From Verrucomicrobiota bacterium (lineage in GTDB: Bacteria; Verrucomicrobiota; Verrucomicrobiia; Verrucomicrobiales; Akkermansiaceae): 54,755 bases of DNA. The position numbers and the translations under genes were made by a program. Location of the stretch: the NCBI GenBank assembly GCA_046308575.1, contig JBKDYW010000189.1:1-54755 (forward strand). Direction: 5' to 3'. This document shows positions 1-54,755 of this stretch, in pieces. The first letter of the stretch is position 1; the number at the start of each line of letters is the position of its first letter. The notes under the pieces were generated by a model, which saw only the letters and a list, made by a program, of their open reading frames with translations, was not told where the DNA came from and did not search any database.

Positions 1-405
1 CCCGGCGACCCGAAACATTCGAAAAACATCGAAGTCATTTCGGTGATCGACCGCTTCCTCGAACACGCCCGCATCTTCCATTTCCTCCAAGGCGGCGATT
101 CGGAAGTCTACATCGCCTCCGCCGATTGGATGACCCGCAACCTCGAGAAACGCGTCGAGCTGATGGTCCCCATCGCCGAGCCCACCCTCAAACGCCGCCT
201 TATCCGCATCCTCGAAACCTACTTCAACGACGAGACCCAGGCCTCGCGCATCCTCCCCAACGGCAGTTCCACCCGCGTCACCAAACCCACCCGCGGCAAA
301 GGCCTCCGTGCTCAGGAACATTTTTACCAACAAGCCAAAAAAGCCGCCAAGGCCCGCGAACATGAACGCGCCATGACCTTCGAACCCCACCGCCCAGCGG
401 ATTGA
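1..405 (+). CDS. ppk1: Polyphosphate kinase 1, C-terminal fragment (gene begins before the window)
   Basis: Frame is open from base 1. Motifs SVIDRFLEHARIFHF and YIASADWMTRNLEKRVE are characteristic of the PPK1 C-terminal PLD-like domain. Confidence 0.93.
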   Translation, partial: PGDPKHSKNIEVISVIDRFLEHARIFHFLQGGDSEVYIASADWMTRNLEKRVELMVPIAEPTLKRRLIRILETYFNDETQASRILPNGSSTRVTKPTRGKGLRAQEHFYQQAKKAAKAREHERAMTFEPHRPAD

Positions 406-445
406 GGCTGAAGGTGGTAAAGAGAAAGCGAACTCTTCACCGTGG

Positions 446-464
446 TGGCGGATTTCATCCGCCA
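446..464. repeat. Short palindrome/hairpin downstream of ppk1 (REP-like or terminator stem)
   Basis: TGGCGGAT-TTC-ATCCGCCA forms an 8-bp stem. There is no clear U-tract. Confidence 0.35.
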
Positions 465-625
465 AACCCTCACTTCACCAACTCGTCTACATCATCCTCG
501 GCACCGCTCGCGTCGCCTGCATTCACAGCTTTGTTGACTTCGACAATTGCATCGTCAACATTGTAGGTGGCATTGAATAACAACACCCCTTGTTGCGTTC
601 AATGTGGCAACCAACTGCTAGCCCA

Positions 626-1270
626 ATGAGTGCAAACACCCCCCGAATACAAATGGATGCCGGTCTCGAGATCGGCTATGGCACCCCCCTCGCACGCGTC
701 GGAACCAACATAAGCCTGAGCTCCGGCACCCATTTCCTCGTCGCGCGAAACGGGCGAGGGAAAACCACGCTTTTGCGCACTCTCGCTGGCAGCATCAAGC
801 CGGTATCGGGTCATTTTGAAATGCACGGATTCGTGCAATACCTCGCCGAAAACATCCGCTTCGACCAAGAGCTTCCCACCAAGAGGATCTTTCATGCGCT
901 GCTGCCAAAAGGCGGTGTCGATGATGCATTCGCGCTGGCCGACCGCACGGAACTCGATGTCACCAAGCCCTATGGCAAGCTTTCCACCGGTAACAAACGC
1001 AAAGCGAACCTCATCGTCGCCGAATGCTCGACCCACCCGGATGGCAACATCCTCCTACTCGACGAACCGCTGAGCGGACTCGATGTATTCGTCCGCCAAA
1101 CTTTCGAGGAACTTTGGCACAATTCGAACAAGGGCATTCTCCGATTGGTCAGCTGCCACCCGGATTATGACTCGATGGAAATGCCAAGCAGCTTGCTCAT
1201 CGAAGATGGACACATCCGCCACCTCAACGAACCCGGCCAAAAGTGGAGCGACCTGAAAGGCCTCATCTAA
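626..1270 (+). CDS. ABC transporter ATP-binding protein (PilH-like, pilus-locus associated)
   Basis: Walker A variant ARNGRGKTT, signature LSTGN, Walker B LLLDEP and H-loop SCH. Start uncertain (590, 602 or 626). Confidence 0.85.
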   Translation: MSANTPRIQMDAGLEIGYGTPLARVGTNISLSSGTHFLVARNGRGKTTLLRTLAGSIKPVSGHFEMHGFVQYLAENIRFDQELPTKRIFHALLPKGGVDDAFALADRTELDVTKPYGKLSTGNKRKANLIVAECSTHPDGNILLLDEPLSGLDVFVRQTFEELWHNSNKGILRLVSCHPDYDSMEMPSSLLIEDGHIRHLNEPGQKWSDLKGLI

Positions 1271-1391
1271 CAGAAACTGCAAAATTTGCATCGCCGTTTG
1301 ACAGCGGCACATCCCGAGCTACCGATGTATTGGTGATCAAAGGTTTTTTTCACCTGCGATCATCCGGATTCGGTCCTCACCACCGACGCCC

Positions 1392-2192
1392 ATGAACCCG
1401 CAAACACCCATCTCGCTGCTGACCAGCCTCGCGCTGGCGGCAGCAGCATGCGGGAGTTCCCTAACAGAACGGCTCACAACCACTCATGAGGGATTTCTCA
1501 AGGAACGACGCACCGCGCTTGCCTCGTTGAGCGACCCCTTCGGCATCCCGCAAAAACCGCGAAAAGTGCTCGAATCGCAGGATCCCTGGCTCGTTGGCTG
1601 GAAGGATTTTATCGCCGCCACAGTCTTCTGGATCGGTGAGAAACCGACCGAAAACAACCCGACTCCGAACAACCGTAGCGCATGGGATCAGAACTGGGAA
1701 AAAAATTTCGGCGGCTACGACGACCCAAACAATCGCTCGGGATACAAACCCGCAGGATTCACTCCGCGGCTCAATCAATTTTATGTCGCACTCCCGTACA
1801 ACGACCTCCTGCCCGATGGATCCCATCGCCCCGAGGCCCCTGAGATGATCCCATGGTTCTGGCGGAGCTACATGGGCAAGGGCATCTCCGTCTGCAAGGG
1901 CCGCTGGATCAGCATCCGCCACGGCAACAAAACCTGCTATGCGCAGTGGGAAGATGTCGGCCCCTTCGAGGTCGACCACTGGCAGTATGTTTTCGGAAAC
2001 GAAAATCCGCGCCCCAATCGCAACGGCAATGCCGGCATCGACCTCAGCCCGGCCGTCCGCGACTACCTCGGCATCACCAGCGGCACTCCAATCTCATGGC
2101 GCTTTGTCGAAAACGAGGAAGTACCCCACGGCCCATGGATCCATGAAAAATCGAAGCCCGCAAAAAATGAAATCACCCTCGGCGAAAATTGA
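1392..2192 (+). CDS. Exported protein with a DPBB/RlpA-like (lytic transglycosylase/expansin-like) domain
   Basis: Signal peptide with possible lipobox AAAC. Motifs ATVFW..., YVALP, W-I-x-I-R...YAQWEDVGPF and GIDLSPAV match the double-psi beta-barrel pattern (D-x-GP, IDLS). Confidence 0.6.
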   Translation: MNPQTPISLLTSLALAAAACGSSLTERLTTTHEGFLKERRTALASLSDPFGIPQKPRKVLESQDPWLVGWKDFIAATVFWIGEKPTENNPTPNNRSAWDQNWEKNFGGYDDPNNRSGYKPAGFTPRLNQFYVALPYNDLLPDGSHRPEAPEMIPWFWRSYMGKGISVCKGRWISIRHGNKTCYAQWEDVGPFEVDHWQYVFGNENPRPNRNGNAGIDLSPAVRDYLGITSGTPISWRFVENEEVPHGPWIHEKSKPAKNEITLGEN

Positions 2193-2195
2193 ATC

Positions 2196-2753
2196 ATGAA
2201 AACAAAACCCACCCTCATTCACACCCTCTTCGCGATCGCTCTCACCGCTGCCCACATCGCAAGCGCCGAGCCCGAAATGCGCGATGCCGCCACTCACGAG
2301 GAACTACAAAAAAAATCACACGCAGCAGTCATCCAGGATCCAATGAAAAAACTGCCACCCGCCAACGAGTCGGACCCTGCAAAAGATGCACCCAAAGACC
2401 TGATAAGCCAGTCGGACATTCTCAGCTTCGACGGCACATTCACACTCGTTCCAAAACGCGCGATCCTCGCCATTCCCAAAGATCTCGAAAAACGCACGCA
2501 GCTTGCGGACGCCACCAAGCTCGTCGGCTGGGCGGAATTTCACGCCAACAACCGCGGATGGATCACCACCGTCGAAGTCACCCGCGAACAAGCGGAAGGC
2601 AACTCACCGATCGATGAAGACATTCTTAACAGCTTCAAGGACAGCACGACCATCGTCGTGGCCACCTACCACGGCGGCCCAATTTCAATCCTTCCACCCA
2701 AAGCACCACCCGCCGAAGAAAAACCCGCCGAAGACCCAGCCTCAAAACCTTAA
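2196..2753 (+). CDS. Secreted hypothetical protein
   Basis: Signal peptide ending ASA-E and a Pro/Ala/Glu-rich tail. Starts 3 nt after the previous stop codon. Confidence 0.7.
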   Translation: MKTKPTLIHTLFAIALTAAHIASAEPEMRDAATHEELQKKSHAAVIQDPMKKLPPANESDPAKDAPKDLISQSDILSFDGTFTLVPKRAILAIPKDLEKRTQLADATKLVGWAEFHANNRGWITTVEVTREQAEGNSPIDEDILNSFKDSTTIVVATYHGGPISILPPKAPPAEEKPAEDPASKP

Positions 2754-2762
2754 AGCCACTCT

Positions 2763-3383
2763 TCAATCCTTTACCGCATCCCCCTCCTTCGCCGCTCCCG
2801 GCTCCTTGCTCAACTCCAGCCTCAAATTGTCATTCCGATACACGAGCGAAAATCTCGCCTCCTTGCTCTGACGCAACAAATCCTCCACCTCGGTAAACAC
2901 CAACAAAAGCATCATCCCCTTCACCGGCTCACGATGAAAAGAAATCTTCCTGGTCGCAAATTTGTCCACCACCGAGCGCTCCTGCTGGTTGGCGGTCAAG
3001 GCACCATGACGCGCGGTCAACTCACGCCGCATTTCCTCAAATCGGGCCTCCATCAGATCGGCCGAAGCGTCGGGGTCGGAATAATGAACCGTGAGCTCAT
3101 AAAGCCGGCCATTCAAAAAGCGTGCCTCCAACGCCGATGCTTTGTGCTCGGGCAAAAATCCCTTGGACGGCTGGATCTTGAGAATCCGCAACGCAGGCTG
3201 ATCCCCCGGCTGCATGATGTTCAGATCGAGCGATTGACGCGTCGCCCATGCGACCAACTTTTCCGGAGAGTCGCCCCAGTTCAATCCGAAGGGCGGATTC
3301 ATCTCGGCCTGGGCCAAGCAAGTTCCCGCCGCGAGGAACATGCCAAGCACACCGCACAAAACCATTCGGGCAAGCCGCATCAT
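2763..3383 (-). CDS. Exported hypothetical protein (opposite strand, inside the pilus locus)
   Basis: Signal peptide MMRLARMVLCGVLGMFLAAGTCLA followed by PPFGLNWG, a typical start for small exported alpha/beta domains. Start uncertain (3365-3434). Confidence 0.65.
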   Translation of the reverse strand: MMRLARMVLCGVLGMFLAAGTCLAQAEMNPPFGLNWGDSPEKLVAWATRQSLDLNIMQPGDQPALRILKIQPSKGFLPEHKASALEARFLNGRLYELTVHYSDPDASADLMEARFEEMRRELTARHGALTANQQERSVVDKFATRKISFHREPVKGMMLLLVFTEVEDLLRQSKEARFSLVYRNDNLRLELSKEPGAAKEGDAVKD

Positions 3384-3392
3384 GCCCATCTC

Positions 3393-3884
3393 CTGCGGCA
3401 TTTCACGCCACGAAGCAAGCCCCGATCCTGCCACCGCGCCTTCGCGTTGGTCGAAATCACTCTCGCACTTTCCATGCTCACCGTCATCGGGCTCTTCATG
3501 CTCAAGATCTCACTCGACATCCTCGCACCGCGCCAATGGGCACTGCAACAAGCCCTCAGCGATGCCCACATGACCTACGAACGCGCCTATGCCGAACGCC
3601 TGCCATTCGACAGCCTGCTCGCCAATGATTCGCCATGGCCGGCCTTTCCCAACACCGCCAGCAGCGCAGTGGAAATCGGCCGACTCCCAGGCGGCACACC
3701 CGTGACCGGCACCATCCACCGCACGCGCCTGCCCGATGCGGAAAACCATCCGGTCGATGGTGGCAATGGCGATGAAACCAATAACACCGCCGCAATGAAA
3801 GTTTGGACAGTCCTAAGCGTGCTCACCTACCAAATCGGCGGACGCTCCTACGCCAAATCCCGGACCGTGATCCGATCCCAATGA
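3393..3884 (+). CDS. Minor pilin / pseudopilin (PilV/GspI-position)
   Basis: Class III signal RSKPRSCHRA|FALVE plus a hydrophobic helix. The stop overlaps the next ATG (ATGA). There is no nearby ATG, so CTG at 3393 is an assumed start. Confidence 0.7.
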   Translation: MRHFTPRSKPRSCHRAFALVEITLALSMLTVIGLFMLKISLDILAPRQWALQQALSDAHMTYERAYAERLPFDSLLANDSPWPAFPNTASSAVEIGRLPGGTPVTGTIHRTRLPDAENHPVDGGNGDETNNTAAMKVWTVLSVLTYQIGGRSYAKSRTVIRSQ

Positions 3885-4411
3885 CAATCCGCAAACCAAG
3901 CATCCGAAGAGCCTTCACGCTCATCGAACTCTCCCTTGCCATCGGCATCGGCATGGCGGTCTCCGCCCTTTCACTGGCTCTGTTTCAACAACAACTCTCA
4001 TTCCTCAACATCTTTCGCTCGCAATCGTTTCTCACCGAAGAAGTGCCGGTCATCAACATGCATGTCAGCAAACTCGTCGGCAAAGCCGAGCGCTTCAGAC
4101 TCCACGCCACGGTCGAGGAAGCACTCAGCGGTCTCTCACCACGCCTCACGCCATCGCCGGTCCTGATCCTCAACTTTCGCCAACCCGACGGCTCCGTCCG
4201 CGCATCGATCCTGTCCTTCGAAAACCGCGGCAGCGGCAAAGCACTCTACCATTATGTGGTTTCCGAAGATGGCCAGCTCAATGCCCCCCAATGGCATGTC
4301 ACCAAAGCTCCGCGCGATGTCTCATTTGCAGTCGAACAAGGGATCCTGCGCATGACCCTTACCGGCCCGAACAACGAACGCGTCACCTACTCGGGCGCAA
4401 TGACCCAATGA
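3881..4411 (+). CDS. Minor pilin / pseudopilin (PilW/GspJ-position)
   Basis: MTIRKPSIRRA|FTLIELSLAIGIG prepilin cleavage/methylation motif. ATGA overlaps on both sides. Confidence 0.85.
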   Translation: MTIRKPSIRRAFTLIELSLAIGIGMAVSALSLALFQQQLSFLNIFRSQSFLTEEVPVINMHVSKLVGKAERFRLHATVEEALSGLSPRLTPSPVLILNFRQPDGSVRASILSFENRGSGKALYHYVVSEDGQLNAPQWHVTKAPRDVSFAVEQGILRMTLTGPNNERVTYSGAMTQ

Positions 4412-6552
4412 AAATTTCCGCCACAAAACACCATGCCGTGGGCTACGCCTCCGTGCTCATGGTGCTTTCGATGGGCACGCTGCTGCTCATGCTGGCAATT
4501 TTTTCCTACCGCAGGGCCGTGAGCGCACACTCGATCCAGTCAGCCGTGCAACTGCGCGTCGACTATCAGGAAAAGGAAGACGCGATCCTTCGCTCGATCG
4601 TCGCCATCACCCCCAACCGCGCGATCCGCGCGATGCGGCACATGTCGGAATCGGAAAACGCCGCCAATGCCTCACTCACCTGGGAAGGCATTTTCACCGA
4701 TGCCCTCGCACTCGCAAATGCGGGCCAATCGATTTCCAGCGATGTACTCGCCGCCATCTCCACAGGGCAAACGCAGATCTCTGCAAATTCAGGCGACTCA
4801 CCACCCGGCGATCCCGACGCAATTTTCAAGTCGCCCGAAAATCCCAACGCCCATGTCGCCGCAGGCATCAACCGCAACCTCGGCCCGCGCTACCCGGTCC
4901 CGCTCAACTGCAACGATTCGTCGGACACCACACGCGACTCGGTCTGGCCGATTATATCAAACAGCAAAAAATACGGAAACCTCGCACAAGCAGGCGTCGC
5001 ACTGCCAGTCGCAACCTATCAGGACTTCAACCTGATCAATTACCCGAACATCAACTTCGGCTACTCAAAACCCGGACAACCCTTCGTCGCCAAACGCAAC
5101 TGGTGGGCATTCGACATCAACCTCAGTGCGCAGGACTCGGCCAAAACCCGCATCACCAATCCGAAACGCAGCATGGTGCTGTCGATTTACGAGATCCCCT
5201 CACAACTCGCCATCTCGTCATCGGCCTTCATGAGCCTCGGCCGCAATGCCGTCGGCGCCACCTGGGGCGACATCAACATCACCGGCGGCGTATTCGCCGG
5301 CCGCGCAGTGGTCGAAGGCAACGCCAGCCTATCCGCCATCGCCACTCGCCGCGGCGCATCCATCGGCGCCCAATCAAGCGTCGGCAACATGAGCTTCGAA
5401 AATGACCCCTTCGCACCCGGCCTTCGCGAAAGCCACTACCTCACAAGCGGCGATTTCTTCCCCGTCTCGCTTGCCTCGGAAAGCGGACGCGCCGCCTTCG
5501 TGTCCATCAACCGCGGCGCGGATTTCTTCGACCGCTTCTCACACGAACCCGAAGTCGACACGCTCTCATCAACCACATGGAACCAATACTCGGTTGGCGC
5601 GCTGCAATGCGCAATGCGGCTCGATGTCGTCGATACCGTGAGCCCCGCCGACAAAACTCCATCCGCGCTTCGTTTTTCCTACTTCAAAAACGGCGAGCGC
5701 CAGGAGCTTGTCGTGCCACAAACAGCCAACTCCGAAGCGGGACTGCCACAAGGCTACATTCCCTGTGCCGGACCAAGCCAAAGTCACGACTTCGGCACTG
5801 CCGTGGTCGATGTAGCTTATGGCGGCAACGGTGTCTTCGCATTCAAAAATGCGGTCACCGGACTCGTCACCTTCAACGAAGCAACCTTCGGTCCACTGCC
5901 GCCCGAAATTCCGAAATACGGATACTTCAAACCCAGCTTCCCCTTCGAAGCCACCACCTTGCCCAATGGCAAAAATTGCATCGCCATCTATCCACAACGC
6001 TTCGCGAATTTTCTCACCGCCCTCAATGCCGATGGCACCCACATCAACCACTCGCTCGTGGTCAATGTCGATTACACCATCGCCACCGGCAGCGCGAACC
6101 TCTCAAAGCCATCCATTCCCTGCACCGACCTCGACTACGGACTCATCCTCAAGGAATGCGCCAACATGAGCTCATTCACCAAAGGCTTTTCACTGGTCAC
6201 CAACCTCCGGCTCTACCTCGGCGATGACTTCAACATCACACCTACCACTCCGCCCACCGGCTACAATCCACCCAGCGCCTACTACCCACCCTGCTCGATC
6301 TTCGCACCGGAAAAACGCTACGGCGTCGATGTCGAACCGCTCGGCGTGAACCTCTCCGGTCAAGTCGGATCCCTCGCAAGCGAATCTGCCACATCACCCG
6401 TCCGACCTCTCGAAAGCAAAACCATCAGCGGCGCAAGCATCGATGGCAAAAACATCAAAGCCAACCTCCGCCCGATCACTCACCCGGCCGAACTCCCACC
6501 GGTAACGATGATGAACTGGCTCATCCTCATCGAAGAAATACGGGGCGAGTGA
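4408..6552 (+). CDS. Large PilX/GspK-like minor pilin with a ~650-aa globular extension (candidate tip adhesin)
   Basis: MKISATKHHAVG|YASVLMVL lacks Glu5, as PilX/GspK do, and is followed by a hydrophobic helix. Third gene of the coupled minor pilin trio; 714 aa. Confidence 0.7.
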   Translation: MKISATKHHAVGYASVLMVLSMGTLLLMLAIFSYRRAVSAHSIQSAVQLRVDYQEKEDAILRSIVAITPNRAIRAMRHMSESENAANASLTWEGIFTDALALANAGQSISSDVLAAISTGQTQISANSGDSPPGDPDAIFKSPENPNAHVAAGINRNLGPRYPVPLNCNDSSDTTRDSVWPIISNSKKYGNLAQAGVALPVATYQDFNLINYPNINFGYSKPGQPFVAKRNWWAFDINLSAQDSAKTRITNPKRSMVLSIYEIPSQLAISSSAFMSLGRNAVGATWGDINITGGVFAGRAVVEGNASLSAIATRRGASIGAQSSVGNMSFENDPFAPGLRESHYLTSGDFFPVSLASESGRAAFVSINRGADFFDRFSHEPEVDTLSSTTWNQYSVGALQCAMRLDVVDTVSPADKTPSALRFSYFKNGERQELVVPQTANSEAGLPQGYIPCAGPSQSHDFGTAVVDVAYGGNGVFAFKNAVTGLVTFNEATFGPLPPEIPKYGYFKPSFPFEATTLPNGKNCIAIYPQRFANFLTALNADGTHINHSLVVNVDYTIATGSANLSKPSIPCTDLDYGLILKECANMSSFTKGFSLVTNLRLYLGDDFNITPTTPPTGYNPPSAYYPPCSIFAPEKRYGVDVEPLGVNLSGQVGSLASESATSPVRPLESKTISGASIDGKNIKANLRPITHPAELPPVTMMNWLILIEEIRGE

Positions 6553-6808
6553 AAAAATTCGGCGATTCTAACGACCTTTTGAAAAAAAGAAATAAAAAAT
6601 CGCACCAGTGAAAAATTTACAATCAAACATATACATGTAATCGGATCGAAATTTTTACCCGCCAGACCCGCATCGAAAATATTTTGGATTTTTTTCATTT
6701 CTTTGTTGAATTTCTTCTTATCGCGTAATACCTATAAATATATAACTCGTCGTAGAAGTTTTTATAACAATTTCCACGCGCTGTTCAACCCAATCACCAC
6801 CCAAAACC
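6550..6808. promoter_or_regulatory. AT-rich intergenic regulatory region with repeated TGAAAAA(A/T)TT motifs
   Basis: Strongly AT-rich against the GC-rich flanks. Motif copies at 6550, 6609 and, in reverse, 6646-6658. Confidence 0.5.
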
Positions 6809-7678
6809 GTGAAAACGCACCCACCCACACGGATCCTCACCACTCTATTGGCACTTTTTCCAGCCATCGCACCGGATCAGGCATCGGCACAACAGGCAGC
6901 CTCAGCATCCCGCATTCCGGTCACTCCCGACGGGCTTCTCAATGCCTACCCATCCGTCGTTCAAACCGGAACCAAGCCAACCCTTAGCTGGAACATCCTT
7001 CACCCCAGCAAGGTCAGCGACCTCGTCGAAGTCGACCCTCCTGGTACGCTCATTGCCACATCGAATGTGTATGCCTCCGTGCAAATCGTAGGTTCAAATG
7101 CTGGCACGATCGCCAACGGCGCAGGCACTCCGGTCAGCATACCCACCGATGCACGCCTGAGCTTCAACGGTGGCGCCTATGCGCAGATCTTTTTCGGCAC
7201 CCAATCGAATGTCGACCCCGTTGACCAGCTCTACATCAAGAAAATGCAGCCGGGCGACACACTGGATTTCGGCGGACGCTCAGTTCAAAACGGCAGCTGG
7301 ACGCCTTTCTACACGAGCCGCAGCTCCAACTTCCAAGTGGTTTCCCTCACCCACGGCCAAACTCCGCCAATCGGCTTCAATCTCTCGCAATCAGCCACAC
7401 TCAACAACTTCCTTAGGCCCTACCTCGACGCCTCCGGCAAGGTCAACATCGGCCCGCTCAGCGTGCTTGTGCTCATGGAACTCGGAACAAACGACCACAA
7501 CAGCCAAAGCTTCGACCTCCAGGATCAGGTCCTGCTGGTGACCTTCAGCAAAAAACATCCCAACAACGGCCACGGCAACAACCTCGATGGCGTCGATTCC
7601 TCCAACCCCGGCCAAGGCAAAGGCGGACCCAATGGCGCCGTCGACCCTTCGGGCGGCATCGATGACGAAGCTCGTTGA
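6809..7678 (+). CDS. Secreted protein with a C-terminal NNGHGNNxDGVDSSNPG low-complexity motif
   Basis: GTG start, signal peptide ending ASA-Q and a beta-rich body. Contains ELG...FDLQDQVLLV (DUF4114-like ending, by recollection) and a Gly/Asn/Asp tail. Confidence 0.75.
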   Translation: MKTHPPTRILTTLLALFPAIAPDQASAQQAASASRIPVTPDGLLNAYPSVVQTGTKPTLSWNILHPSKVSDLVEVDPPGTLIATSNVYASVQIVGSNAGTIANGAGTPVSIPTDARLSFNGGAYAQIFFGTQSNVDPVDQLYIKKMQPGDTLDFGGRSVQNGSWTPFYTSRSSNFQVVSLTHGQTPPIGFNLSQSATLNNFLRPYLDASGKVNIGPLSVLVLMELGTNDHNSQSFDLQDQVLLVTFSKKHPNNGHGNNLDGVDSSNPGQGKGGPNGAVDPSGGIDDEAR

Positions 7679-7803
7679 ACTACAAAAATGCTCCCAACTG
7701 CATTAAAGTGAAAAATTTCGATCCAGAAAATTCCAAGTCTACAGCCCTATGAGATAATAAATCGAATAAGGCTGCCTTGGCTGCGTCACAAAAGACACAA
7801 GCC

Positions 7804-8826
7804 ATGAAAACCACTCCATTCACACTTATTGCAACAGCTCTGATGAGCTTGTTTGCAACAGCACAGAATGGAACCACCTATGTCAATTTCATCAGGCAGG
7901 TGCAATTCCCCAGCGGCGTCCAGTGGGATGCGACGATTGCAGCATCGGGCGAACAACTTTCAAACCTGGCCATCGATCCGGGTGGCGCCCGTTTCGAACT
8001 CTGGACCGTTCAGTCCACTCCACTCGCCAGCTACATTCTCGATTCCCGTTATGTCGGCACCTACATCCCAATGGCCGAAGTCACCCTTCGCTCAGAAGAT
8101 GGATCATCAACAATCCCAAGAACCCGCGCCGACAGACCGTTTTATGTGGATGTAACAGTCGAGGGACTTCACGACGGAGAGTCCGAACCTGAGGCCTCGA
8201 AAAAAGTCCGTTTCCTCCGCCATGTGCAATCCTACGGAGCGAATGGCACTGGCATCGGCATCGATCGCACTCAAGCGACACTGGTGAGCCAAAGCTTCAT
8301 CAACAAGAACGGCAGCACCACACTCACCTACCTCATCAATGCCGTGCCCGGCGCCAACCGCGCCAAAGTCCGCGGCGAGGAACGCTTCTCGATCTTCTCG
8401 CTCGAAGACTACCAAGCCCCAGCCTCACAACTGGCATCACGCTTCATCCAGATCTGGCCGGTGGCCGATGGCACGATCAGCGGCATCGTGAATGACCAAT
8501 TCATCCGCTACAACCTCCCGCAGCTCACGCTCACACTCAACGACCTCTACCCGAACTCAACGACTTACGCCCAAGTCTACAAAGGCAATCCAAGTCTCGG
8601 CACCAACGGCACGATCGTTCCCGGATCCGCACTCGTCATCCAAGAGTCAGTTCCGCAAAACCGCGTGCTCACGCTCAAGAACTACGAGTCCGTCTTCGAT
8701 TCCGACGGACGCTGGACGATGGAAATCGTCACCAAAACCCCGTTCGGAACCGACCGCCTTGCCTATGTGAGCTTCGACATCGATCGCACGATGAAGCTCA
8801 ACACCAACATGAGCACCATCGAATGA
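7804..8826 (+). CDS. Secreted beta-rich hypothetical protein
   Basis: Signal peptide MKTTPFTLIATALMSLFATA-Q; 340 aa, Thr/Ser/Val-rich. Confidence 0.75.
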   Translation: MKTTPFTLIATALMSLFATAQNGTTYVNFIRQVQFPSGVQWDATIAASGEQLSNLAIDPGGARFELWTVQSTPLASYILDSRYVGTYIPMAEVTLRSEDGSSTIPRTRADRPFYVDVTVEGLHDGESEPEASKKVRFLRHVQSYGANGTGIGIDRTQATLVSQSFINKNGSTTLTYLINAVPGANRAKVRGEERFSIFSLEDYQAPASQLASRFIQIWPVADGTISGIVNDQFIRYNLPQLTLTLNDLYPNSTTYAQVYKGNPSLGTNGTIVPGSALVIQESVPQNRVLTLKNYESVFDSDGRWTMEIVTKTPFGTDRLAYVSFDIDRTMKLNTNMSTIE

Positions 8827-8938
8827 AAAAATTGCACAACCACATATCATAAATTTCACAGATTTATTACAAGATAAATTATTAATATTTTTCCGAAATT
8901 CATTTGAAATTATCATCAAACATTGAATCGTTATAGTT

Positions 8939-9706
8939 ATGAGATTGTTCAAACTTACCTTATCAACAATCTTCCAACACAAGTCCTGGGTGGTCTGTAT
9001 GTTGGCGGTGGTGGTTTTGCCCTTCGTGTTGCCAGCCATCTCAAGCGCCTCGGAAAAACCGGTGCTCGTCCAACCGGCCCGCATCCTCGCCGCATGGAAC
9101 ACACTTTGGTTCTGCACCCTGCTCTGGGGTCTCTTCACCGCCGCACGCCACGGCGAAGAAAATGCCAATTCGGGCCTCGGCGAGTACTTCCTCACCACGC
9201 GCGTCTCGGCAACCCGCCAGCTTTTCGAAATCTGGCTCGCCGTCATTTGCTTCATCGCACCATTGACCCTTGCCACCGCCGCCATCTGCCAATTCGGCGC
9301 CGCCCCCGCCCATCCCGATGAACGCTCAATGTGGTGGATCCTCAACCTCCAGTACGCCGCCCTCTTTCTCTTGGTGGTCTCACCGCTGCTCACACTCGCC
9401 ATCGCCATCTCCTCACGCTTCGGCAGCGTGTCGGGATTTGCCATCTCCCTTGGCATCGCACTCTACGGACTCTGGGGCGTCGGCTACCTCGACAACATCC
9501 TGAAGCTCGAAGAAAACCCCGTGCTTCAAAGCATCTGGCTGCTCTCGCCGCACTATGCAATCGCGGATCTCACCCAGCGCCTGCACTTCAAGCTCGGCGC
9601 ACTCAGCAACGCCACATTCTGGCAAATGATCCTCTACTTCACCGGCATACTCGCGATTTACACCGCCGTCTCCCGCGTCGTCTTCCGCTGCAAGGCCAGC
9701 ACCTGA
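8939..9706 (+). CDS. ABC-2-type transporter permease (PilI-like)
   Basis: About six hydrophobic segments. The motif GEYFLTTRVSATRQLFEIWL resembles the ABC-2 permease loop (L-x-x-P-V-S-R...GK). Confidence 0.75.
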   Translation: MRLFKLTLSTIFQHKSWVVCMLAVVVLPFVLPAISSASEKPVLVQPARILAAWNTLWFCTLLWGLFTAARHGEENANSGLGEYFLTTRVSATRQLFEIWLAVICFIAPLTLATAAICQFGAAPAHPDERSMWWILNLQYAALFLLVVSPLLTLAIAISSRFGSVSGFAISLGIALYGLWGVGYLDNILKLEENPVLQSIWLLSPHYAIADLTQRLHFKLGALSNATFWQMILYFTGILAIYTAVSRVVFRCKAST

Positions 9707-9732
9707 TCCCCCCTTACATCACCCTTCCCCCC

Positions 9733-10683
9733 ATGCCTCTGCTCACCCCCCACATCCAGACCGCCATCCTCTTCGGATGCGGTGCAGTGATGCTATCATT
9801 TTCCGCGCATCACATGGCACGCAATCCGGAGCTGGATACTCCGCTCAATCCGCTCGGCATCAACCGCAGTCCTTACGGCGAAGTGATCGCCATGGCGGCA
9901 CAAGGCCCGATCGATACCTATTTCCACAACGGCAGCGGACACGATCATGATCACGAACACGATCATGCGCATGCGCACGACCACGGTTGCGAGCACGAGC
10001 ACGAACACAAAACCGCGCAGGCTTCCAAAAAAAGCAACGCCGCATTGCCGGACCAACTTCGTGGATTCATCGACCGCCTCACCGCAGCATCCACTGCACG
10101 CAACAACCCACGCCCTGTAACATCCGCCCACCAGTTCTACATGCGCCGCAAAACGGAGGACAAACTCCGCTTCGCTTACAACCTCGATCCCGCGCACTAC
10201 GGCAATTACAACAGCTATCACCTTTTCCTTACCGAAAGCCAGTTTGGCACACGCCGCCAACTCACACCCACGGCCATCAAACTCGCCAAGGAAACCATCG
10301 ATTACTGCCTCGCACAAAAGGACGATCCGCGCCCCGCACTTACCGCCGCCGCCGCCGCAAGCAATATCCTCGAACTCATGATCAACAATGTGCGCGGCGC
10401 CACCCCGCACTTCTCAACCGATCACCTCAAGGAAGCCCTCGCCGTCCTCGACCACTGCCTCGCACGCCATCACGAACTCTCAGCCCAATGGCTGGCAACC
10501 GGCAACTGGTCGCGACTCTCCTCATTTCGCATCAAGGAAGTACAGGAACGCCTCCACTTCATCTCCAAGGTTCGCGATGCGGAGGAAAAAGCCATTCAAC
10601 TGTTGGAAAAGGAATCAAAGCCCTTCCAAGCGATCCAGGCCTCGACCCTGACCGCACCCGCCGAACCGCAAACAAAGCCATGA
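9733..10683 (+). CDS. Membrane-anchored helical (TPR-like) protein with a His-rich insert, PilG/XapA-like
   Basis: N-terminal hydrophobic anchor, HDHDHEHDHAHAHDHGCEHEHEH, and an AYNLDPAHYGNYNSY segment. Directly follows the permease; the stop overlaps the PilT-like ATG. Confidence 0.6.
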   Translation: MPLLTPHIQTAILFGCGAVMLSFSAHHMARNPELDTPLNPLGINRSPYGEVIAMAAQGPIDTYFHNGSGHDHDHEHDHAHAHDHGCEHEHEHKTAQASKKSNAALPDQLRGFIDRLTAASTARNNPRPVTSAHQFYMRRKTEDKLRFAYNLDPAHYGNYNSYHLFLTESQFGTRRQLTPTAIKLAKETIDYCLAQKDDPRPALTAAAAASNILELMINNVRGATPHFSTDHLKEALAVLDHCLARHHELSAQWLATGNWSRLSSFRIKEVQERLHFISKVRDAEEKAIQLLEKESKPFQAIQASTLTAPAEPQTKP

Positions 10684-11945
10684 TCGCCACCCTCAACACA
10701 GCTTCAGAAGCACCCGCCACATCGCACGATGTGAAACGGTTCGAGGCCGGCATGAGCGGTCGTGAGGCACTCAACATCATCTTCACCATCTGCCAGGACC
10801 TCGGCGTTTCCGACATCCAAATGCGCTCCGGCCGCCCGGTGTACATCCACACCAATAAGGGCATGGAAAAACTCGCCCAGCTCGGCAACCTCAGCCCCAC
10901 CCACCTCGACGAAATCCTCAAGGAACTCATCCGCAACCGCGAGAGTTCCGATCACGGCTTCGGCATCGATCGCAGCATCGGCGAACGCATCGAGGAAAAA
11001 ATCAGCCTCGCCATCAGCGACTTTGCCAAAACCCGCGTCGCCGACTTTTCCTGCGAAGGCATCCCGATGGGCGATCATGGCGAACGCTCCGGCCGCCTGC
11101 GCATCCAAGCCCACCTCAGCGCCACCGGACTCGGCATCACATGCCGCATCCTCAGCGACACCATCCCGGAACTCGAGTCACTCGGCATCGATCCCGACAC
11201 CACCGCCACACTCCGCCACTGCGTCCTCAAACGCGCCGGACTCTGCCTCGTCACCGGCCCCACCGGATCCGGCAAGTCGACCACCCTCGCATCACTCATC
11301 GACTGGCTCCGCAAAAACCACGGCAAACACATCGTCACGATCGAGGACCCCGTGGAGTACCGCTATCCGGACGACATGCCCGACCCACAGGATCCCGAGC
11401 ACCTCATCCCCTCGCCCAGCATCGTCACGCAGCAAGAGGTCGGCCGCGATGTCCACTCCTACCGCCAAGGCCTCAAGGATGTCCTGCGCAAAGCTCCGCA
11501 CATCATTCTGCTTGGTGAAATCCGCGACCGCGAGGCGATGGAAACCTGCATGGAGGCAGCCCAAACCGGCCACCTCGTGCTCTCCACACTCCACACCACC
11601 GGCGCAGTCAAAACCATCGGCCGCATTCTCGAGCTTTACCCAAAAGAAAACCACACCTCGGTCCTCAGCCGCCTATCCGAAATCCTCATCTTCATCCACT
11701 CGCAAGGCCTGCTGCCCGGCCTACACCGGCGCGTCCTCAACTACGAGTTCCTCCACAACAGCGAGGACGCGGTGGCCAGTGCAATCGCCAACTACGACGG
11801 CGGCGCACGCTCGCTCGAAGATGTCATCCGCCGCTCCGGCAACATCTCGTGGGACGCCAACCTCCTCCGACTCCTCAAGCAAGGCCTCATCACCGAGGAA
11901 ACTTTCGTCAATGCACAAATGAATATGAATAAAGAAGATTTTTGA
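10680..11945 (+). CDS. pilT: PilT/PilU-family pilus retraction ATPase
   Basis: SDIQM N-domain, Walker A GPTGSGKST, Asp box TIEDPVE, QQEVGRD, Walker B ILLGEIRD and His box TGHLVLSTLH. The AIRNLIRE motif is absent. Confidence 0.85.
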   Translation: MIATLNTASEAPATSHDVKRFEAGMSGREALNIIFTICQDLGVSDIQMRSGRPVYIHTNKGMEKLAQLGNLSPTHLDEILKELIRNRESSDHGFGIDRSIGERIEEKISLAISDFAKTRVADFSCEGIPMGDHGERSGRLRIQAHLSATGLGITCRILSDTIPELESLGIDPDTTATLRHCVLKRAGLCLVTGPTGSGKSTTLASLIDWLRKNHGKHIVTIEDPVEYRYPDDMPDPQDPEHLIPSPSIVTQQEVGRDVHSYRQGLKDVLRKAPHIILLGEIRDREAMETCMEAAQTGHLVLSTLHTTGAVKTIGRILELYPKENHTSVLSRLSEILIFIHSQGLLPGLHRRVLNYEFLHNSEDAVASAIANYDGGARSLEDVIRRSGNISWDANLLRLLKQGLITEETFVNAQMNMNKEDF

Positions 11946-12084
11946 GCGTCTCACTCACATCAGCAGAAATGAAAAATCACCAAGCATGAATCTCCGGGGA
12001 AAAGTTGAACATGAAGCGGTCCGGTGACCGCCAAATCGAAGACCTTCCCCACCCGAAAAAAGAAAACACAAACCGAACAAAAAA

Positions 12085-12495
12085 ATGAAAATGACACACA
12101 CAAACAAAGCAAAACGCACCAAAGGCATGACACTCCTCGAACTGACGGTTGTCATTCTTGTCCTGTTGTCCCTGATCTCGGTGCTCTTCATCGGAGCCCG
12201 CGCATGGAAGAAAGGATCCGACCGTGCGGCCTGCATCCTGAACATCCGCAACTTCCAACAAGCGGTGCGTTCCTATGCCAACATGAACGGCAAGAATCCC
12301 GGTGATACCGTACCGGCATTCAACACCACCATTGTGGGAGCCGGTCTGTTCATGGAAACCGCTCCGACCTGCCCCGGCGGTGGCAGCTATACCGGGCTTA
12401 CCGACACGACCATTCCAGCTGTCGGAACCGTGGCACTCGTCTGCGATTTCGCAGAGGGACCAGCCCATGCCCCTGAAAACACCTCCGCTTGGTAA
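12085..12495 (+). CDS. Major type IV pilin candidate
   Basis: KAKRTKG|MTLLELTVVILVLLSLISVLFIG. Small mature protein with three Cys, an A-rich translation initiation region and downstream hairpins. Confidence 0.85.
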   Translation: MKMTHTNKAKRTKGMTLLELTVVILVLLSLISVLFIGARAWKKGSDRAACILNIRNFQQAVRSYANMNGKNPGDTVPAFNTTIVGAGLFMETAPTCPGGGSYTGLTDTTIPAVGTVALVCDFAEGPAHAPENTSAW

Positions 12496-12502
12496 GCACC
12501 CA

Positions 12503-12562
12503 GGATTCCGGACCTTGGAAACCGGAATCCAGTTCACGCGGCCGCCCACTATGGGCGGCCGC
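12503..12562 (+). terminator. Tandem GC-rich hairpins after the pilin gene (attenuator or mRNA stabiliser)
   Basis: GGATTCCGG(12503-11) pairs with CCGGAATCC(12522-30), and GCGGCCGCCCA(12538-48) pairs with TGGGCGGCCGC(12552-62). No U-tract. Confidence 0.6.
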
Positions 12563-12616
12563 CCCCTCGGGGAAAATTCCAAGTCCCCCCATCAGTCAAC
12601 AGTCACCCCCACACCC

Positions 12617-14386
12617 TTGAGCACCCTGCTCCATCCCACGACTCTCAATCCCCTGCAACGCTACAGGCAAGCGAGGTCAGTGCTGACAAATACCACCCGC
12701 GCAAGCAACCCCGCATGGTATCAGGACGCGCTCTCACTGGATCTGCAACTGCACATCCGCCACGATGGAGAAAACATTACGGCATTCTTTCACAAGCGCT
12801 CCAACGCGGAATGGTCGAAAGGACCTGAAATCAAAGATGCCACCCTTCGCGACCCGGAAACAATCCGCAGCTTCGCCACCAATGTCATCAGCCATTCCCG
12901 CTCTCTCGGCGCCAGCTCGCTCGGTGTGATCCTTCACATCGCCGACGAATTCGCGACTTCCGAACTCAAGCCGGAACTGGACAGCCCCGCTTCACTCGAA
13001 GAACTGCGGGCCACCGCTTACACCAAACCATCCGCCATTCTCGAAGACAACTCGGCGATGATGACCGAGCACTCATGGAGGGTCATCCCATATCCCGCTC
13101 AAGGCAGCGGCGTCATCGGCACCACGGCCAGCATCAGCCGCCAATACGACGCGTTTCTCAGCACGCTTCGCGAAACGGGTGAAAATGAAAATTTCCCCGT
13201 TATCACCCACGCGCTCAGCGCGCCACTGGTCAGCCTCATGGCCCTGCCACGCCTTGTCGACCTCACACCCGGCAAGCCCTTTGTCGCGGCCCTTCACTAC
13301 CCATGCTTCACCGCATTGTTTTTCTTCAACGAGCATGCAGACCTCCTTCTCATGCGCTCGCTGCAACACCGGCATTCGCACCGCTCGCTCAACCTGCGCA
13401 ACGCACTCTCCACCACCGATGCCTCACTGGAGTTGATCGACCCCGACATGCATGTGATCGAGCTCGACCCGAATCCCACCACCTCCATGCACGAGGAGTT
13501 GAGCAATGCATTTCCTACCAGCAAGGTTTCCACCGTCACCATCACCGGCGAAAATGACATGCCCGCATGGTGCATCGAGCCACGCATCGCCGTATCACAA
13601 ACGCCTGGCGAACAAGGTGCAAACAGCCTCACCTTCAGTATCCTGAGCAGTGAAAAATGGGCGCTTCAGGATTTCCTGCCAACACCCGTCGAGACCGCCG
13701 AGCTGTACCCAAACCGCTCGGAAATGAAACTCATCCGCAACCTCGCCCACGCACGCCTCGGCCTCTTCGCCGCCGCCGCGCTGATCATTGTGTGGCTCTC
13801 ATTCGGCATCGTCGAAATCGTGCGCCACGAAGAGTGGGCATTCGATGGCCAGCAAACCAACCTCATCAAAACCCGCCTCGAAAAACTCGATGCGGAACGC
13901 AAAAAAATCGAACACTGGGACAACCTCCTCGAAGACCGCTCCAAGGCATGGGTCACGATGGAACTCCTCAGCAGCCTGTTTCCCGAACGCTGCGGTGTGA
14001 TCGTAAAAGGCTTCACCCACACCATCCGCCCCGAAGTCTCACCAGCCAAGGCCCGCATCGGGCTCATCAAGGAATGGAAAATTACCGGCCTCCATCGCGA
14101 TGAGGCAATCGACCGCCTTAACACGATCAACACCCAGGAAGGAATCATCAAGCACTTCACCGAGATCTCACGCGCCACCGGCAATCCGGCATTCAATCCC
14201 ATCGGCGGCAACCGCAGCATCGCCGTGAATGTCCGCACCCAGGAAAACAATCGCTACAAACCAGCGATCAACGAGGAAATCATCGACACCGACGACTCAA
14301 GCTACCCCTACGCCTTCGACCTCACGATCACCCAACGCTTCGAGGCCTCCGACCCGATCTCCATCAGCGCCAGCAAACTGCCCTGA
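12617..14386 (+). CDS. Fused PilM-PilN / GspL-like inner-membrane alignment protein
   Basis: TTG start assumed. About 380-aa cytoplasmic part, one TM (LGLFAAAALIIVWLSFGIV), a coiled coil, then an alpha/beta periplasmic domain. First gene of an MN-O-P-Q-like series. Confidence 0.6.
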   Translation: MSTLLHPTTLNPLQRYRQARSVLTNTTRASNPAWYQDALSLDLQLHIRHDGENITAFFHKRSNAEWSKGPEIKDATLRDPETIRSFATNVISHSRSLGASSLGVILHIADEFATSELKPELDSPASLEELRATAYTKPSAILEDNSAMMTEHSWRVIPYPAQGSGVIGTTASISRQYDAFLSTLRETGENENFPVITHALSAPLVSLMALPRLVDLTPGKPFVAALHYPCFTALFFFNEHADLLLMRSLQHRHSHRSLNLRNALSTTDASLELIDPDMHVIELDPNPTTSMHEELSNAFPTSKVSTVTITGENDMPAWCIEPRIAVSQTPGEQGANSLTFSILSSEKWALQDFLPTPVETAELYPNRSEMKLIRNLAHARLGLFAAAALIIVWLSFGIVEIVRHEEWAFDGQQTNLIKTRLEKLDAERKKIEHWDNLLEDRSKAWVTMELLSSLFPERCGVIVKGFTHTIRPEVSPAKARIGLIKEWKITGLHRDEAIDRLNTINTQEGIIKHFTEISRATGNPAFNPIGGNRSIAVNVRTQENNRYKPAINEEIIDTDDSSYPYAFDLTITQRFEASDPISISASKLP

Positions 14387-14389
14387 ACC

Positions 14390-14935
14390 ATGAACCATTA
14401 TCGGCAATCCATCGCCCTCTTCGGCATCGCCATTCCATCACTGGCAATCGCCCTCGTGCTGCTTGTCGTGTGGTCACTGCGCTCGCACATGGTGGAGTCC
14501 TATACAAAAAAACAATCCCTCTTCCGCACCTACCAAACCAATTACAACAAGGCCATGGAGGTGGAAACCAACATCGCCCGCCAACGCCCGCATGTGCAAC
14601 GCTGGTCGCAAATCATCAGCGAAGAGGCAGCCAGCTCGGTCAACAACAACCTCCGCGCAATCGCCGAAAAAATGCCCGCCAAAGAGTTTCAGAAAACCGC
14701 CTTCGAACGCACTGCAGGCAAAGGCGGAATCGGTGCAAACGCCGCCCAAAATTCCTCACAACTTCGCATCATATTTCGCGGCACCTACCGCACGATGCAA
14801 CGCGCATTCCTCGAACTCGAATCCCGCATGCCTCAGCTCCAACTGCAAGAAATGCGCATCGAACCGAATCAAAACCCACAAAACACCTCTCCCCTTCTCA
14901 ATTTCCAAGTTACCTATACCGCATGGGAAAAGTAA
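14390..14935 (+). CDS. PilO/GspM-like protein
   Basis: N-terminal TM and coiled coil, with the ferredoxin-like signature LRIIFRGTYRTMQRAFLELESRMPQLQLQEMRI. Confidence 0.7.
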   Translation: MNHYRQSIALFGIAIPSLAIALVLLVVWSLRSHMVESYTKKQSLFRTYQTNYNKAMEVETNIARQRPHVQRWSQIISEEAASSVNNNLRAIAEKMPAKEFQKTAFERTAGKGGIGANAAQNSSQLRIIFRGTYRTMQRAFLELESRMPQLQLQEMRIEPNQNPQNTSPLLNFQVTYTAWEK

Positions 14936-15531
14936 GTTCCATCCTAGTGCTTACACTCATCACAACCCTGGCAACGGCAAGGGTACCGGAAAACAACACC
15001 AACGAATCAATCACCCCCCAACCATCGCGCTACGCAGGCCAAGACACCGCGCCATACACATCCGCCATCAGCTCGCTGTTCTCAATCGCCAAACGCGCCA
15101 CCGATCCGTTCTGCCAACCACAGGATCCAAACGCCAAACCAATCATCAGGCCAAACAGCAAAACAATCACACGCCGCACCACCACGGCCGAGCCTGCAAA
15201 ACAACTCTCCAACATCGTCGGCCAAATACCCATCACGACGATCATGCCGCGCGAAAAACGCTTCCTCGTCGGAAGCCGTAGCATCAGCGAGGGCGAAAGC
15301 CTTACCCTCAATCACCAAAACAAATTGATCCACACCAAGGTCACAGAAGTCACTTCCGCACGCATCGTGTTCATCAATACAGAGACAGGCGAACAAGCCG
15401 TACGCACACTCTCACTGCTGCCCGCGGGCATGACGCCCGGCCAAAACCAAATCACACCCGCAGGGATGCTGCGGAATCAATTAAACGCCCCCTTGGAAAT
15501 CGGATCCGCAACCGATGCCAACAAACCATGA
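14923..15531 (+). CDS. PilP/GspC-like exported protein
   Basis: Signal peptide, DPF motif and beta domain with ISEGE...KVTEVTSARIVF. Lies between the PilO-like gene and the secretin. Confidence 0.6.
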   Translation: MGKVSSILVLTLITTLATARVPENNTNESITPQPSRYAGQDTAPYTSAISSLFSIAKRATDPFCQPQDPNAKPIIRPNSKTITRRTTTAEPAKQLSNIVGQIPITTIMPREKRFLVGSRSISEGESLTLNHQNKLIHTKVTEVTSARIVFINTETGEQAVRTLSLLPAGMTPGQNQITPAGMLRNQLNAPLEIGSATDANKP

Positions 15532-15544
15532 ACCCCATATCGTC

Positions 15545-17311
15545 ATGAAAAAAACAAAGTTACTCATTCCTCTGGGCATCCTTCTCCTCACCGCTCCGTT
15601 CAAGGCGCAAACCACTGCGGATGTCGGCACCGATCCAGCACCGCTCCTTGTCGAAACCACTGCAAGCGAGCCCGATGCCGAAGCCGCTTCCAAGGCACCA
15701 GCGGCGGAGGCCCCGCCCGCAGTGCCATCCGCTCCCAAGGATCTTCCGTTTCCAATCTCCGAGCCACAAAAACCCAGCACCGAAACGCCCGCTGCGGGAA
15801 CACCCGCCGCCAGCCCGATGCAAGCATCGGATGAAGGCTACATCCTCAAAGGCGCACCGCTCAACGACATCCTTCAGTTCCTTGCCAAAGCGGCCGGACG
15901 CCAGTACTTCCACAACGCAAAACTCAACGGTCCGGAGTTTCTCGTCACCGGCCACCTCAACGACGGCAACGCGATGCGCCAAATGGAGGAAATTTCCTTC
16001 ATGTACGGAGTCACCCTCCACACCAAAGGCGACACGATCTACGCGCTCACTGCCTCTCAACTCGCACAACTCCCAAGCGCCGAGTTCCACTATCAACTCC
16101 AGTACCTCCGCCCAACGGACATCAAACAAATCCAGGAGCTGATCAAACCCATGCTTAGCCCCGCTACCGGCATCATCAATTTCGAACCGAAAACCAACAG
16201 CATTATCATCATCGACTCGGCCCACCGCATTGAACAGGCCCGCCAATTCCTCCGCAGCATCGACCGCGCCAAAGGCCAAATCGTGATCGAAACAAAAATC
16301 CTGCGCATCAATAGCACCGCCGCCGAAAACATGGGCGTCAATTGGTCCTCGTCACTCGGTGCCAAAGGCGTTCCGCTCTCAGTCACCCGCGACCTCGCCT
16401 CAGTCTTCGGCCTACCCTCGTCACCCGCATCCAGCATCGTCGGCGGCGACGGCACCAACCTCGTACTGAGCCCGGTCGAAGTCACCGGCGTGCTATCCGC
16501 CCTTTCGGAAGGCGGCATCGCCAGCCAAATCTCCAATCCCACACTCATCACCGAGGACAACGAACAAGCCACGATCTCCATCATCGACCGCATCCCGATC
16601 GTGACATCCACCACCACCCCGGGCAGCGGCGGCACCCAACCAACCGTCACCGAAGAAGTCCGTTACAAAATCGACCAAGGCGACAAAAGCATCGACGCCG
16701 ACCCCGAAAAACACCGTGAAATTGGCATCTCGCTCGTGGTCACACCCACCCTGCTTCCCGACGGCACCGTGCGCATGAAAATGCGCCCACGCTCCGCACA
16801 AATCACCGGTGAAGTCATCGGCGTCGGCGTCGACGGACAAGAAGGCAACCGCTACCCGCGCGTTTCGGAATCGATGATCGAGACCCTCGCACGCGTGCCA
16901 AACGGTCATTCACTGGTTGTCGGCGGATTTTACGGCCAAACGAAAGACGAGGACAAAACCAAGGTCCCTCTCCTCGGCGACATTCCGATTGTGAATTTCT
17001 TCTTCAAAAGCAAGGAAGCGAAAAAGGAAAACACCAGCCTCGTTTTTATCGTCACACCAAAATCCTATGATCCCAAAGACCGGCACTCGAACGACAGCGC
17101 CAGCAATTTCGTACGCCAATCCACCGCTCTCACCGCCGATCACGATTGGGTCGATGACAACAATCCCGGCCCTGCACACGAACCGAACGTCGTGCGCACC
17201 ATTCGCGGCGCAATGCCATCGCAAGCTCCCTACTATCCAACGGCCAGCGAAGTCGTAAACACAAACAAACCAAAGTCAAAACGCCCCGCTCCATTCAGTT
17301 ACAAGCGCTGA
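15545..17311 (+). CDS. Outer-membrane secretin (PilQ/GspD family)
   Basis: N3 domain (TNSIIIID...IDRAKGQIVIETKI), SNPTLITEDNEQATISI, GISLVVTPT, SLVVGG and KVPLLGDIPIVNFFFKS. Confidence 0.92.
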   Translation: MKKTKLLIPLGILLLTAPFKAQTTADVGTDPAPLLVETTASEPDAEAASKAPAAEAPPAVPSAPKDLPFPISEPQKPSTETPAAGTPAASPMQASDEGYILKGAPLNDILQFLAKAAGRQYFHNAKLNGPEFLVTGHLNDGNAMRQMEEISFMYGVTLHTKGDTIYALTASQLAQLPSAEFHYQLQYLRPTDIKQIQELIKPMLSPATGIINFEPKTNSIIIIDSAHRIEQARQFLRSIDRAKGQIVIETKILRINSTAAENMGVNWSSSLGAKGVPLSVTRDLASVFGLPSSPASSIVGGDGTNLVLSPVEVTGVLSALSEGGIASQISNPTLITEDNEQATISIIDRIPIVTSTTTPGSGGTQPTVTEEVRYKIDQGDKSIDADPEKHREIGISLVVTPTLLPDGTVRMKMRPRSAQITGEVIGVGVDGQEGNRYPRVSESMIETLARVPNGHSLVVGGFYGQTKDEDKTKVPLLGDIPIVNFFFKSKEAKKENTSLVFIVTPKSYDPKDRHSNDSASNFVRQSTALTADHDWVDDNNPGPAHEPNVVRTIRGAMPSQAPYYPTASEVVNTNKPKSKRPAPFSYKR

Positions 17312-17338
17312 TCTTTAACCTGCTTTTCCCTCACGCCG

Positions 17339-17923
17339 ATGATTTCAGGAACATCCATCAATCTCACAAAGACTGACCCGACCGTGCAGGATTCGGTCGA
17401 GGCAACCGATGTGTTTGAGGCTTGCCTCGAGAAAACAAGCCACGCGCTCCTAGCCGTGAAAGCAGCCACCCCGTCGGAAGTCGCGAAAGCCGCGGAACTC
17501 TACCGCAAGTCAAAGTCCGATGGACGCCCCATCGACATGCTTGAAGCCACAGCAAAAATTCAAGGACGCCAGGAACCACAAATGAGCGATGCGGTAAAAT
17601 CACTCGCAGAAAAAGTATCCATCACACTCAACACCGCCCCACCGCTCATCCCCTTTGCCGGCAAGCTCATCACACCCACGGCATTCTACGAATCATTCGA
17701 CCGCATCCACCGCATTGCTGCCGACCTGCTCGTGCCGGTGATCTTTGTCGAAGACACGGATGCGATCGGCGTCGCATCTATCAATCCAATCGCCGCGGAG
17801 ATGCTTTCGCAAATCATTCAGGATGCCGTCTCACGCCGCTTCGGCATCCGTCCCTTCATGACCATCCTCAGACTCGACCACGAGTCATGGTCATTTCTCA
17901 CCCGCAAACACTTCGGATCATGA
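17339..17923 (+). CDS. Hypothetical protein resembling a stand-alone PilB/GspE N-terminal domain
   Basis: LVPVIFVEDTDAIGVASINP aligns by eye with FAPLCISGTDKLIVAIANP in the next gene. ATGA overlap with pilB. Confidence 0.55.
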   Translation: MISGTSINLTKTDPTVQDSVEATDVFEACLEKTSHALLAVKAATPSEVAKAAELYRKSKSDGRPIDMLEATAKIQGRQEPQMSDAVKSLAEKVSITLNTAPPLIPFAGKLITPTAFYESFDRIHRIAADLLVPVIFVEDTDAIGVASINPIAAEMLSQIIQDAVSRRFGIRPFMTILRLDHESWSFLTRKHFGS

Positions 17924-19617
17924 TCGAATTCGATGGCATGTCCTTCAATGATTTGATCAGCCGCCGCATCATGGGCGAGCTGGGCCAACACGATCCGTCC
18001 TATGCCGATCTCGCTCAGGATCAAGTCGCCAACCGCGTCACGCGCCAGAGTTTCATGGCGACCCTCGCCAAGATCAACGGCCTACCCTTCATGCCCCGCA
18101 TCGCGGATTTCTGCGAACCCTCGCTCCATGCGAACTGCGATGCTACCGTCATGACCCGCGGCTACTTCGCGCCACTGTGCATCTCGGGCACCGACAAACT
18201 CATCGTCGCCATCGCCAACCCATGGAGCCCGCTGCCCGGCGAATACCTTGCACCTCGCTTCCCAGATCACGAAATCGTCGAGGTCGTCACGCTCGTCTCA
18301 GAAATCAATCGCGCGATTGAATCTGTCGCCACCAACTCAGGCCCATCGCGCTCCGAACTCGAATCCATCGATGTCGAGGACATGGACGACAAAATCCGCG
18401 ACTTCGACGTCACCACCGAATACAGCGAGCCGATGTCGCAACTGATCGCCACGATCATGGCCGATGCGGTCAAGACCCGCGCATCCGACATCCACTTCAA
18501 GGTGGAAAAAGAAAGTTTCTACTACTGCTACCGCGTCGATGGCGACCTCGGCCAGAAGTTTGAAATCCCGATGAAGCTCAAGGACCGGCTCGATGCCTTC
18601 CTGCTCAACCTGATGAAGCTTCCCACCGAGACGCGCAACACCGCGCCAGGCATCTCGGGCCGATTCACGATCTCCTATTTCCACCGGCCGATCGATGTGC
18701 GCTACGAACGCCACCGCACCTACCGCGGCTACCATGTCACCATGCGCCTGCTCGATAAAGGCAACATCAATGTCACACTCGGCAAAGGCACGCTCGCATT
18801 CGACGATGAAACGCTCTTCGCACTTTCCAAGGTGATGAAAATTCCCGCCGGCATCATCGTGATGTCAGGCCCCACCGGCTCAGGAAAATCCACCACCCTC
18901 AACGCGATCCTGCGCGAACTGAACCGCCCCGAAGTGAATATCCTAACGCTTGAAAACCCCGTCGAAGACGAGGTCCCAGGCATCACGCACTGCGACCTCA
19001 AAAGCGCGAAGGAATTCAAGCCGATGATCGCATCATTCATGCGCTCGGACCCAGACATCATCCTCATGGGCGAGGTGCGCGATCTGGAATCCGCTGAGCT
19101 CGCCATCGAGGCCGCCGTCACCGGCCACAAGGTGCTCACCACCATCCACACGCCACGCGCATCACAAATCATCGAACGCTTCGAACAACTCGGCATCGAA
19201 CGTTGGAAAATCGCCCAAACCCTCAAAGCCGCATGCGCGCAGCGGCTCGTGAAACTGCTCTGCCCCTACTGCAAAGAACCGATACCCGGCATCAGCGACC
19301 TCGACCGCAAAACATTCTGCCTCGATGAAACATGGGCCGCCACCCAACTCTTCGCCGCAAAACCCGGCGGCTGCCACGAATGCCGCCACAGCGGCTACAG
19401 CGGACGCACCGCGATTCTCGAAATCATCCCCATCACGCCAAAAATTTCCGACCAACTCTCCAAGGGCCTGATGTCCCCCTACGAACTCGAAGTGAAAATC
19501 GCCGAAGAAGGCGTGCTGCCCAACCTCAGGCGCAGCGGACTCAGGCTCCTGCGCGAGGGAAAAACAGATCTCGCCGCCGTCAGCAAAGTGATCGACATGA
19601 CCTACACCGATGACTAG
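17920..19617 (+). CDS. pilB: PilB/GspE-family assembly ATPase
   Basis: RASDIH, GPTGSGKSTT, TLENPVE, RSDPDIILMGEVRD, TGHKVLTTIH, and the Zn motif CPYC...CHEC..SGYSGR. Confidence 0.93.
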   Translation: MIEFDGMSFNDLISRRIMGELGQHDPSYADLAQDQVANRVTRQSFMATLAKINGLPFMPRIADFCEPSLHANCDATVMTRGYFAPLCISGTDKLIVAIANPWSPLPGEYLAPRFPDHEIVEVVTLVSEINRAIESVATNSGPSRSELESIDVEDMDDKIRDFDVTTEYSEPMSQLIATIMADAVKTRASDIHFKVEKESFYYCYRVDGDLGQKFEIPMKLKDRLDAFLLNLMKLPTETRNTAPGISGRFTISYFHRPIDVRYERHRTYRGYHVTMRLLDKGNINVTLGKGTLAFDDETLFALSKVMKIPAGIIVMSGPTGSGKSTTLNAILRELNRPEVNILTLENPVEDEVPGITHCDLKSAKEFKPMIASFMRSDPDIILMGEVRDLESAELAIEAAVTGHKVLTTIHTPRASQIIERFEQLGIERWKIAQTLKAACAQRLVKLLCPYCKEPIPGISDLDRKTFCLDETWAATQLFAAKPGGCHECRHSGYSGRTAILEIIPITPKISDQLSKGLMSPYELEVKIAEEGVLPNLRRSGLRLLREGKTDLAAVSKVIDMTYTDD

Positions 19618-20755
19618 CACCACCACATCGCCCGCCGCAACGGAAGCACGATTCGGTTCAAAAACCGTAAGGGAAACACCGAGTACAACCTTAAGAAAAG
19701 AAGCCAAAGTTAAGCCTTTCTCAAAAAAGGTACTGGTCGATCTGTTCCGTGGCCTTGGCTCAATGCTGCGCGCGCAGATCAACACGGCCGATGCATTGAA
19801 GTATTACAGCAACGACCTCCCCGACAAGGTACTCTCCGGCACGCTCCTGCAAATCCGCGAGGACATCGCCAAAGGAATGAATGTGCACGAGGCCTTTCGC
19901 CGCACGGGCCGATTCAACGATACCATCGTCGGCCTCATTCAGGCAGGCTCTGATGCAGGCCAGCTCCACCATGCATTCAACTCGCTAGCCGCGAGACTCA
20001 AAAGCGAATTGCATTTCTCCAAGCAACTCAAGAAAGCCACCGTCACGCCATGCGTGATCATCTGCGTGCTGGTTGGTGCCTTCATCACCTCGCAGGTGAA
20101 GATCGTCCCGCAGGTCGAAGAAATGCTCAGCGGCGTCGGTGCAAAGCCGGATGGAATCACCGCACTCTCATTCAAGGTCAGCCATTTCACCCAGTCAGTC
20201 TGGCCCGTGTTCGTGGCGATTCTCGTCGGCATCGCACTCGTGATCTATCGCTCGGGCCATGTGCAATCGCTCATCCTCGGTCTCGCCATGTCCCGCTGGC
20301 GCCTGCTTCGCCAGCTCATCATGAGCCTGCGCCAACTCACCTTTCTTTCCACCATCAAGCTCCTACATTCAAACGGCATCAACCTCGCAAAGTCGATCCG
20401 CGTCTCGGCCAACAGCGTGCGCAACACACCCCTCTACGATGAACTCCGCACCGCCGCAGACAAATACGAGCACTCCGGCGTGCCGCTTTCCACAGCCTTT
20501 GCCAAATACACCTCGGTCGACTCGCAAGTCACACACATGCTCTCAATCGGGGAAAAATCCGCCTCACTCGATAGCCAACTGGAGATGCTTTCAGAAATGT
20601 ACGAGGAGGACGCGCAAAACTACATGGCCGCATTCGCCGCCACGATCAGCTTCATTGTACTGATCATTGCCGTGTCACTCATCGCCGCGGTTTTCATCGG
20701 CACCTTCCTTCCCATCTTCATGATGGGACCAAAAATGATGCAAAGCGGCATTTGA
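19610..20755 (+). CDS. pilC: PilC/GspF platform protein
   Basis: Two T2SSF repeats (LGSMLRAQI...LIQAGSDAGQL; LLHSNGINL...MLSIGEKSASLD) and a C-terminal FLPIF TM. Confidence 0.9.
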   Translation: MTSTTTSPAATEARFGSKTVRETPSTTLRKEAKVKPFSKKVLVDLFRGLGSMLRAQINTADALKYYSNDLPDKVLSGTLLQIREDIAKGMNVHEAFRRTGRFNDTIVGLIQAGSDAGQLHHAFNSLAARLKSELHFSKQLKKATVTPCVIICVLVGAFITSQVKIVPQVEEMLSGVGAKPDGITALSFKVSHFTQSVWPVFVAILVGIALVIYRSGHVQSLILGLAMSRWRLLRQLIMSLRQLTFLSTIKLLHSNGINLAKSIRVSANSVRNTPLYDELRTAADKYEHSGVPLSTAFAKYTSVDSQVTHMLSIGEKSASLDSQLEMLSEMYEEDAQNYMAAFAATISFIVLIIAVSLIAAVFIGTFLPIFMMGPKMMQSGI

Positions 20756-20767
20756 TAACCACCAATC

Positions 20768-21178
20768 ATGCAACTCACACGCTTCGACCGCTGGCTTCGC
20801 GAAAGTTTCGTCAATGAAACCCACATCAGGACATTGCGCGCGCCGGAATCGATCCCGAAAGGCGTGCAATCGCTCGAACTCCCGGAAAAACCCGGCGCTC
20901 GCTTCAAACACCTCTTCATCATCCGCAACCCGAAAACCGCCGATGCATTCATCAAGAACCTCAAGGACCAGAGTTTCATGTTCTCAACGACCATCGAAGA
21001 TCGCAAGGCATGGCATGTGCCGATCATCGCGCCAAAAAATCGCTCATTCACCTGGCGAATCGTCTGGCTTGCACTTGCAATTTCAGCAAGCGGCCTGATC
21101 GTTCATATGTACCGGTCCATCTCCCATGATTCCGAGTTGCTGAAAATCCTGTCCGATTCGCTAAAAACTTTTCTCTGA
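20768..21178 (+). CDS. Hypothetical membrane protein
   Basis: 136 aa with a C-terminal TM (IVWLALAISASGLIV), in the pilus operon. Confidence 0.65.
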   Translation: MQLTRFDRWLRESFVNETHIRTLRAPESIPKGVQSLELPEKPGARFKHLFIIRNPKTADAFIKNLKDQSFMFSTTIEDRKAWHVPIIAPKNRSFTWRIVWLALAISASGLIVHMYRSISHDSELLKILSDSLKTFL

Positions 21179-21201
21179 TCCACCCAAGCCACCCTCGAAC
21201 G

Positions 21202-21612
21202 GTGAAAACAAACCTCCGCCAAATGCATGGAAAGCAAGCTTTCACGCTGCTCGAAATGACGGTGGTGATCATGGTCCTTCTCACACTTATCGGCATCAGC
21301 GTCTATTCGGTCGGATCAGTCACATCATGGCGAAAGGGCCGCGAGGCGTCGGACAAATTGCTCAGCGTGCAGACCGCACAAAGGCTCTACCTCTCGGATC
21401 ACCCGACCGCCGATGTTAGCAGCCTCACCGCCGCCATGCTCATCCCCTACCTGCCGGATCGCGCCACTGCGATACCGACGGTGACCTCACTCGAAGACGC
21501 GGAACTGGCGATCAAATTGAATGTTTTCCCGCCAATCGTCGTCAATCATTCAGGGTCAGCATACGACCCCTCGGGCAACAACAAGGACTCCCTCTGGGAT
21601 GTTGGAGAATGA
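21202..21612 (+). CDS. Pilin / pseudopilin
   Basis: GTG start; HGKQA|FTLLEMTVVIMVLLTLIGIS prepilin motif. Confidence 0.85.
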   Translation: MKTNLRQMHGKQAFTLLEMTVVIMVLLTLIGISVYSVGSVTSWRKGREASDKLLSVQTAQRLYLSDHPTADVSSLTAAMLIPYLPDRATAIPTVTSLEDAELAIKLNVFPPIVVNHSGSAYDPSGNNKDSLWDVGE

Positions 21613-22070
21613 AACAAGCACTCACAGCCTTCATCGCATTCGCACTCGCCACATCGGCCAGCATTGCGGAAATGCGTCATGTCGGCGACTTCACGCTCGT
21701 TTCCCGCTCAAAACTCACCGGCGAAAAACACCAACCCATGCCGATCAAGCCCATGGTCTTTCATGTTTCGACCGATGGAGTGCAGGTGCATGTGAAACTC
21801 GACGACAAGGAAGAGACCAACATTTTCCATATCTATGCCTCCGAAGGCATCGGTCGCCTGAACAAAGATAGCAACACGCTTGAAATCGTCCCGGGCATTC
21901 AAGCATCAAGCAACAAAGGCGGCGAGCTCCGCCACATCCGCCTCACCACCGGGGAAATGACGATCACCACATTCCCCGCGCGATCGGATCAAGCGGTGGT
22001 GATTCACGCCGTAGCCGTCGACAAAAATAAACCCGTGGCGCAAGCCACCAACCCATCGAATGAGCCATGA
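21609..22070 (+). CDS. Secreted hypothetical protein
   Basis: Signal peptide ending SIA-E, beta-rich body and ATGA overlaps. Confidence 0.7.
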   Translation: MKQALTAFIAFALATSASIAEMRHVGDFTLVSRSKLTGEKHQPMPIKPMVFHVSTDGVQVHVKLDDKEETNIFHIYASEGIGRLNKDSNTLEIVPGIQASSNKGGELRHIRLTTGEMTITTFPARSDQAVVIHAVAVDKNKPVAQATNPSNEP

Positions 22071-22408
22071 ACAATGATATACCTTCCACCGAAACGAATG
22101 CCGCAGAAAAGCCCGCATGCGCGTGCAAGGCCTACCCCTTCCTCTTGATCGCAAGCACGACCATCGCCGCTGTTTTCTGTTTCATGTATGTCACCAAACC
22201 GACGGGCCCGCCTGCAATTCAAGCGCCCGTCCCAGCAATCATAAGCGCCCCACCAAAAAGCGAACCCGCCACCAAAGCAGCCCCACCCGAAGCGAAGCTT
22301 CTGCCCGATACCTCTAAGCTCCCCGGCAATGAGGCAACACCCGCCGCAGAAACTCGAAACATTGAGCCCAACCAAATCCCCAGCGAACCCAACCCCGCGC
22401 AACCATGA
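22067..22408 (+). CDS. Single-TM, Pro-rich hypothetical protein
   Basis: TM FLLIASTTIAAVFCFMYV followed by a Pro/Ala-rich disordered tail; ATGA overlaps. Confidence 0.6.
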   Translation: MNNDIPSTETNAAEKPACACKAYPFLLIASTTIAAVFCFMYVTKPTGPPAIQAPVPAIISAPPKSEPATKAAPPEAKLLPDTSKLPGNEATPAAETRNIEPNQIPSEPNPAQP

Positions 22409-22884
22409 AAACAATCCCCATCATCTGCACTCTCGCACTCACTGTGATGACCGCGTTTTTCGTGAAAGCGTGGTGGCCAATCCGTGACATGGGCTGCGAC
22501 TTCAGGGCCATCCAACCCAAAACATTCGCCAGCATCGCCGTTCCGGTGCTTCCACGCATCGAAATCAAACAACCTGCACCCGCCACCGCACCCGCTGCCG
22601 TCGTAACCAAGCCAGAGCAGGCCCCAACCGATGCCGAGTCCGTCACCATCGGCAAAAAGACCCTCGATTCACTCATCGCCGAAGTTCAACGCCTCGGCAA
22701 AAGCAACGAAACACTGCGCGATCAGCTTGCCGAATTGAACCGCGACCTCATGCAGTTGGAGTTCCGTGTCGATACTCACTCGGAATCATTCCGCCCGCTG
22801 CCCGTCAATGAAGAGCAGATCGCCACCACTTCAGAGGAGCCAATCGAAGAGGAAGCCAGCCTGCTTCCGCCTCTCATCAACTAA
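22405..22884 (+). CDS. Membrane-anchored coiled-coil hypothetical protein
   Basis: N-terminal TM, Pro/Ala linker and heptad segment LIAEVQRLGKSNETLRDQLAELNRDLMQLE. Confidence 0.65.
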   Translation: MKTIPIICTLALTVMTAFFVKAWWPIRDMGCDFRAIQPKTFASIAVPVLPRIEIKQPAPATAPAAVVTKPEQAPTDAESVTIGKKTLDSLIAEVQRLGKSNETLRDQLAELNRDLMQLEFRVDTHSESFRPLPVNEEQIATTSEEPIEEEASLLPPLIN

Positions 22885-22899
22885 AGCGCCGCCGATAAT

Positions 22900-23943
22900 T
22901 CAGCTATGATTCGATTTGTCGAAAGCGGCATCGAAGGCGTGCCCGCTGACCGGGAAATCCAGACTGCGCACAAAGGAAGCAGCTTCGGCACCACCATGCA
23001 CGCGATCCATGCGGATGTCCTCCCACTCGACCGAAAGCGGACCGCCATAGCCGATGTCATTGAGCGCTACAATGATGTCCTCAAACTCAATATCACCACG
23101 GCCGGGTGAACGGAAGTCCCAGAAGCGGCGGGCATCGCCGAAGTTGGTATGACCTCCAAAAACACCCACGGTGCCATCGCCGTGACCCCACCACACATCT
23201 TTGATGTGCACATGATAAATGCGCTCAGCGAACTCGCGGATGAATTTCACATAATCCACCCCTTGGTAGCCGAGATGCGAGGGATCATAGTTGAAGCCAA
23301 AGCGCTTGTGATGCCCCACCGCCTCGAGCGCGCGTTTGGCCGATGCGATATCGAAGGCAATTTCAGTCGGATGCACCTCGAGCGCGAAATTCACATTCGC
23401 TTTTTCAAAGGCGTCAAGGATCGGCAGCCAACGCTTGGCAAAGTCCTTGTAGCCCTTGTCGTAATATTCCTGCGAAGTCGGAGGAAACGCATAAATCGAA
23501 TGCCAGATCGACGAACCGGTGAAGCCGTTGACCACTGCCGGAATGACCGCGTCATCGCCCAAAGGCCTCGCATCAAAAAAAGCCCGCGCCGCTTTTGCTG
23601 TCGTGATCATTTTTTTGGCCGCGCGCTTGCGCACGCCTTCTGCATCACCATCACCCCAAACATCCGCCGGCAAAATCGCCTTGTGCCTCAAGTCGATCGG
23701 ATCGCACACGGCCTGACCGACAAGATGATTTGAAATCGCATGACAGGTCAGCCCGTGATCCGCCCGCACCTCCCACTTCGCACGCACATCCGAGTTGCTC
23801 GATGCCGCGGCATCGACATCGAAGTGATCCCCCCAACAGGCGAGCTCCAATCCATCGTAGCCCATTTCATAAGCCATCGCGGCAAGTTTCTCGAGCGAAA
23901 GGTCGGCCCACTGGCCGGTGAAGAGTGTGACAGGGCGTGACAT
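22900..23943 (-). CDS. Sugar phosphate isomerase/epimerase (xylose isomerase-like TIM barrel)
   Basis: [42 protein letters not shown] and LSVEWED metal-binding motifs. Confidence 0.88.
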
Positions 23944-24042
23944 GATGATTGGTGGATTGCGTGTGCAGAATCCAGACATCAGGACGACTCATCAATCCAA
24001 ATTATCACACCAAACGACCGCGATCGCGGCATGAGTGAAACA

Positions 24043-25023
24043 TCAAGCCCTGAAATGCTCGCGCGAAAATGCGATTTTTTCCGCACTCCCAAGGCCCGGA
24101 TACGACTTGTGTTGCGCGACCACCGGCTCAAGCCGCCGCAACAATCCCACGCCATTCGCCATCTGGATCGCCAAGCCCGGCCGGGCATTGACCTCGATCA
24201 TCAGCGGCCCAAGGTCCTCGTCGATCATGAGATCCACGCCAAGATAACCCAAGCCGGTCATCTCCTGACAGGTCACCGCAATGTCCAAAATCCTCTCCCA
24301 TTCCGGCAACTGAATCCCAAGCAAGGACACCTTCAGATCCGGATGCGTTTCCGTCACTTTTCCATGATGAACCGAGCGGATTGTACGGCCGCTTGCAAGG
24401 TCAATGCCGATACCCAATGCGCCCTGATGCAAATTTGCCCGACCGTCAGACTCCTTCGTTGCCGCCCTCAGCATCGCCATCACTGGATAGCCGTGAAGCA
24501 ACACGATTCGAATATCCGGCGCGCCCTGATAGCTAATCGCCGTGAGCAAACCCGCGGGCTTCACTCGGTATTCAACCAAGGCCACATCACGCTGGCCGCC
24601 GAGACTGTATAGCCCACCAAGGATGTTCGATGCGTGATGACGCAGCTCAGCACCACTCAACGCCGCACCACTCGGTTTGAAATATTTCCCTTCTTCGCAT
24701 CGATCAATGACCAACACACCCCGACCACCCGATCCGCAAGCGGGCTTGATCACAAATGACTCATGATCCTTAAGCACGGCCTCGAGCCCGGCCACATCGT
24801 GCGGCGTCCGAATCACGGCATAGGTCTTGGGCACCGACAATCCACGCTCTTCGGCCAAGGCCTTGGTCTGCAATTTGTCGTCCACCAGACGGTAAAGTCG
24901 CCGCGGATTGTTCGGCAAAAGATAGCGCGCATTGCGCATGTTGATGCCCACAACTCCCTGCTCGCGCAGCTCCCGTGGCGTCATCAGCCAGCGATGCCAC
25001 CACGGCGCACGAATTTCACTCAT
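24043..25023 (-). CDS. Alpha-L-glutamate ligase-like ATP-grasp protein (RimK-related)
   Basis: GINMRN...NPRRLYRLVDDKL, FVIKPACGSGGRG, PDIRI, ANLHQG, GYLGVD and EVNARPGLAIQ. Alternative start at 25056. Confidence 0.88.
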   Translation of the reverse strand: MSEIRAPWWHRWLMTPRELREQGVVGINMRNARYLLPNNPRRLYRLVDDKLQTKALAEERGLSVPKTYAVIRTPHDVAGLEAVLKDHESFVIKPACGSGGRGVLVIDRCEEGKYFKPSGAALSGAELRHHASNILGGLYSLGGQRDVALVEYRVKPAGLLTAISYQGAPDIRIVLLHGYPVMAMLRAATKESDGRANLHQGALGIGIDLASGRTIRSVHHGKVTETHPDLKVSLLGIQLPEWERILDIAVTCQEMTGLGYLGVDLMIDEDLGPLMIEVNARPGLAIQMANGVGLLRRLEPVVAQHKSYPGLGSAEKIAFSREHFRA

Positions 25024-25042
25024 TGCCGATTGCATGGTTCGA

Positions 25043-26569
25043 TCAGCCTCCGGCAAAAGTTCGGAATCGGAACAACTCGGAAATCCGGTAACCGGTGTAA
25101 CGCCCGATCATCAAAATGCCCGCAAGCAACACGAGCAGCAACTCAGGGAAATAAAACGCCCAATGCTGGATCTGCCCCATGCGCATGAAAAGATATGCCA
25201 ACACCGCCACCACCAGCGAACCGCCGACCTGCACCAACGCGCTGCGCCTTCCCTCCTCCTCCCAAATCAACGACATCCGTTCGATCGTCCACGCGAGAAT
25301 GATCATCGGAAACAGCGTGATCTGCACACCACCGGTCATTCCGAGGCGATAGCTAACGACACTCATCAGCATCATCAGCATGGTGACAATCACCACGCAG
25401 GCCGCCACGCGCGGAACGACCAAGAGGTTGAGCCTTGAAAGCATGAATCGCAGCCACACGCCGACACCGATCAAAACCCCAAACATCACCAAGCCGCGCC
25501 CCAGCGGAATTTGCAAAAATGCTAGCGCCAAAAGCACCGGCATGAAGGTTCCCAGCGTGGCCATGCCAACCAAATTTCTCATCACCACCACCACAAACGC
25601 GCCCAAGGGAATCAATACGATATAACGAAACACCGCGCGCTCGGAGAGCGGCAGACCAAGGATCGTCGCAACCAAAAGCGGCGACTCGCGCAGGTCGGTA
25701 AGACTGGCAAGCGGGATGCGATCCTTCACGACTGTGAAGGTGACCCGCGAATTCTCACCACCATTCACATCAAGCAAGGGCCCCTCACCTCGATGCCAGA
25801 CAAAGACACTGCGGGCATTGGGCACCACACCCGGCTCGGCAGGATTCCGCACCTTCCATGCCGCACCATCAAAGTACTCGACCATCGGCAGCGGCGCCTG
25901 ACTCCCCCGATCCTCGTTCAAGCTCACCCCATAAGCCATCCTTGCCGGCACACCCGCCATCTCCAGCAAGTCGATGCCCATCCGGATCATCGGGTTGCCC
26001 ATGAACTCTTTGGCATAGTGCTTTTTCAAAAGCACAAACTCCTGCGGTTTTTGCTCGTCGTTGATCTGTTCAAACAACGCGACAAAGAGCGAATCCGGAT
26101 CGGAGCTGATCGACTTGAGCCGCGCCACGATCGCACGCGCCGCCTCACCCGCAGACCCTTGAATGATCGTCGCCCCATCAACCTCGGCCTTGCCCGGCAC
26201 CGGCTCCGCACCGCTTTCAATCGACTCGGGCAAACGCACACGGAAATACAAAGCCTGCCCACCCTCGCGATTCTCTGCCGACCACACCGCATCGCTCTCA
26301 TCACCATCGCGCTCGATGTTGTAATGGTACCCAAGCGAGCCGGATTCCTGACCCGCGTCCTTCGATGCGGCTGCCGGAGGCAAAGCCAACCTCGCCTTCA
26401 CCCTCTCACCATTGGCGAGAAACGAAACCCTTGCCTCGATCTGCCAATCATAACTCTGCTCGCCCATCCAAAACGGCACACCAAGGCGCAACGATTTGTA
26501 AGCAGCCAAACCGCCACCCAGACAGATCAGCGCCAGCACCAGCATCGGAAATTTCCACTCCGATTTCAT
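25043..26569 (-). CDS. Inactive transglutaminase + 7TM membrane protein
   Basis: GVPARMAYGV transglutaminase-like core with no catalytic Cys upstream. C-terminal 7TM region contains GTFMPVL, LLVVPR, FPMIILAWTIERMS and GRYTGYR. Confidence 0.85.
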   Translation of the reverse strand: MKSEWKFPMLVLALICLGGGLAAYKSLRLGVPFWMGEQSYDWQIEARVSFLANGERVKARLALPPAAASKDAGQESGSLGYHYNIERDGDESDAVWSAENREGGQALYFRVRLPESIESGAEPVPGKAEVDGATIIQGSAGEAARAIVARLKSISSDPDSLFVALFEQINDEQKPQEFVLLKKHYAKEFMGNPMIRMGIDLLEMAGVPARMAYGVSLNEDRGSQAPLPMVEYFDGAAWKVRNPAEPGVVPNARSVFVWHRGEGPLLDVNGGENSRVTFTVVKDRIPLASLTDLRESPLLVATILGLPLSERAVFRYIVLIPLGAFVVVVMRNLVGMATLGTFMPVLLALAFLQIPLGRGLVMFGVLIGVGVWLRFMLSRLNLLVVPRVAACVVIVTMLMMLMSVVSYRLGMTGGVQITLFPMIILAWTIERMSLIWEEEGRRSALVQVGGSLVVAVLAYLFMRMGQIQHWAFYFPELLLVLLAGILMIGRYTGYRISELFRFRTFAGG

Positions 26570-26586
26570 GGGGTATTCATGGTGGT

Positions 26587-27231
26587 TCAGCGAAGGATGT
26601 TCTGATCAGCCAAGTGAGTGCGCGACACATCCACCCAACCAAGATCCCTGATGATGCTGCGGCCGATCAATACCGGCGAAAGCATGTTGCCTCGGTTGTT
26701 GAGGGTGAACTCACCGCGAAATTTCCTGTCACCCAAACGGAACGACAAAAGCACCACCTCGCGCGCCACCGACACACCACCAGGCTCCTTGATCTTTGCA
26801 ACCCGCACCATCGGCGCCTCAAGTCGACCGCTGATGGTTTTATCCTTGCGGTTGTCCTTAACCAAAAAACGCACCCACTTCTTGCCGTCGCGCTCGAAGA
26901 ATTCCTTTTCCTCGGCGTGAATCGAACTCGTCAGCGCACCCGAATCGAGCTTGGCCTGCAACTTGCCAGGAAAACCCTTGATCTCGATGTCCTCGCGCCA
27001 GCCGTACACACGCACCAACTCCGGGCTCACTGGCTTTGCGACAGCCGCCTTGGCCGCATCGGCATTTTCCGCCGCCTGCGCGTCATCGGGATCGACCACC
27101 GCATCATTGGCAAGTGGCTGCGGCGCAGGGTTCTCAACTTTTGCAGCCTGCTCTTCGGCCGCAGCCACCTGCAGGACCGGCATCAAAGCCATCCATGCGA
27201 TTGAAACAAAAACCTTGGCCATTCCGCTCAT
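26587..27231 (-). CDS. Exported retropepsin-like protease (ATP-dependent Zn protease / RimB-like family)
   Basis: Signal peptide, YGWRE, AKLDSGALTSSIHA (D-S-G), EFTLNNRGNM and VLIGR. Start lies between 27222 and 27243. Confidence 0.82.
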   Translation of the reverse strand: MSGMAKVFVSIAWMALMPVLQVAAAEEQAAKVENPAPQPLANDAVVDPDDAQAAENADAAKAAVAKPVSPELVRVYGWREDIEIKGFPGKLQAKLDSGALTSSIHAEEKEFFERDGKKWVRFLVKDNRKDKTISGRLEAPMVRVAKIKEPGGVSVAREVVLLSFRLGDRKFRGEFTLNNRGNMLSPVLIGRSIIRDLGWVDVSRTHLADQNILR

Positions 27232-27368
27232 GAAAAACGACACGCGTATGCACGCCGACTATCCCCGGTAAAACGGCCGCTTGCAATGGAAAACCGAAGC
27301 CTGAACCAAAAGCGAGATGCCCGTTTTCCATGCTTGGCAGGTTCTTGATTCCTGTAAAAATTGCAGCC

Positions 27369-28157
27369 ATGCAGACCGCATCATACCTAAAGGATCTCTT
27401 CGGGCTTACTGGCAAAACCGCTGTCATCATCGGTGGCACGGGAGAACTTTGCGGCACAATGGCCGTCGGCCTCGCACGCGCTGGCGCGGAAGTCGTGCTC
27501 GGCGGCCGCATCCCCGAAAAGGCAGAGAAACGCCTCGACGAAATCGAATCGTTCGGCGGCGAAGGGTACTTCGTCCCGGTCGATGTCACTTCGCGCGACT
27601 CGCTCCACCACCTGCTCGACACGGTCCTCGAACGCTCGGGCAAAGTCGATATCCTCATCAACGGCGCGGGCACCAATTCCCCCACTCCATTTCTCGACAT
27701 CCCGGAAGACGAGTACCAACGCATCATCGACACCAACCTCACAGCCATCTTCCGCGCCTGCCAGGTCTTCGGCCGATACTTCCTCGAGCAAACCCAACCG
27801 GCATCGATCATCAACCTCGGCTCCATCTCCGGCCTCAACCCGCTCTCGCGCGTCTTCACCTACTCGGCATCCAAAGCCGCCGTCCACAACCTCACCCGCA
27901 ACCTCGCCCGCGAATGGGCCGACAAGGACATCCGCGTCAACACACTCGTGCCAGGGTTCTTCCCCGCCGAACAAAACCGCAAGGTGCTCGACGAATCCCG
28001 CGTCCTCGACATCCTGCGCCAAACCCCGGCCTCACGCTTCGGCAATGCCGAGGAACTCATCGGCGCCACACTCCTCCTCGCATCATCCAAAGCCGGCTCA
28101 TTCATCACCGGCACCGAAATGATCGTCGATGGTGGCTTCCATGCGATGACGATCTGA
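27369..28157 (+). CDS. SDR oxidoreductase (D-mannonate oxidoreductase / gluconate 5-dehydrogenase-like)
   Basis: [29 protein letters not shown] and VDGG. Confidence 0.88.
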
Positions 28158-28171
28158 TCATCACCAATTTC

Positions 28172-28218
28172 AAAAACAAAAAACGCCCGACTCCTTTTCG
28201 AAGTCGGGCGTTTGTTTT
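28172..28218. terminator. Bidirectional intrinsic terminator between the SDR gene and tsf
   Basis: AAACGCCCGACT(28181-92) pairs with AGTCGGGCGTTT(28202-13), flanked by an A-tract and a T-tract, between convergent genes. Confidence 0.85.
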
Positions 28219-28230
28219 GAATCGTTCGAC

Positions 28231-29097
<867 letters not shown>

Positions 29098-29142
29098 GTG
29101 TGAAATTTCTGTGAGGTTGTTGTTTCGCAAAACACCAAAGGA

Positions 29143-29826
29143 TCAACCCTTGCGGGAGGTCACCATGGCATCGACCAGATTCTGGAGAATGATGCGGATC
29201 GAACGGATCGCGTCGTCGTTGCCCGGGATCGGATATTGAACGAGGGCCGGATCGGCGTTGGTGTCGACCAGCGCAACGATGGGAATCCCAAGGCGGCGGG
29301 CCTCGGCCACGGCGATGGTCTCGCGGGCGGAGTCGACGATCACCACGGCATCAGGCTTCTTGTCCATGTCGCGCACGCCACGGAGGTTGCGCAGAAGCTT
29401 TTCACGCTCGCGGCCAAGAGCGGCGAGCTCCTTCTTCGACATGGCCTTGAATTCAGGCTGCTTCTCGATGTTTTCAAGATACTTGAGACGCTCCACCGAT
29501 TTGCGCACGGTCGTGCTGTTGGTGAGCATGCCACCGAGCCAGCGGTGGTTGACATAATATTGGCCGGTCGCCTCGGCAGCTTCGCGGATCGCGTCTTGCG
29601 CCTGGCGCTTGCAGCCGACGAAAAGGACCTTCTTGCCCTTGCCGGTGAGGTCACCGAGAAATGCCGCGGCCTTGTCGAGCTGCTGGACGGTTTTCTCGAG
29701 GTTGATGATGTAGATCCCGCCTTTGTCCTTCATGAGGAAGGGCTTCATGCGTGGGTTCCATTTTTTCGTCTGGTGTCCGTAGTGGACGCCGGCGTCCACC
29801 ATGTCGTTGATGAGTTCGTTGATCAT
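29143..29826 (-). CDS. rpsB: 30S ribosomal protein S2
   Basis: AGVHYGHQTKKWNPRM, RWLGGMLTN, VDTNADP and PGNDDAIRS. Confidence 0.98.
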   Translation of the reverse strand: MINELINDMVDAGVHYGHQTKKWNPRMKPFLMKDKGGIYIINLEKTVQQLDKAAAFLGDLTGKGKKVLFVGCKRQAQDAIREAAEATGQYYVNHRWLGGMLTNSTTVRKSVERLKYLENIEKQPEFKAMSKKELAALGREREKLLRNLRGVRDMDKKPDAVVIVDSARETIAVAEARRLGIPIVALVDTNADPALVQYPIPGNDDAIRSIRIILQNLVDAMVTSRKG

Positions 29827-30003
29827 GTGATGTTTGGTTTCCCGCCTTGAATCAGGTCGGGCGATTCTCGAAGACCCGCCGCATGGGATGTTCCCTCTGG
29901 TCTTCTTTGGTTGCTTTGCGGCGCAAAAGGGACGCGCGTGATAGGGTCGGCCCCAGCCGCTGGCAAGGAAAATCCGAGAAAATCGGCGGAATCCGCCGCC
30001 ATT

Positions 30004-30345
30004 TCAGGCCGGCCTGAGCAGGTACCCCGCCACCCAGCCTTCCGCGCCGGTTTCGTTCCGGCACCAATGCCAACCATGAATCTGACGCAGCGATTCCAAG
30101 GAGTCGCCGCGCCGGATTTTCAAAACCGTGGGGTCAAATGCCTCGATCACCGAAAAGCGCCCATCGCCAAGCGGCTTGAGAATTTCCTCGGGTATATAGC
30201 CATCATTGCCTACCGAATCGCTGGCCCACACCCAACCGGGCCATGTCCGGTCGGCCGCACCGATCCGCACCTCGTCACCGGGAGCAAGGCGGATCGGTTC
30301 GCTGTCGTTGTCCTCGTAGTCGGAATTTGCAGTGTGCTTGGCCAT
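30004..30345 (-). CDS. Tandem SH3-like domain protein
   Basis: Two repeats: LAPGDEV...WPGWVW...GYIP and IRRGDSL...HGWHWC...GWVA. 113 aa, no signal peptide. Confidence 0.75.
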   Translation of the reverse strand: MAKHTANSDYEDNDSEPIRLAPGDEVRIGAADRTWPGWVWASDSVGNDGYIPEEILKPLGDGRFSVIEAFDPTVLKIRRGDSLESLRQIHGWHWCRNETGAEGWVAGYLLRPA

Positions 30346-30466
30346 GGCTCGTGACGCGACCCAATCACACACACGGCCCCTTGGCCAAGACCGAATTCGC
30401 CACGCTCTCGCGTAGGTCACGAAGTGCCAATCATTTGCCACAATCGGATCCTACCCCCCGATTGAA

Positions 30467-31066
30467 ATGCATCATATCACCAACGACCCCGATCAAGAAC
30501 TCGTCGAACTCGCCCAAAACGGAGACACCCGCGCCTTCGATTCACTCATCGAAAAACACCACTCCCGCCTCTACGGCCTCGTCCACCACATGACCTCGCA
30601 CCACGAGGACAGTCACGACATCCTGCAAGAAGTCTATTCGCGCGCATTCCGCTCGATCCGCAGCTTCCGTGGCCACTCAAGCTTTCACACCTGGATTCAC
30701 CAGATCGCCGTAAACCACACGCTCAATTTTCTGCGCAAACGGAAACGCCGCTCAGGCATCAGCCTACAGGAAGTCGTTTCCAACGACGGCTGCGATCCGG
30801 CACTTGTCGATCCCAGCCATCGCGTCAATCCAGAACGCCAAACGATCGTCCGCGAACTCCGCGCACGCCTCAACGAAGCCTTCAAAAAACTCACCGATGC
30901 CCACCGCCGCGTGGTGACGATGTTCGACCTCCAAGGCATGTCGCATGGCGAAATTGCCCGCACGCTCAACACCTCCGAAGGAACGATTCGCTCGCGCCTC
31001 CATTACGCCCACCTGCAACTGCAATCAGCCTTGCAGGACACATGGAACGAACGTTTTTGCGATTGA
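30467..31066 (+). CDS. ECF-family RNA polymerase sigma factor
   Basis: DQELVELAQNGDTRAF, DILQEVY, FHTWIHQIAVN and region 4 GMSHGEIA...GTIRSRLHYA. Confidence 0.92.
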   Translation: MHHITNDPDQELVELAQNGDTRAFDSLIEKHHSRLYGLVHHMTSHHEDSHDILQEVYSRAFRSIRSFRGHSSFHTWIHQIAVNHTLNFLRKRKRRSGISLQEVVSNDGCDPALVDPSHRVNPERQTIVRELRARLNEAFKKLTDAHRRVVTMFDLQGMSHGEIARTLNTSEGTIRSRLHYAHLQLQSALQDTWNERFCD

Positions 31067-31074
31067 GAGAAAAT

Positions 31075-32106
31075 TCACTCTCTCACCGATGCCCGACGCA
31101 AGCGATCCATGATCGCCACACCAAGCCCGGTCTCGCTCACCGGCTCGGCGACGATCGCATCAAGCCCGGCCTCATCGAGACTGCGCATGACAAAAAACAA
31201 ACGGATCGCAGCCTCGGCGAGTTTCCCGCTGCCAGGGCTCAAAGCCTCGACACACTCCCATGGATGCATGGTCACATAGCGACCATCATCCTCACCACGA
31301 TACCTCATCAGCCCATATCGCTTGCCAGGCTCGGGATGAAAATCACTCGGATCGGAAAGCAAAATCAATGGCGTGTGCGGCGCGTAGTGGCTCGGCAACT
31401 GACCCGGCGCATGCGGCGCATCACCCGGTTTCTCCTTGAGCTTCTCGACCTTGCCGAATGCCTGCAGCTGTTCCTTGGTCACCGGACCCGCGCGATGCAA
31501 TCTCAACACCGGCTTTTTACCTTCGCGCGGCTCGATGGAAATGATCGTGCTCTCAAGGCCTTCGGTGCAGGCACCACCATCGACGATCAAAGGAATCCTT
31601 CCCTCCAATTCTTTCATCACCGCCGATGCGGAGGTCGGCGAAATCCTACCGAAACGATTCGCACTCGGCGCGGCGATCGGCTGATCCAGTTCTTTATTGA
31701 TCGCACGAAAAACCGGATGCGCGCTCTGCCGCACCGCCACGGTAGGCAGTCCACTCGTCACGAGATCCGGCACATCTGAATGCTTTGGCAAAATCAAGGT
31801 CAGCGGGCCCGGCCAAAACGCTTCGGTGAGACGATTGACATCTTCGGCAATTTCATCCGGCACCACCGCCACGCGTTTCAAGTCACCCCGCGAGGCAATG
31901 TGCACGATCAGCGGATCAAATGAAGGCCGCTCTTTCGCTGCAAACACCTTCGCCACCGCATCGGCGTTGAAGGCATCCGCCGCCAAGCCATACACGGTCT
32001 CGGTCGGCAAGGCCACGATCTCACCCGCACGCAACAATGCAGATGCCTCGCGGACGGCCTCCTTCATGTCATCGTCGGTGGCTTGGATGATGCGCGTTTC
32101 GGACAT
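31075..32106 (-). CDS. tsaC: Threonylcarbamoyl-AMP synthase (Sua5 type)
   Basis: PTETVYGL, KERPSFDPLIVH, FWPGPLT, APSANRFG and APGQLPSHYAP, plus the Sua5 C-terminal domain. Confidence 0.94.
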   Translation of the reverse strand: MSETRIIQATDDDMKEAVREASALLRAGEIVALPTETVYGLAADAFNADAVAKVFAAKERPSFDPLIVHIASRGDLKRVAVVPDEIAEDVNRLTEAFWPGPLTLILPKHSDVPDLVTSGLPTVAVRQSAHPVFRAINKELDQPIAAPSANRFGRISPTSASAVMKELEGRIPLIVDGGACTEGLESTIISIEPREGKKPVLRLHRAGPVTKEQLQAFGKVEKLKEKPGDAPHAPGQLPSHYAPHTPLILLSDPSDFHPEPGKRYGLMRYRGEDDGRYVTMHPWECVEALSPGSGKLAEAAIRLFFVMRSLDEAGLDAIVAEPVSETGLGVAIMDRLRRASVRE

Positions 32107-32190
32107 GGCGGGGTCATGCCACAGACCCCAGCGGATTGCGAACACCTATTTTGGGTTTCCCTCGCGATCGCTCATCGCTAGTTTTGATCC

Positions 32191-32745
32191 ATGAACGAAA
32201 CAAAACCGACACCGAAAAACATCGTGCTGGTCGGCTTCATGGGCAGCGGCAAAACAACCGTCGGCCGTGAACTCCACCAACGCCTCGGCTACCCGCTGGT
32301 CGACATGGATCAAGTGATCGAGGAACGCGCCGGCAAATCGATCCCCGCGATCTTCGAGGAGTCGGGCGAAGCAGGTTTTCGCGAAATGGAAACTTCCTTG
32401 CTGAGGGAAATCACCAACCACGCAAGCAGCGAGCGACGCATCATTTCCACCGGCGGCGGCATCGTCGGCAGTGAGGAAAATCGCGCGTTGCTCAAACAAC
32501 TCGGGTATGTCGTGTGGCTCAGCGCGCCGATCAAAGTGATCCTCGAACGCACCGGCAAAAACCGCAATCGCCCGCTCCTCCACACCGAAGACCCGGCCGC
32601 AAAAATCCAGCTCCTCATGGACCAACGCACCCCACTCTACGAGGAGGTCGCCCACCTGAAACTCGATACCTCGGGCCTCGATTTCAGCGAGCTCGCCACC
32701 GGCATCCTCGAGTGCGCCCGATACTTTTTCACCAGCCGCGCATGA
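32191..32745 (+). CDS. aroK: Shikimate kinase
   Basis: GFMGSGKTTVG, GEAGFREME, STGGG and RPLL. Confidence 0.95.
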   Translation: MNETKPTPKNIVLVGFMGSGKTTVGRELHQRLGYPLVDMDQVIEERAGKSIPAIFEESGEAGFREMETSLLREITNHASSERRIISTGGGIVGSEENRALLKQLGYVVWLSAPIKVILERTGKNRNRPLLHTEDPAAKIQLLMDQRTPLYEEVAHLKLDTSGLDFSELATGILECARYFFTSRA

Positions 32746-33803
32746 CCTCTCCCGAGGCACAGGTGAAACATTGGGCCGCCGAGGCAGGCTTCGACGATTG
32801 CCGCTTCGCGAAAGCCGGCACCGCAAGCCATGCACAGGAATTTCTCAATTGGATCGAGCACGGCAAGCACGGCGAGATGGCCTGGCTTGAGCGCAACCCG
32901 CATCGTCGCTGCGACCCGCGCGAGGTCCTGCCCGGATGCCGCACGGTGATCTGCCTCGCCCTCAATTATTTCCCAGGCGACAGCCCCTTTCCTGAAAACC
33001 ACCCCGGCGGCTACCGCATCGCCCGCTACGCATGGAACAACGATTACCACGACCTGATCGAAAAAAAACTCAGGGAGCTTGATCAAAAATTACAAACCCT
33101 CGGCGGCACGCAAAAATTCTATGTCGATACCGGCCCGGTCCTTGAACGCGATTTCGCAAGCGATGCCGGACTCGGCTGGAATGGCAAATCGACGATGCAA
33201 ATCCACCGCCGACTCGGCACCTGGTTTTTCCTCGCCGACATTCTCACGACGCTCGACCTCACACCCGACGCGCCTATCCGCGACCACTGCGGATCGTGCA
33301 CCCGCTGCATGACCGCTTGCCCGACCCAAGCGATCACCGCCCCGCGCCAACTCGATGCCCGCCGCTGCGTTTCCTACCTGACCATCGAACACAAGGGCCC
33401 GATCCCCCACGAGTTTCGCCGCGCCATCGGCAACCGCATTTACGGCTGCGACGACTGCCTGCAAGCCTGCCCATGGAACCGCTTCGCCAGCACCTCCCGC
33501 GAAGCGAGCTTTCACGCCCGAGAGTCGGTCTTCTCAATGCAAATGCGCGATTTTCTGAGCCTCACCGACGAGTCATTCCGCGCGCTCTTCGCCAAATCCC
33601 CAATTAAACGCATCAAACGCCCAGCCTTCCTCCGCAATGTCTGCGTCGCCCTCGGCAATACCGGCACCGCCGATGACCTCCGCGCTCTCAGGCAAGCCGC
33701 CCAAGACCCCCACCCGTTGGTCGCCGAACACGCGCTATGGGCCATCGCCGAGATCGAAAGCCGTGAAACATGCATGCACTCAGGCTCCAAGGCCCGAGTT
33801 TGA
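32742..33803 (+). CDS. queG: tRNA epoxyqueuosine reductase
   Basis: IARYAW..DYH, VDTGPVLER, CGSCTRCMTACPT and YGCDDCLQACPWN. Confidence 0.94.
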   Translation: MTSPEAQVKHWAAEAGFDDCRFAKAGTASHAQEFLNWIEHGKHGEMAWLERNPHRRCDPREVLPGCRTVICLALNYFPGDSPFPENHPGGYRIARYAWNNDYHDLIEKKLRELDQKLQTLGGTQKFYVDTGPVLERDFASDAGLGWNGKSTMQIHRRLGTWFFLADILTTLDLTPDAPIRDHCGSCTRCMTACPTQAITAPRQLDARRCVSYLTIEHKGPIPHEFRRAIGNRIYGCDDCLQACPWNRFASTSREASFHARESVFSMQMRDFLSLTDESFRALFAKSPIKRIKRPAFLRNVCVALGNTGTADDLRALRQAAQDPHPLVAEHALWAIAEIESRETCMHSGSKARV

Positions 33804-33859
33804 GCTTGCAAGCCCGGCACGGAGGGCTTAAAAGTCGCCCCCACAGCTTCTGACGAAAG

Positions 33860-33888
33860 AAAGGAGTGGGTCTCGTACCCACTCTTTT
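33860..33888 (+). promoter_or_regulatory. nusA-operon leader attenuator hairpin (rimP-leader-like)
   Basis: AAAGGAGTGGGT-CTCGT-ACCCACTCTTTT, about 45 nt upstream of nusA. Resembles the GAGTGGG/CCCACTC leader hairpins of rimP-nusA operons (recalled, not searched). Confidence 0.65.
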
Positions 33889-33932
33889 GCGTCTACGGAC
33901 ATCAGAAGCAGCGATCGCACACAACGCCCGCC

Positions 33933-35219
33933 ATGACCAACGATATCGTCGCCCTCATCGAATACTACGAAAAGGAAAAAGGCATCGACCGCGACAAGGT
34001 CGTCGCCGCCTTGGAATTCGCATTCATCTCCGCCTACCGGAAAATGGTTCCCGGTGCCGACGCGATCGAAAACATCCGCGCCGATGTGAATACCCGCAAG
34101 GGCGAAACCCGCATCTTCGCCTCACTCACGGTCGTGGCCGATGAGGATTATGCGGACAAATTCAACGAAGTCCCCCTCTCCACCGCTCTCAAGAAAAACC
34201 CTTCGACCGCCATCGGCGAACAGGTGGAATTCAACATCACCCCGAAAGACTTCGGCCGCATCGCCGTCCAAACCGCGAAGCAAACGATGATGCAACGCCT
34301 CCGCCAGGCGGAGAAGGAAATGATCTACGAGGAGTTCAAGGATCGCGCCGGCGACATCGTCTCAGGCACCGTCCGCCGCTTCGAACGCAACGATGTGATG
34401 ATCGACCTCGGCAAGTTCGAAGGCATCATGCCCAACCGCGAACGCGTCCAAGGCGAAGATTACAACATCGGCGATCGCATCCGTTGCTATGTGCTCGCCG
34501 TCGAAAACGAAGGCCGCGGCCCGGAAATCATTCTCTCGCGCAGCCACCCGAATTTCGTCCGCCGCCTGTTCGAAGCAGAGGTCAACGAAATCTCCGACCG
34601 CACCGTCGAAATCCGCGGCATCGCCCGCGAAGCCGGATTCCGCACCAAGGTCGCCGTCTGGAGCAGCGACCCGAAGGTCGACCCCGTCGGTGCCTGCGTC
34701 GGCATGCGCGGAGCCCGCGTCAAAAACATCGTCCGCGAACTCAACAACGAAAAAGTCGACATCATCCGCTGGAGCGAAGACCCGAAAGAATTCGTGCGCG
34801 AAGCACTCAAGCCTGCCGAACTCCGCTCGATCAGCGTCGATGAGGAAAACAAGATCGTCCATGTCACCGTCGACGAAATCGACCTCAGCAAAGCCATCGG
34901 CCGCAAAGGCCAAAACGCTCGCCTCTCGTCCCGCCTCATGGGTTGGGATGTGCAGGTCCGCCGCGATGAATCGAAGGAAGAACAATTCAAGGAAAAGATC
35001 GGTGGCGCCGCCCACACGCTCGCCGAACAACTCGAGATCACCGAGGAACTCGCCAACAAGCTCACGCTCGCCGGCGGATTCAACCCGGAAATGATCGTCG
35101 ACATGCCCTCCGAATACATCGCCTCAGCCCTCGAAATCACACCCGAGGCCGCCGATGCGATCCTCGCCCGCGCCCAATCCATCGTCTCCGGCGGAGAAGC
35201 AGTCACCAGCAACGACTGA
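33933..35219 (+). CDS. nusA: Transcription termination factor NusA
   Basis: FGRIAVQTAKQ, S1 and KH domains, AREAGFRTK, GACVGMRG and AIGRKGQN. Confidence 0.97.
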   Translation: MTNDIVALIEYYEKEKGIDRDKVVAALEFAFISAYRKMVPGADAIENIRADVNTRKGETRIFASLTVVADEDYADKFNEVPLSTALKKNPSTAIGEQVEFNITPKDFGRIAVQTAKQTMMQRLRQAEKEMIYEEFKDRAGDIVSGTVRRFERNDVMIDLGKFEGIMPNRERVQGEDYNIGDRIRCYVLAVENEGRGPEIILSRSHPNFVRRLFEAEVNEISDRTVEIRGIAREAGFRTKVAVWSSDPKVDPVGACVGMRGARVKNIVRELNNEKVDIIRWSEDPKEFVREALKPAELRSISVDEENKIVHVTVDEIDLSKAIGRKGQNARLSSRLMGWDVQVRRDESKEEQFKEKIGGAAHTLAEQLEITEELANKLTLAGGFNPEMIVDMPSEYIASALEITPEAADAILARAQSIVSGGEAVTSND

Positions 35220-35257
35220 TCCCCGCCCGCCCCACACACCACTGCTAGAAAAGCCGG

Positions 35258-37396
35258 ATGCCCAAAAAAAGCGACAGCTCACCACCCGAACAGGACAAGG
35301 TGCTCGATCTCCTCGAGACCACCAAGAAACCTTCACGCCGTGAGCGCCAACGCCAGGAAGCGGAAGCCAAAGCCCCGGCACCGAGCAAGCTCGATCAGGC
35401 CAAGCGCAACGCCCTCGACCTTTTCGCCGAGGAAGCCAAACCCAAGGTTCGCAAAACCGCCGCGAAGCCAAAGGCAGTAATCGGATCCATTTCCAAGGTT
35501 CTTGAAAAAGAGGACCCGTCGATGGTCAAAATCCCGGCTCCTGCAGTTGAAGCCGCCCCCGTCGCAAACAATGCCGCCGATGCGGAATCCAGCGACCCTA
35601 GCGACTCCGGTGATCCAAAGCTGATCATCATCAAGCCGCCGATCCTTGTTCCCGAACTCGCTTCACGCCTCGGCTTGAAGCCGTTCAACATCATGGCCGA
35701 CCTGATCAAGCTCGGCGTTTTCCCTGCTCCCAACCAGCCGATCGAACCGGAAACCGCAGCGAAAATTTGCGAGATCCACGGCTTCACCTTCGAACGCGAA
35801 AAACGCGACAAGGAAAAAGGTTTCCACAAGGTCGAGGAAGTCATCACCGAACCCGAAGCCCCCGCCGAGGAACCGGAAGACCAACTCAAGCCACGCCCGC
35901 CGATCGTCACGATCATGGGTCATGTCGACCACGGCAAAACCTCGATCCTCGACTACTTCCGCAAAACAAAAATCACTGCTGGCGAAGCAGGTGGCATTAC
36001 CCAGCACATTGGTGCTTATCAGGTGATGCACAACGATCAGGAAATCACCTTCCTCGATACACCGGGCCACGCGATTTTCTCCGACATGCGCGCACGCGGC
36101 GCCGACATCACCGACATCGTGGTGCTCGTGGTCGCCGCCAATGACGGCATCATGCCACAAACGCTCGAAGCGATCGAGCACGCTAAAAAGGCCAAGAAAA
36201 CCATCATCATCGCGATCAACAAATGCGACCTCCCCTCGGCGAATGTCGAACGCGTCAAATCCCAACTCGCCGAACACGGCCTGCAAACGACCGACTTCGG
36301 TGGTGACACGGAATTCGCCGCAGTTTCCGCACTCAATGGCCAAGGCATGAGCGACCTGCTCGACCTGATCAGCCTCCAAGCCGAAGTTCTCGAACTCAAA
36401 GCCAACCCAAAATCCACCGCCCGCGCCGCCGTGATCGAAGCCCGCGTGGTCCCCGGCCGCGGCACTACCGCCACAGTCATCGTGGAATCCGGCACGCTGA
36501 AAGTCGGCACTCCCTTCATCTGCGGCCCCTACGCCGGCAAGGTCCGCTCACTCATCAACGACCGCGGTACCAGCGTGAAGTCCGCCCACCCGGGCATGCC
36601 GGTCGAAGTGATCGGCTTCGAGGAACTCCCAAATGTCGGCGACCACCTCACGGAAATGAAATCGGAACGCGAGGCCAAAACCCTCGCCGCCGATCGCCAA
36701 GAACAACAACGCATCGCTCGCCTCAAACCTCAACACCGCAACCGCCTTGAGGACCTCTACTCGATGGTCAAAGACGGTGGCGGCAAGGCAATGCTCAAGC
36801 TGATCCTCAAATGCGATGTGCAGGGATCGGTCGAAGCGATCAAAAAAGCCGTGCTCGCTATCGAATCGGAAAAGGTCGAATGCTCGTTCATCACCGCCGC
36901 CGCAGGGCCGATCACCGAATCGGATGTCGCCTATGCGGCCTCAACCGATGCGATCATCCTCGGCTTCAATGTGAAGGTGGAAGCGAAAGCAGTGAAGGCC
37001 GCCAAGGCCTCAAGCACCGAGATCAAACTCTACTCGATCGTTTACGAACTCATCGACCAAGTCCGCGAAGCCATGCTCGGACTCCTCGAGCCGCTCACCC
37101 GCGAAACCGTCATCGGCCACGCCGAAGTCCGCAAGGTCTTCAAACTCTCGAGAGGCCGCGCCGCCGGCTCTTTCGTCACCGATGGCCGCATCCACCGCAA
37201 GGCCCACGCACGCGTCATCCGCGAGGGCATCCCGGTCTTCGACGGCCGCATGTCCACCCTTCGCCGATTCCAGGAAGAAGTCGAGGAAGTCCGCACCAAC
37301 TTCGAATGCGGCATCCGCCTCGGCGAATTCAACGAATACCAGGAAGGCGACATCATCGAGTGCTACAAACTCGAAAAAGTCCCGCAGACGCTGTGA
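35258..37396 (+). CDS. infB: Translation initiation factor IF-2
   Basis: RPPIVTIMGHVDHGKT, EAGGITQHIGAY, DTPGH and NKCD. Confidence 0.98.
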   Translation: MPKKSDSSPPEQDKVLDLLETTKKPSRRERQRQEAEAKAPAPSKLDQAKRNALDLFAEEAKPKVRKTAAKPKAVIGSISKVLEKEDPSMVKIPAPAVEAAPVANNAADAESSDPSDSGDPKLIIIKPPILVPELASRLGLKPFNIMADLIKLGVFPAPNQPIEPETAAKICEIHGFTFEREKRDKEKGFHKVEEVITEPEAPAEEPEDQLKPRPPIVTIMGHVDHGKTSILDYFRKTKITAGEAGGITQHIGAYQVMHNDQEITFLDTPGHAIFSDMRARGADITDIVVLVVAANDGIMPQTLEAIEHAKKAKKTIIIAINKCDLPSANVERVKSQLAEHGLQTTDFGGDTEFAAVSALNGQGMSDLLDLISLQAEVLELKANPKSTARAAVIEARVVPGRGTTATVIVESGTLKVGTPFICGPYAGKVRSLINDRGTSVKSAHPGMPVEVIGFEELPNVGDHLTEMKSEREAKTLAADRQEQQRIARLKPQHRNRLEDLYSMVKDGGGKAMLKLILKCDVQGSVEAIKKAVLAIESEKVECSFITAAAGPITESDVAYAASTDAIILGFNVKVEAKAVKAAKASSTEIKLYSIVYELIDQVREAMLGLLEPLTRETVIGHAEVRKVFKLSRGRAAGSFVTDGRIHRKAHARVIREGIPVFDGRMSTLRRFQEEVEEVRTNFECGIRLGEFNEYQEGDIIECYKLEKVPQTL

Positions 37397-37399
37397 GAG

Positions 37400-37517
37400 T
37401 AAAAGCTGAAACTCTGAAATGCTGAAAAGCTGAAATGCTGAAAAGCTGAAATCAGAGTGCCACAACCCAAGTTACATCTTCTTTCAGCATTTTAGCTTTT
37501 CAGCATTTCAGCTTTTA
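37400..37517. repeat. Inverted array of 8-bp tandem repeats around a unique ~30-nt core
   Basis: Left arm has six AA(A/T)GCTGA-type units (37402-37449). Right arm has four units in reverse complement (37482-37517). Both ends read TAAAAGCTGAAA. Confidence 0.9.
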
Positions 37518-37524
37518 TAAAGTC

Positions 37525-37884
37525 ATGTCCCGCCGCCTCGATCGCGTCAATGAACTGCTCCGCCGCGAAATCGGCAATGTGGTCCAAAAGGATTACGAAT
37601 GGCACGGCAAACTGGTCACCATCAGCGAAGTCGATGTCACCCAAGACCTCAAGGAAGCAAAGGTCTGGACCAGTGTACTCGGCGGCGATGCCCAACCGGT
37701 CATCGACAAACTCAACCGCGACCACGGCTCGATCCAATCGAAAGTCATGAAGCGCGTGGTACTCAAATCCACCCCAGTCCTGCGCTTCCACCACGACTCC
37801 TCCGCCAGCCGCGGAGTCGACATGGTAAACCTCCTCGACGAGGTCGAAAAACTCCCCAAGGCTCCGGAGGCTGACGAAATTTAA
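37525..37884 (+). CDS. rbfA: Ribosome-binding factor A
   Basis: RLDRVNELLRREI, VTISEVDVTQDL and TPVLRFHHD; follows infB. Confidence 0.95.
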   Translation: MSRRLDRVNELLRREIGNVVQKDYEWHGKLVTISEVDVTQDLKEAKVWTSVLGGDAQPVIDKLNRDHGSIQSKVMKRVVLKSTPVLRFHHDSSASRGVDMVNLLDEVEKLPKAPEADEI

Positions 37885-37986
37885 GAATCGTTTTTTAATC
37901 AAAAGCGACAATTGCGCCGAAAAGTTTCCACTTGTCTGCAAGCGTCAAAAATTTAGCATGGCGCTTTGCTATACAAGTAAAACACC

Positions 37987-39330
37987 ATGCCATCACAAAA
38001 GGTCGAGAATCCTCTTATTTTCGCAAGCGTCAGGTTCTCTTTATTCAAGCGTCTCATAATCTTAACGCTCGCCCTCGATACGGCGACTTCGCTCGCAACC
38101 GCCGAGAAATCAGCACCGCTAAAAGGCATCGAAATTGCACAAGAGGCAAATGCACAGAGCCTTACCCAAAAAAAAGATAACGGTCTTCGGGTGCTCATTC
38201 TCACCGACTCAATGGGAATGGGTGGCTTTGGCCCTAAAATCGACGAATGCTTTCGTTCCTGCCCCGGCGTCAGCGCGGTTCACACGATCATGGCATGCGG
38301 AACTAATCCGCTCTCATGGATGAAACCAGCCCCATACCGTACGGCCACCACACGCTGCGGTTTTTGGAGCATCGAAACGGTCGCCGGCAAAAACCAGCCC
38401 CAACAGGTACAAAACTACTATGGAGCCAAAAGAGGATCCCGTCCAAAGCCTCACAGGATACCCAAATTGGAAGACCTTGTACCCTCGATCAAACCCGACA
38501 TACTCATCATACAAAACGGCAACAATTTTTTCGGCACCTTCAAAAAAGGCAATAAAGTCAACCCCGATCGCAACGGACCTATCATCAGGGCGCATGTGAA
38601 CCCCATGATCAAATGGCTCACGCAGAATGCACCCAGCGTCAAAAGGCTTTACTGGGTCACGCCTCCGCAGGCGGGAAATGTCACCCCTGAAGTTCAGGCC
38701 TTTATTCATGACATCATTGCCGAATGCCTGGGTCAGATAGGTCTCACGATCGATAGTCGCAAAATCACAAGTTATCCTTACAAGGGTCAGGCAAGGGATA
38801 AAATGCACTTCGGCGGCAAGGCCGCACTCGATTGGGGGCGCGACACTTTTCGCATCATCGCAGAGGACCTCGCACAAAACGACATCTCTAACATGCAACC
38901 GATCACCTCGGTCTCACAAAATCAAGAAACGCCGACTAGTGAACTGGAACAAAATCAGGTCAATTCCCTCTGCCTCAAAGTTCGGCTCAAAACCGCAAGC
39001 AGCATCCCCAATCGCAAGAGCTTCGCACCTTACGGCGAATGCATGGTCGCCTACCTCTACGAAGTCATTGAGGTGATGTCTGGCCAATACGATGGCAAGG
39101 AACTGCTCATCTACCACCCGGCATACATCAAAAATGTCCAACAGGACCTTTCGAGATTCAAAAAAAACAAGGACCTCGAACTTTCCGTCACCGAACTCAA
39201 AGACGAATCCCTTTGGGCCACCGTCACACAAAATGACGAAGTTGGCGCAGCCGATCACACCCCATACATACTCTGCGAAGATGTGAACAGACATCCCAAC
39301 AGCGACAACTGTCCAGATTGCGACCCATGA
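37987..39330 (+). CDS. SGNH/GDSL-like hydrolase/acyltransferase with an extra C-terminal domain
   Basis: Signal/TM segment, LILTDSMG (block I), QNGNN (block III), YWVTPP and DKMH (block V). Confidence 0.7.
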   Translation: MPSQKVENPLIFASVRFSLFKRLIILTLALDTATSLATAEKSAPLKGIEIAQEANAQSLTQKKDNGLRVLILTDSMGMGGFGPKIDECFRSCPGVSAVHTIMACGTNPLSWMKPAPYRTATTRCGFWSIETVAGKNQPQQVQNYYGAKRGSRPKPHRIPKLEDLVPSIKPDILIIQNGNNFFGTFKKGNKVNPDRNGPIIRAHVNPMIKWLTQNAPSVKRLYWVTPPQAGNVTPEVQAFIHDIIAECLGQIGLTIDSRKITSYPYKGQARDKMHFGGKAALDWGRDTFRIIAEDLAQNDISNMQPITSVSQNQETPTSELEQNQVNSLCLKVRLKTASSIPNRKSFAPYGECMVAYLYEVIEVMSGQYDGKELLIYHPAYIKNVQQDLSRFKKNKDLELSVTELKDESLWATVTQNDEVGAADHTPYILCEDVNRHPNSDNCPDCDP

Positions 39331-40124
39331 TAAAATTATCCAGCCATACAGTAAAAAACCACTTCTGGGTCGGTTGCCTCGCATTATCGCTGTGCATGGG
39401 GTGCGCCTCATCCAGCCATGCACAATTCACCGGCAAGCTTTCAAAAAACTCCAAAATACTGGTCATAGGTGATTCATTAACCGTTGGCCCCTTTGGCGAC
39501 TTCATGCAGGAATGGCTGTTCTCAAATCTGCCGCAAAGCCAAATTGCAATTTACGCTGCCTGCGGCTCATCACCGGAGCACTGGATGTCCAACAAGCCAG
39601 AGTTCATAAGCCCCTGCGGATATCGTGAAACCACACCCAGCAGCAAAATACTTACCAAATACGAAAACGGTAGAAAGCCTGTCCCCACAGCTACGCCTAA
39701 AATCGAAACATTGCTCATGAAATTCAAACCCGATGTGCTCATAGTCCAACTAGGTACCAACCACTTCGATACACTTGAAAAGGATGGGGATAAAGCCATA
39801 CCAGAACTGCAAAAAATCTACAGACAATTCAGCCAAAGCATAATCGCCAACAAAGGGAACCTAAAAATGGTCTATTGGATTACCCCGCCGGATGCTTCAA
39901 AGTACCCAGCACACATCAAGACGAAGGTTCAAAAAATCATTGGAGAAAACAACCGCAACCATGGTTTTCGCGACTTTTATTCATATGAAAAAATACCCTA
40001 CTCAAAAGGCCTTTCCGGCTCTGACGGAGTTCACCTGAATAAGGAAGCTTCGCGCATCTGGTTTAGTAAAGTTAAAGTAGAATTCAGTAAAGAGCTGAGA
40101 AACAGGGGCCTAACGCTCAAATAA
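39327..40124 (+). CDS. SGNH/GDSL hydrolase family protein
   Basis: Signal peptide, LVIGDSL, QLGTN, YWITPP and DGVH. Confidence 0.85.
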   Translation: MIKLSSHTVKNHFWVGCLALSLCMGCASSSHAQFTGKLSKNSKILVIGDSLTVGPFGDFMQEWLFSNLPQSQIAIYAACGSSPEHWMSNKPEFISPCGYRETTPSSKILTKYENGRKPVPTATPKIETLLMKFKPDVLIVQLGTNHFDTLEKDGDKAIPELQKIYRQFSQSIIANKGNLKMVYWITPPDASKYPAHIKTKVQKIIGENNRNHGFRDFYSYEKIPYSKGLSGSDGVHLNKEASRIWFSKVKVEFSKELRNRGLTLK

Positions 40125-40140
40125 TCTGATCAGTCGTTCC

Positions 40141-41589
40141 ATGGTCTTCAGCTCGCATCTGTTCCTGTTTGTGTTCCTGCCGCTCGTGCTAGCAGGATAC
40201 TACGCGATGCCCACAAAAGGCAGATCGGCATTTCTCACCGTCTTCAGCTACATTTTTTACGGCTGGGCCAATCCGCTTTTCGTCTTACTGATGCTGCTAT
40301 CGACCGCTATCGACTACTTTGCCGGTAGAGCGATCGCCATGGGCGATCCGCGAAACTTCGGCGGAGTTTTTCATCCGCTTGATGAGAACGGCCCGAGAAG
40401 CCGAATACAAAAAACAGCCCTCTGGGCAAGCATTACCAGCAATCTCTGCCTCCTCGGTTTCTTCAAATACTACAACTTCGGCATCGAAAACATATCAAGA
40501 GCTTTCGAATGGCTCGGATGGGGCCCGATCAGTGACACCCATGTGCTACACGTCGTGCTGCCGCTAGGCATCAGCTTCTACACCTTTCAATCGATGAGCT
40601 ACGCGATCGATGTCTACCGGGGGCATGCCAAACCGCTAAAAAGTTTCGTTGATTTCGCCTGTTACATCTCACTCTTTCCACAACTAGTCGCGGGCCCGAT
40701 CATTCGCTATCAGGATGTGGCCGATCAACTACTCACTCGCAGCCACAACCTCGCCAAATTCTCACGTGGCATCGCATTTTTTTCCATCGGACTTGCTAAA
40801 AAAATCCTTATCGCCAACCCCTGCGGTCGCATCGCCGATACCGTGCACAACAGCGCCTCGATCACATGCCTCGACGCATGGACTGGCTTGTTCGCCTACT
40901 CGTTTCAAATCTACTTCGACTTCAGCGGATACTCCGACATGGCCGTTGGACTAGGCCTGATGCTTGGCTTTGTCTTCATCCGCAATTTCGATTCGCCCTA
41001 CCGCTCCAAAAGCCTCACGGAATTCTGGCAAAGATGGCACATCAGCCTTTCAACATGGTTGAGGGACTATCTCTACATTCCACTTGGCGGAAACAGGAAA
41101 GGTCCAGCACGCACATACATCAACCTCATTCTAGTCATGCTCATCGGCGGATTGTGGCACGGCGCAAGTTGGAACTTCCTAATCTGGGGCGGCATGCACG
41201 GCATATGGCTTGCATTCGAAAGGTTCTGCTCAAAAAACGCATCTATTTCCATTCCCAAGCTGCTGCGCTGCCCGCTTACCTTTATTTTTGTGTCCATCAT
41301 GTGGATCCCGTTTCGCTCACCGGACCTCGATTCAGCTCTCAATTACGCTTCAAGCCTGTGGCCTTCAAGCTCCACAAGCACCGGACTCATCAGCGCCGCT
41401 ATCAACACCCCTTATCTTTTGATGAGCCTTATCGCAGCGTTCATGGTGACATTTGCGGGCATCAACTCATGGTCATTCACCCGACATCTTAGCTCATGGA
41501 AACTCGCCATGTGCGCTATATTCCTCATCACCTCCGCCATCGCTCTGGCATGCCAGACATACAATCCCTTCATCTATTTTATTTTCTGA
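40141..41589 (+). CDS. MBOAT O-acyltransferase (AlgI/PatA/DltB family)
   Basis: MVFSS.LFL, LPLGISFYTFQ, FPQLVAGPI, YFDFSGYSDMA, FWQRWHISLS, GLWHGA and C-terminal PFIYFIF. Confidence 0.95.
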   Translation: MVFSSHLFLFVFLPLVLAGYYAMPTKGRSAFLTVFSYIFYGWANPLFVLLMLLSTAIDYFAGRAIAMGDPRNFGGVFHPLDENGPRSRIQKTALWASITSNLCLLGFFKYYNFGIENISRAFEWLGWGPISDTHVLHVVLPLGISFYTFQSMSYAIDVYRGHAKPLKSFVDFACYISLFPQLVAGPIIRYQDVADQLLTRSHNLAKFSRGIAFFSIGLAKKILIANPCGRIADTVHNSASITCLDAWTGLFAYSFQIYFDFSGYSDMAVGLGLMLGFVFIRNFDSPYRSKSLTEFWQRWHISLSTWLRDYLYIPLGGNRKGPARTYINLILVMLIGGLWHGASWNFLIWGGMHGIWLAFERFCSKNASISIPKLLRCPLTFIFVSIMWIPFRSPDLDSALNYASSLWPSSSTSTGLISAAINTPYLLMSLIAAFMVTFAGINSWSFTRHLSSWKLAMCAIFLITSAIALACQTYNPFIYFIF

Positions 41590-41605
41590 GAACAAGCCAC
41601 CGCCC

Positions 41606-43285
41606 ATGCCCGAAAACGGTAAAATAAATCCTGCCATGATGGGACGCCTCGAGCGTGAAGCGATTGAGGAAATCGCAGCTACCCGAATTGGTAAGGCTGG
41701 CGCATTCGCCATCACGCTCACATTTTTGCTGACGCTCGCCATAGTATTTATTGTCGATGCCCGCAATATCGCAAGTTTAGGCAAAGCCGAAATCCAAACT
41801 TCGGCCACCTATTCATCAGACAACAAGAATGCTGCTGGCTTCATAAAAAAAACATTCAACAATATCATTGCATTCAATGGCAATCTCGTGAGCTGGAAAT
41901 CGACTGTGGAGAATCAACTGTTCGAAAAATCCATCGTCGTTAAAATAATGCAACCTCTCGGCCAGGCTGTTTTAACGAGTATGGGAGAGGGCGCGAAGGA
42001 TGTGATGGTTGGCAAGGATGGATGGCTTTTTCATCGACCATCCTTTGATTTGCTCACCAAAAAAACTGCCAATTTATCGAGTAACCTCAATGGCCCCCAA
42101 GCTTCGATCACAGCCATATCGGAATTAGCCAAGACACTTCGTGAGCGCGGCATCAGCCTTACCATCATGCCGGTTTGGCCCAAATTATCGGTACAACCGG
42201 AATATTTTGTCGGACCAAGCGAAGTCAAATACAATCTAGTGAAACCTGCATGGTATGAATCATGGTCGGCCGAGGTTAAAAAAACGGGCGTCTATCTCCA
42301 CGATCCCGCCGACTCGATTCGAGAAGCAAAAGCGGCTCAAAAAGGGGTAGCCTATCTGAGGACTGATAGTCATTGGAACTCGATCACAATGATGACATGC
42401 GCCCGAAATCTTGCGGATGACCTGGTGGCCAACAAATACATCACGCGCGGATCTCATAAATCCCTCGCGGCAGAACGCAAAATCACTAACGAAGGCGACC
42501 TCGCACGGATGCTTCGCCTACCCGACAAGTGGCTAAATTTCACTCAAGAAGAAACAGTCATCAGCGAAGTTAGGACTGGATCCAAAGAGCGCTGGCTGCC
42601 ATCCCGCCAATCGCCCGTTCTACTCTTGGGCGACAGCTACTCGAACATCTTCAGCCTCAAAAGCATGGGTTGGGGCGAAGATGGGGGCTTTTCCGAACAC
42701 CTTGGTGCAAACCTAGGATTTCCAGTCGACTGCATCCTACGAAATGGCGATGGCGCTCATGCGACAAGAGCAGAACTCTCAGCCGAACTCGCACGCGGCA
42801 ATGATCGGCTCCTAGGAAAAAAAATGGTTGTATGGCAATTCTCTGCATCGGAACTCACCGCGGGAAATTGGAAGCCCATGACATACCAGTTAGGAAAACG
42901 CACTAACTCCGAAGAATACCTAGAAATCGCCGCAGGCGAATCGCATAAAACAAGCGCCACTGTAACATCCATGGGCCCCGTTCCGCACCCGACATCCACT
43001 GTCTACAAGGATTATGTCGGTTTTTTTGAACTAGAAATGATTTCGGATACAGCCCATCCGATGGCAAAAGGAACAAAGGTTTTTGCCTTCGGACTGGTCA
43101 TCAATGATCACAAATGGACGCAACTAGCAGGCCTGCGTCCGGGCCAAAAAATTAGCGTCACGCTAGGCTCATGGGTTGATGCCGAAACCGAATTCGGTCG
43201 CCACCAAAGGGCCGAGCCAGATGGCGAACTTGCCTTACAGCCACCAAATTGGATAAGACAGGTCGAACCAGCCACTGAACCATGA
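41606..43285 (+). CDS. AlgJ/AlgX-like SGNH O-acetyltransferase with a C-terminal domain
   Basis: TM anchor, GKDGWLF, P-x-K, RTDSHW, GDLARM and LLGDSY. Confidence 0.85.
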   Translation: MPENGKINPAMMGRLEREAIEEIAATRIGKAGAFAITLTFLLTLAIVFIVDARNIASLGKAEIQTSATYSSDNKNAAGFIKKTFNNIIAFNGNLVSWKSTVENQLFEKSIVVKIMQPLGQAVLTSMGEGAKDVMVGKDGWLFHRPSFDLLTKKTANLSSNLNGPQASITAISELAKTLRERGISLTIMPVWPKLSVQPEYFVGPSEVKYNLVKPAWYESWSAEVKKTGVYLHDPADSIREAKAAQKGVAYLRTDSHWNSITMMTCARNLADDLVANKYITRGSHKSLAAERKITNEGDLARMLRLPDKWLNFTQEETVISEVRTGSKERWLPSRQSPVLLLGDSYSNIFSLKSMGWGEDGGFSEHLGANLGFPVDCILRNGDGAHATRAELSAELARGNDRLLGKKMVVWQFSASELTAGNWKPMTYQLGKRTNSEEYLEIAAGESHKTSATVTSMGPVPHPTSTVYKDYVGFFELEMISDTAHPMAKGTKVFAFGLVINDHKWTQLAGLRPGQKISVTLGSWVDAETEFGRHQRAEPDGELALQPPNWIRQVEPATEP

Positions 43286-44292
43286 TTTTATCCCCCGTCT
43301 CCAAACACTGCTTGCTACTCATCCATTCCTGTTTCTTGTTTGCGACAAACGCGCAGGTTACAGGCTCCACCAACACTTCGCCACTGCCCGAACTTCCAAA
43401 CACTACCATCAACGCAGATAGCCAAACAGTGAGAGGCCGTGATGGATGGTTTTTTCTCCGTACGGAAATCGAGCATCTTTCGACTGCACAAAATCAAATT
43501 CCGCGCGCGGCGGATTCACCAGCAATCGTAGAAATACGAAATTACGCTGAGGCGCTCAAAGCTCTTGGGATCAAATTGGTTCTCATGCCCATTCCCGAAA
43601 AATCCCTCATACGCATGGACGGCTTGGTCGATTTATCTACATTGCCCGATGCAAAAGGATACTCGAGAGCTACCCGCGCCTACCTGGAGGAACTGAATAA
43701 AAGCGGAATCGAAGTCATTGATCTTTACGACAAGTTAACTCAAACAAGTGACCCTACATATTGCAAAACCGATTCGCACTTCACGCCTAAATCCGCCGTC
43801 CATATAACCCAATGCTTGATCCGGACCATCGCCGACCGAATGCCTGAAATCCCAATTGGAAACAAATTCGCAGACCTTGAATCGCAGTCTAGCGTAACTC
43901 AAATCACGATCAAAGGCGATCTCGCGGGAAATGAAGCTGCAGAAATTATTGATCTCTATACAGCCCCGAAATTCGCATCTGCCATCAACCGGCCCGGAAC
44001 CATCACCAAGTCCCCCATACTCCTGATGGGCGACAGCCACTTACTCGTTTACAGTCAAGGCGACGATATGCATGCGACCGGTGCGGGCATTGTCGACCAT
44101 TTGACCCCAGCCCTAGGCTACTCGCCTGATGTAATATCCACCAAAGGAGATGGCATCAACGCTGTGCGCATCAAACTTTATAGGGATATGAAAAAAAATC
44201 CCGACCTACTCAAAGACAAGAGGGTCATCATCTGGTGCTTTGCCGCGAGAAACTTCAGCCAACAGGAATGGAAAGCGGTGAAGCTCCGCTGA
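43282..44292 (+). CDS. AlgJ/AlgX-like SGNH O-acetyltransferase
   Basis: Signal peptide, GRDGWFF, PIPEK, KTDSHF, GDL and LLMGDSH. Confidence 0.85.
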   Translation: MILSPVSKHCLLLIHSCFLFATNAQVTGSTNTSPLPELPNTTINADSQTVRGRDGWFFLRTEIEHLSTAQNQIPRAADSPAIVEIRNYAEALKALGIKLVLMPIPEKSLIRMDGLVDLSTLPDAKGYSRATRAYLEELNKSGIEVIDLYDKLTQTSDPTYCKTDSHFTPKSAVHITQCLIRTIADRMPEIPIGNKFADLESQSSVTQITIKGDLAGNEAAEIIDLYTAPKFASAINRPGTITKSPILLMGDSHLLVYSQGDDMHATGAGIVDHLTPALGYSPDVISTKGDGINAVRIKLYRDMKKNPDLLKDKRVIIWCFAARNFSQQEWKAVKLR

Positions 44293-44349
44293 CTCGCGTC
44301 AGCTGACCAAACGAAACCATAAATTTGACACCTCCAAGACAAAATTCGG

Positions 44350-47300
44350 ATGCCTCTACTTTTGAAAACCCTCGCCACGCATGAATCGCTCATTGCTCAC
44401 GCGCTTGGCGATAAGGACTCACTCCACTTCCGGTTTTTCAAGGGCGGCCACCTTCATTCGATTCGCCATAGCAATGACCTGATGGTCAATCTCCGCTTCG
44501 GCTGCCCGCTTGCGGGGTCGATGCACCATGTGGCGCTGGAACTTACCGAACCCGATGGCCCGCGCGTGATCACGCTGATCGGCCCAGGATCCGAAGCCAG
44601 CTTCTCAATCACTGATGACCATGCCATCTGGACTCATGCCGATGAGCAAATGGAGATCACGGCCATCATTTCTTTGAAATCTGATGGCAATGGCTGGGAC
44701 ACGGAAATTACCGTCAAAAATCACCGTAAGACTCCCATCGCATGGCGCGTGCTTCATGGCCTTGATATCGGCCTCACCTCGCCTGCCGCAGCACGCAACA
44801 ACGAGTCGTACACCAGTCAGTACATTGATCACCATCCGCTAGATCATCGGAAATTCGGCAAGGTGATCGCCAGTCGCCAAAACCTGAAGGTGAACGGCAA
44901 GAACCCCTACCTGATCCAAGCCTGCGAGCAGGGCTGCGACGAATTTGCAACAGACGCCAGCCAAGTGTTTGGCTCGATGATCAATCGGCATCATCATCCT
45001 CTTTGTCTCGGTTCGAATGCCATCCGCCTCCCCGGTCTCAAGCAAGCCGAGTCGTCCTACGGCGCGCTGCTCAGTCGCACGATCCATACAAATCAGAACG
45101 CAAGCGGCACCTGCCGATTCACTGCAGCATTCTTCACCGATCACCCGAAACCAACAAGTTCTGCCGACCTCTCGCTGATTTCATTCCCAAAAAATCCGCA
45201 GCGCGATGCAACACCCACGAGTACCGGTGAATCATGCCGAACCCTGTTTCATCAGCCCGCCGTTCTCCACGGAGAAAATTTCAATGAGTCTGATCTTAGA
45301 AAATTTTTCCCCGATGATTGGGACCTCGTCGAACGCGATGAGAACGGCCAACTTCATTCGTTTTTCCTCAAGCACGGCACCAGCCATGTCGTGACACGCG
45401 CGAAGGAAGCACTTGGACCACGCCCGCACGCCCACATCCTTCGCTCCAGCGCTGGCGATTTTCCGAATGCCTCGCAATTGAGCACCACCGTACTGATGGC
45501 AGGATGTTTCAATTCGCTGCTGAGCAGCGGCCATTCGTCCTTTCATCGACTGCTGTCATTTCCACGCGAAACCCATGGACTCACTCCATCGACCGGCCAA
45601 CGGGTATGGATCCGCATCAACAACACATGGCAAGTCCTCGGAGTGCCATCGTGCTTCGCAATGTCAATCAACGAGGCCCGCTGGATCTATCAACTCGCAT
45701 CACGCACCATCGAAATCACGGTTTCCGTCGACCCCACCCGATCATCCTGCAACACAAGCATCAACATCCTGTCCGGTGATCCCGTCGAGCTTCTCATCAC
45801 CCATGGCCTGATCGCCGGAATCAACGAGTACGACGAAACCGCCGAATTGGAAATCGACTCGCAATCCGCCAGTGCGATCATCCGCGCCAACCGCGAAGGG
45901 CTTTTTCGCAAGGAAGATCCGGAGGCGTATTTCACGATACGCGCCAAAGACCCGGCATCCGTCGCATCATTCGGCGGAGCCGAAAACTTCGGTGGCGAGT
46001 CTGACCATGCGATGCTCGTGATGCAAACCTGCGCCGCAAACTCTTTCGAAATCGAAATCGAAGGCCACAGCCAACTCGCAAGCGAATCGACGGAAAAATC
46101 AAGTTGGCTCGACGATTCACGGAAGCTTGGTCTGGTTCACGAACATCACGCCATCACGCGGATGAACCACATCCTGCCATGGTTCATCCACAACGGCATG
46201 ATCCACCTGACAGTTCCGCACGGCATCGAGCAATACAATGGCGGTGCATGGGGCACACGCGATGTCACGCAAGGATCCGTGGAAATGCTGCTGGCACTCG
46301 GGCGTCATGAAAGTTGCCGCGAAATCATTCTGCTGACTTACCGTCACCAGTTCATCGGCGAAAACAATTGGCCGCAGTGGTTCATGACCGATCCATTCGG
46401 CTGGATCCAGCAAGCCCACTGCCACGGCGACATCCCGCTCTGGCCGCTCAAGGCACTCTGCGATTACATCGAAGCAAGCGGTGACTTTGCCATCCTCGAC
46501 GAACAGGTCGCATGGACCCAACCCGGCAGCGCACAACCCACCAAGGAAACCTCGCCGCTCATCGAACATGTCGCCGCCAACATTGCATGGCTGCGCGAAC
46601 ACTGCGTGCCAGGCACCGCATTGCTCCGCTACGGCGATGGCGACTGGAATGACTCGCTGCAACCGGCAAAACCCGAATTCCGCGAACGCCTCGTGAGCTC
46701 TTGGACAGTCGCCTTGTGCTACCAAGTCCTGCGCCGACTCGAAGATCTCTCACGCCAATCGAAGCGCAAATTTCCAGGACTCGATGGCTTTGCTGATGCC
46801 GTCAAAGCCGACTGCCACCGTCACCTAATGATCGATGGCACCATCTGCGGATTTTTCCTGTTCGATGAAAATTCAGCCTCATCGGGACAACCTCTGCTCC
46901 ATCCGGATGACAAGCTCACCGGCATTCATCACAGCCTCATTCCGATGACACGCTCGATGCTTGGAGGACTCTTCTCCAATGAGGAGGCTAAACATCACCT
47001 CTCGCTGATCGAAGAACACCTGCTCGCCGCCGACGGTGCACGACTCATGGATCGCCCACCCGCCTATCGCGGCGGCATCTGCGAAATTTTCCAACGCGCG
47101 GAACTCAGCTCCTGCTTCTCGCGCGAGATCGGCATCTTTTACACCCACGCCCATCTGCGATTCATCGAAACGATGGCACACCTCGGCAGGGCCGATGCCA
47201 TGCTCACGGCCTTTGGCATGGTGAATCCCGCCGACCTCAAATCATCCGGCAGCAACGCCTTGCCGCGCCAAGCGAATGCCTATTTTTCTAGCTCCGACGC

Positions 47301-47718
47301 GGATGTTGCATCGCGCTACGAGGCAGCCGAGCGCTACGATGAAATCGTCTCAGGAAAAATCGGCGTGCATGGTGGTTGGCGCATCTATTCTAGCGGCCCT
47401 GGGATTTTTCTCAGCCTTGTGCTCACGCGCATGCTCGGCATCCGCCGGCATTACGGACACATCATCATCGACCCGGTGCTGCCTCGCGAACTCAACGGGC
47501 TGGAGGCGACCATCCCATGGGCAAACCACTGGCTCACTGTCCGCTTTGATGTCCGCAACGCGACGCACACACCGAGTAAGGTCAGCCTCAATGGCAGCGA
47601 ACTCAAACCCGCCAAACTCACCGAGAACCCGTACCGCCAAGGCGGCTGGATGATCGATGCCGACACATTCAGCAAGCACCTTCAGACCGATCACAACCTG
47701 CTCGAAATCGCGTTATAA
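44350..47718 (+). CDS. GH94 glycoside phosphorylase, 1,2-beta-oligoglucan phosphorylase-like
   Basis: 1122 aa; NESYTSQYIDH, PHGIEQYNGGAWGTRDV, WPQWFM, YGDGDWNDSLQP and GWRIYSSGPG. Confidence 0.8.
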   Translation: MPLLLKTLATHESLIAHALGDKDSLHFRFFKGGHLHSIRHSNDLMVNLRFGCPLAGSMHHVALELTEPDGPRVITLIGPGSEASFSITDDHAIWTHADEQMEITAIISLKSDGNGWDTEITVKNHRKTPIAWRVLHGLDIGLTSPAAARNNESYTSQYIDHHPLDHRKFGKVIASRQNLKVNGKNPYLIQACEQGCDEFATDASQVFGSMINRHHHPLCLGSNAIRLPGLKQAESSYGALLSRTIHTNQNASGTCRFTAAFFTDHPKPTSSADLSLISFPKNPQRDATPTSTGESCRTLFHQPAVLHGENFNESDLRKFFPDDWDLVERDENGQLHSFFLKHGTSHVVTRAKEALGPRPHAHILRSSAGDFPNASQLSTTVLMAGCFNSLLSSGHSSFHRLLSFPRETHGLTPSTGQRVWIRINNTWQVLGVPSCFAMSINEARWIYQLASRTIEITVSVDPTRSSCNTSINILSGDPVELLITHGLIAGINEYDETAELEIDSQSASAIIRANREGLFRKEDPEAYFTIRAKDPASVASFGGAENFGGESDHAMLVMQTCAANSFEIEIEGHSQLASESTEKSSWLDDSRKLGLVHEHHAITRMNHILPWFIHNGMIHLTVPHGIEQYNGGAWGTRDVTQGSVEMLLALGRHESCREIILLTYRHQFIGENNWPQWFMTDPFGWIQQAHCHGDIPLWPLKALCDYIEASGDFAILDEQVAWTQPGSAQPTKETSPLIEHVAANIAWLREHCVPGTALLRYGDGDWNDSLQPAKPEFRERLVSSWTVALCYQVLRRLEDLSRQSKRKFPGLDGFADAVKADCHRHLMIDGTICGFFLFDENSASSGQPLLHPDDKLTGIHHSLIPMTRSMLGGLFSNEEAKHHLSLIEEHLLAADGARLMDRPPAYRGGICEIFQRAELSSCFSREIGIFYTHAHLRFIETMAHLGRADAMLTAFGMVNPADLKSSGSNALPRQANAYFSSSDADVASRYEAAERYDEIVSGKIGVHGGWRIYSSGPGIFLSLVLTRMLGIRRHYGHIIIDPVLPRELNGLEATIPWANHWLTVRFDVRNATHTPSKVSLNGSELKPAKLTENPYRQGGWMIDADTFSKHLQTDHNLLEIAL

Positions 47719-47781
47719 AACGGCACATCGCGCAAATCCATTTGCCCGCGCCGCCATGCAGGCTTAAACAATCCGCAAGCC

Positions 47782-49416
47782 ATGCCAAAGAAACCGTTTT
47801 TCTATCAAGATCCCTTTCCACTCGCAGCCGACACGACGGAATACGAATGCATTTCCACCAAGCATGTCTCGATGTCGGAATTCGAAGGTCAGCCGATTCT
47901 CAAAATCGCACCCGAAGCACTCACGCTGCTTTCCGCCGAGGCAATCAAAGCGATCAACTTCACACTGCGCCCAGAACATCTCGCACAAGTCGCCGCAATC
48001 CTTGATGACCCCGAAGCCTCAGAAAACGATCGCATGGTCGCGCTGATGCTTTTGAAAAATGCCGAGATTGCCTCGCATGGCATCCTTCCATTTTGCCAGG
48101 ACACTGGCACCGCGACGATCATCGGCAAGAAAGGCCAGCAAGTATGGACCGGCTGCGATGATGCGGAGTTTCTCTCCAAAGGCATCCACGAAACCTACAC
48201 GAAAGAAAATCTCCGCTACTCACAAACGGCTCCGCTCACGATGTATGAGGAGGTCAACACGATGACCAACCTTCCCGCACAGATCGATCTCTACGCCACC
48301 GAAGGCGATGCTTATCATTTTCTCTTCGTGAGCAAAGGCGGCGGATCCGCCAACAAAACCTTCCTCTATCAGGAAACCAAAGCACTTCTCAATCCGAAGC
48401 GCCTCAAGGAATTCTGCGTCGAAAAAATGCGCTCGCTCGGCACCGCCGCCTGCCCACCTTACCACCTCACCTTCGTCATCGGCGGCACCTCGGCGGAAAA
48501 CTGCCTCAAAACCGTCAAGCTCGCATCCACCCGCTACCTCGACAAACTGCCCACCGCCGGCAACGAACACGGTCAGGCATTTCGCGACCTCGAACTCGAA
48601 AAGGAACTCCTCGCACTATCACGCGAAATCGGCATCGGCGCGCAGTTCGGCGGCAAGTACTTCGCGCTCGATGTCCGCGTCATCCGCCTCCCCCGCCACG
48701 GCGCTTCATGCCCGGTCGGCATCGGCGTCTCCTGCTCGGCCGACCGCCAGGCGAAAGCCAAAATCACCAAGGACGGAATCTACATCGAAAAGCTCGAAAA
48801 AAATCCTGGTCGTTTCATCCCGGAAAAATACAGTGAATGGAAATTCAAAGGCGTACCGATAAACCACGACCTCGGCATGGAGGAAACCCTCAAGACGCTG
48901 AAAAAATATCCGGTCACCACCGCTCTCGCTCTCACTGGCACGATCATCGTCGCCCGCGACAGCGCCCACGCAAAGCTCAAGGAGATCCTCGACGAAACCG
49001 GCGAACTTCCCGACTATTTCAAACAATATCCGGTCTACTACGCCGGACCCGCCAAGACCCCGGCGGGCATGCCCTCAGGCTCCTTCGGCCCCACCACCGC
49101 CGGACGCATGGACGGCTATGTCGATCTCTTCCAATCGCACGGCGGGTCGATGGTGATGCTGGCCAAAGGCAATCGTTCTCAAGCGGTGACCGATGCCTGC
49201 AAAAAACATGGAGGATTCTACCTCGGCTCGGCCGGCGGCCCCGCCGCACTGCTTGCGCAAGATCACATCCGCTCGCAGGAAGTCGTCGCCTTTCCCGAAC
49301 TCGGCATGGAAGCGGTGTGGAAAATCACCGTCGAAAACTTCCCCGCCTTCATCCTCGTCGACGACAAAGGCAACGACTTCTTTACCAAGCTCAACACCTG
49401 CCCGGTCTGCAAGTGA
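47782..49416 (+). CDS. Fumarate hydratase class I (Fe-S, FumA/FumB type)
   Basis: [28 protein letters not shown] and GPTTAGRM. Confidence 0.95.
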
Positions 49417-49437
49417 GCGATCAATGGTGATGATGAA

Positions 49438-49854
49438 TCACGCCGAATGATCACTCACGATCCGAACGCCATCTGCGCCGATCGTGAAGTAGTACCACTG
49501 CGTCTCAGGCGGCATGAGTGATGGAAATTTGTCGGCCCACTCGGCCACCACGACGCCACCACCATCAAGGTACTCATCCCAACCCAAGGCGATGAGCTCC
49601 TCCGCAGATCCAAGGCGATAAAAATCAAAGTGACTCACCGGCAGGCGTCCGCCGCGGTATTCATGGACCAACCCGAAGGTCGGGCTTGTGACCTCCGCCG
49701 CGCAGCCCATCTCAGCTACAAAACCCTTCACCCAATGGGTTTTGCCCGCACCGAGATCCCCCACCAAGCCGATCACCGATCCAGCCTTGGCCAGACGCGC
49801 GGCAGCCGCACCCAGCTCGATCATTTCCTCAACGCTCTTGATGCGTGCCGTCAT
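49438..49854 (-). CDS. tsaE: tRNA threonylcarbamoyladenosine biosynthesis ATPase TsaE
   Basis: GDLGAGKT, VTSPTF, HFDFYRL and EWA. Confidence 0.94.
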   Translation of the reverse strand: MTARIKSVEEMIELGAAAARLAKAGSVIGLVGDLGAGKTHWVKGFVAEMGCAAEVTSPTFGLVHEYRGGRLPVSHFDFYRLGSAEELIALGWDEYLDGGGVVVAEWADKFPSLMPPETQWYYFTIGADGVRIVSDHSA

Positions 49855-49897
49855 CGTCAGATGCATGGAACATTCAAACCCTCATCGCGGTCGATGC

Positions 49898-49930
49898 AAA
49901 AAAAGGCCAGTCCGCACTCACGGACTGGCC
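49898..49930 (-). terminator. Intrinsic terminator after rpsR
   Basis: GGCCAGTCCG(49905-14) pairs with CGGACTGGCC(49921-30). A7 on the + strand gives a U-tract on the minus strand. Confidence 0.85.
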
Positions 49931-49966
49931 CAAAAAACACAAACCAATGAAACAATGAAAAAAAAC

Positions 49967-50209
49967 TTATGGCAGAAGATTGATCGCGCGCGATTGCTTG
50001 ATCGCGTTGGTGATCTTGCGGTGAAGCTTCGCCGATACACCAGTCACGCGGCGCGGCAGGATCTTGCCGGTTTCCGAAGTGAACTTGCTGAGCAGCTCAG
50101 GGTTGGTGTGGACCACTTGATCGGCAGGGATATCATGACGCCTGCGAGGCATCTGACGGTTTGCCTTGCGGAAGTTGATACGGCGTTGAACGGTTTTAGG
50201 CTCGGACAT
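49967..50209 (-). CDS. rpsR: 30S ribosomal protein S18 (Cys-free form)
   Basis: [19 protein letters not shown]...[12 protein letters not shown]. Confidence 0.95.
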
Positions 50210-50217
50210 GGGAAAAT

Positions 50218-50391
50218 TCAGCGAAGTTCACGGTGAAGGGTGCGGCGCTTGAGGAAGGGATTGAATTTCACCTTCTCCAATCGGCCGGGTGTGCGGAGGC
50301 TCTTCTTGTTACGCGTAGTGACGTAACGGGAAGTCGGTTTGCCCTCGGCTTTGGCCTCGGTGCATTCAAGGATGATAATCTCGCGTGGCAT
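50218..50391 (-). CDS. rpmG: 50S ribosomal protein L33 (missing from the supplied ORF track)
   Basis: Manual translation gives [57 protein letters not shown] (57 aa), directly upstream of rpsR. Confidence 0.95.
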
Positions 50392-50423
50392 GGATGGAAA
50401 TTTTGGGGGACGCGGAGAATGCC

Positions 50424-51332
50424 TTAATCCTCCTCCTCGTCAAGCGAAACCGACTCAGAATCTTCATCGTCGGCATATTTTCCGCCGCTGAAGCCCACTT
50501 CGTTGGAGGGACGGAAACGCCTTTTGCCGTATTCTTTCTCCCACTGGGCCTGGCATTCGACGGTCAGGCGCGCAAATGGAATCGCCTCAAGTCGGGCTTG
50601 CGGAATCTTGCGGTTGGAAAGCTCACAGATGCCGTAAAAACCCTTGCGGATACGCACCAAAGCTTCCTCGATTTCATACAAAGCATCCTGTTCCTTGGCC
50701 AAAACGGAGAGCGCGAAATCACGGTCGTAGGCGTCGCTGCCCGCATCGCCTTGATGCTGACCACTGCCCGAAGCCTCAGAACCTTCCGGAGCGTTGCGGA
50801 TGGTGTCGCGGGTCATGCCCGACATCGAGTCAACCAGCTCGTCGCGAAGGTCGAGCAAACGCTGACGCTGCTTCTGAATGAAGGCATCGCTGTGAGGGGC
50901 AGCAGGAACGACGGCGACCTCGACGACTTCGGGTTTCTTAGCCTCTTTAATCGGCGCAATAGGCTTTTTCTCGGGAGTTTTGACGGAAACGGGCTTCTTG
51001 ATCTCGACCTTGGCCTTGGGCGCAGCGGCTTCCTTTTCGACCACCTTCTTCGCAACCGGTTTGACAACTGGCTTGGCGGCTTTTGCAGGTGTCGCTTTTT
51101 TGACCACGGCTGGTTTTTTCGCGGAAACCGGCTTTTTGGCTGGCGCAGGCTTCTTGGCGACTGCGGCTTTCTTCACCGCTTTTTTGGCGACCGGCGCAGC
51201 TTTTTTCGCCGGAAGCGCTTTCTTCGGAGCGGCGACCGCTTTCTTGGAAACAGCTTTTTTTACAGGCTTTGCGGCGGGTTTAGCCTTGCCCTTGGGGGCG
51301 GCTTTTTTCGGGGTATTTTTCTTTGCGGCCAT
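50424..51332 (-). CDS. dksA: DksA/TraR-family regulator with a histone-like Lys/Ala/Pro-rich N-terminus
   Basis: AKK/PAKK repeats, coiled coil with HQGDAGSD, and [16 protein letters not shown]...[14 protein letters not shown]. Confidence 0.85.
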
Positions 51333-51534
51333 GGCGCAGTGTTCAACTGGAAGGATCAAAATCTCCCCGTAGTCTGATCGGAAAATGTTTTGCGATCTCG
51401 GAGAGCGGGGTGGGTTAGCCCTTGTCGCGCGACTCATCAAGGGAAAAATTCGCCCCACCGCGAAATATCCATTCGACCGCCTGCCGGCAGCAGGCTTGTA
51501 ATGCCGACCCGCCACACTAAACTGCCGCCCCATC

Positions 51535-52266
51535 ATGGAGCTCAACGCCATCATCGAAGCCCTGCTCATCGCCTCCCAAGACCCCCTCCCCTCGGACGAA
51601 ATCGCCCGGCTCATCCGCAGCCGCGTCGCCGAGGCCGAGGATGTGCGCTCCCGCGAAACCGAGGAAGGCAGGGAATCCCCGCCACTAGCCGACTGGCTCA
51701 TCGCTCTCGGCCAGACCGACGCAGCCCAAGTCTGCGCTGCCATCACCGGCCTCAATGAATCCTACGCTTCCAGCCAACGCTCATTTGTGATCCTCGAACG
51801 CCCAAAAGGCTGGAAACTCTACACACGCCCGGAGTTCGGCGAATTCGTTCGTCAACTCTTCCCCGGCCGCAAACCGGAACGCCTCAGCGGTCCCGCCATG
51901 GAAACGCTCGCAATCATCGCCTACCGCCAACCGATCACCAAAGCCGCGATCGAAGCAGTCCGCGGTGTCGCTTGCGATGGCATGATCCAAAAACTCCTCG
52001 ACCGCGACCTGATCCGCATCGGCGGTCGCGCGGAACTTCCCGGCCGCCCGCTGCTTTACGAAACGACCGACCTGTTTTTCGAACACTTCGGCATCCGCTC
52101 GATCGACGAACTCCCCAATGCCTCGGAGCTTCGGAAAATCAAACTGCCCGAAGCCACCGAAGTCGCAGATCAGCCAGAGCCGGAAACCCAGCTCGCACTC
52201 AGCGCCATCGGCAGCCCCGCCGCCAGCGCAGGCAATGATGAGGCCTCCGAAGACACCGAATCCTGA
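51535..52266 (+). CDS. scpB: SMC-Scp complex subunit ScpB
   Basis: IEALLIAS, LSGPAMETLAIIAYRQPITK, GRPLLYETT and ELP. Confidence 0.94.
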   Translation: MELNAIIEALLIASQDPLPSDEIARLIRSRVAEAEDVRSRETEEGRESPPLADWLIALGQTDAAQVCAAITGLNESYASSQRSFVILERPKGWKLYTRPEFGEFVRQLFPGRKPERLSGPAMETLAIIAYRQPITKAAIEAVRGVACDGMIQKLLDRDLIRIGGRAELPGRPLLYETTDLFFEHFGIRSIDELPNASELRKIKLPEATEVADQPEPETQLALSAIGSPAASAGNDEASEDTES

Positions 52267-52280
52267 AACCATCAACTGCT

Positions 52281-53351
52281 GTGAACCTCGACGACATCCG
52301 CCGCCAGATCGACACCATCGACAAAGAGCTGCTCGACCTGCTCAACCGTCGCGCGGACCTCGTGCATGAAGTCGGCGTGGTGAAAAAACGCGATGGCCTG
52401 CAAATCTATGCACCCGAACGCGAAGAAGCCCTGCTGCGCCGCCTGATCTCAATGAATCAGGGGCGCCTGAGCGAGACATCGATCCGCGCCATTTACCGAG
52501 AAATCATGTCTGCTGCCCTCGCTCTCGAGGATGATCTCAAAATTGCCTACCTCGGCCCCGAAGGCACATGGACGCATCAGGCGGCGATCAAAAAATTCGG
52601 CCACTCGGTCAGCTACTCGCCGCAACCAAACTTCGCCGATGTCTTTGAACAAGTCACCCGCCGCAGCGCGGACTACGGTGTCGTGCCGATCGAAAACTCC
52701 ACCGAAGGCGCGGTGTCCCACACGCTCGATCTGTTTGTCGATTCGCCCCTGCACATCTGCTCGCAGATCCTGCTGCGCATCGAAAATTGCCTGATGGCTG
52801 CCATTCCGCGCAGCGAAATTCGCACGCTTTATTCCCACCCGCAGGTCTTCGGCCAATGCCGCTCGTGGATCCACAAGAATTTCCCCCAAGCCGACCTCGT
52901 GGAAGTTTCCTCAACCACCAAGGCCGCACAAATCGCCCAAGAACAAGCCAAGCAGGGAGCCGCCGCACTCGGTGGCCCGCTCGCCGCCGAAATCTATGGC
53001 CTCGACCTGCTCGAAACATCCATCCAGGACCGCGCCACCAACACGACCCGCTTCCTCGTGATCGGTGAAAAAACCTGCCCACCCACCGGCCACGACCGCA
53101 CTTCGGTCCTCTTCGCCATCCACGACCGGCCCGGCTCATTGGTCAAGGCCCTCCAAGCCTTCGACAATTTCCACATCAACCTCTCAAAAATCGAATCCCG
53201 CCCCTCAAAACGCAAGGACTGGGAATATGTATTCTATGTCGATCTCGCCGGCCACTGCGAAGACCCGCAAGTCTCCGAGGCCCTCGCCGAGCTCCATCAG
53301 CATTGCTCGATGATCAAGCTGCTCGGATCCTACCCGGATGTCAGCGAGTGA
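52281..53351 (+). CDS. pheA: Chorismate mutase / prephenate dehydratase (P-protein)
   Basis: RRQIDTIDKELLDLLNRRA, YLGPEGT, PIENSTEG, NTTRF and ACT-domain IESRP. Confidence 0.95.
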   Translation: MNLDDIRRQIDTIDKELLDLLNRRADLVHEVGVVKKRDGLQIYAPEREEALLRRLISMNQGRLSETSIRAIYREIMSAALALEDDLKIAYLGPEGTWTHQAAIKKFGHSVSYSPQPNFADVFEQVTRRSADYGVVPIENSTEGAVSHTLDLFVDSPLHICSQILLRIENCLMAAIPRSEIRTLYSHPQVFGQCRSWIHKNFPQADLVEVSSTTKAAQIAQEQAKQGAAALGGPLAAEIYGLDLLETSIQDRATNTTRFLVIGEKTCPPTGHDRTSVLFAIHDRPGSLVKALQAFDNFHINLSKIESRPSKRKDWEYVFYVDLAGHCEDPQVSEALAELHQHCSMIKLLGSYPDVSE

Positions 53352-53429
53352 GGTTGCCCACCGCCCCCCCAAAATTACGCGCAAAGAGAACTGGCGTATT
53401 GGAATTGAAACTGCTTGATTGCGCCGCAC

Positions 53430-54722
53430 ATGAACAAAAAAGTGGAACTGAACATCGACGGGAAAGTCCTCGAACTGCCAACCATCACCGGCTCCGAAGG
53501 CGAGGAAGGCATGGATATTTCAGCCCTCCGCAGCAAGACCGGCTTCATCACGCTCGACCCCGGCTACGGCAACACCGGCTCATGCAAAAGCGCCATCACA
53601 TTCATCGATGGTGAAAAGGGCATTCTTCGCTACCGCGGCTATGACATCGCGGAACTCGCGGAAAAAAGCACCTTCGTCGAGACCGCCTATCTGCTGATCT
53701 ATGGCGAACTCCCCACCGCCACCGAGCTTGCCGATTTCTCCACACTGCTCACCGACAATCAAATGCTCCACGAGAGCATGCGCTTCCACTTCGAAGGCTT
53801 TCCCCACACCGCCCACCCGATGGCGATCCTCTCGGCGATGATCAACGCCGCATCGTCCTACTATCCGGACCTCGCCAGCGGCGACAACCGCGAGATGAAT
53901 TTCCCGCATCACGCCGCACGACTCATTTCACAAATCCGCACCATCGCCGCCTTCGCCTACCGCAAGGCCCACGACCTTCCGCCGATCTATCCGCGCACGA
54001 CTCTCGATTACACCGCGAACTTCCTCCACATGATGTTCTCGCAACCCGGTGAGGACTGCGAACTCAATCCGGAAATCGTCAAGGCGCTCGACCTGATCTT
54101 CCTGCTTCACGCCGACCACGAACAAAACTGCTCGACTTCGACAGTCCGCACGGTGGCCTCCAGCCGCGCCAATCTTTTTGCTTCTGCATCCGCCGGCGTC
54201 TGCGCGCTTTGGGGCCCACTCCACGGCGGCGCCAACCAAGCGGTGCTCGAAATGCTCGAGGAAATCCACCAGGAAGGCGACGACGGCACGAAGTTCCTCA
54301 CCGAAGTGAAAAACAAGGTCGGCAACCGCCGCCTCATGGGCTTCGGCCACCGCGTCTACAAGAGCTTCGACCCACGCGCGGTCATCATCAAGCAACAGTG
54401 CGACAAGGTGCTCGCTCAACTTCAGAAGTCGGATCCACTTCTCGAAATCGCCAAAAAACTCGAGGAAATCGCGCTCAACGACGAATACTTCATCGCCCGC
54501 AAACTTTATCCGAATGTCGATTTCTACAGCGGCATCATCATGCGCGCCATCGGCATCCCAACCGACATGTTCACGGTCATGTTTGCCATCGGCCGCATGC
54601 CCGGATGGGTCGCCAACTACAAGGAAGTGATGGAAGACACGGACAGCCGCATCGTGCGTCCGCGCCAAATTTACACCGGCGCCACTCTGCGGCCCTTCGT
54701 CCCCCTCGATAAGCGGGCATGA
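53430..54722 (+). CDS. gltA: Citrate synthase
   Basis: [34 protein letters not shown] and YPNVDFYSG. Confidence 0.97.
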
Positions 54723-54755
54723 AAATCCTCAGCCACAGCGATCCAGGATATCAGG
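54719..54755 (+). CDS. Start of the next gene (truncated by the window edge)
   Basis: ATG overlaps the gltA stop (ATGA) and the frame [12 protein letters not shown] is open to the edge. Confidence 0.45.

Follow-up and report, generated by a model that had tools for sequence, protein, structure and literature searches.

Gene content and organization of the locus

The window analyzed here was a 54,755-nt stretch from a member of Akkermansiaceae, and it contained a 25-gene locus at 626–22884 (Table 1). Twenty-four genes lay on the + strand and g04 (2763–3383) alone on the − strand, while 4-nt overlaps were found at 7/23 junctions between + genes, in agreement with the original prediction of about 25 mostly co-oriented genes with frequent ATGA-type coupling. 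Pfam/NCBIfam matches bore out its inventory of PilB, PilT, PilC, secretin, and ABC ATPase, and class III signal-like N-termini were identified on the five genes counted as prepilin-like (g05, g06, g07, g13, and g22). A PF00437 ATPase, a PF00482 platform, and a PF07963 pilin were present in one cluster, which is the generic definition of a type IV filament (ATPase, integral membrane platform, and major pilin clustered; bioRxiv 576694, excerpt). The locus was not self-contained as had been supposed, because no prepilin peptidase was encoded within 626–22884 (the genome's single copy was located on contig C194) and the loci of relatives were usually split into two modules.

Table 1. Features of the locus, with the basis of each assignment
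Feature	Position	Strand	Assignment	Basis
g01	626..1270	+	ABC ATPase, PilH-like position	PF00005 E 6.8e-9; adjoins g10-g11 in relatives
g02	1392..2192	+	exported, no known family	no Pfam/NCBIfam/PDB match
g03	2196..2753	+	exported, middle gene of g08-g03-g09 trio	
g04	2763..3383	-	exported; first 50-150 codons likely double as g05 antisense leader	
g05	2934..3884	+	minor pilin, PilV/GspI class by position	candidate starts inside g04
54-nt gap g04/g05	3384..3437	both	-35/-10-like boxes on -; open basic g05 leader on +	
g06	3881..4411	+	minor pilin, PilW/GspJ class by position	weak PF07963
g07	4408..6552	+	tip pilin, 714 aa, without Glu5	model: pilin fold plus inserted beta-solenoid
g08	6809..7678	+	exported, first and variable trio gene	no Pfam or PDB match
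g09	7804..8826	+	exported, beta-rich, conserved strand-like C-terminal tail	
g10	8939..9706	+	ABC permease, PilI-like	4 strong hydrophobic segments
g11	9733..10683	+	exported, His-rich stretch, PilG-like position (homology weak)	
g12	10680..11945	+	divergent PilT-family ATPase	TIGR01420 251.5 bits, cut-off 319.1
g13	12085..12495	+	likely major pilin	short leader, Glu5, cysteines
g14	12617..14386	+	PilM-PilN-like fusion: actin-like domain, TM, periplasmic domain	model and structure matches
g15	14390..14935	+	PilO/GspM-like	NF040576 E 2.5e-6, below cut-off
g16	14923..15531	+	PilP/GspC-position protein, no lipobox	position and motif only
g17	15545..17311	+	secretin, one N3-type domain, no AMIN	Pfam/NCBIfam
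g18	17339..17923	+	cytoplasmic protein coupled to pilB	
g19	17920..19617	+	extension ATPase, PilB/GspE-like, long-branch clade	Pfam/NCBIfam, trees
g20	19610..20755	+	PilC/GspF platform, two-domain	PF00482, two stretches
g21	20768..21178	+	small membrane-anchored protein, no known family	
g22	21202..21612	+	minor pilin, FimU/GspH-class adaptor by inference	PF07963 E 0.001
g23	21609..22070	+	exported; families f1 and f6 only	
g24	22067..22408	+	membrane-anchored, 113 aa	
g25	22405..22884	+	membrane-anchored coiled-coil; family f1 only	

Distribution and co-inheritance

Among 200 Verrucomicrobiales genomes, the four markers g19, g07, g09, and g11 were all present in 67, all absent from 123, and partially present in 10, with the reservation that related genomes are not independent and that some of the counted genomes had also gone into the g09 and g11 profiles. 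Gene order was conserved across four families, and the locus was one conserved system; a distinct verrucomicrobial filament with dedicated accessory genes, as originally proposed, was thus upheld by the co-inheritance of the four markers and the shared synteny. The system was also harbored by the cultured Luteolibacter luteus and Haloferula sp., and it was not found in any of the 36 genomes (36/36) of a small-genome genus of Akkermansiaceae.

Motors, assembly proteins, and secretin

All core genes scored far below curated cut-offs, while the genome's other motors passed or nearly did. The extension ATPase g19 reached 308 of 676 bits on the PilB model and 286 of 630 on the GspE model; it retained the four-Cys zinc motif and had Asn in place of the Asp-box Asp. 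In three quick trees g19 formed a separate long-branch clade; one tree joined it to three T4bP references (SH-aLRT 93) on long branches open to attraction. The AU test rejected neither nesting in PilB (p 0.073) nor nesting with GspE (p 0.099), and by phylogeny the originally proposed subtype fitting neither standard model is a candidate. The best family of g12 was PilT, under its cut-off (Table 1); Walker A/B and Asp and His boxes were intact, the C-terminal helix motif (AIRNLIRE in canonical PilT) was altered in the alignment, and the protein was placed on a long branch among PilT/TraJ. The retraction-type ATPase was present in 25/27 genomes sampled around the locus. The product of g18, coupled to pilB, is possibly a degenerate PilB N-domain (hhalign probability 0.6%).

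A single cytoplasmic–transmembrane–periplasmic protein and a short secretin without AMIN had been put forward as T2SS-like traits of a hybrid locus, and both features were real, but neither was diagnostic of T2SS. The 589-aa start of g14 (model pLDDT 87) was supported by P0035, and the cytoplasmic domain of g14 was closest among pilus parts to PilM 2ych (VIA Z 12.6, rmsd 4.7, 265 aligned) versus GspL (VIA Z 10.1, 216 aligned), with cyto-EpsL narrowly ahead of PilM in Foldseek; as modeled, g14 has the PilM-with-PilN arrangement of T4aP, with the transmembrane and periplasmic domains fused. GspL-type topology and a GspK-like cis strand do not single out T2SS because they are also found in Amuc_1101 and ComZ. 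PilQ is composed of N0, one N3-type domain, and often AMIN, while GspD has several N-domains. The g17-type secretin had one N3-type domain in 26/26 sequences and no AMIN match; g17 reached 140 of 284 bits on the PilQ model, and its alignment to the 600-position GspD model started only at position 301; with a single Secretin_N stretch, the layout was PilQ-like. On account of g14 and g17, the hybrid reading of the locus is weak. A weak GspM/PilO match was found in g15. The product of g16 had no Pfam or PDB match and no lipobox, the lipobox pattern occurring in 1/21 sequences of this gene.

Pilins and the predicted solenoid tip pilin g07

Glu5 was present in g05, g06, g13, and g22 and absent from g07. 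With its 14-aa leader and Glu5, g13 matched the short-leader major pilin of T4aP and is likely the major pilin; the gene in this position encoded at least two Cys in 23/30 sequences, and relatives carried as many as three copies of it in tandem. By position and motif, g05 and g06 were assigned to PilV/PilW-class minor pilins.

In the g07 model (pLDDT 83.7), strands 225–237, 254–264, and 702–710 flanked the solenoid, which thus lay before the last strand as in ComZ. ComZ was the sole Foldseek match below E 0.001 and also ranked first in VIA (Z 7.2, rmsd 4.2, 259 aligned), a middling likeness given that Z was under the tool's 8, the TM-score 0.15–0.22, and identity about 12%; ice-binding solenoids were the next VIA matches (Z 5.5–6.2). 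The model thus suggests that g07 belongs to the PilX/GspK class with ComZ architecture. A 70-aa graft at residues 440–510, present in some lineages (8/27 rows), appears lectin-like: residues 449–511 matched rhamnose-binding lectins (VIA Z 5.3 and 5.1, 62 aligned). The net charge of g07 was negative in 24/27 (down to −43), and g05 was basic in most relatives. ComZ is a DNA binder that lacks any evident basic patch (PMC6561018, excerpt) and cyanobacterial competence and adhesion PilX have a common solenoid (PMC13759059, excerpt), and for these reasons the g07 fold does not single out adhesion.

A likely antisense leader of g05 inside g04

No start codon was present near the g05 cleavage site, located directly after Ala 3438–3440. 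The candidate starts ATG 2934 (−168 codons) and TTG 3234 (−68) were both within g04 on the opposite strand; the leader frame was interrupted by stops in 0/63 loci, compared to 9/63 and 14/63 for the other two + frames. Translation of g05 in Akkermansiaceae thus likely begins 68 or 168 codons further upstream, in antisense orientation within g04, and a long leader overlapping g04 would be tolerated because prepilin peptidase cuts it off. The DNA consensus of the 54-nt gap displayed conserved −35/−10-like boxes facing g04, and the g04 transcript is likely leaderless. Occurrence of g04 was limited to two families, always next to g05.

Exported trio, orphan genes, and ABC module

About ten uncharacterized dedicated genes had been expected; several of the hypotheticals (g07, g05/g06, and g01/g10/g11) could be assigned to known parts, and no T4aP counterpart was found for the dedicated orphans g18, g21, g08, g03, and g09. 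None of the products of the exported g08-g03-g09 trio matched a family or structure better than chance, and a genome could hold as many as five copies of the trio: g09 had one to five copies, only in genomes with the system, and 20 dispersed g09 copies were adjoined by g03 in 17 cases and by g08 in 12, with another exported gene at the g08 position in 5. The gene g02 was loosely linked, being present in 10/27 sampled genomes, and had a further copy on contig C266; g24 encoded 113 aa here versus 204–263 aa in seven relatives, the C-terminal half being absent.

The g01/g10/g11 genes were tentatively assigned to a PilH/PilI/PilG-type ABC module, with genome G432 as the source of the sequences compared: the g10 profile matched the permease beside the canonical pilB-pilC-pilS-pilR-pilA locus of that genome (E 3.7e-7), while the g11 link to its PilG-position protein was weak (probability 7%, E 0.005). 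PilGHI occurs in Myxococcus pil clusters (PMC6060248, excerpt).

Proposed function and alternative explanations

The two P-loop motors, platform, secretin, g14 fusion, PilO-like protein, and five prepilins formed one co-inherited system. We give an even chance to its being a retractile adhesive type IV pilus, solenoid-capped and with interchangeable exported partners. The prepilin peptidase of contig C194 would mature the pilins; g05-g06-g07 would act as the priming trio, with no need of PilY1 because g07 would supply its own terminal strand; g13 would be polymerized by g19 behind the tip with g22 as adaptor; and the fibre would exit via g17. Binding specificity is predicted to come from the g07 solenoid, its lineage-specific lectin-like graft, and the g08-g03-g09 trio, which is exported by Sec and differs in its first gene from copy to copy; the targets may be glycans or particles. 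Retraction by g12 would draw the cell onto the surface, and the g01-g10-g11 ABC module would aid biogenesis, as PilH-PilI-PilG in Myxococcus. More tentatively, and with clearly less confidence, the system may be a separate Verrucomicrobiales filament subtype with (i) its own long-branch motors, (ii) a solenoid-capped fibre, (iii) interchangeable non-pilin trios docked via the g09 C-terminal strand, and (iv) a tip pilin with a disposable 68- to 168-residue antisense leader.

ComZ being the best structural match to g07, a competence pilus was considered, in which the g07 tip binds DNA like Thermus ComZ, g12 draws the DNA in via the secretin, and ComEC imports one strand; the minor pilin trio ending in a solenoid pilin recalls pilA1-3/comZ (PMC6561018, excerpt), a PilT-family motor is present at the locus, g05 is mostly basic, and the genome's ComEC exceeds its Pfam cut-off. 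This role is unlikely given the negative charge of g07 and the lectin-like graft and multi-copy exported trio, features that a DNA receptor would not be expected to have; ComEC is encoded on another contig and discriminates little because it is also present in 10/14 control genomes.

Slightly less probable still is T2SS-like secretion, with a short filament in the periplasm, with g08, g03, g09, and the variant first genes as substrates, and with the PilT-like ATPase resetting the piston. The terminal strand given in cis by g07 as by T2SS GspK (bioRxiv 2026.02.14.705861, excerpt), the single-chain g14, the GspM match of g15, g16 without a lipobox, the dispersed cargo-like cassettes, and the unrejected GspE nesting fit such a machine, but PilT, described as lost in T2SS (bioRxiv 576694, excerpt), is retained here, the secretin has a single N3-type domain, the 714-aa solenoid tip and Cys-bearing tandem major pilins suit an exposed fibre, and the same genome holds a separate T2SS-like gene set. 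A fast-evolving T4aP for twitching motility, whose minor pilins would be ordinary and whose PilGHI module would be of the kind known from Myxococcus clusters, would account for the complete T4aP-like parts list and the unrejected PilB nesting; it is the least probable reading, since all core genes fell far below cut-offs whereas the other motors of the genome passed or nearly passed, no pilus chemosensory or two-component genes were detected at the locus by Pfam/NCBIfam, and the five orphans had no T4aP counterpart found.

Significance

Free-living Akkermansiaceae and relatives are particle-associated glycan degraders, for which MUL2 is the attachment pilus proposed so far (PMC13174399, excerpt). 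The system considered here is a second, complete attachment-pilus candidate. It has motors of its own and occurs in more than a third of the Verrucomicrobiales genomes sampled, yet the majority of its genes lack a family label. New here are the ComZ-like g07 fold with its graft, the recurring g08-g03-g09 trio, and the likely antisense g05 leader; the testable parts are the lectin-like graft, the swappable exported trios, and the dedicated ABC module with its still unexplained Myxococcus counterpart. If confirmed, the antisense prepilin leader would be a clear bacterial case of selected sense-antisense coding overlap, and annotation would miss or truncate the g05-type pilin.

Comparison with known machines

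The locus and T4aP (Myxococcus/Thermus/Pseudomonas) shared extension and retraction-type ATPases, a two-domain platform, a PilM-like actin fold, a PilO-like protein, a one-N3 secretin, a short-leader major pilin, a three-gene minor pilin cassette, and, with Myxococcus PilGHI, an ABC ATPase plus permease plus candidate partner, but the locus differed in its fused PilM-PilN, secretin without AMIN, PilP-position gene without lipobox, absence of a PilY1 match at the locus, additional orphan genes, separate and long-branched PilB, and core scores far under cut-offs. T2SS shared with it a single-chain GspL-like topology (g14), a weak GspM match, and a tip pilin with the terminal strand in cis (g07), while the PilT-family motor, the lack of a multi-N-domain GspD, and the cysteines in the major pilin set the locus apart. 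T4bP have a large, long-leader major pilin, whereas g13 is short with a short leader.

The Akkermansia MUL2 pilus (Amuc_1098-1102), for which attachment to glycans is proposed (PMC13174399, PMC4960237, excerpts), occurs in the same bacterial family and likewise has a PilM-PilN fusion (Amuc_1101) and a secretin. Identity of the two was ruled out: g17 scored 57.6 of 750 bits on the Amuc_1098 model, no window gene matched the Amuc_1099 or Amuc_1101 model, and the genome's true MUL2 set on contig C57 passed all three models as a positive control. The comparison with Akkermansia pilus genes called for by the original prediction thus placed the locus apart from MUL2. In free-living Verrucomicrobiales it represents a third type IV pilus machine, one that has diverged strongly.

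Thermus thermophilus ComZ and cyanobacterial PilX, like g07, have no Glu5, close the pilin sheet with a C-terminal strand that follows a large solenoid akin to those of ice-binding proteins, and carry a lineage-specific domain grafted on the solenoid (PMC6561018, PMC13759059, excerpts). Compared to them, g07 was mostly acidic and flanked by a non-pilin exported trio, and it had a dedicated machine in its own locus, while cyanobacterial tips are borne on one common machine.

Gene content of the locus

The locus was confirmed as a type IV filament system, both conserved and diverged. It contained 25 genes (g01 to g25), 24 on the plus strand and one (g04) on the minus strand, with 4-nt overlaps at 7 of 23 junctions between plus-strand genes, in line with the original observation of about 25 mostly co-oriented, often overlap-coupled genes. 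The PilB, PilT, PilC, secretin, and ABC parts named there were all recovered by library scans as ABC ATPase (g01), PilT-like ATPase (g12), PilB/GspE-like ATPase (g19), PilC/GspF platform (g20), and secretin (g17), together with a weak GspM/PilO match and N-methyl motifs. The locus was not self-contained as claimed, a prepilin peptidase being encoded on another contig (C194).

The genome (2.81 Mb; 95% complete; an Akkermansiaceae member with named relatives Luteolibacter, Haloferula, and Akkermansiaceae) carried the orphan genes of the locus in single copy, except g02 with a second copy. A mobile-element origin for this copy of the locus (TraJ was the second-best family for g12) was rejected: no tRNA was present in the window, GC content was genome-like, and the flanks were housekeeping. 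Relatives had ~500 to 1,000 extra bases between g24 and g25, and the shorter distance here, together with the half-length g24, pointed to a local deletion in this lineage.

Features of the window and their positions
Feature	Position	Strand	Observation
Filament locus	626–22884	+ (g04, −)	g01 to g25
g04	2763–3383	−	Likely encodes the g05 leader in antisense (g04–g05 region, 2763–3884)
Promoter-scanned region	6400–12700		No more than chance level
AT-rich spacers around g08–g09	6550–6800, 7680–7800, 8830–8940		Consistent with a move of g08–g09 to this position in this lineage
Asn/Gly-rich acidic tail of g08	7580–7678	+	~40 aa, on 7/17 g08 copies
g24	22067–22408	+	Half the length of relatives' g24
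Trio directly downstream of locus	24043–27243	−	ATP-grasp, inactive transglutaminase-7TM, zinc-protease-like
Lower-GC block	37987–44292		~49–50% GC; MBOAT-like acyltransferase, AlgJ/AlgX-like genes (read from translations, no scan)

Distribution and modular organization

Orthologues of g19, g07 (714-aa tip pilin), g09 (exported), and g11 (exported, His-rich) were found in 73, 75, 72, and 73 genomes, respectively, of one draw of 200 genomes (≥90% complete) of the order Verrucomicrobiales; all four were present in 67/200, none in 123/200, and some in 10/200. Kin in these counts are not independent samples, and some of the same genomes had supplied sequences for the g09 and g11 profiles. All four went undetected in 36/36 genomes of the family's small-genome genus (likely Akkermansia) and in 25/25 genomes of family f4. 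A draw of 400 genomes across the phylum (three candidates scored per genome) gave 6 matches, all within the order. G432, the sole match outside the order, was rejected as a system member and turned out to be a canonical pilB–pilC–pilS–pilR–pilA locus. The g07 patterns matched 319 stretches in 185,579 species genomes; among the best 76 loci, 75 had Verrucomicrobiota titles and one 'uncultured bacterium', and two bore the record title (title only) Akkermansia muciniphila.

Two modules recurred in the 27 genomes read around matches: (i) a machine module composed of g01 and g10 to g22 and (ii) a tip module composed of g08, g03, g09, g05, g06, and g07. Family f3 had the modules side by side, f5 had them convergent, and f1 mostly had them far apart. 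The arrangement in the window, where the machine module encloses the tip module, occurred in 1 of 76 related loci. Within the machine module, g01, g10 (permease), and g11 remained neighbours in the relatives examined. Myxococcus pil clusters include an ABC module, PilGHI (available text of PMC6060248); the g10 profile matched a permease next to the canonical G432 pil locus, and the resemblance of g11 to the neighbour of that permease was weak.

Phylogeny of the motor ATPases

A search of 50%-identity representatives with g19 returned orthologues, then ~20 rare full-length relatives at 33 to 44% identity (one named Verrucomicrobium sp., the remainder without organism label), and then generic PilB/GspE. 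Three quick trees, of the ATPase domain alone, were built with 86, 58, and 30 rows selected from 219 domains plus nine references, none of them MSH or Tad. The locus PilB and its rare relatives made one clade in all three trees (SH-aLRT 94, 100, and 100), falling outside the groups that passed PilB or GspE cut-offs and outside the genome's own paralogues; with T4bP references added, this clade joined them on long branches (SH-aLRT 93). Grouping the clade with PilB (p 0.073), or with GspE and the genome's own paralogues (p 0.099), was not rejected by AU tests. The locus PilB was thus taken as a distinct, fast-evolving clade that may nest with either group, and the separate subtype originally proposed is a possibility. 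Through the rare, fast-evolving relatives (P0122 to P0156), which came from small metagenomic clusters, the system could reach past this order. About 14 proteins of ~1,000 aa (P0130, P0133, and P0137 to P0152) each had two PilB/GspE ATPase domains in tandem.

Both motors, g19 and g12, kept the Walker A, Walker B, and His boxes. The four-Cys motif was kept in g19, with Asn in place of the Asp-box Asp. The C-terminal helix of canonical PilT carries the AIRNLIRE motif; g12 had two insertions and an altered C-terminal helix at that site. The pilB-coupled gene g18 was considered as a duplicated PilB N-domain, which comparison did not support.

Tip pilin and exported trio

In the g07 model (pLDDT 83.7), the long N-terminal helix lacked Glu5, residues 702 to 710 closed the pilin sheet, and there was a large insert. 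Thermus ComZ was the sole Foldseek match at E < 0.001, with low TM-scores. It also led the VIA ranking (Z 7.2, rmsd 4.2, 259 aligned), with ice-binding solenoids next, and a weak VIA match to rhamnose-binding lectins covered residues 449 to 511 (Z 5.3, 62 aligned). Among 27 rows, a 70-aa graft was present in 8, the others having 14 to 27 aa at that place, and net charge was negative in 24.

The exported gene g09 was confined to genomes with the system, at one to five copies each. Beside 20 dispersed copies read, g03 was found in 17 cases and g08 in 12, and in 5/20 a different exported gene, identified by eye, stood in place of g08; none of the 20 had a system pilin close by. A similar strand-like tail ended all 42 g09 copies listed. 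We infer that the trio g08–g03–g09 supplies interchangeable partner modules for the fibre; its proteins could instead be secretion substrates. A second exported family replaced g08 at the head of dispersed g03–g09 cassettes in L072, L073, L076, L085, and L086 (genomes G553, G121, and G559). A tail like the Asn/Gly-rich one of g08 ended one g07 copy of G032 (L058, 2721–4844) and resembled a small mobile motif. Profile searches of solved structures (alignments of g14, g07, g18, g08, g11, and g16, plus g02) gave nothing over chance, and Pfam scans of g07, g08, and g16 alignments gave no consistent match; atlas look-alikes, all below 0.9 and serving as leads only, were, for g09, Ig-like/DUF4165 (0.89) and, for g08, DUF4114 along with unnamed Verrucomicrobiota clusters (0.78).

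Probable antisense leader of g05

Where the minor pilin gene g05 abutted g04, the 18 gap codons contained none of ATG, GTG, and TTG in 39/64 loci and no ATG in 57/64; loci without g04 had a normal ATG ahead of the g05 motif. Ahead of the cleavage site, 68 codons of the g05 frame were free of stops in 63/63 loci (stops in 0/4,284 codons), and the other plus-strand frames of the gap had stops in 9 and 14 of 63 loci. In the first 50 codons of g04, those giving antisense stops were never used (0/449 Leu and 0/186 Ser), against 6 to 13% of Leu and 9 to 19% of Ser over the same initial span of six neighbouring genes. At the two His columns of g04 that face positions −68 and −168, CAT (ATG on the plus strand) outnumbered CAC by 45:5 and 57:3, against CAT:CAC ratios of 32:27 and 12:28 in two other His columns. 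Judged from sequence, g05 likely has a leader of 68 or 168 codons encoded antisense inside g04, and the stop avoidance and CAT bias are likely selected.

On codon evidence g04 is a real gene, because its third positions varied most. The 54-nt gap, with −35/−10-like boxes, likely holds a leaderless promoter of g04, which would explain the fixed gap length but not the stop avoidance; a near-cognate start codon in the gap is a possible alternative for g05. The loci with the candidate antisense leader were related to one another, no unlinked g04 was found as a control, and exceptions were G535 (out of register, with a near ATG) and G029 and G039 (with near ATGs). No description of an antisense-encoded prepilin leader was found in the literature searched, subscription journals and supplements being outside the scope.

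Other filament systems in the genome

With seven further contigs (C57, C249, C121, C222, C52, C54, and C182; L063 to L069) considered, the 2.8-Mb genome carried at least four secretins, four PilB/GspE ATPases, and three PilT-family ATPases, and hence no fewer than three type IV filament systems, the locus being the third. C57 carried an Akkermansia-type pilus (MUL2) with Amuc_1101, Amuc_1099, and Amuc_1098 models all above cut-offs; C52 had two PilT-family motors above cut-off; C121 and C222 had PilB/GspE ATPases at 523 to 599 bits on the PilB model; and C54 and C182 had T2SS-like pilins and a GspD-like secretin.

Function and comparison with known systems

The favoured reading, at roughly even odds, was that the system works like a retractile adhesive T4aP; it may itself belong to T4aP. 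The tip pilin was predicted to share the architecture of ComZ (available text of PMC6561018) and of cyanobacterial PilX, a proposed PilY1 replacement often with grafted domains (available text of PMC13759059). In PilK-class pilins the last strand is supplied in cis or by PilC/PilY1 (available text of bioRxiv 2026.02.14.705861), and that of g07 would be in cis. Among the rival readings, DNA uptake was considered unlikely, a secretion system less likely again, and a plain twitching pilus the least probable.

The locus was not a T2SS on two counts: it kept a PilT-family motor, described as lost in T2SS, and its secretin lacked the several N-domains of GspD. The 'hybrid' character originally claimed was real as to the single-chain g14 and the lack of AMIN, but its T2SS meaning was weakened. 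The Pro/Ala-rich start of the secretin was not conserved; the protein had a single conserved N-domain and, in 26/26, one N3-type domain. A single N3-type domain without AMIN is the PilQ layout minus AMIN rather than the GspD layout. The g14 model (pLDDT 87.4) combined an actin-like domain with a single TM helix and an alpha/beta domain in the periplasm, and VIA ranked BT_3980 (Z 14.3), PilM (12.6 and 12.2; 265 to 270 aligned), FtsA (10.9), and GspL (10.1; 216 aligned), with cyto-EpsL second in Foldseek before FtsA and PilM; modelled g14 reads best as a PilM–PilN fusion. Still T2SS-like were the GspM match of g15, the absence of a lipobox from g16 (pattern in 1/21), and a tip pilin that brings its own terminal strand.

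No description of the locus was found in the literature searched, with subscription journals and supplements (e.g., the system tables of bioRxiv 576694) outside the scope. The available main text of that TFF-SF survey made no mention of Verrucomicrobia, and its 'generic' class has a definition that the locus would meet; Akkermansiaceae pilus papers, in their available text, dealt with MUL2 and Amuc_1098 only (PMC13174399, PMC4960237, and PMC10540074). Scores of the locus were far lower than those of the genome's other sets; against cut-offs they were 308/676 (PilB), 286/630 (GspE), 251/319 (PilT), 140/284 (PilQ), 118/424 (GspF), and 58/750 (Amuc_1098) bits. The locus was thus not MUL2, scoring far under the Amuc_1098 cut-off while the C57 set passed, and the PilM–PilN fusion read from the g14 model would be of the same design as Amuc_1101.
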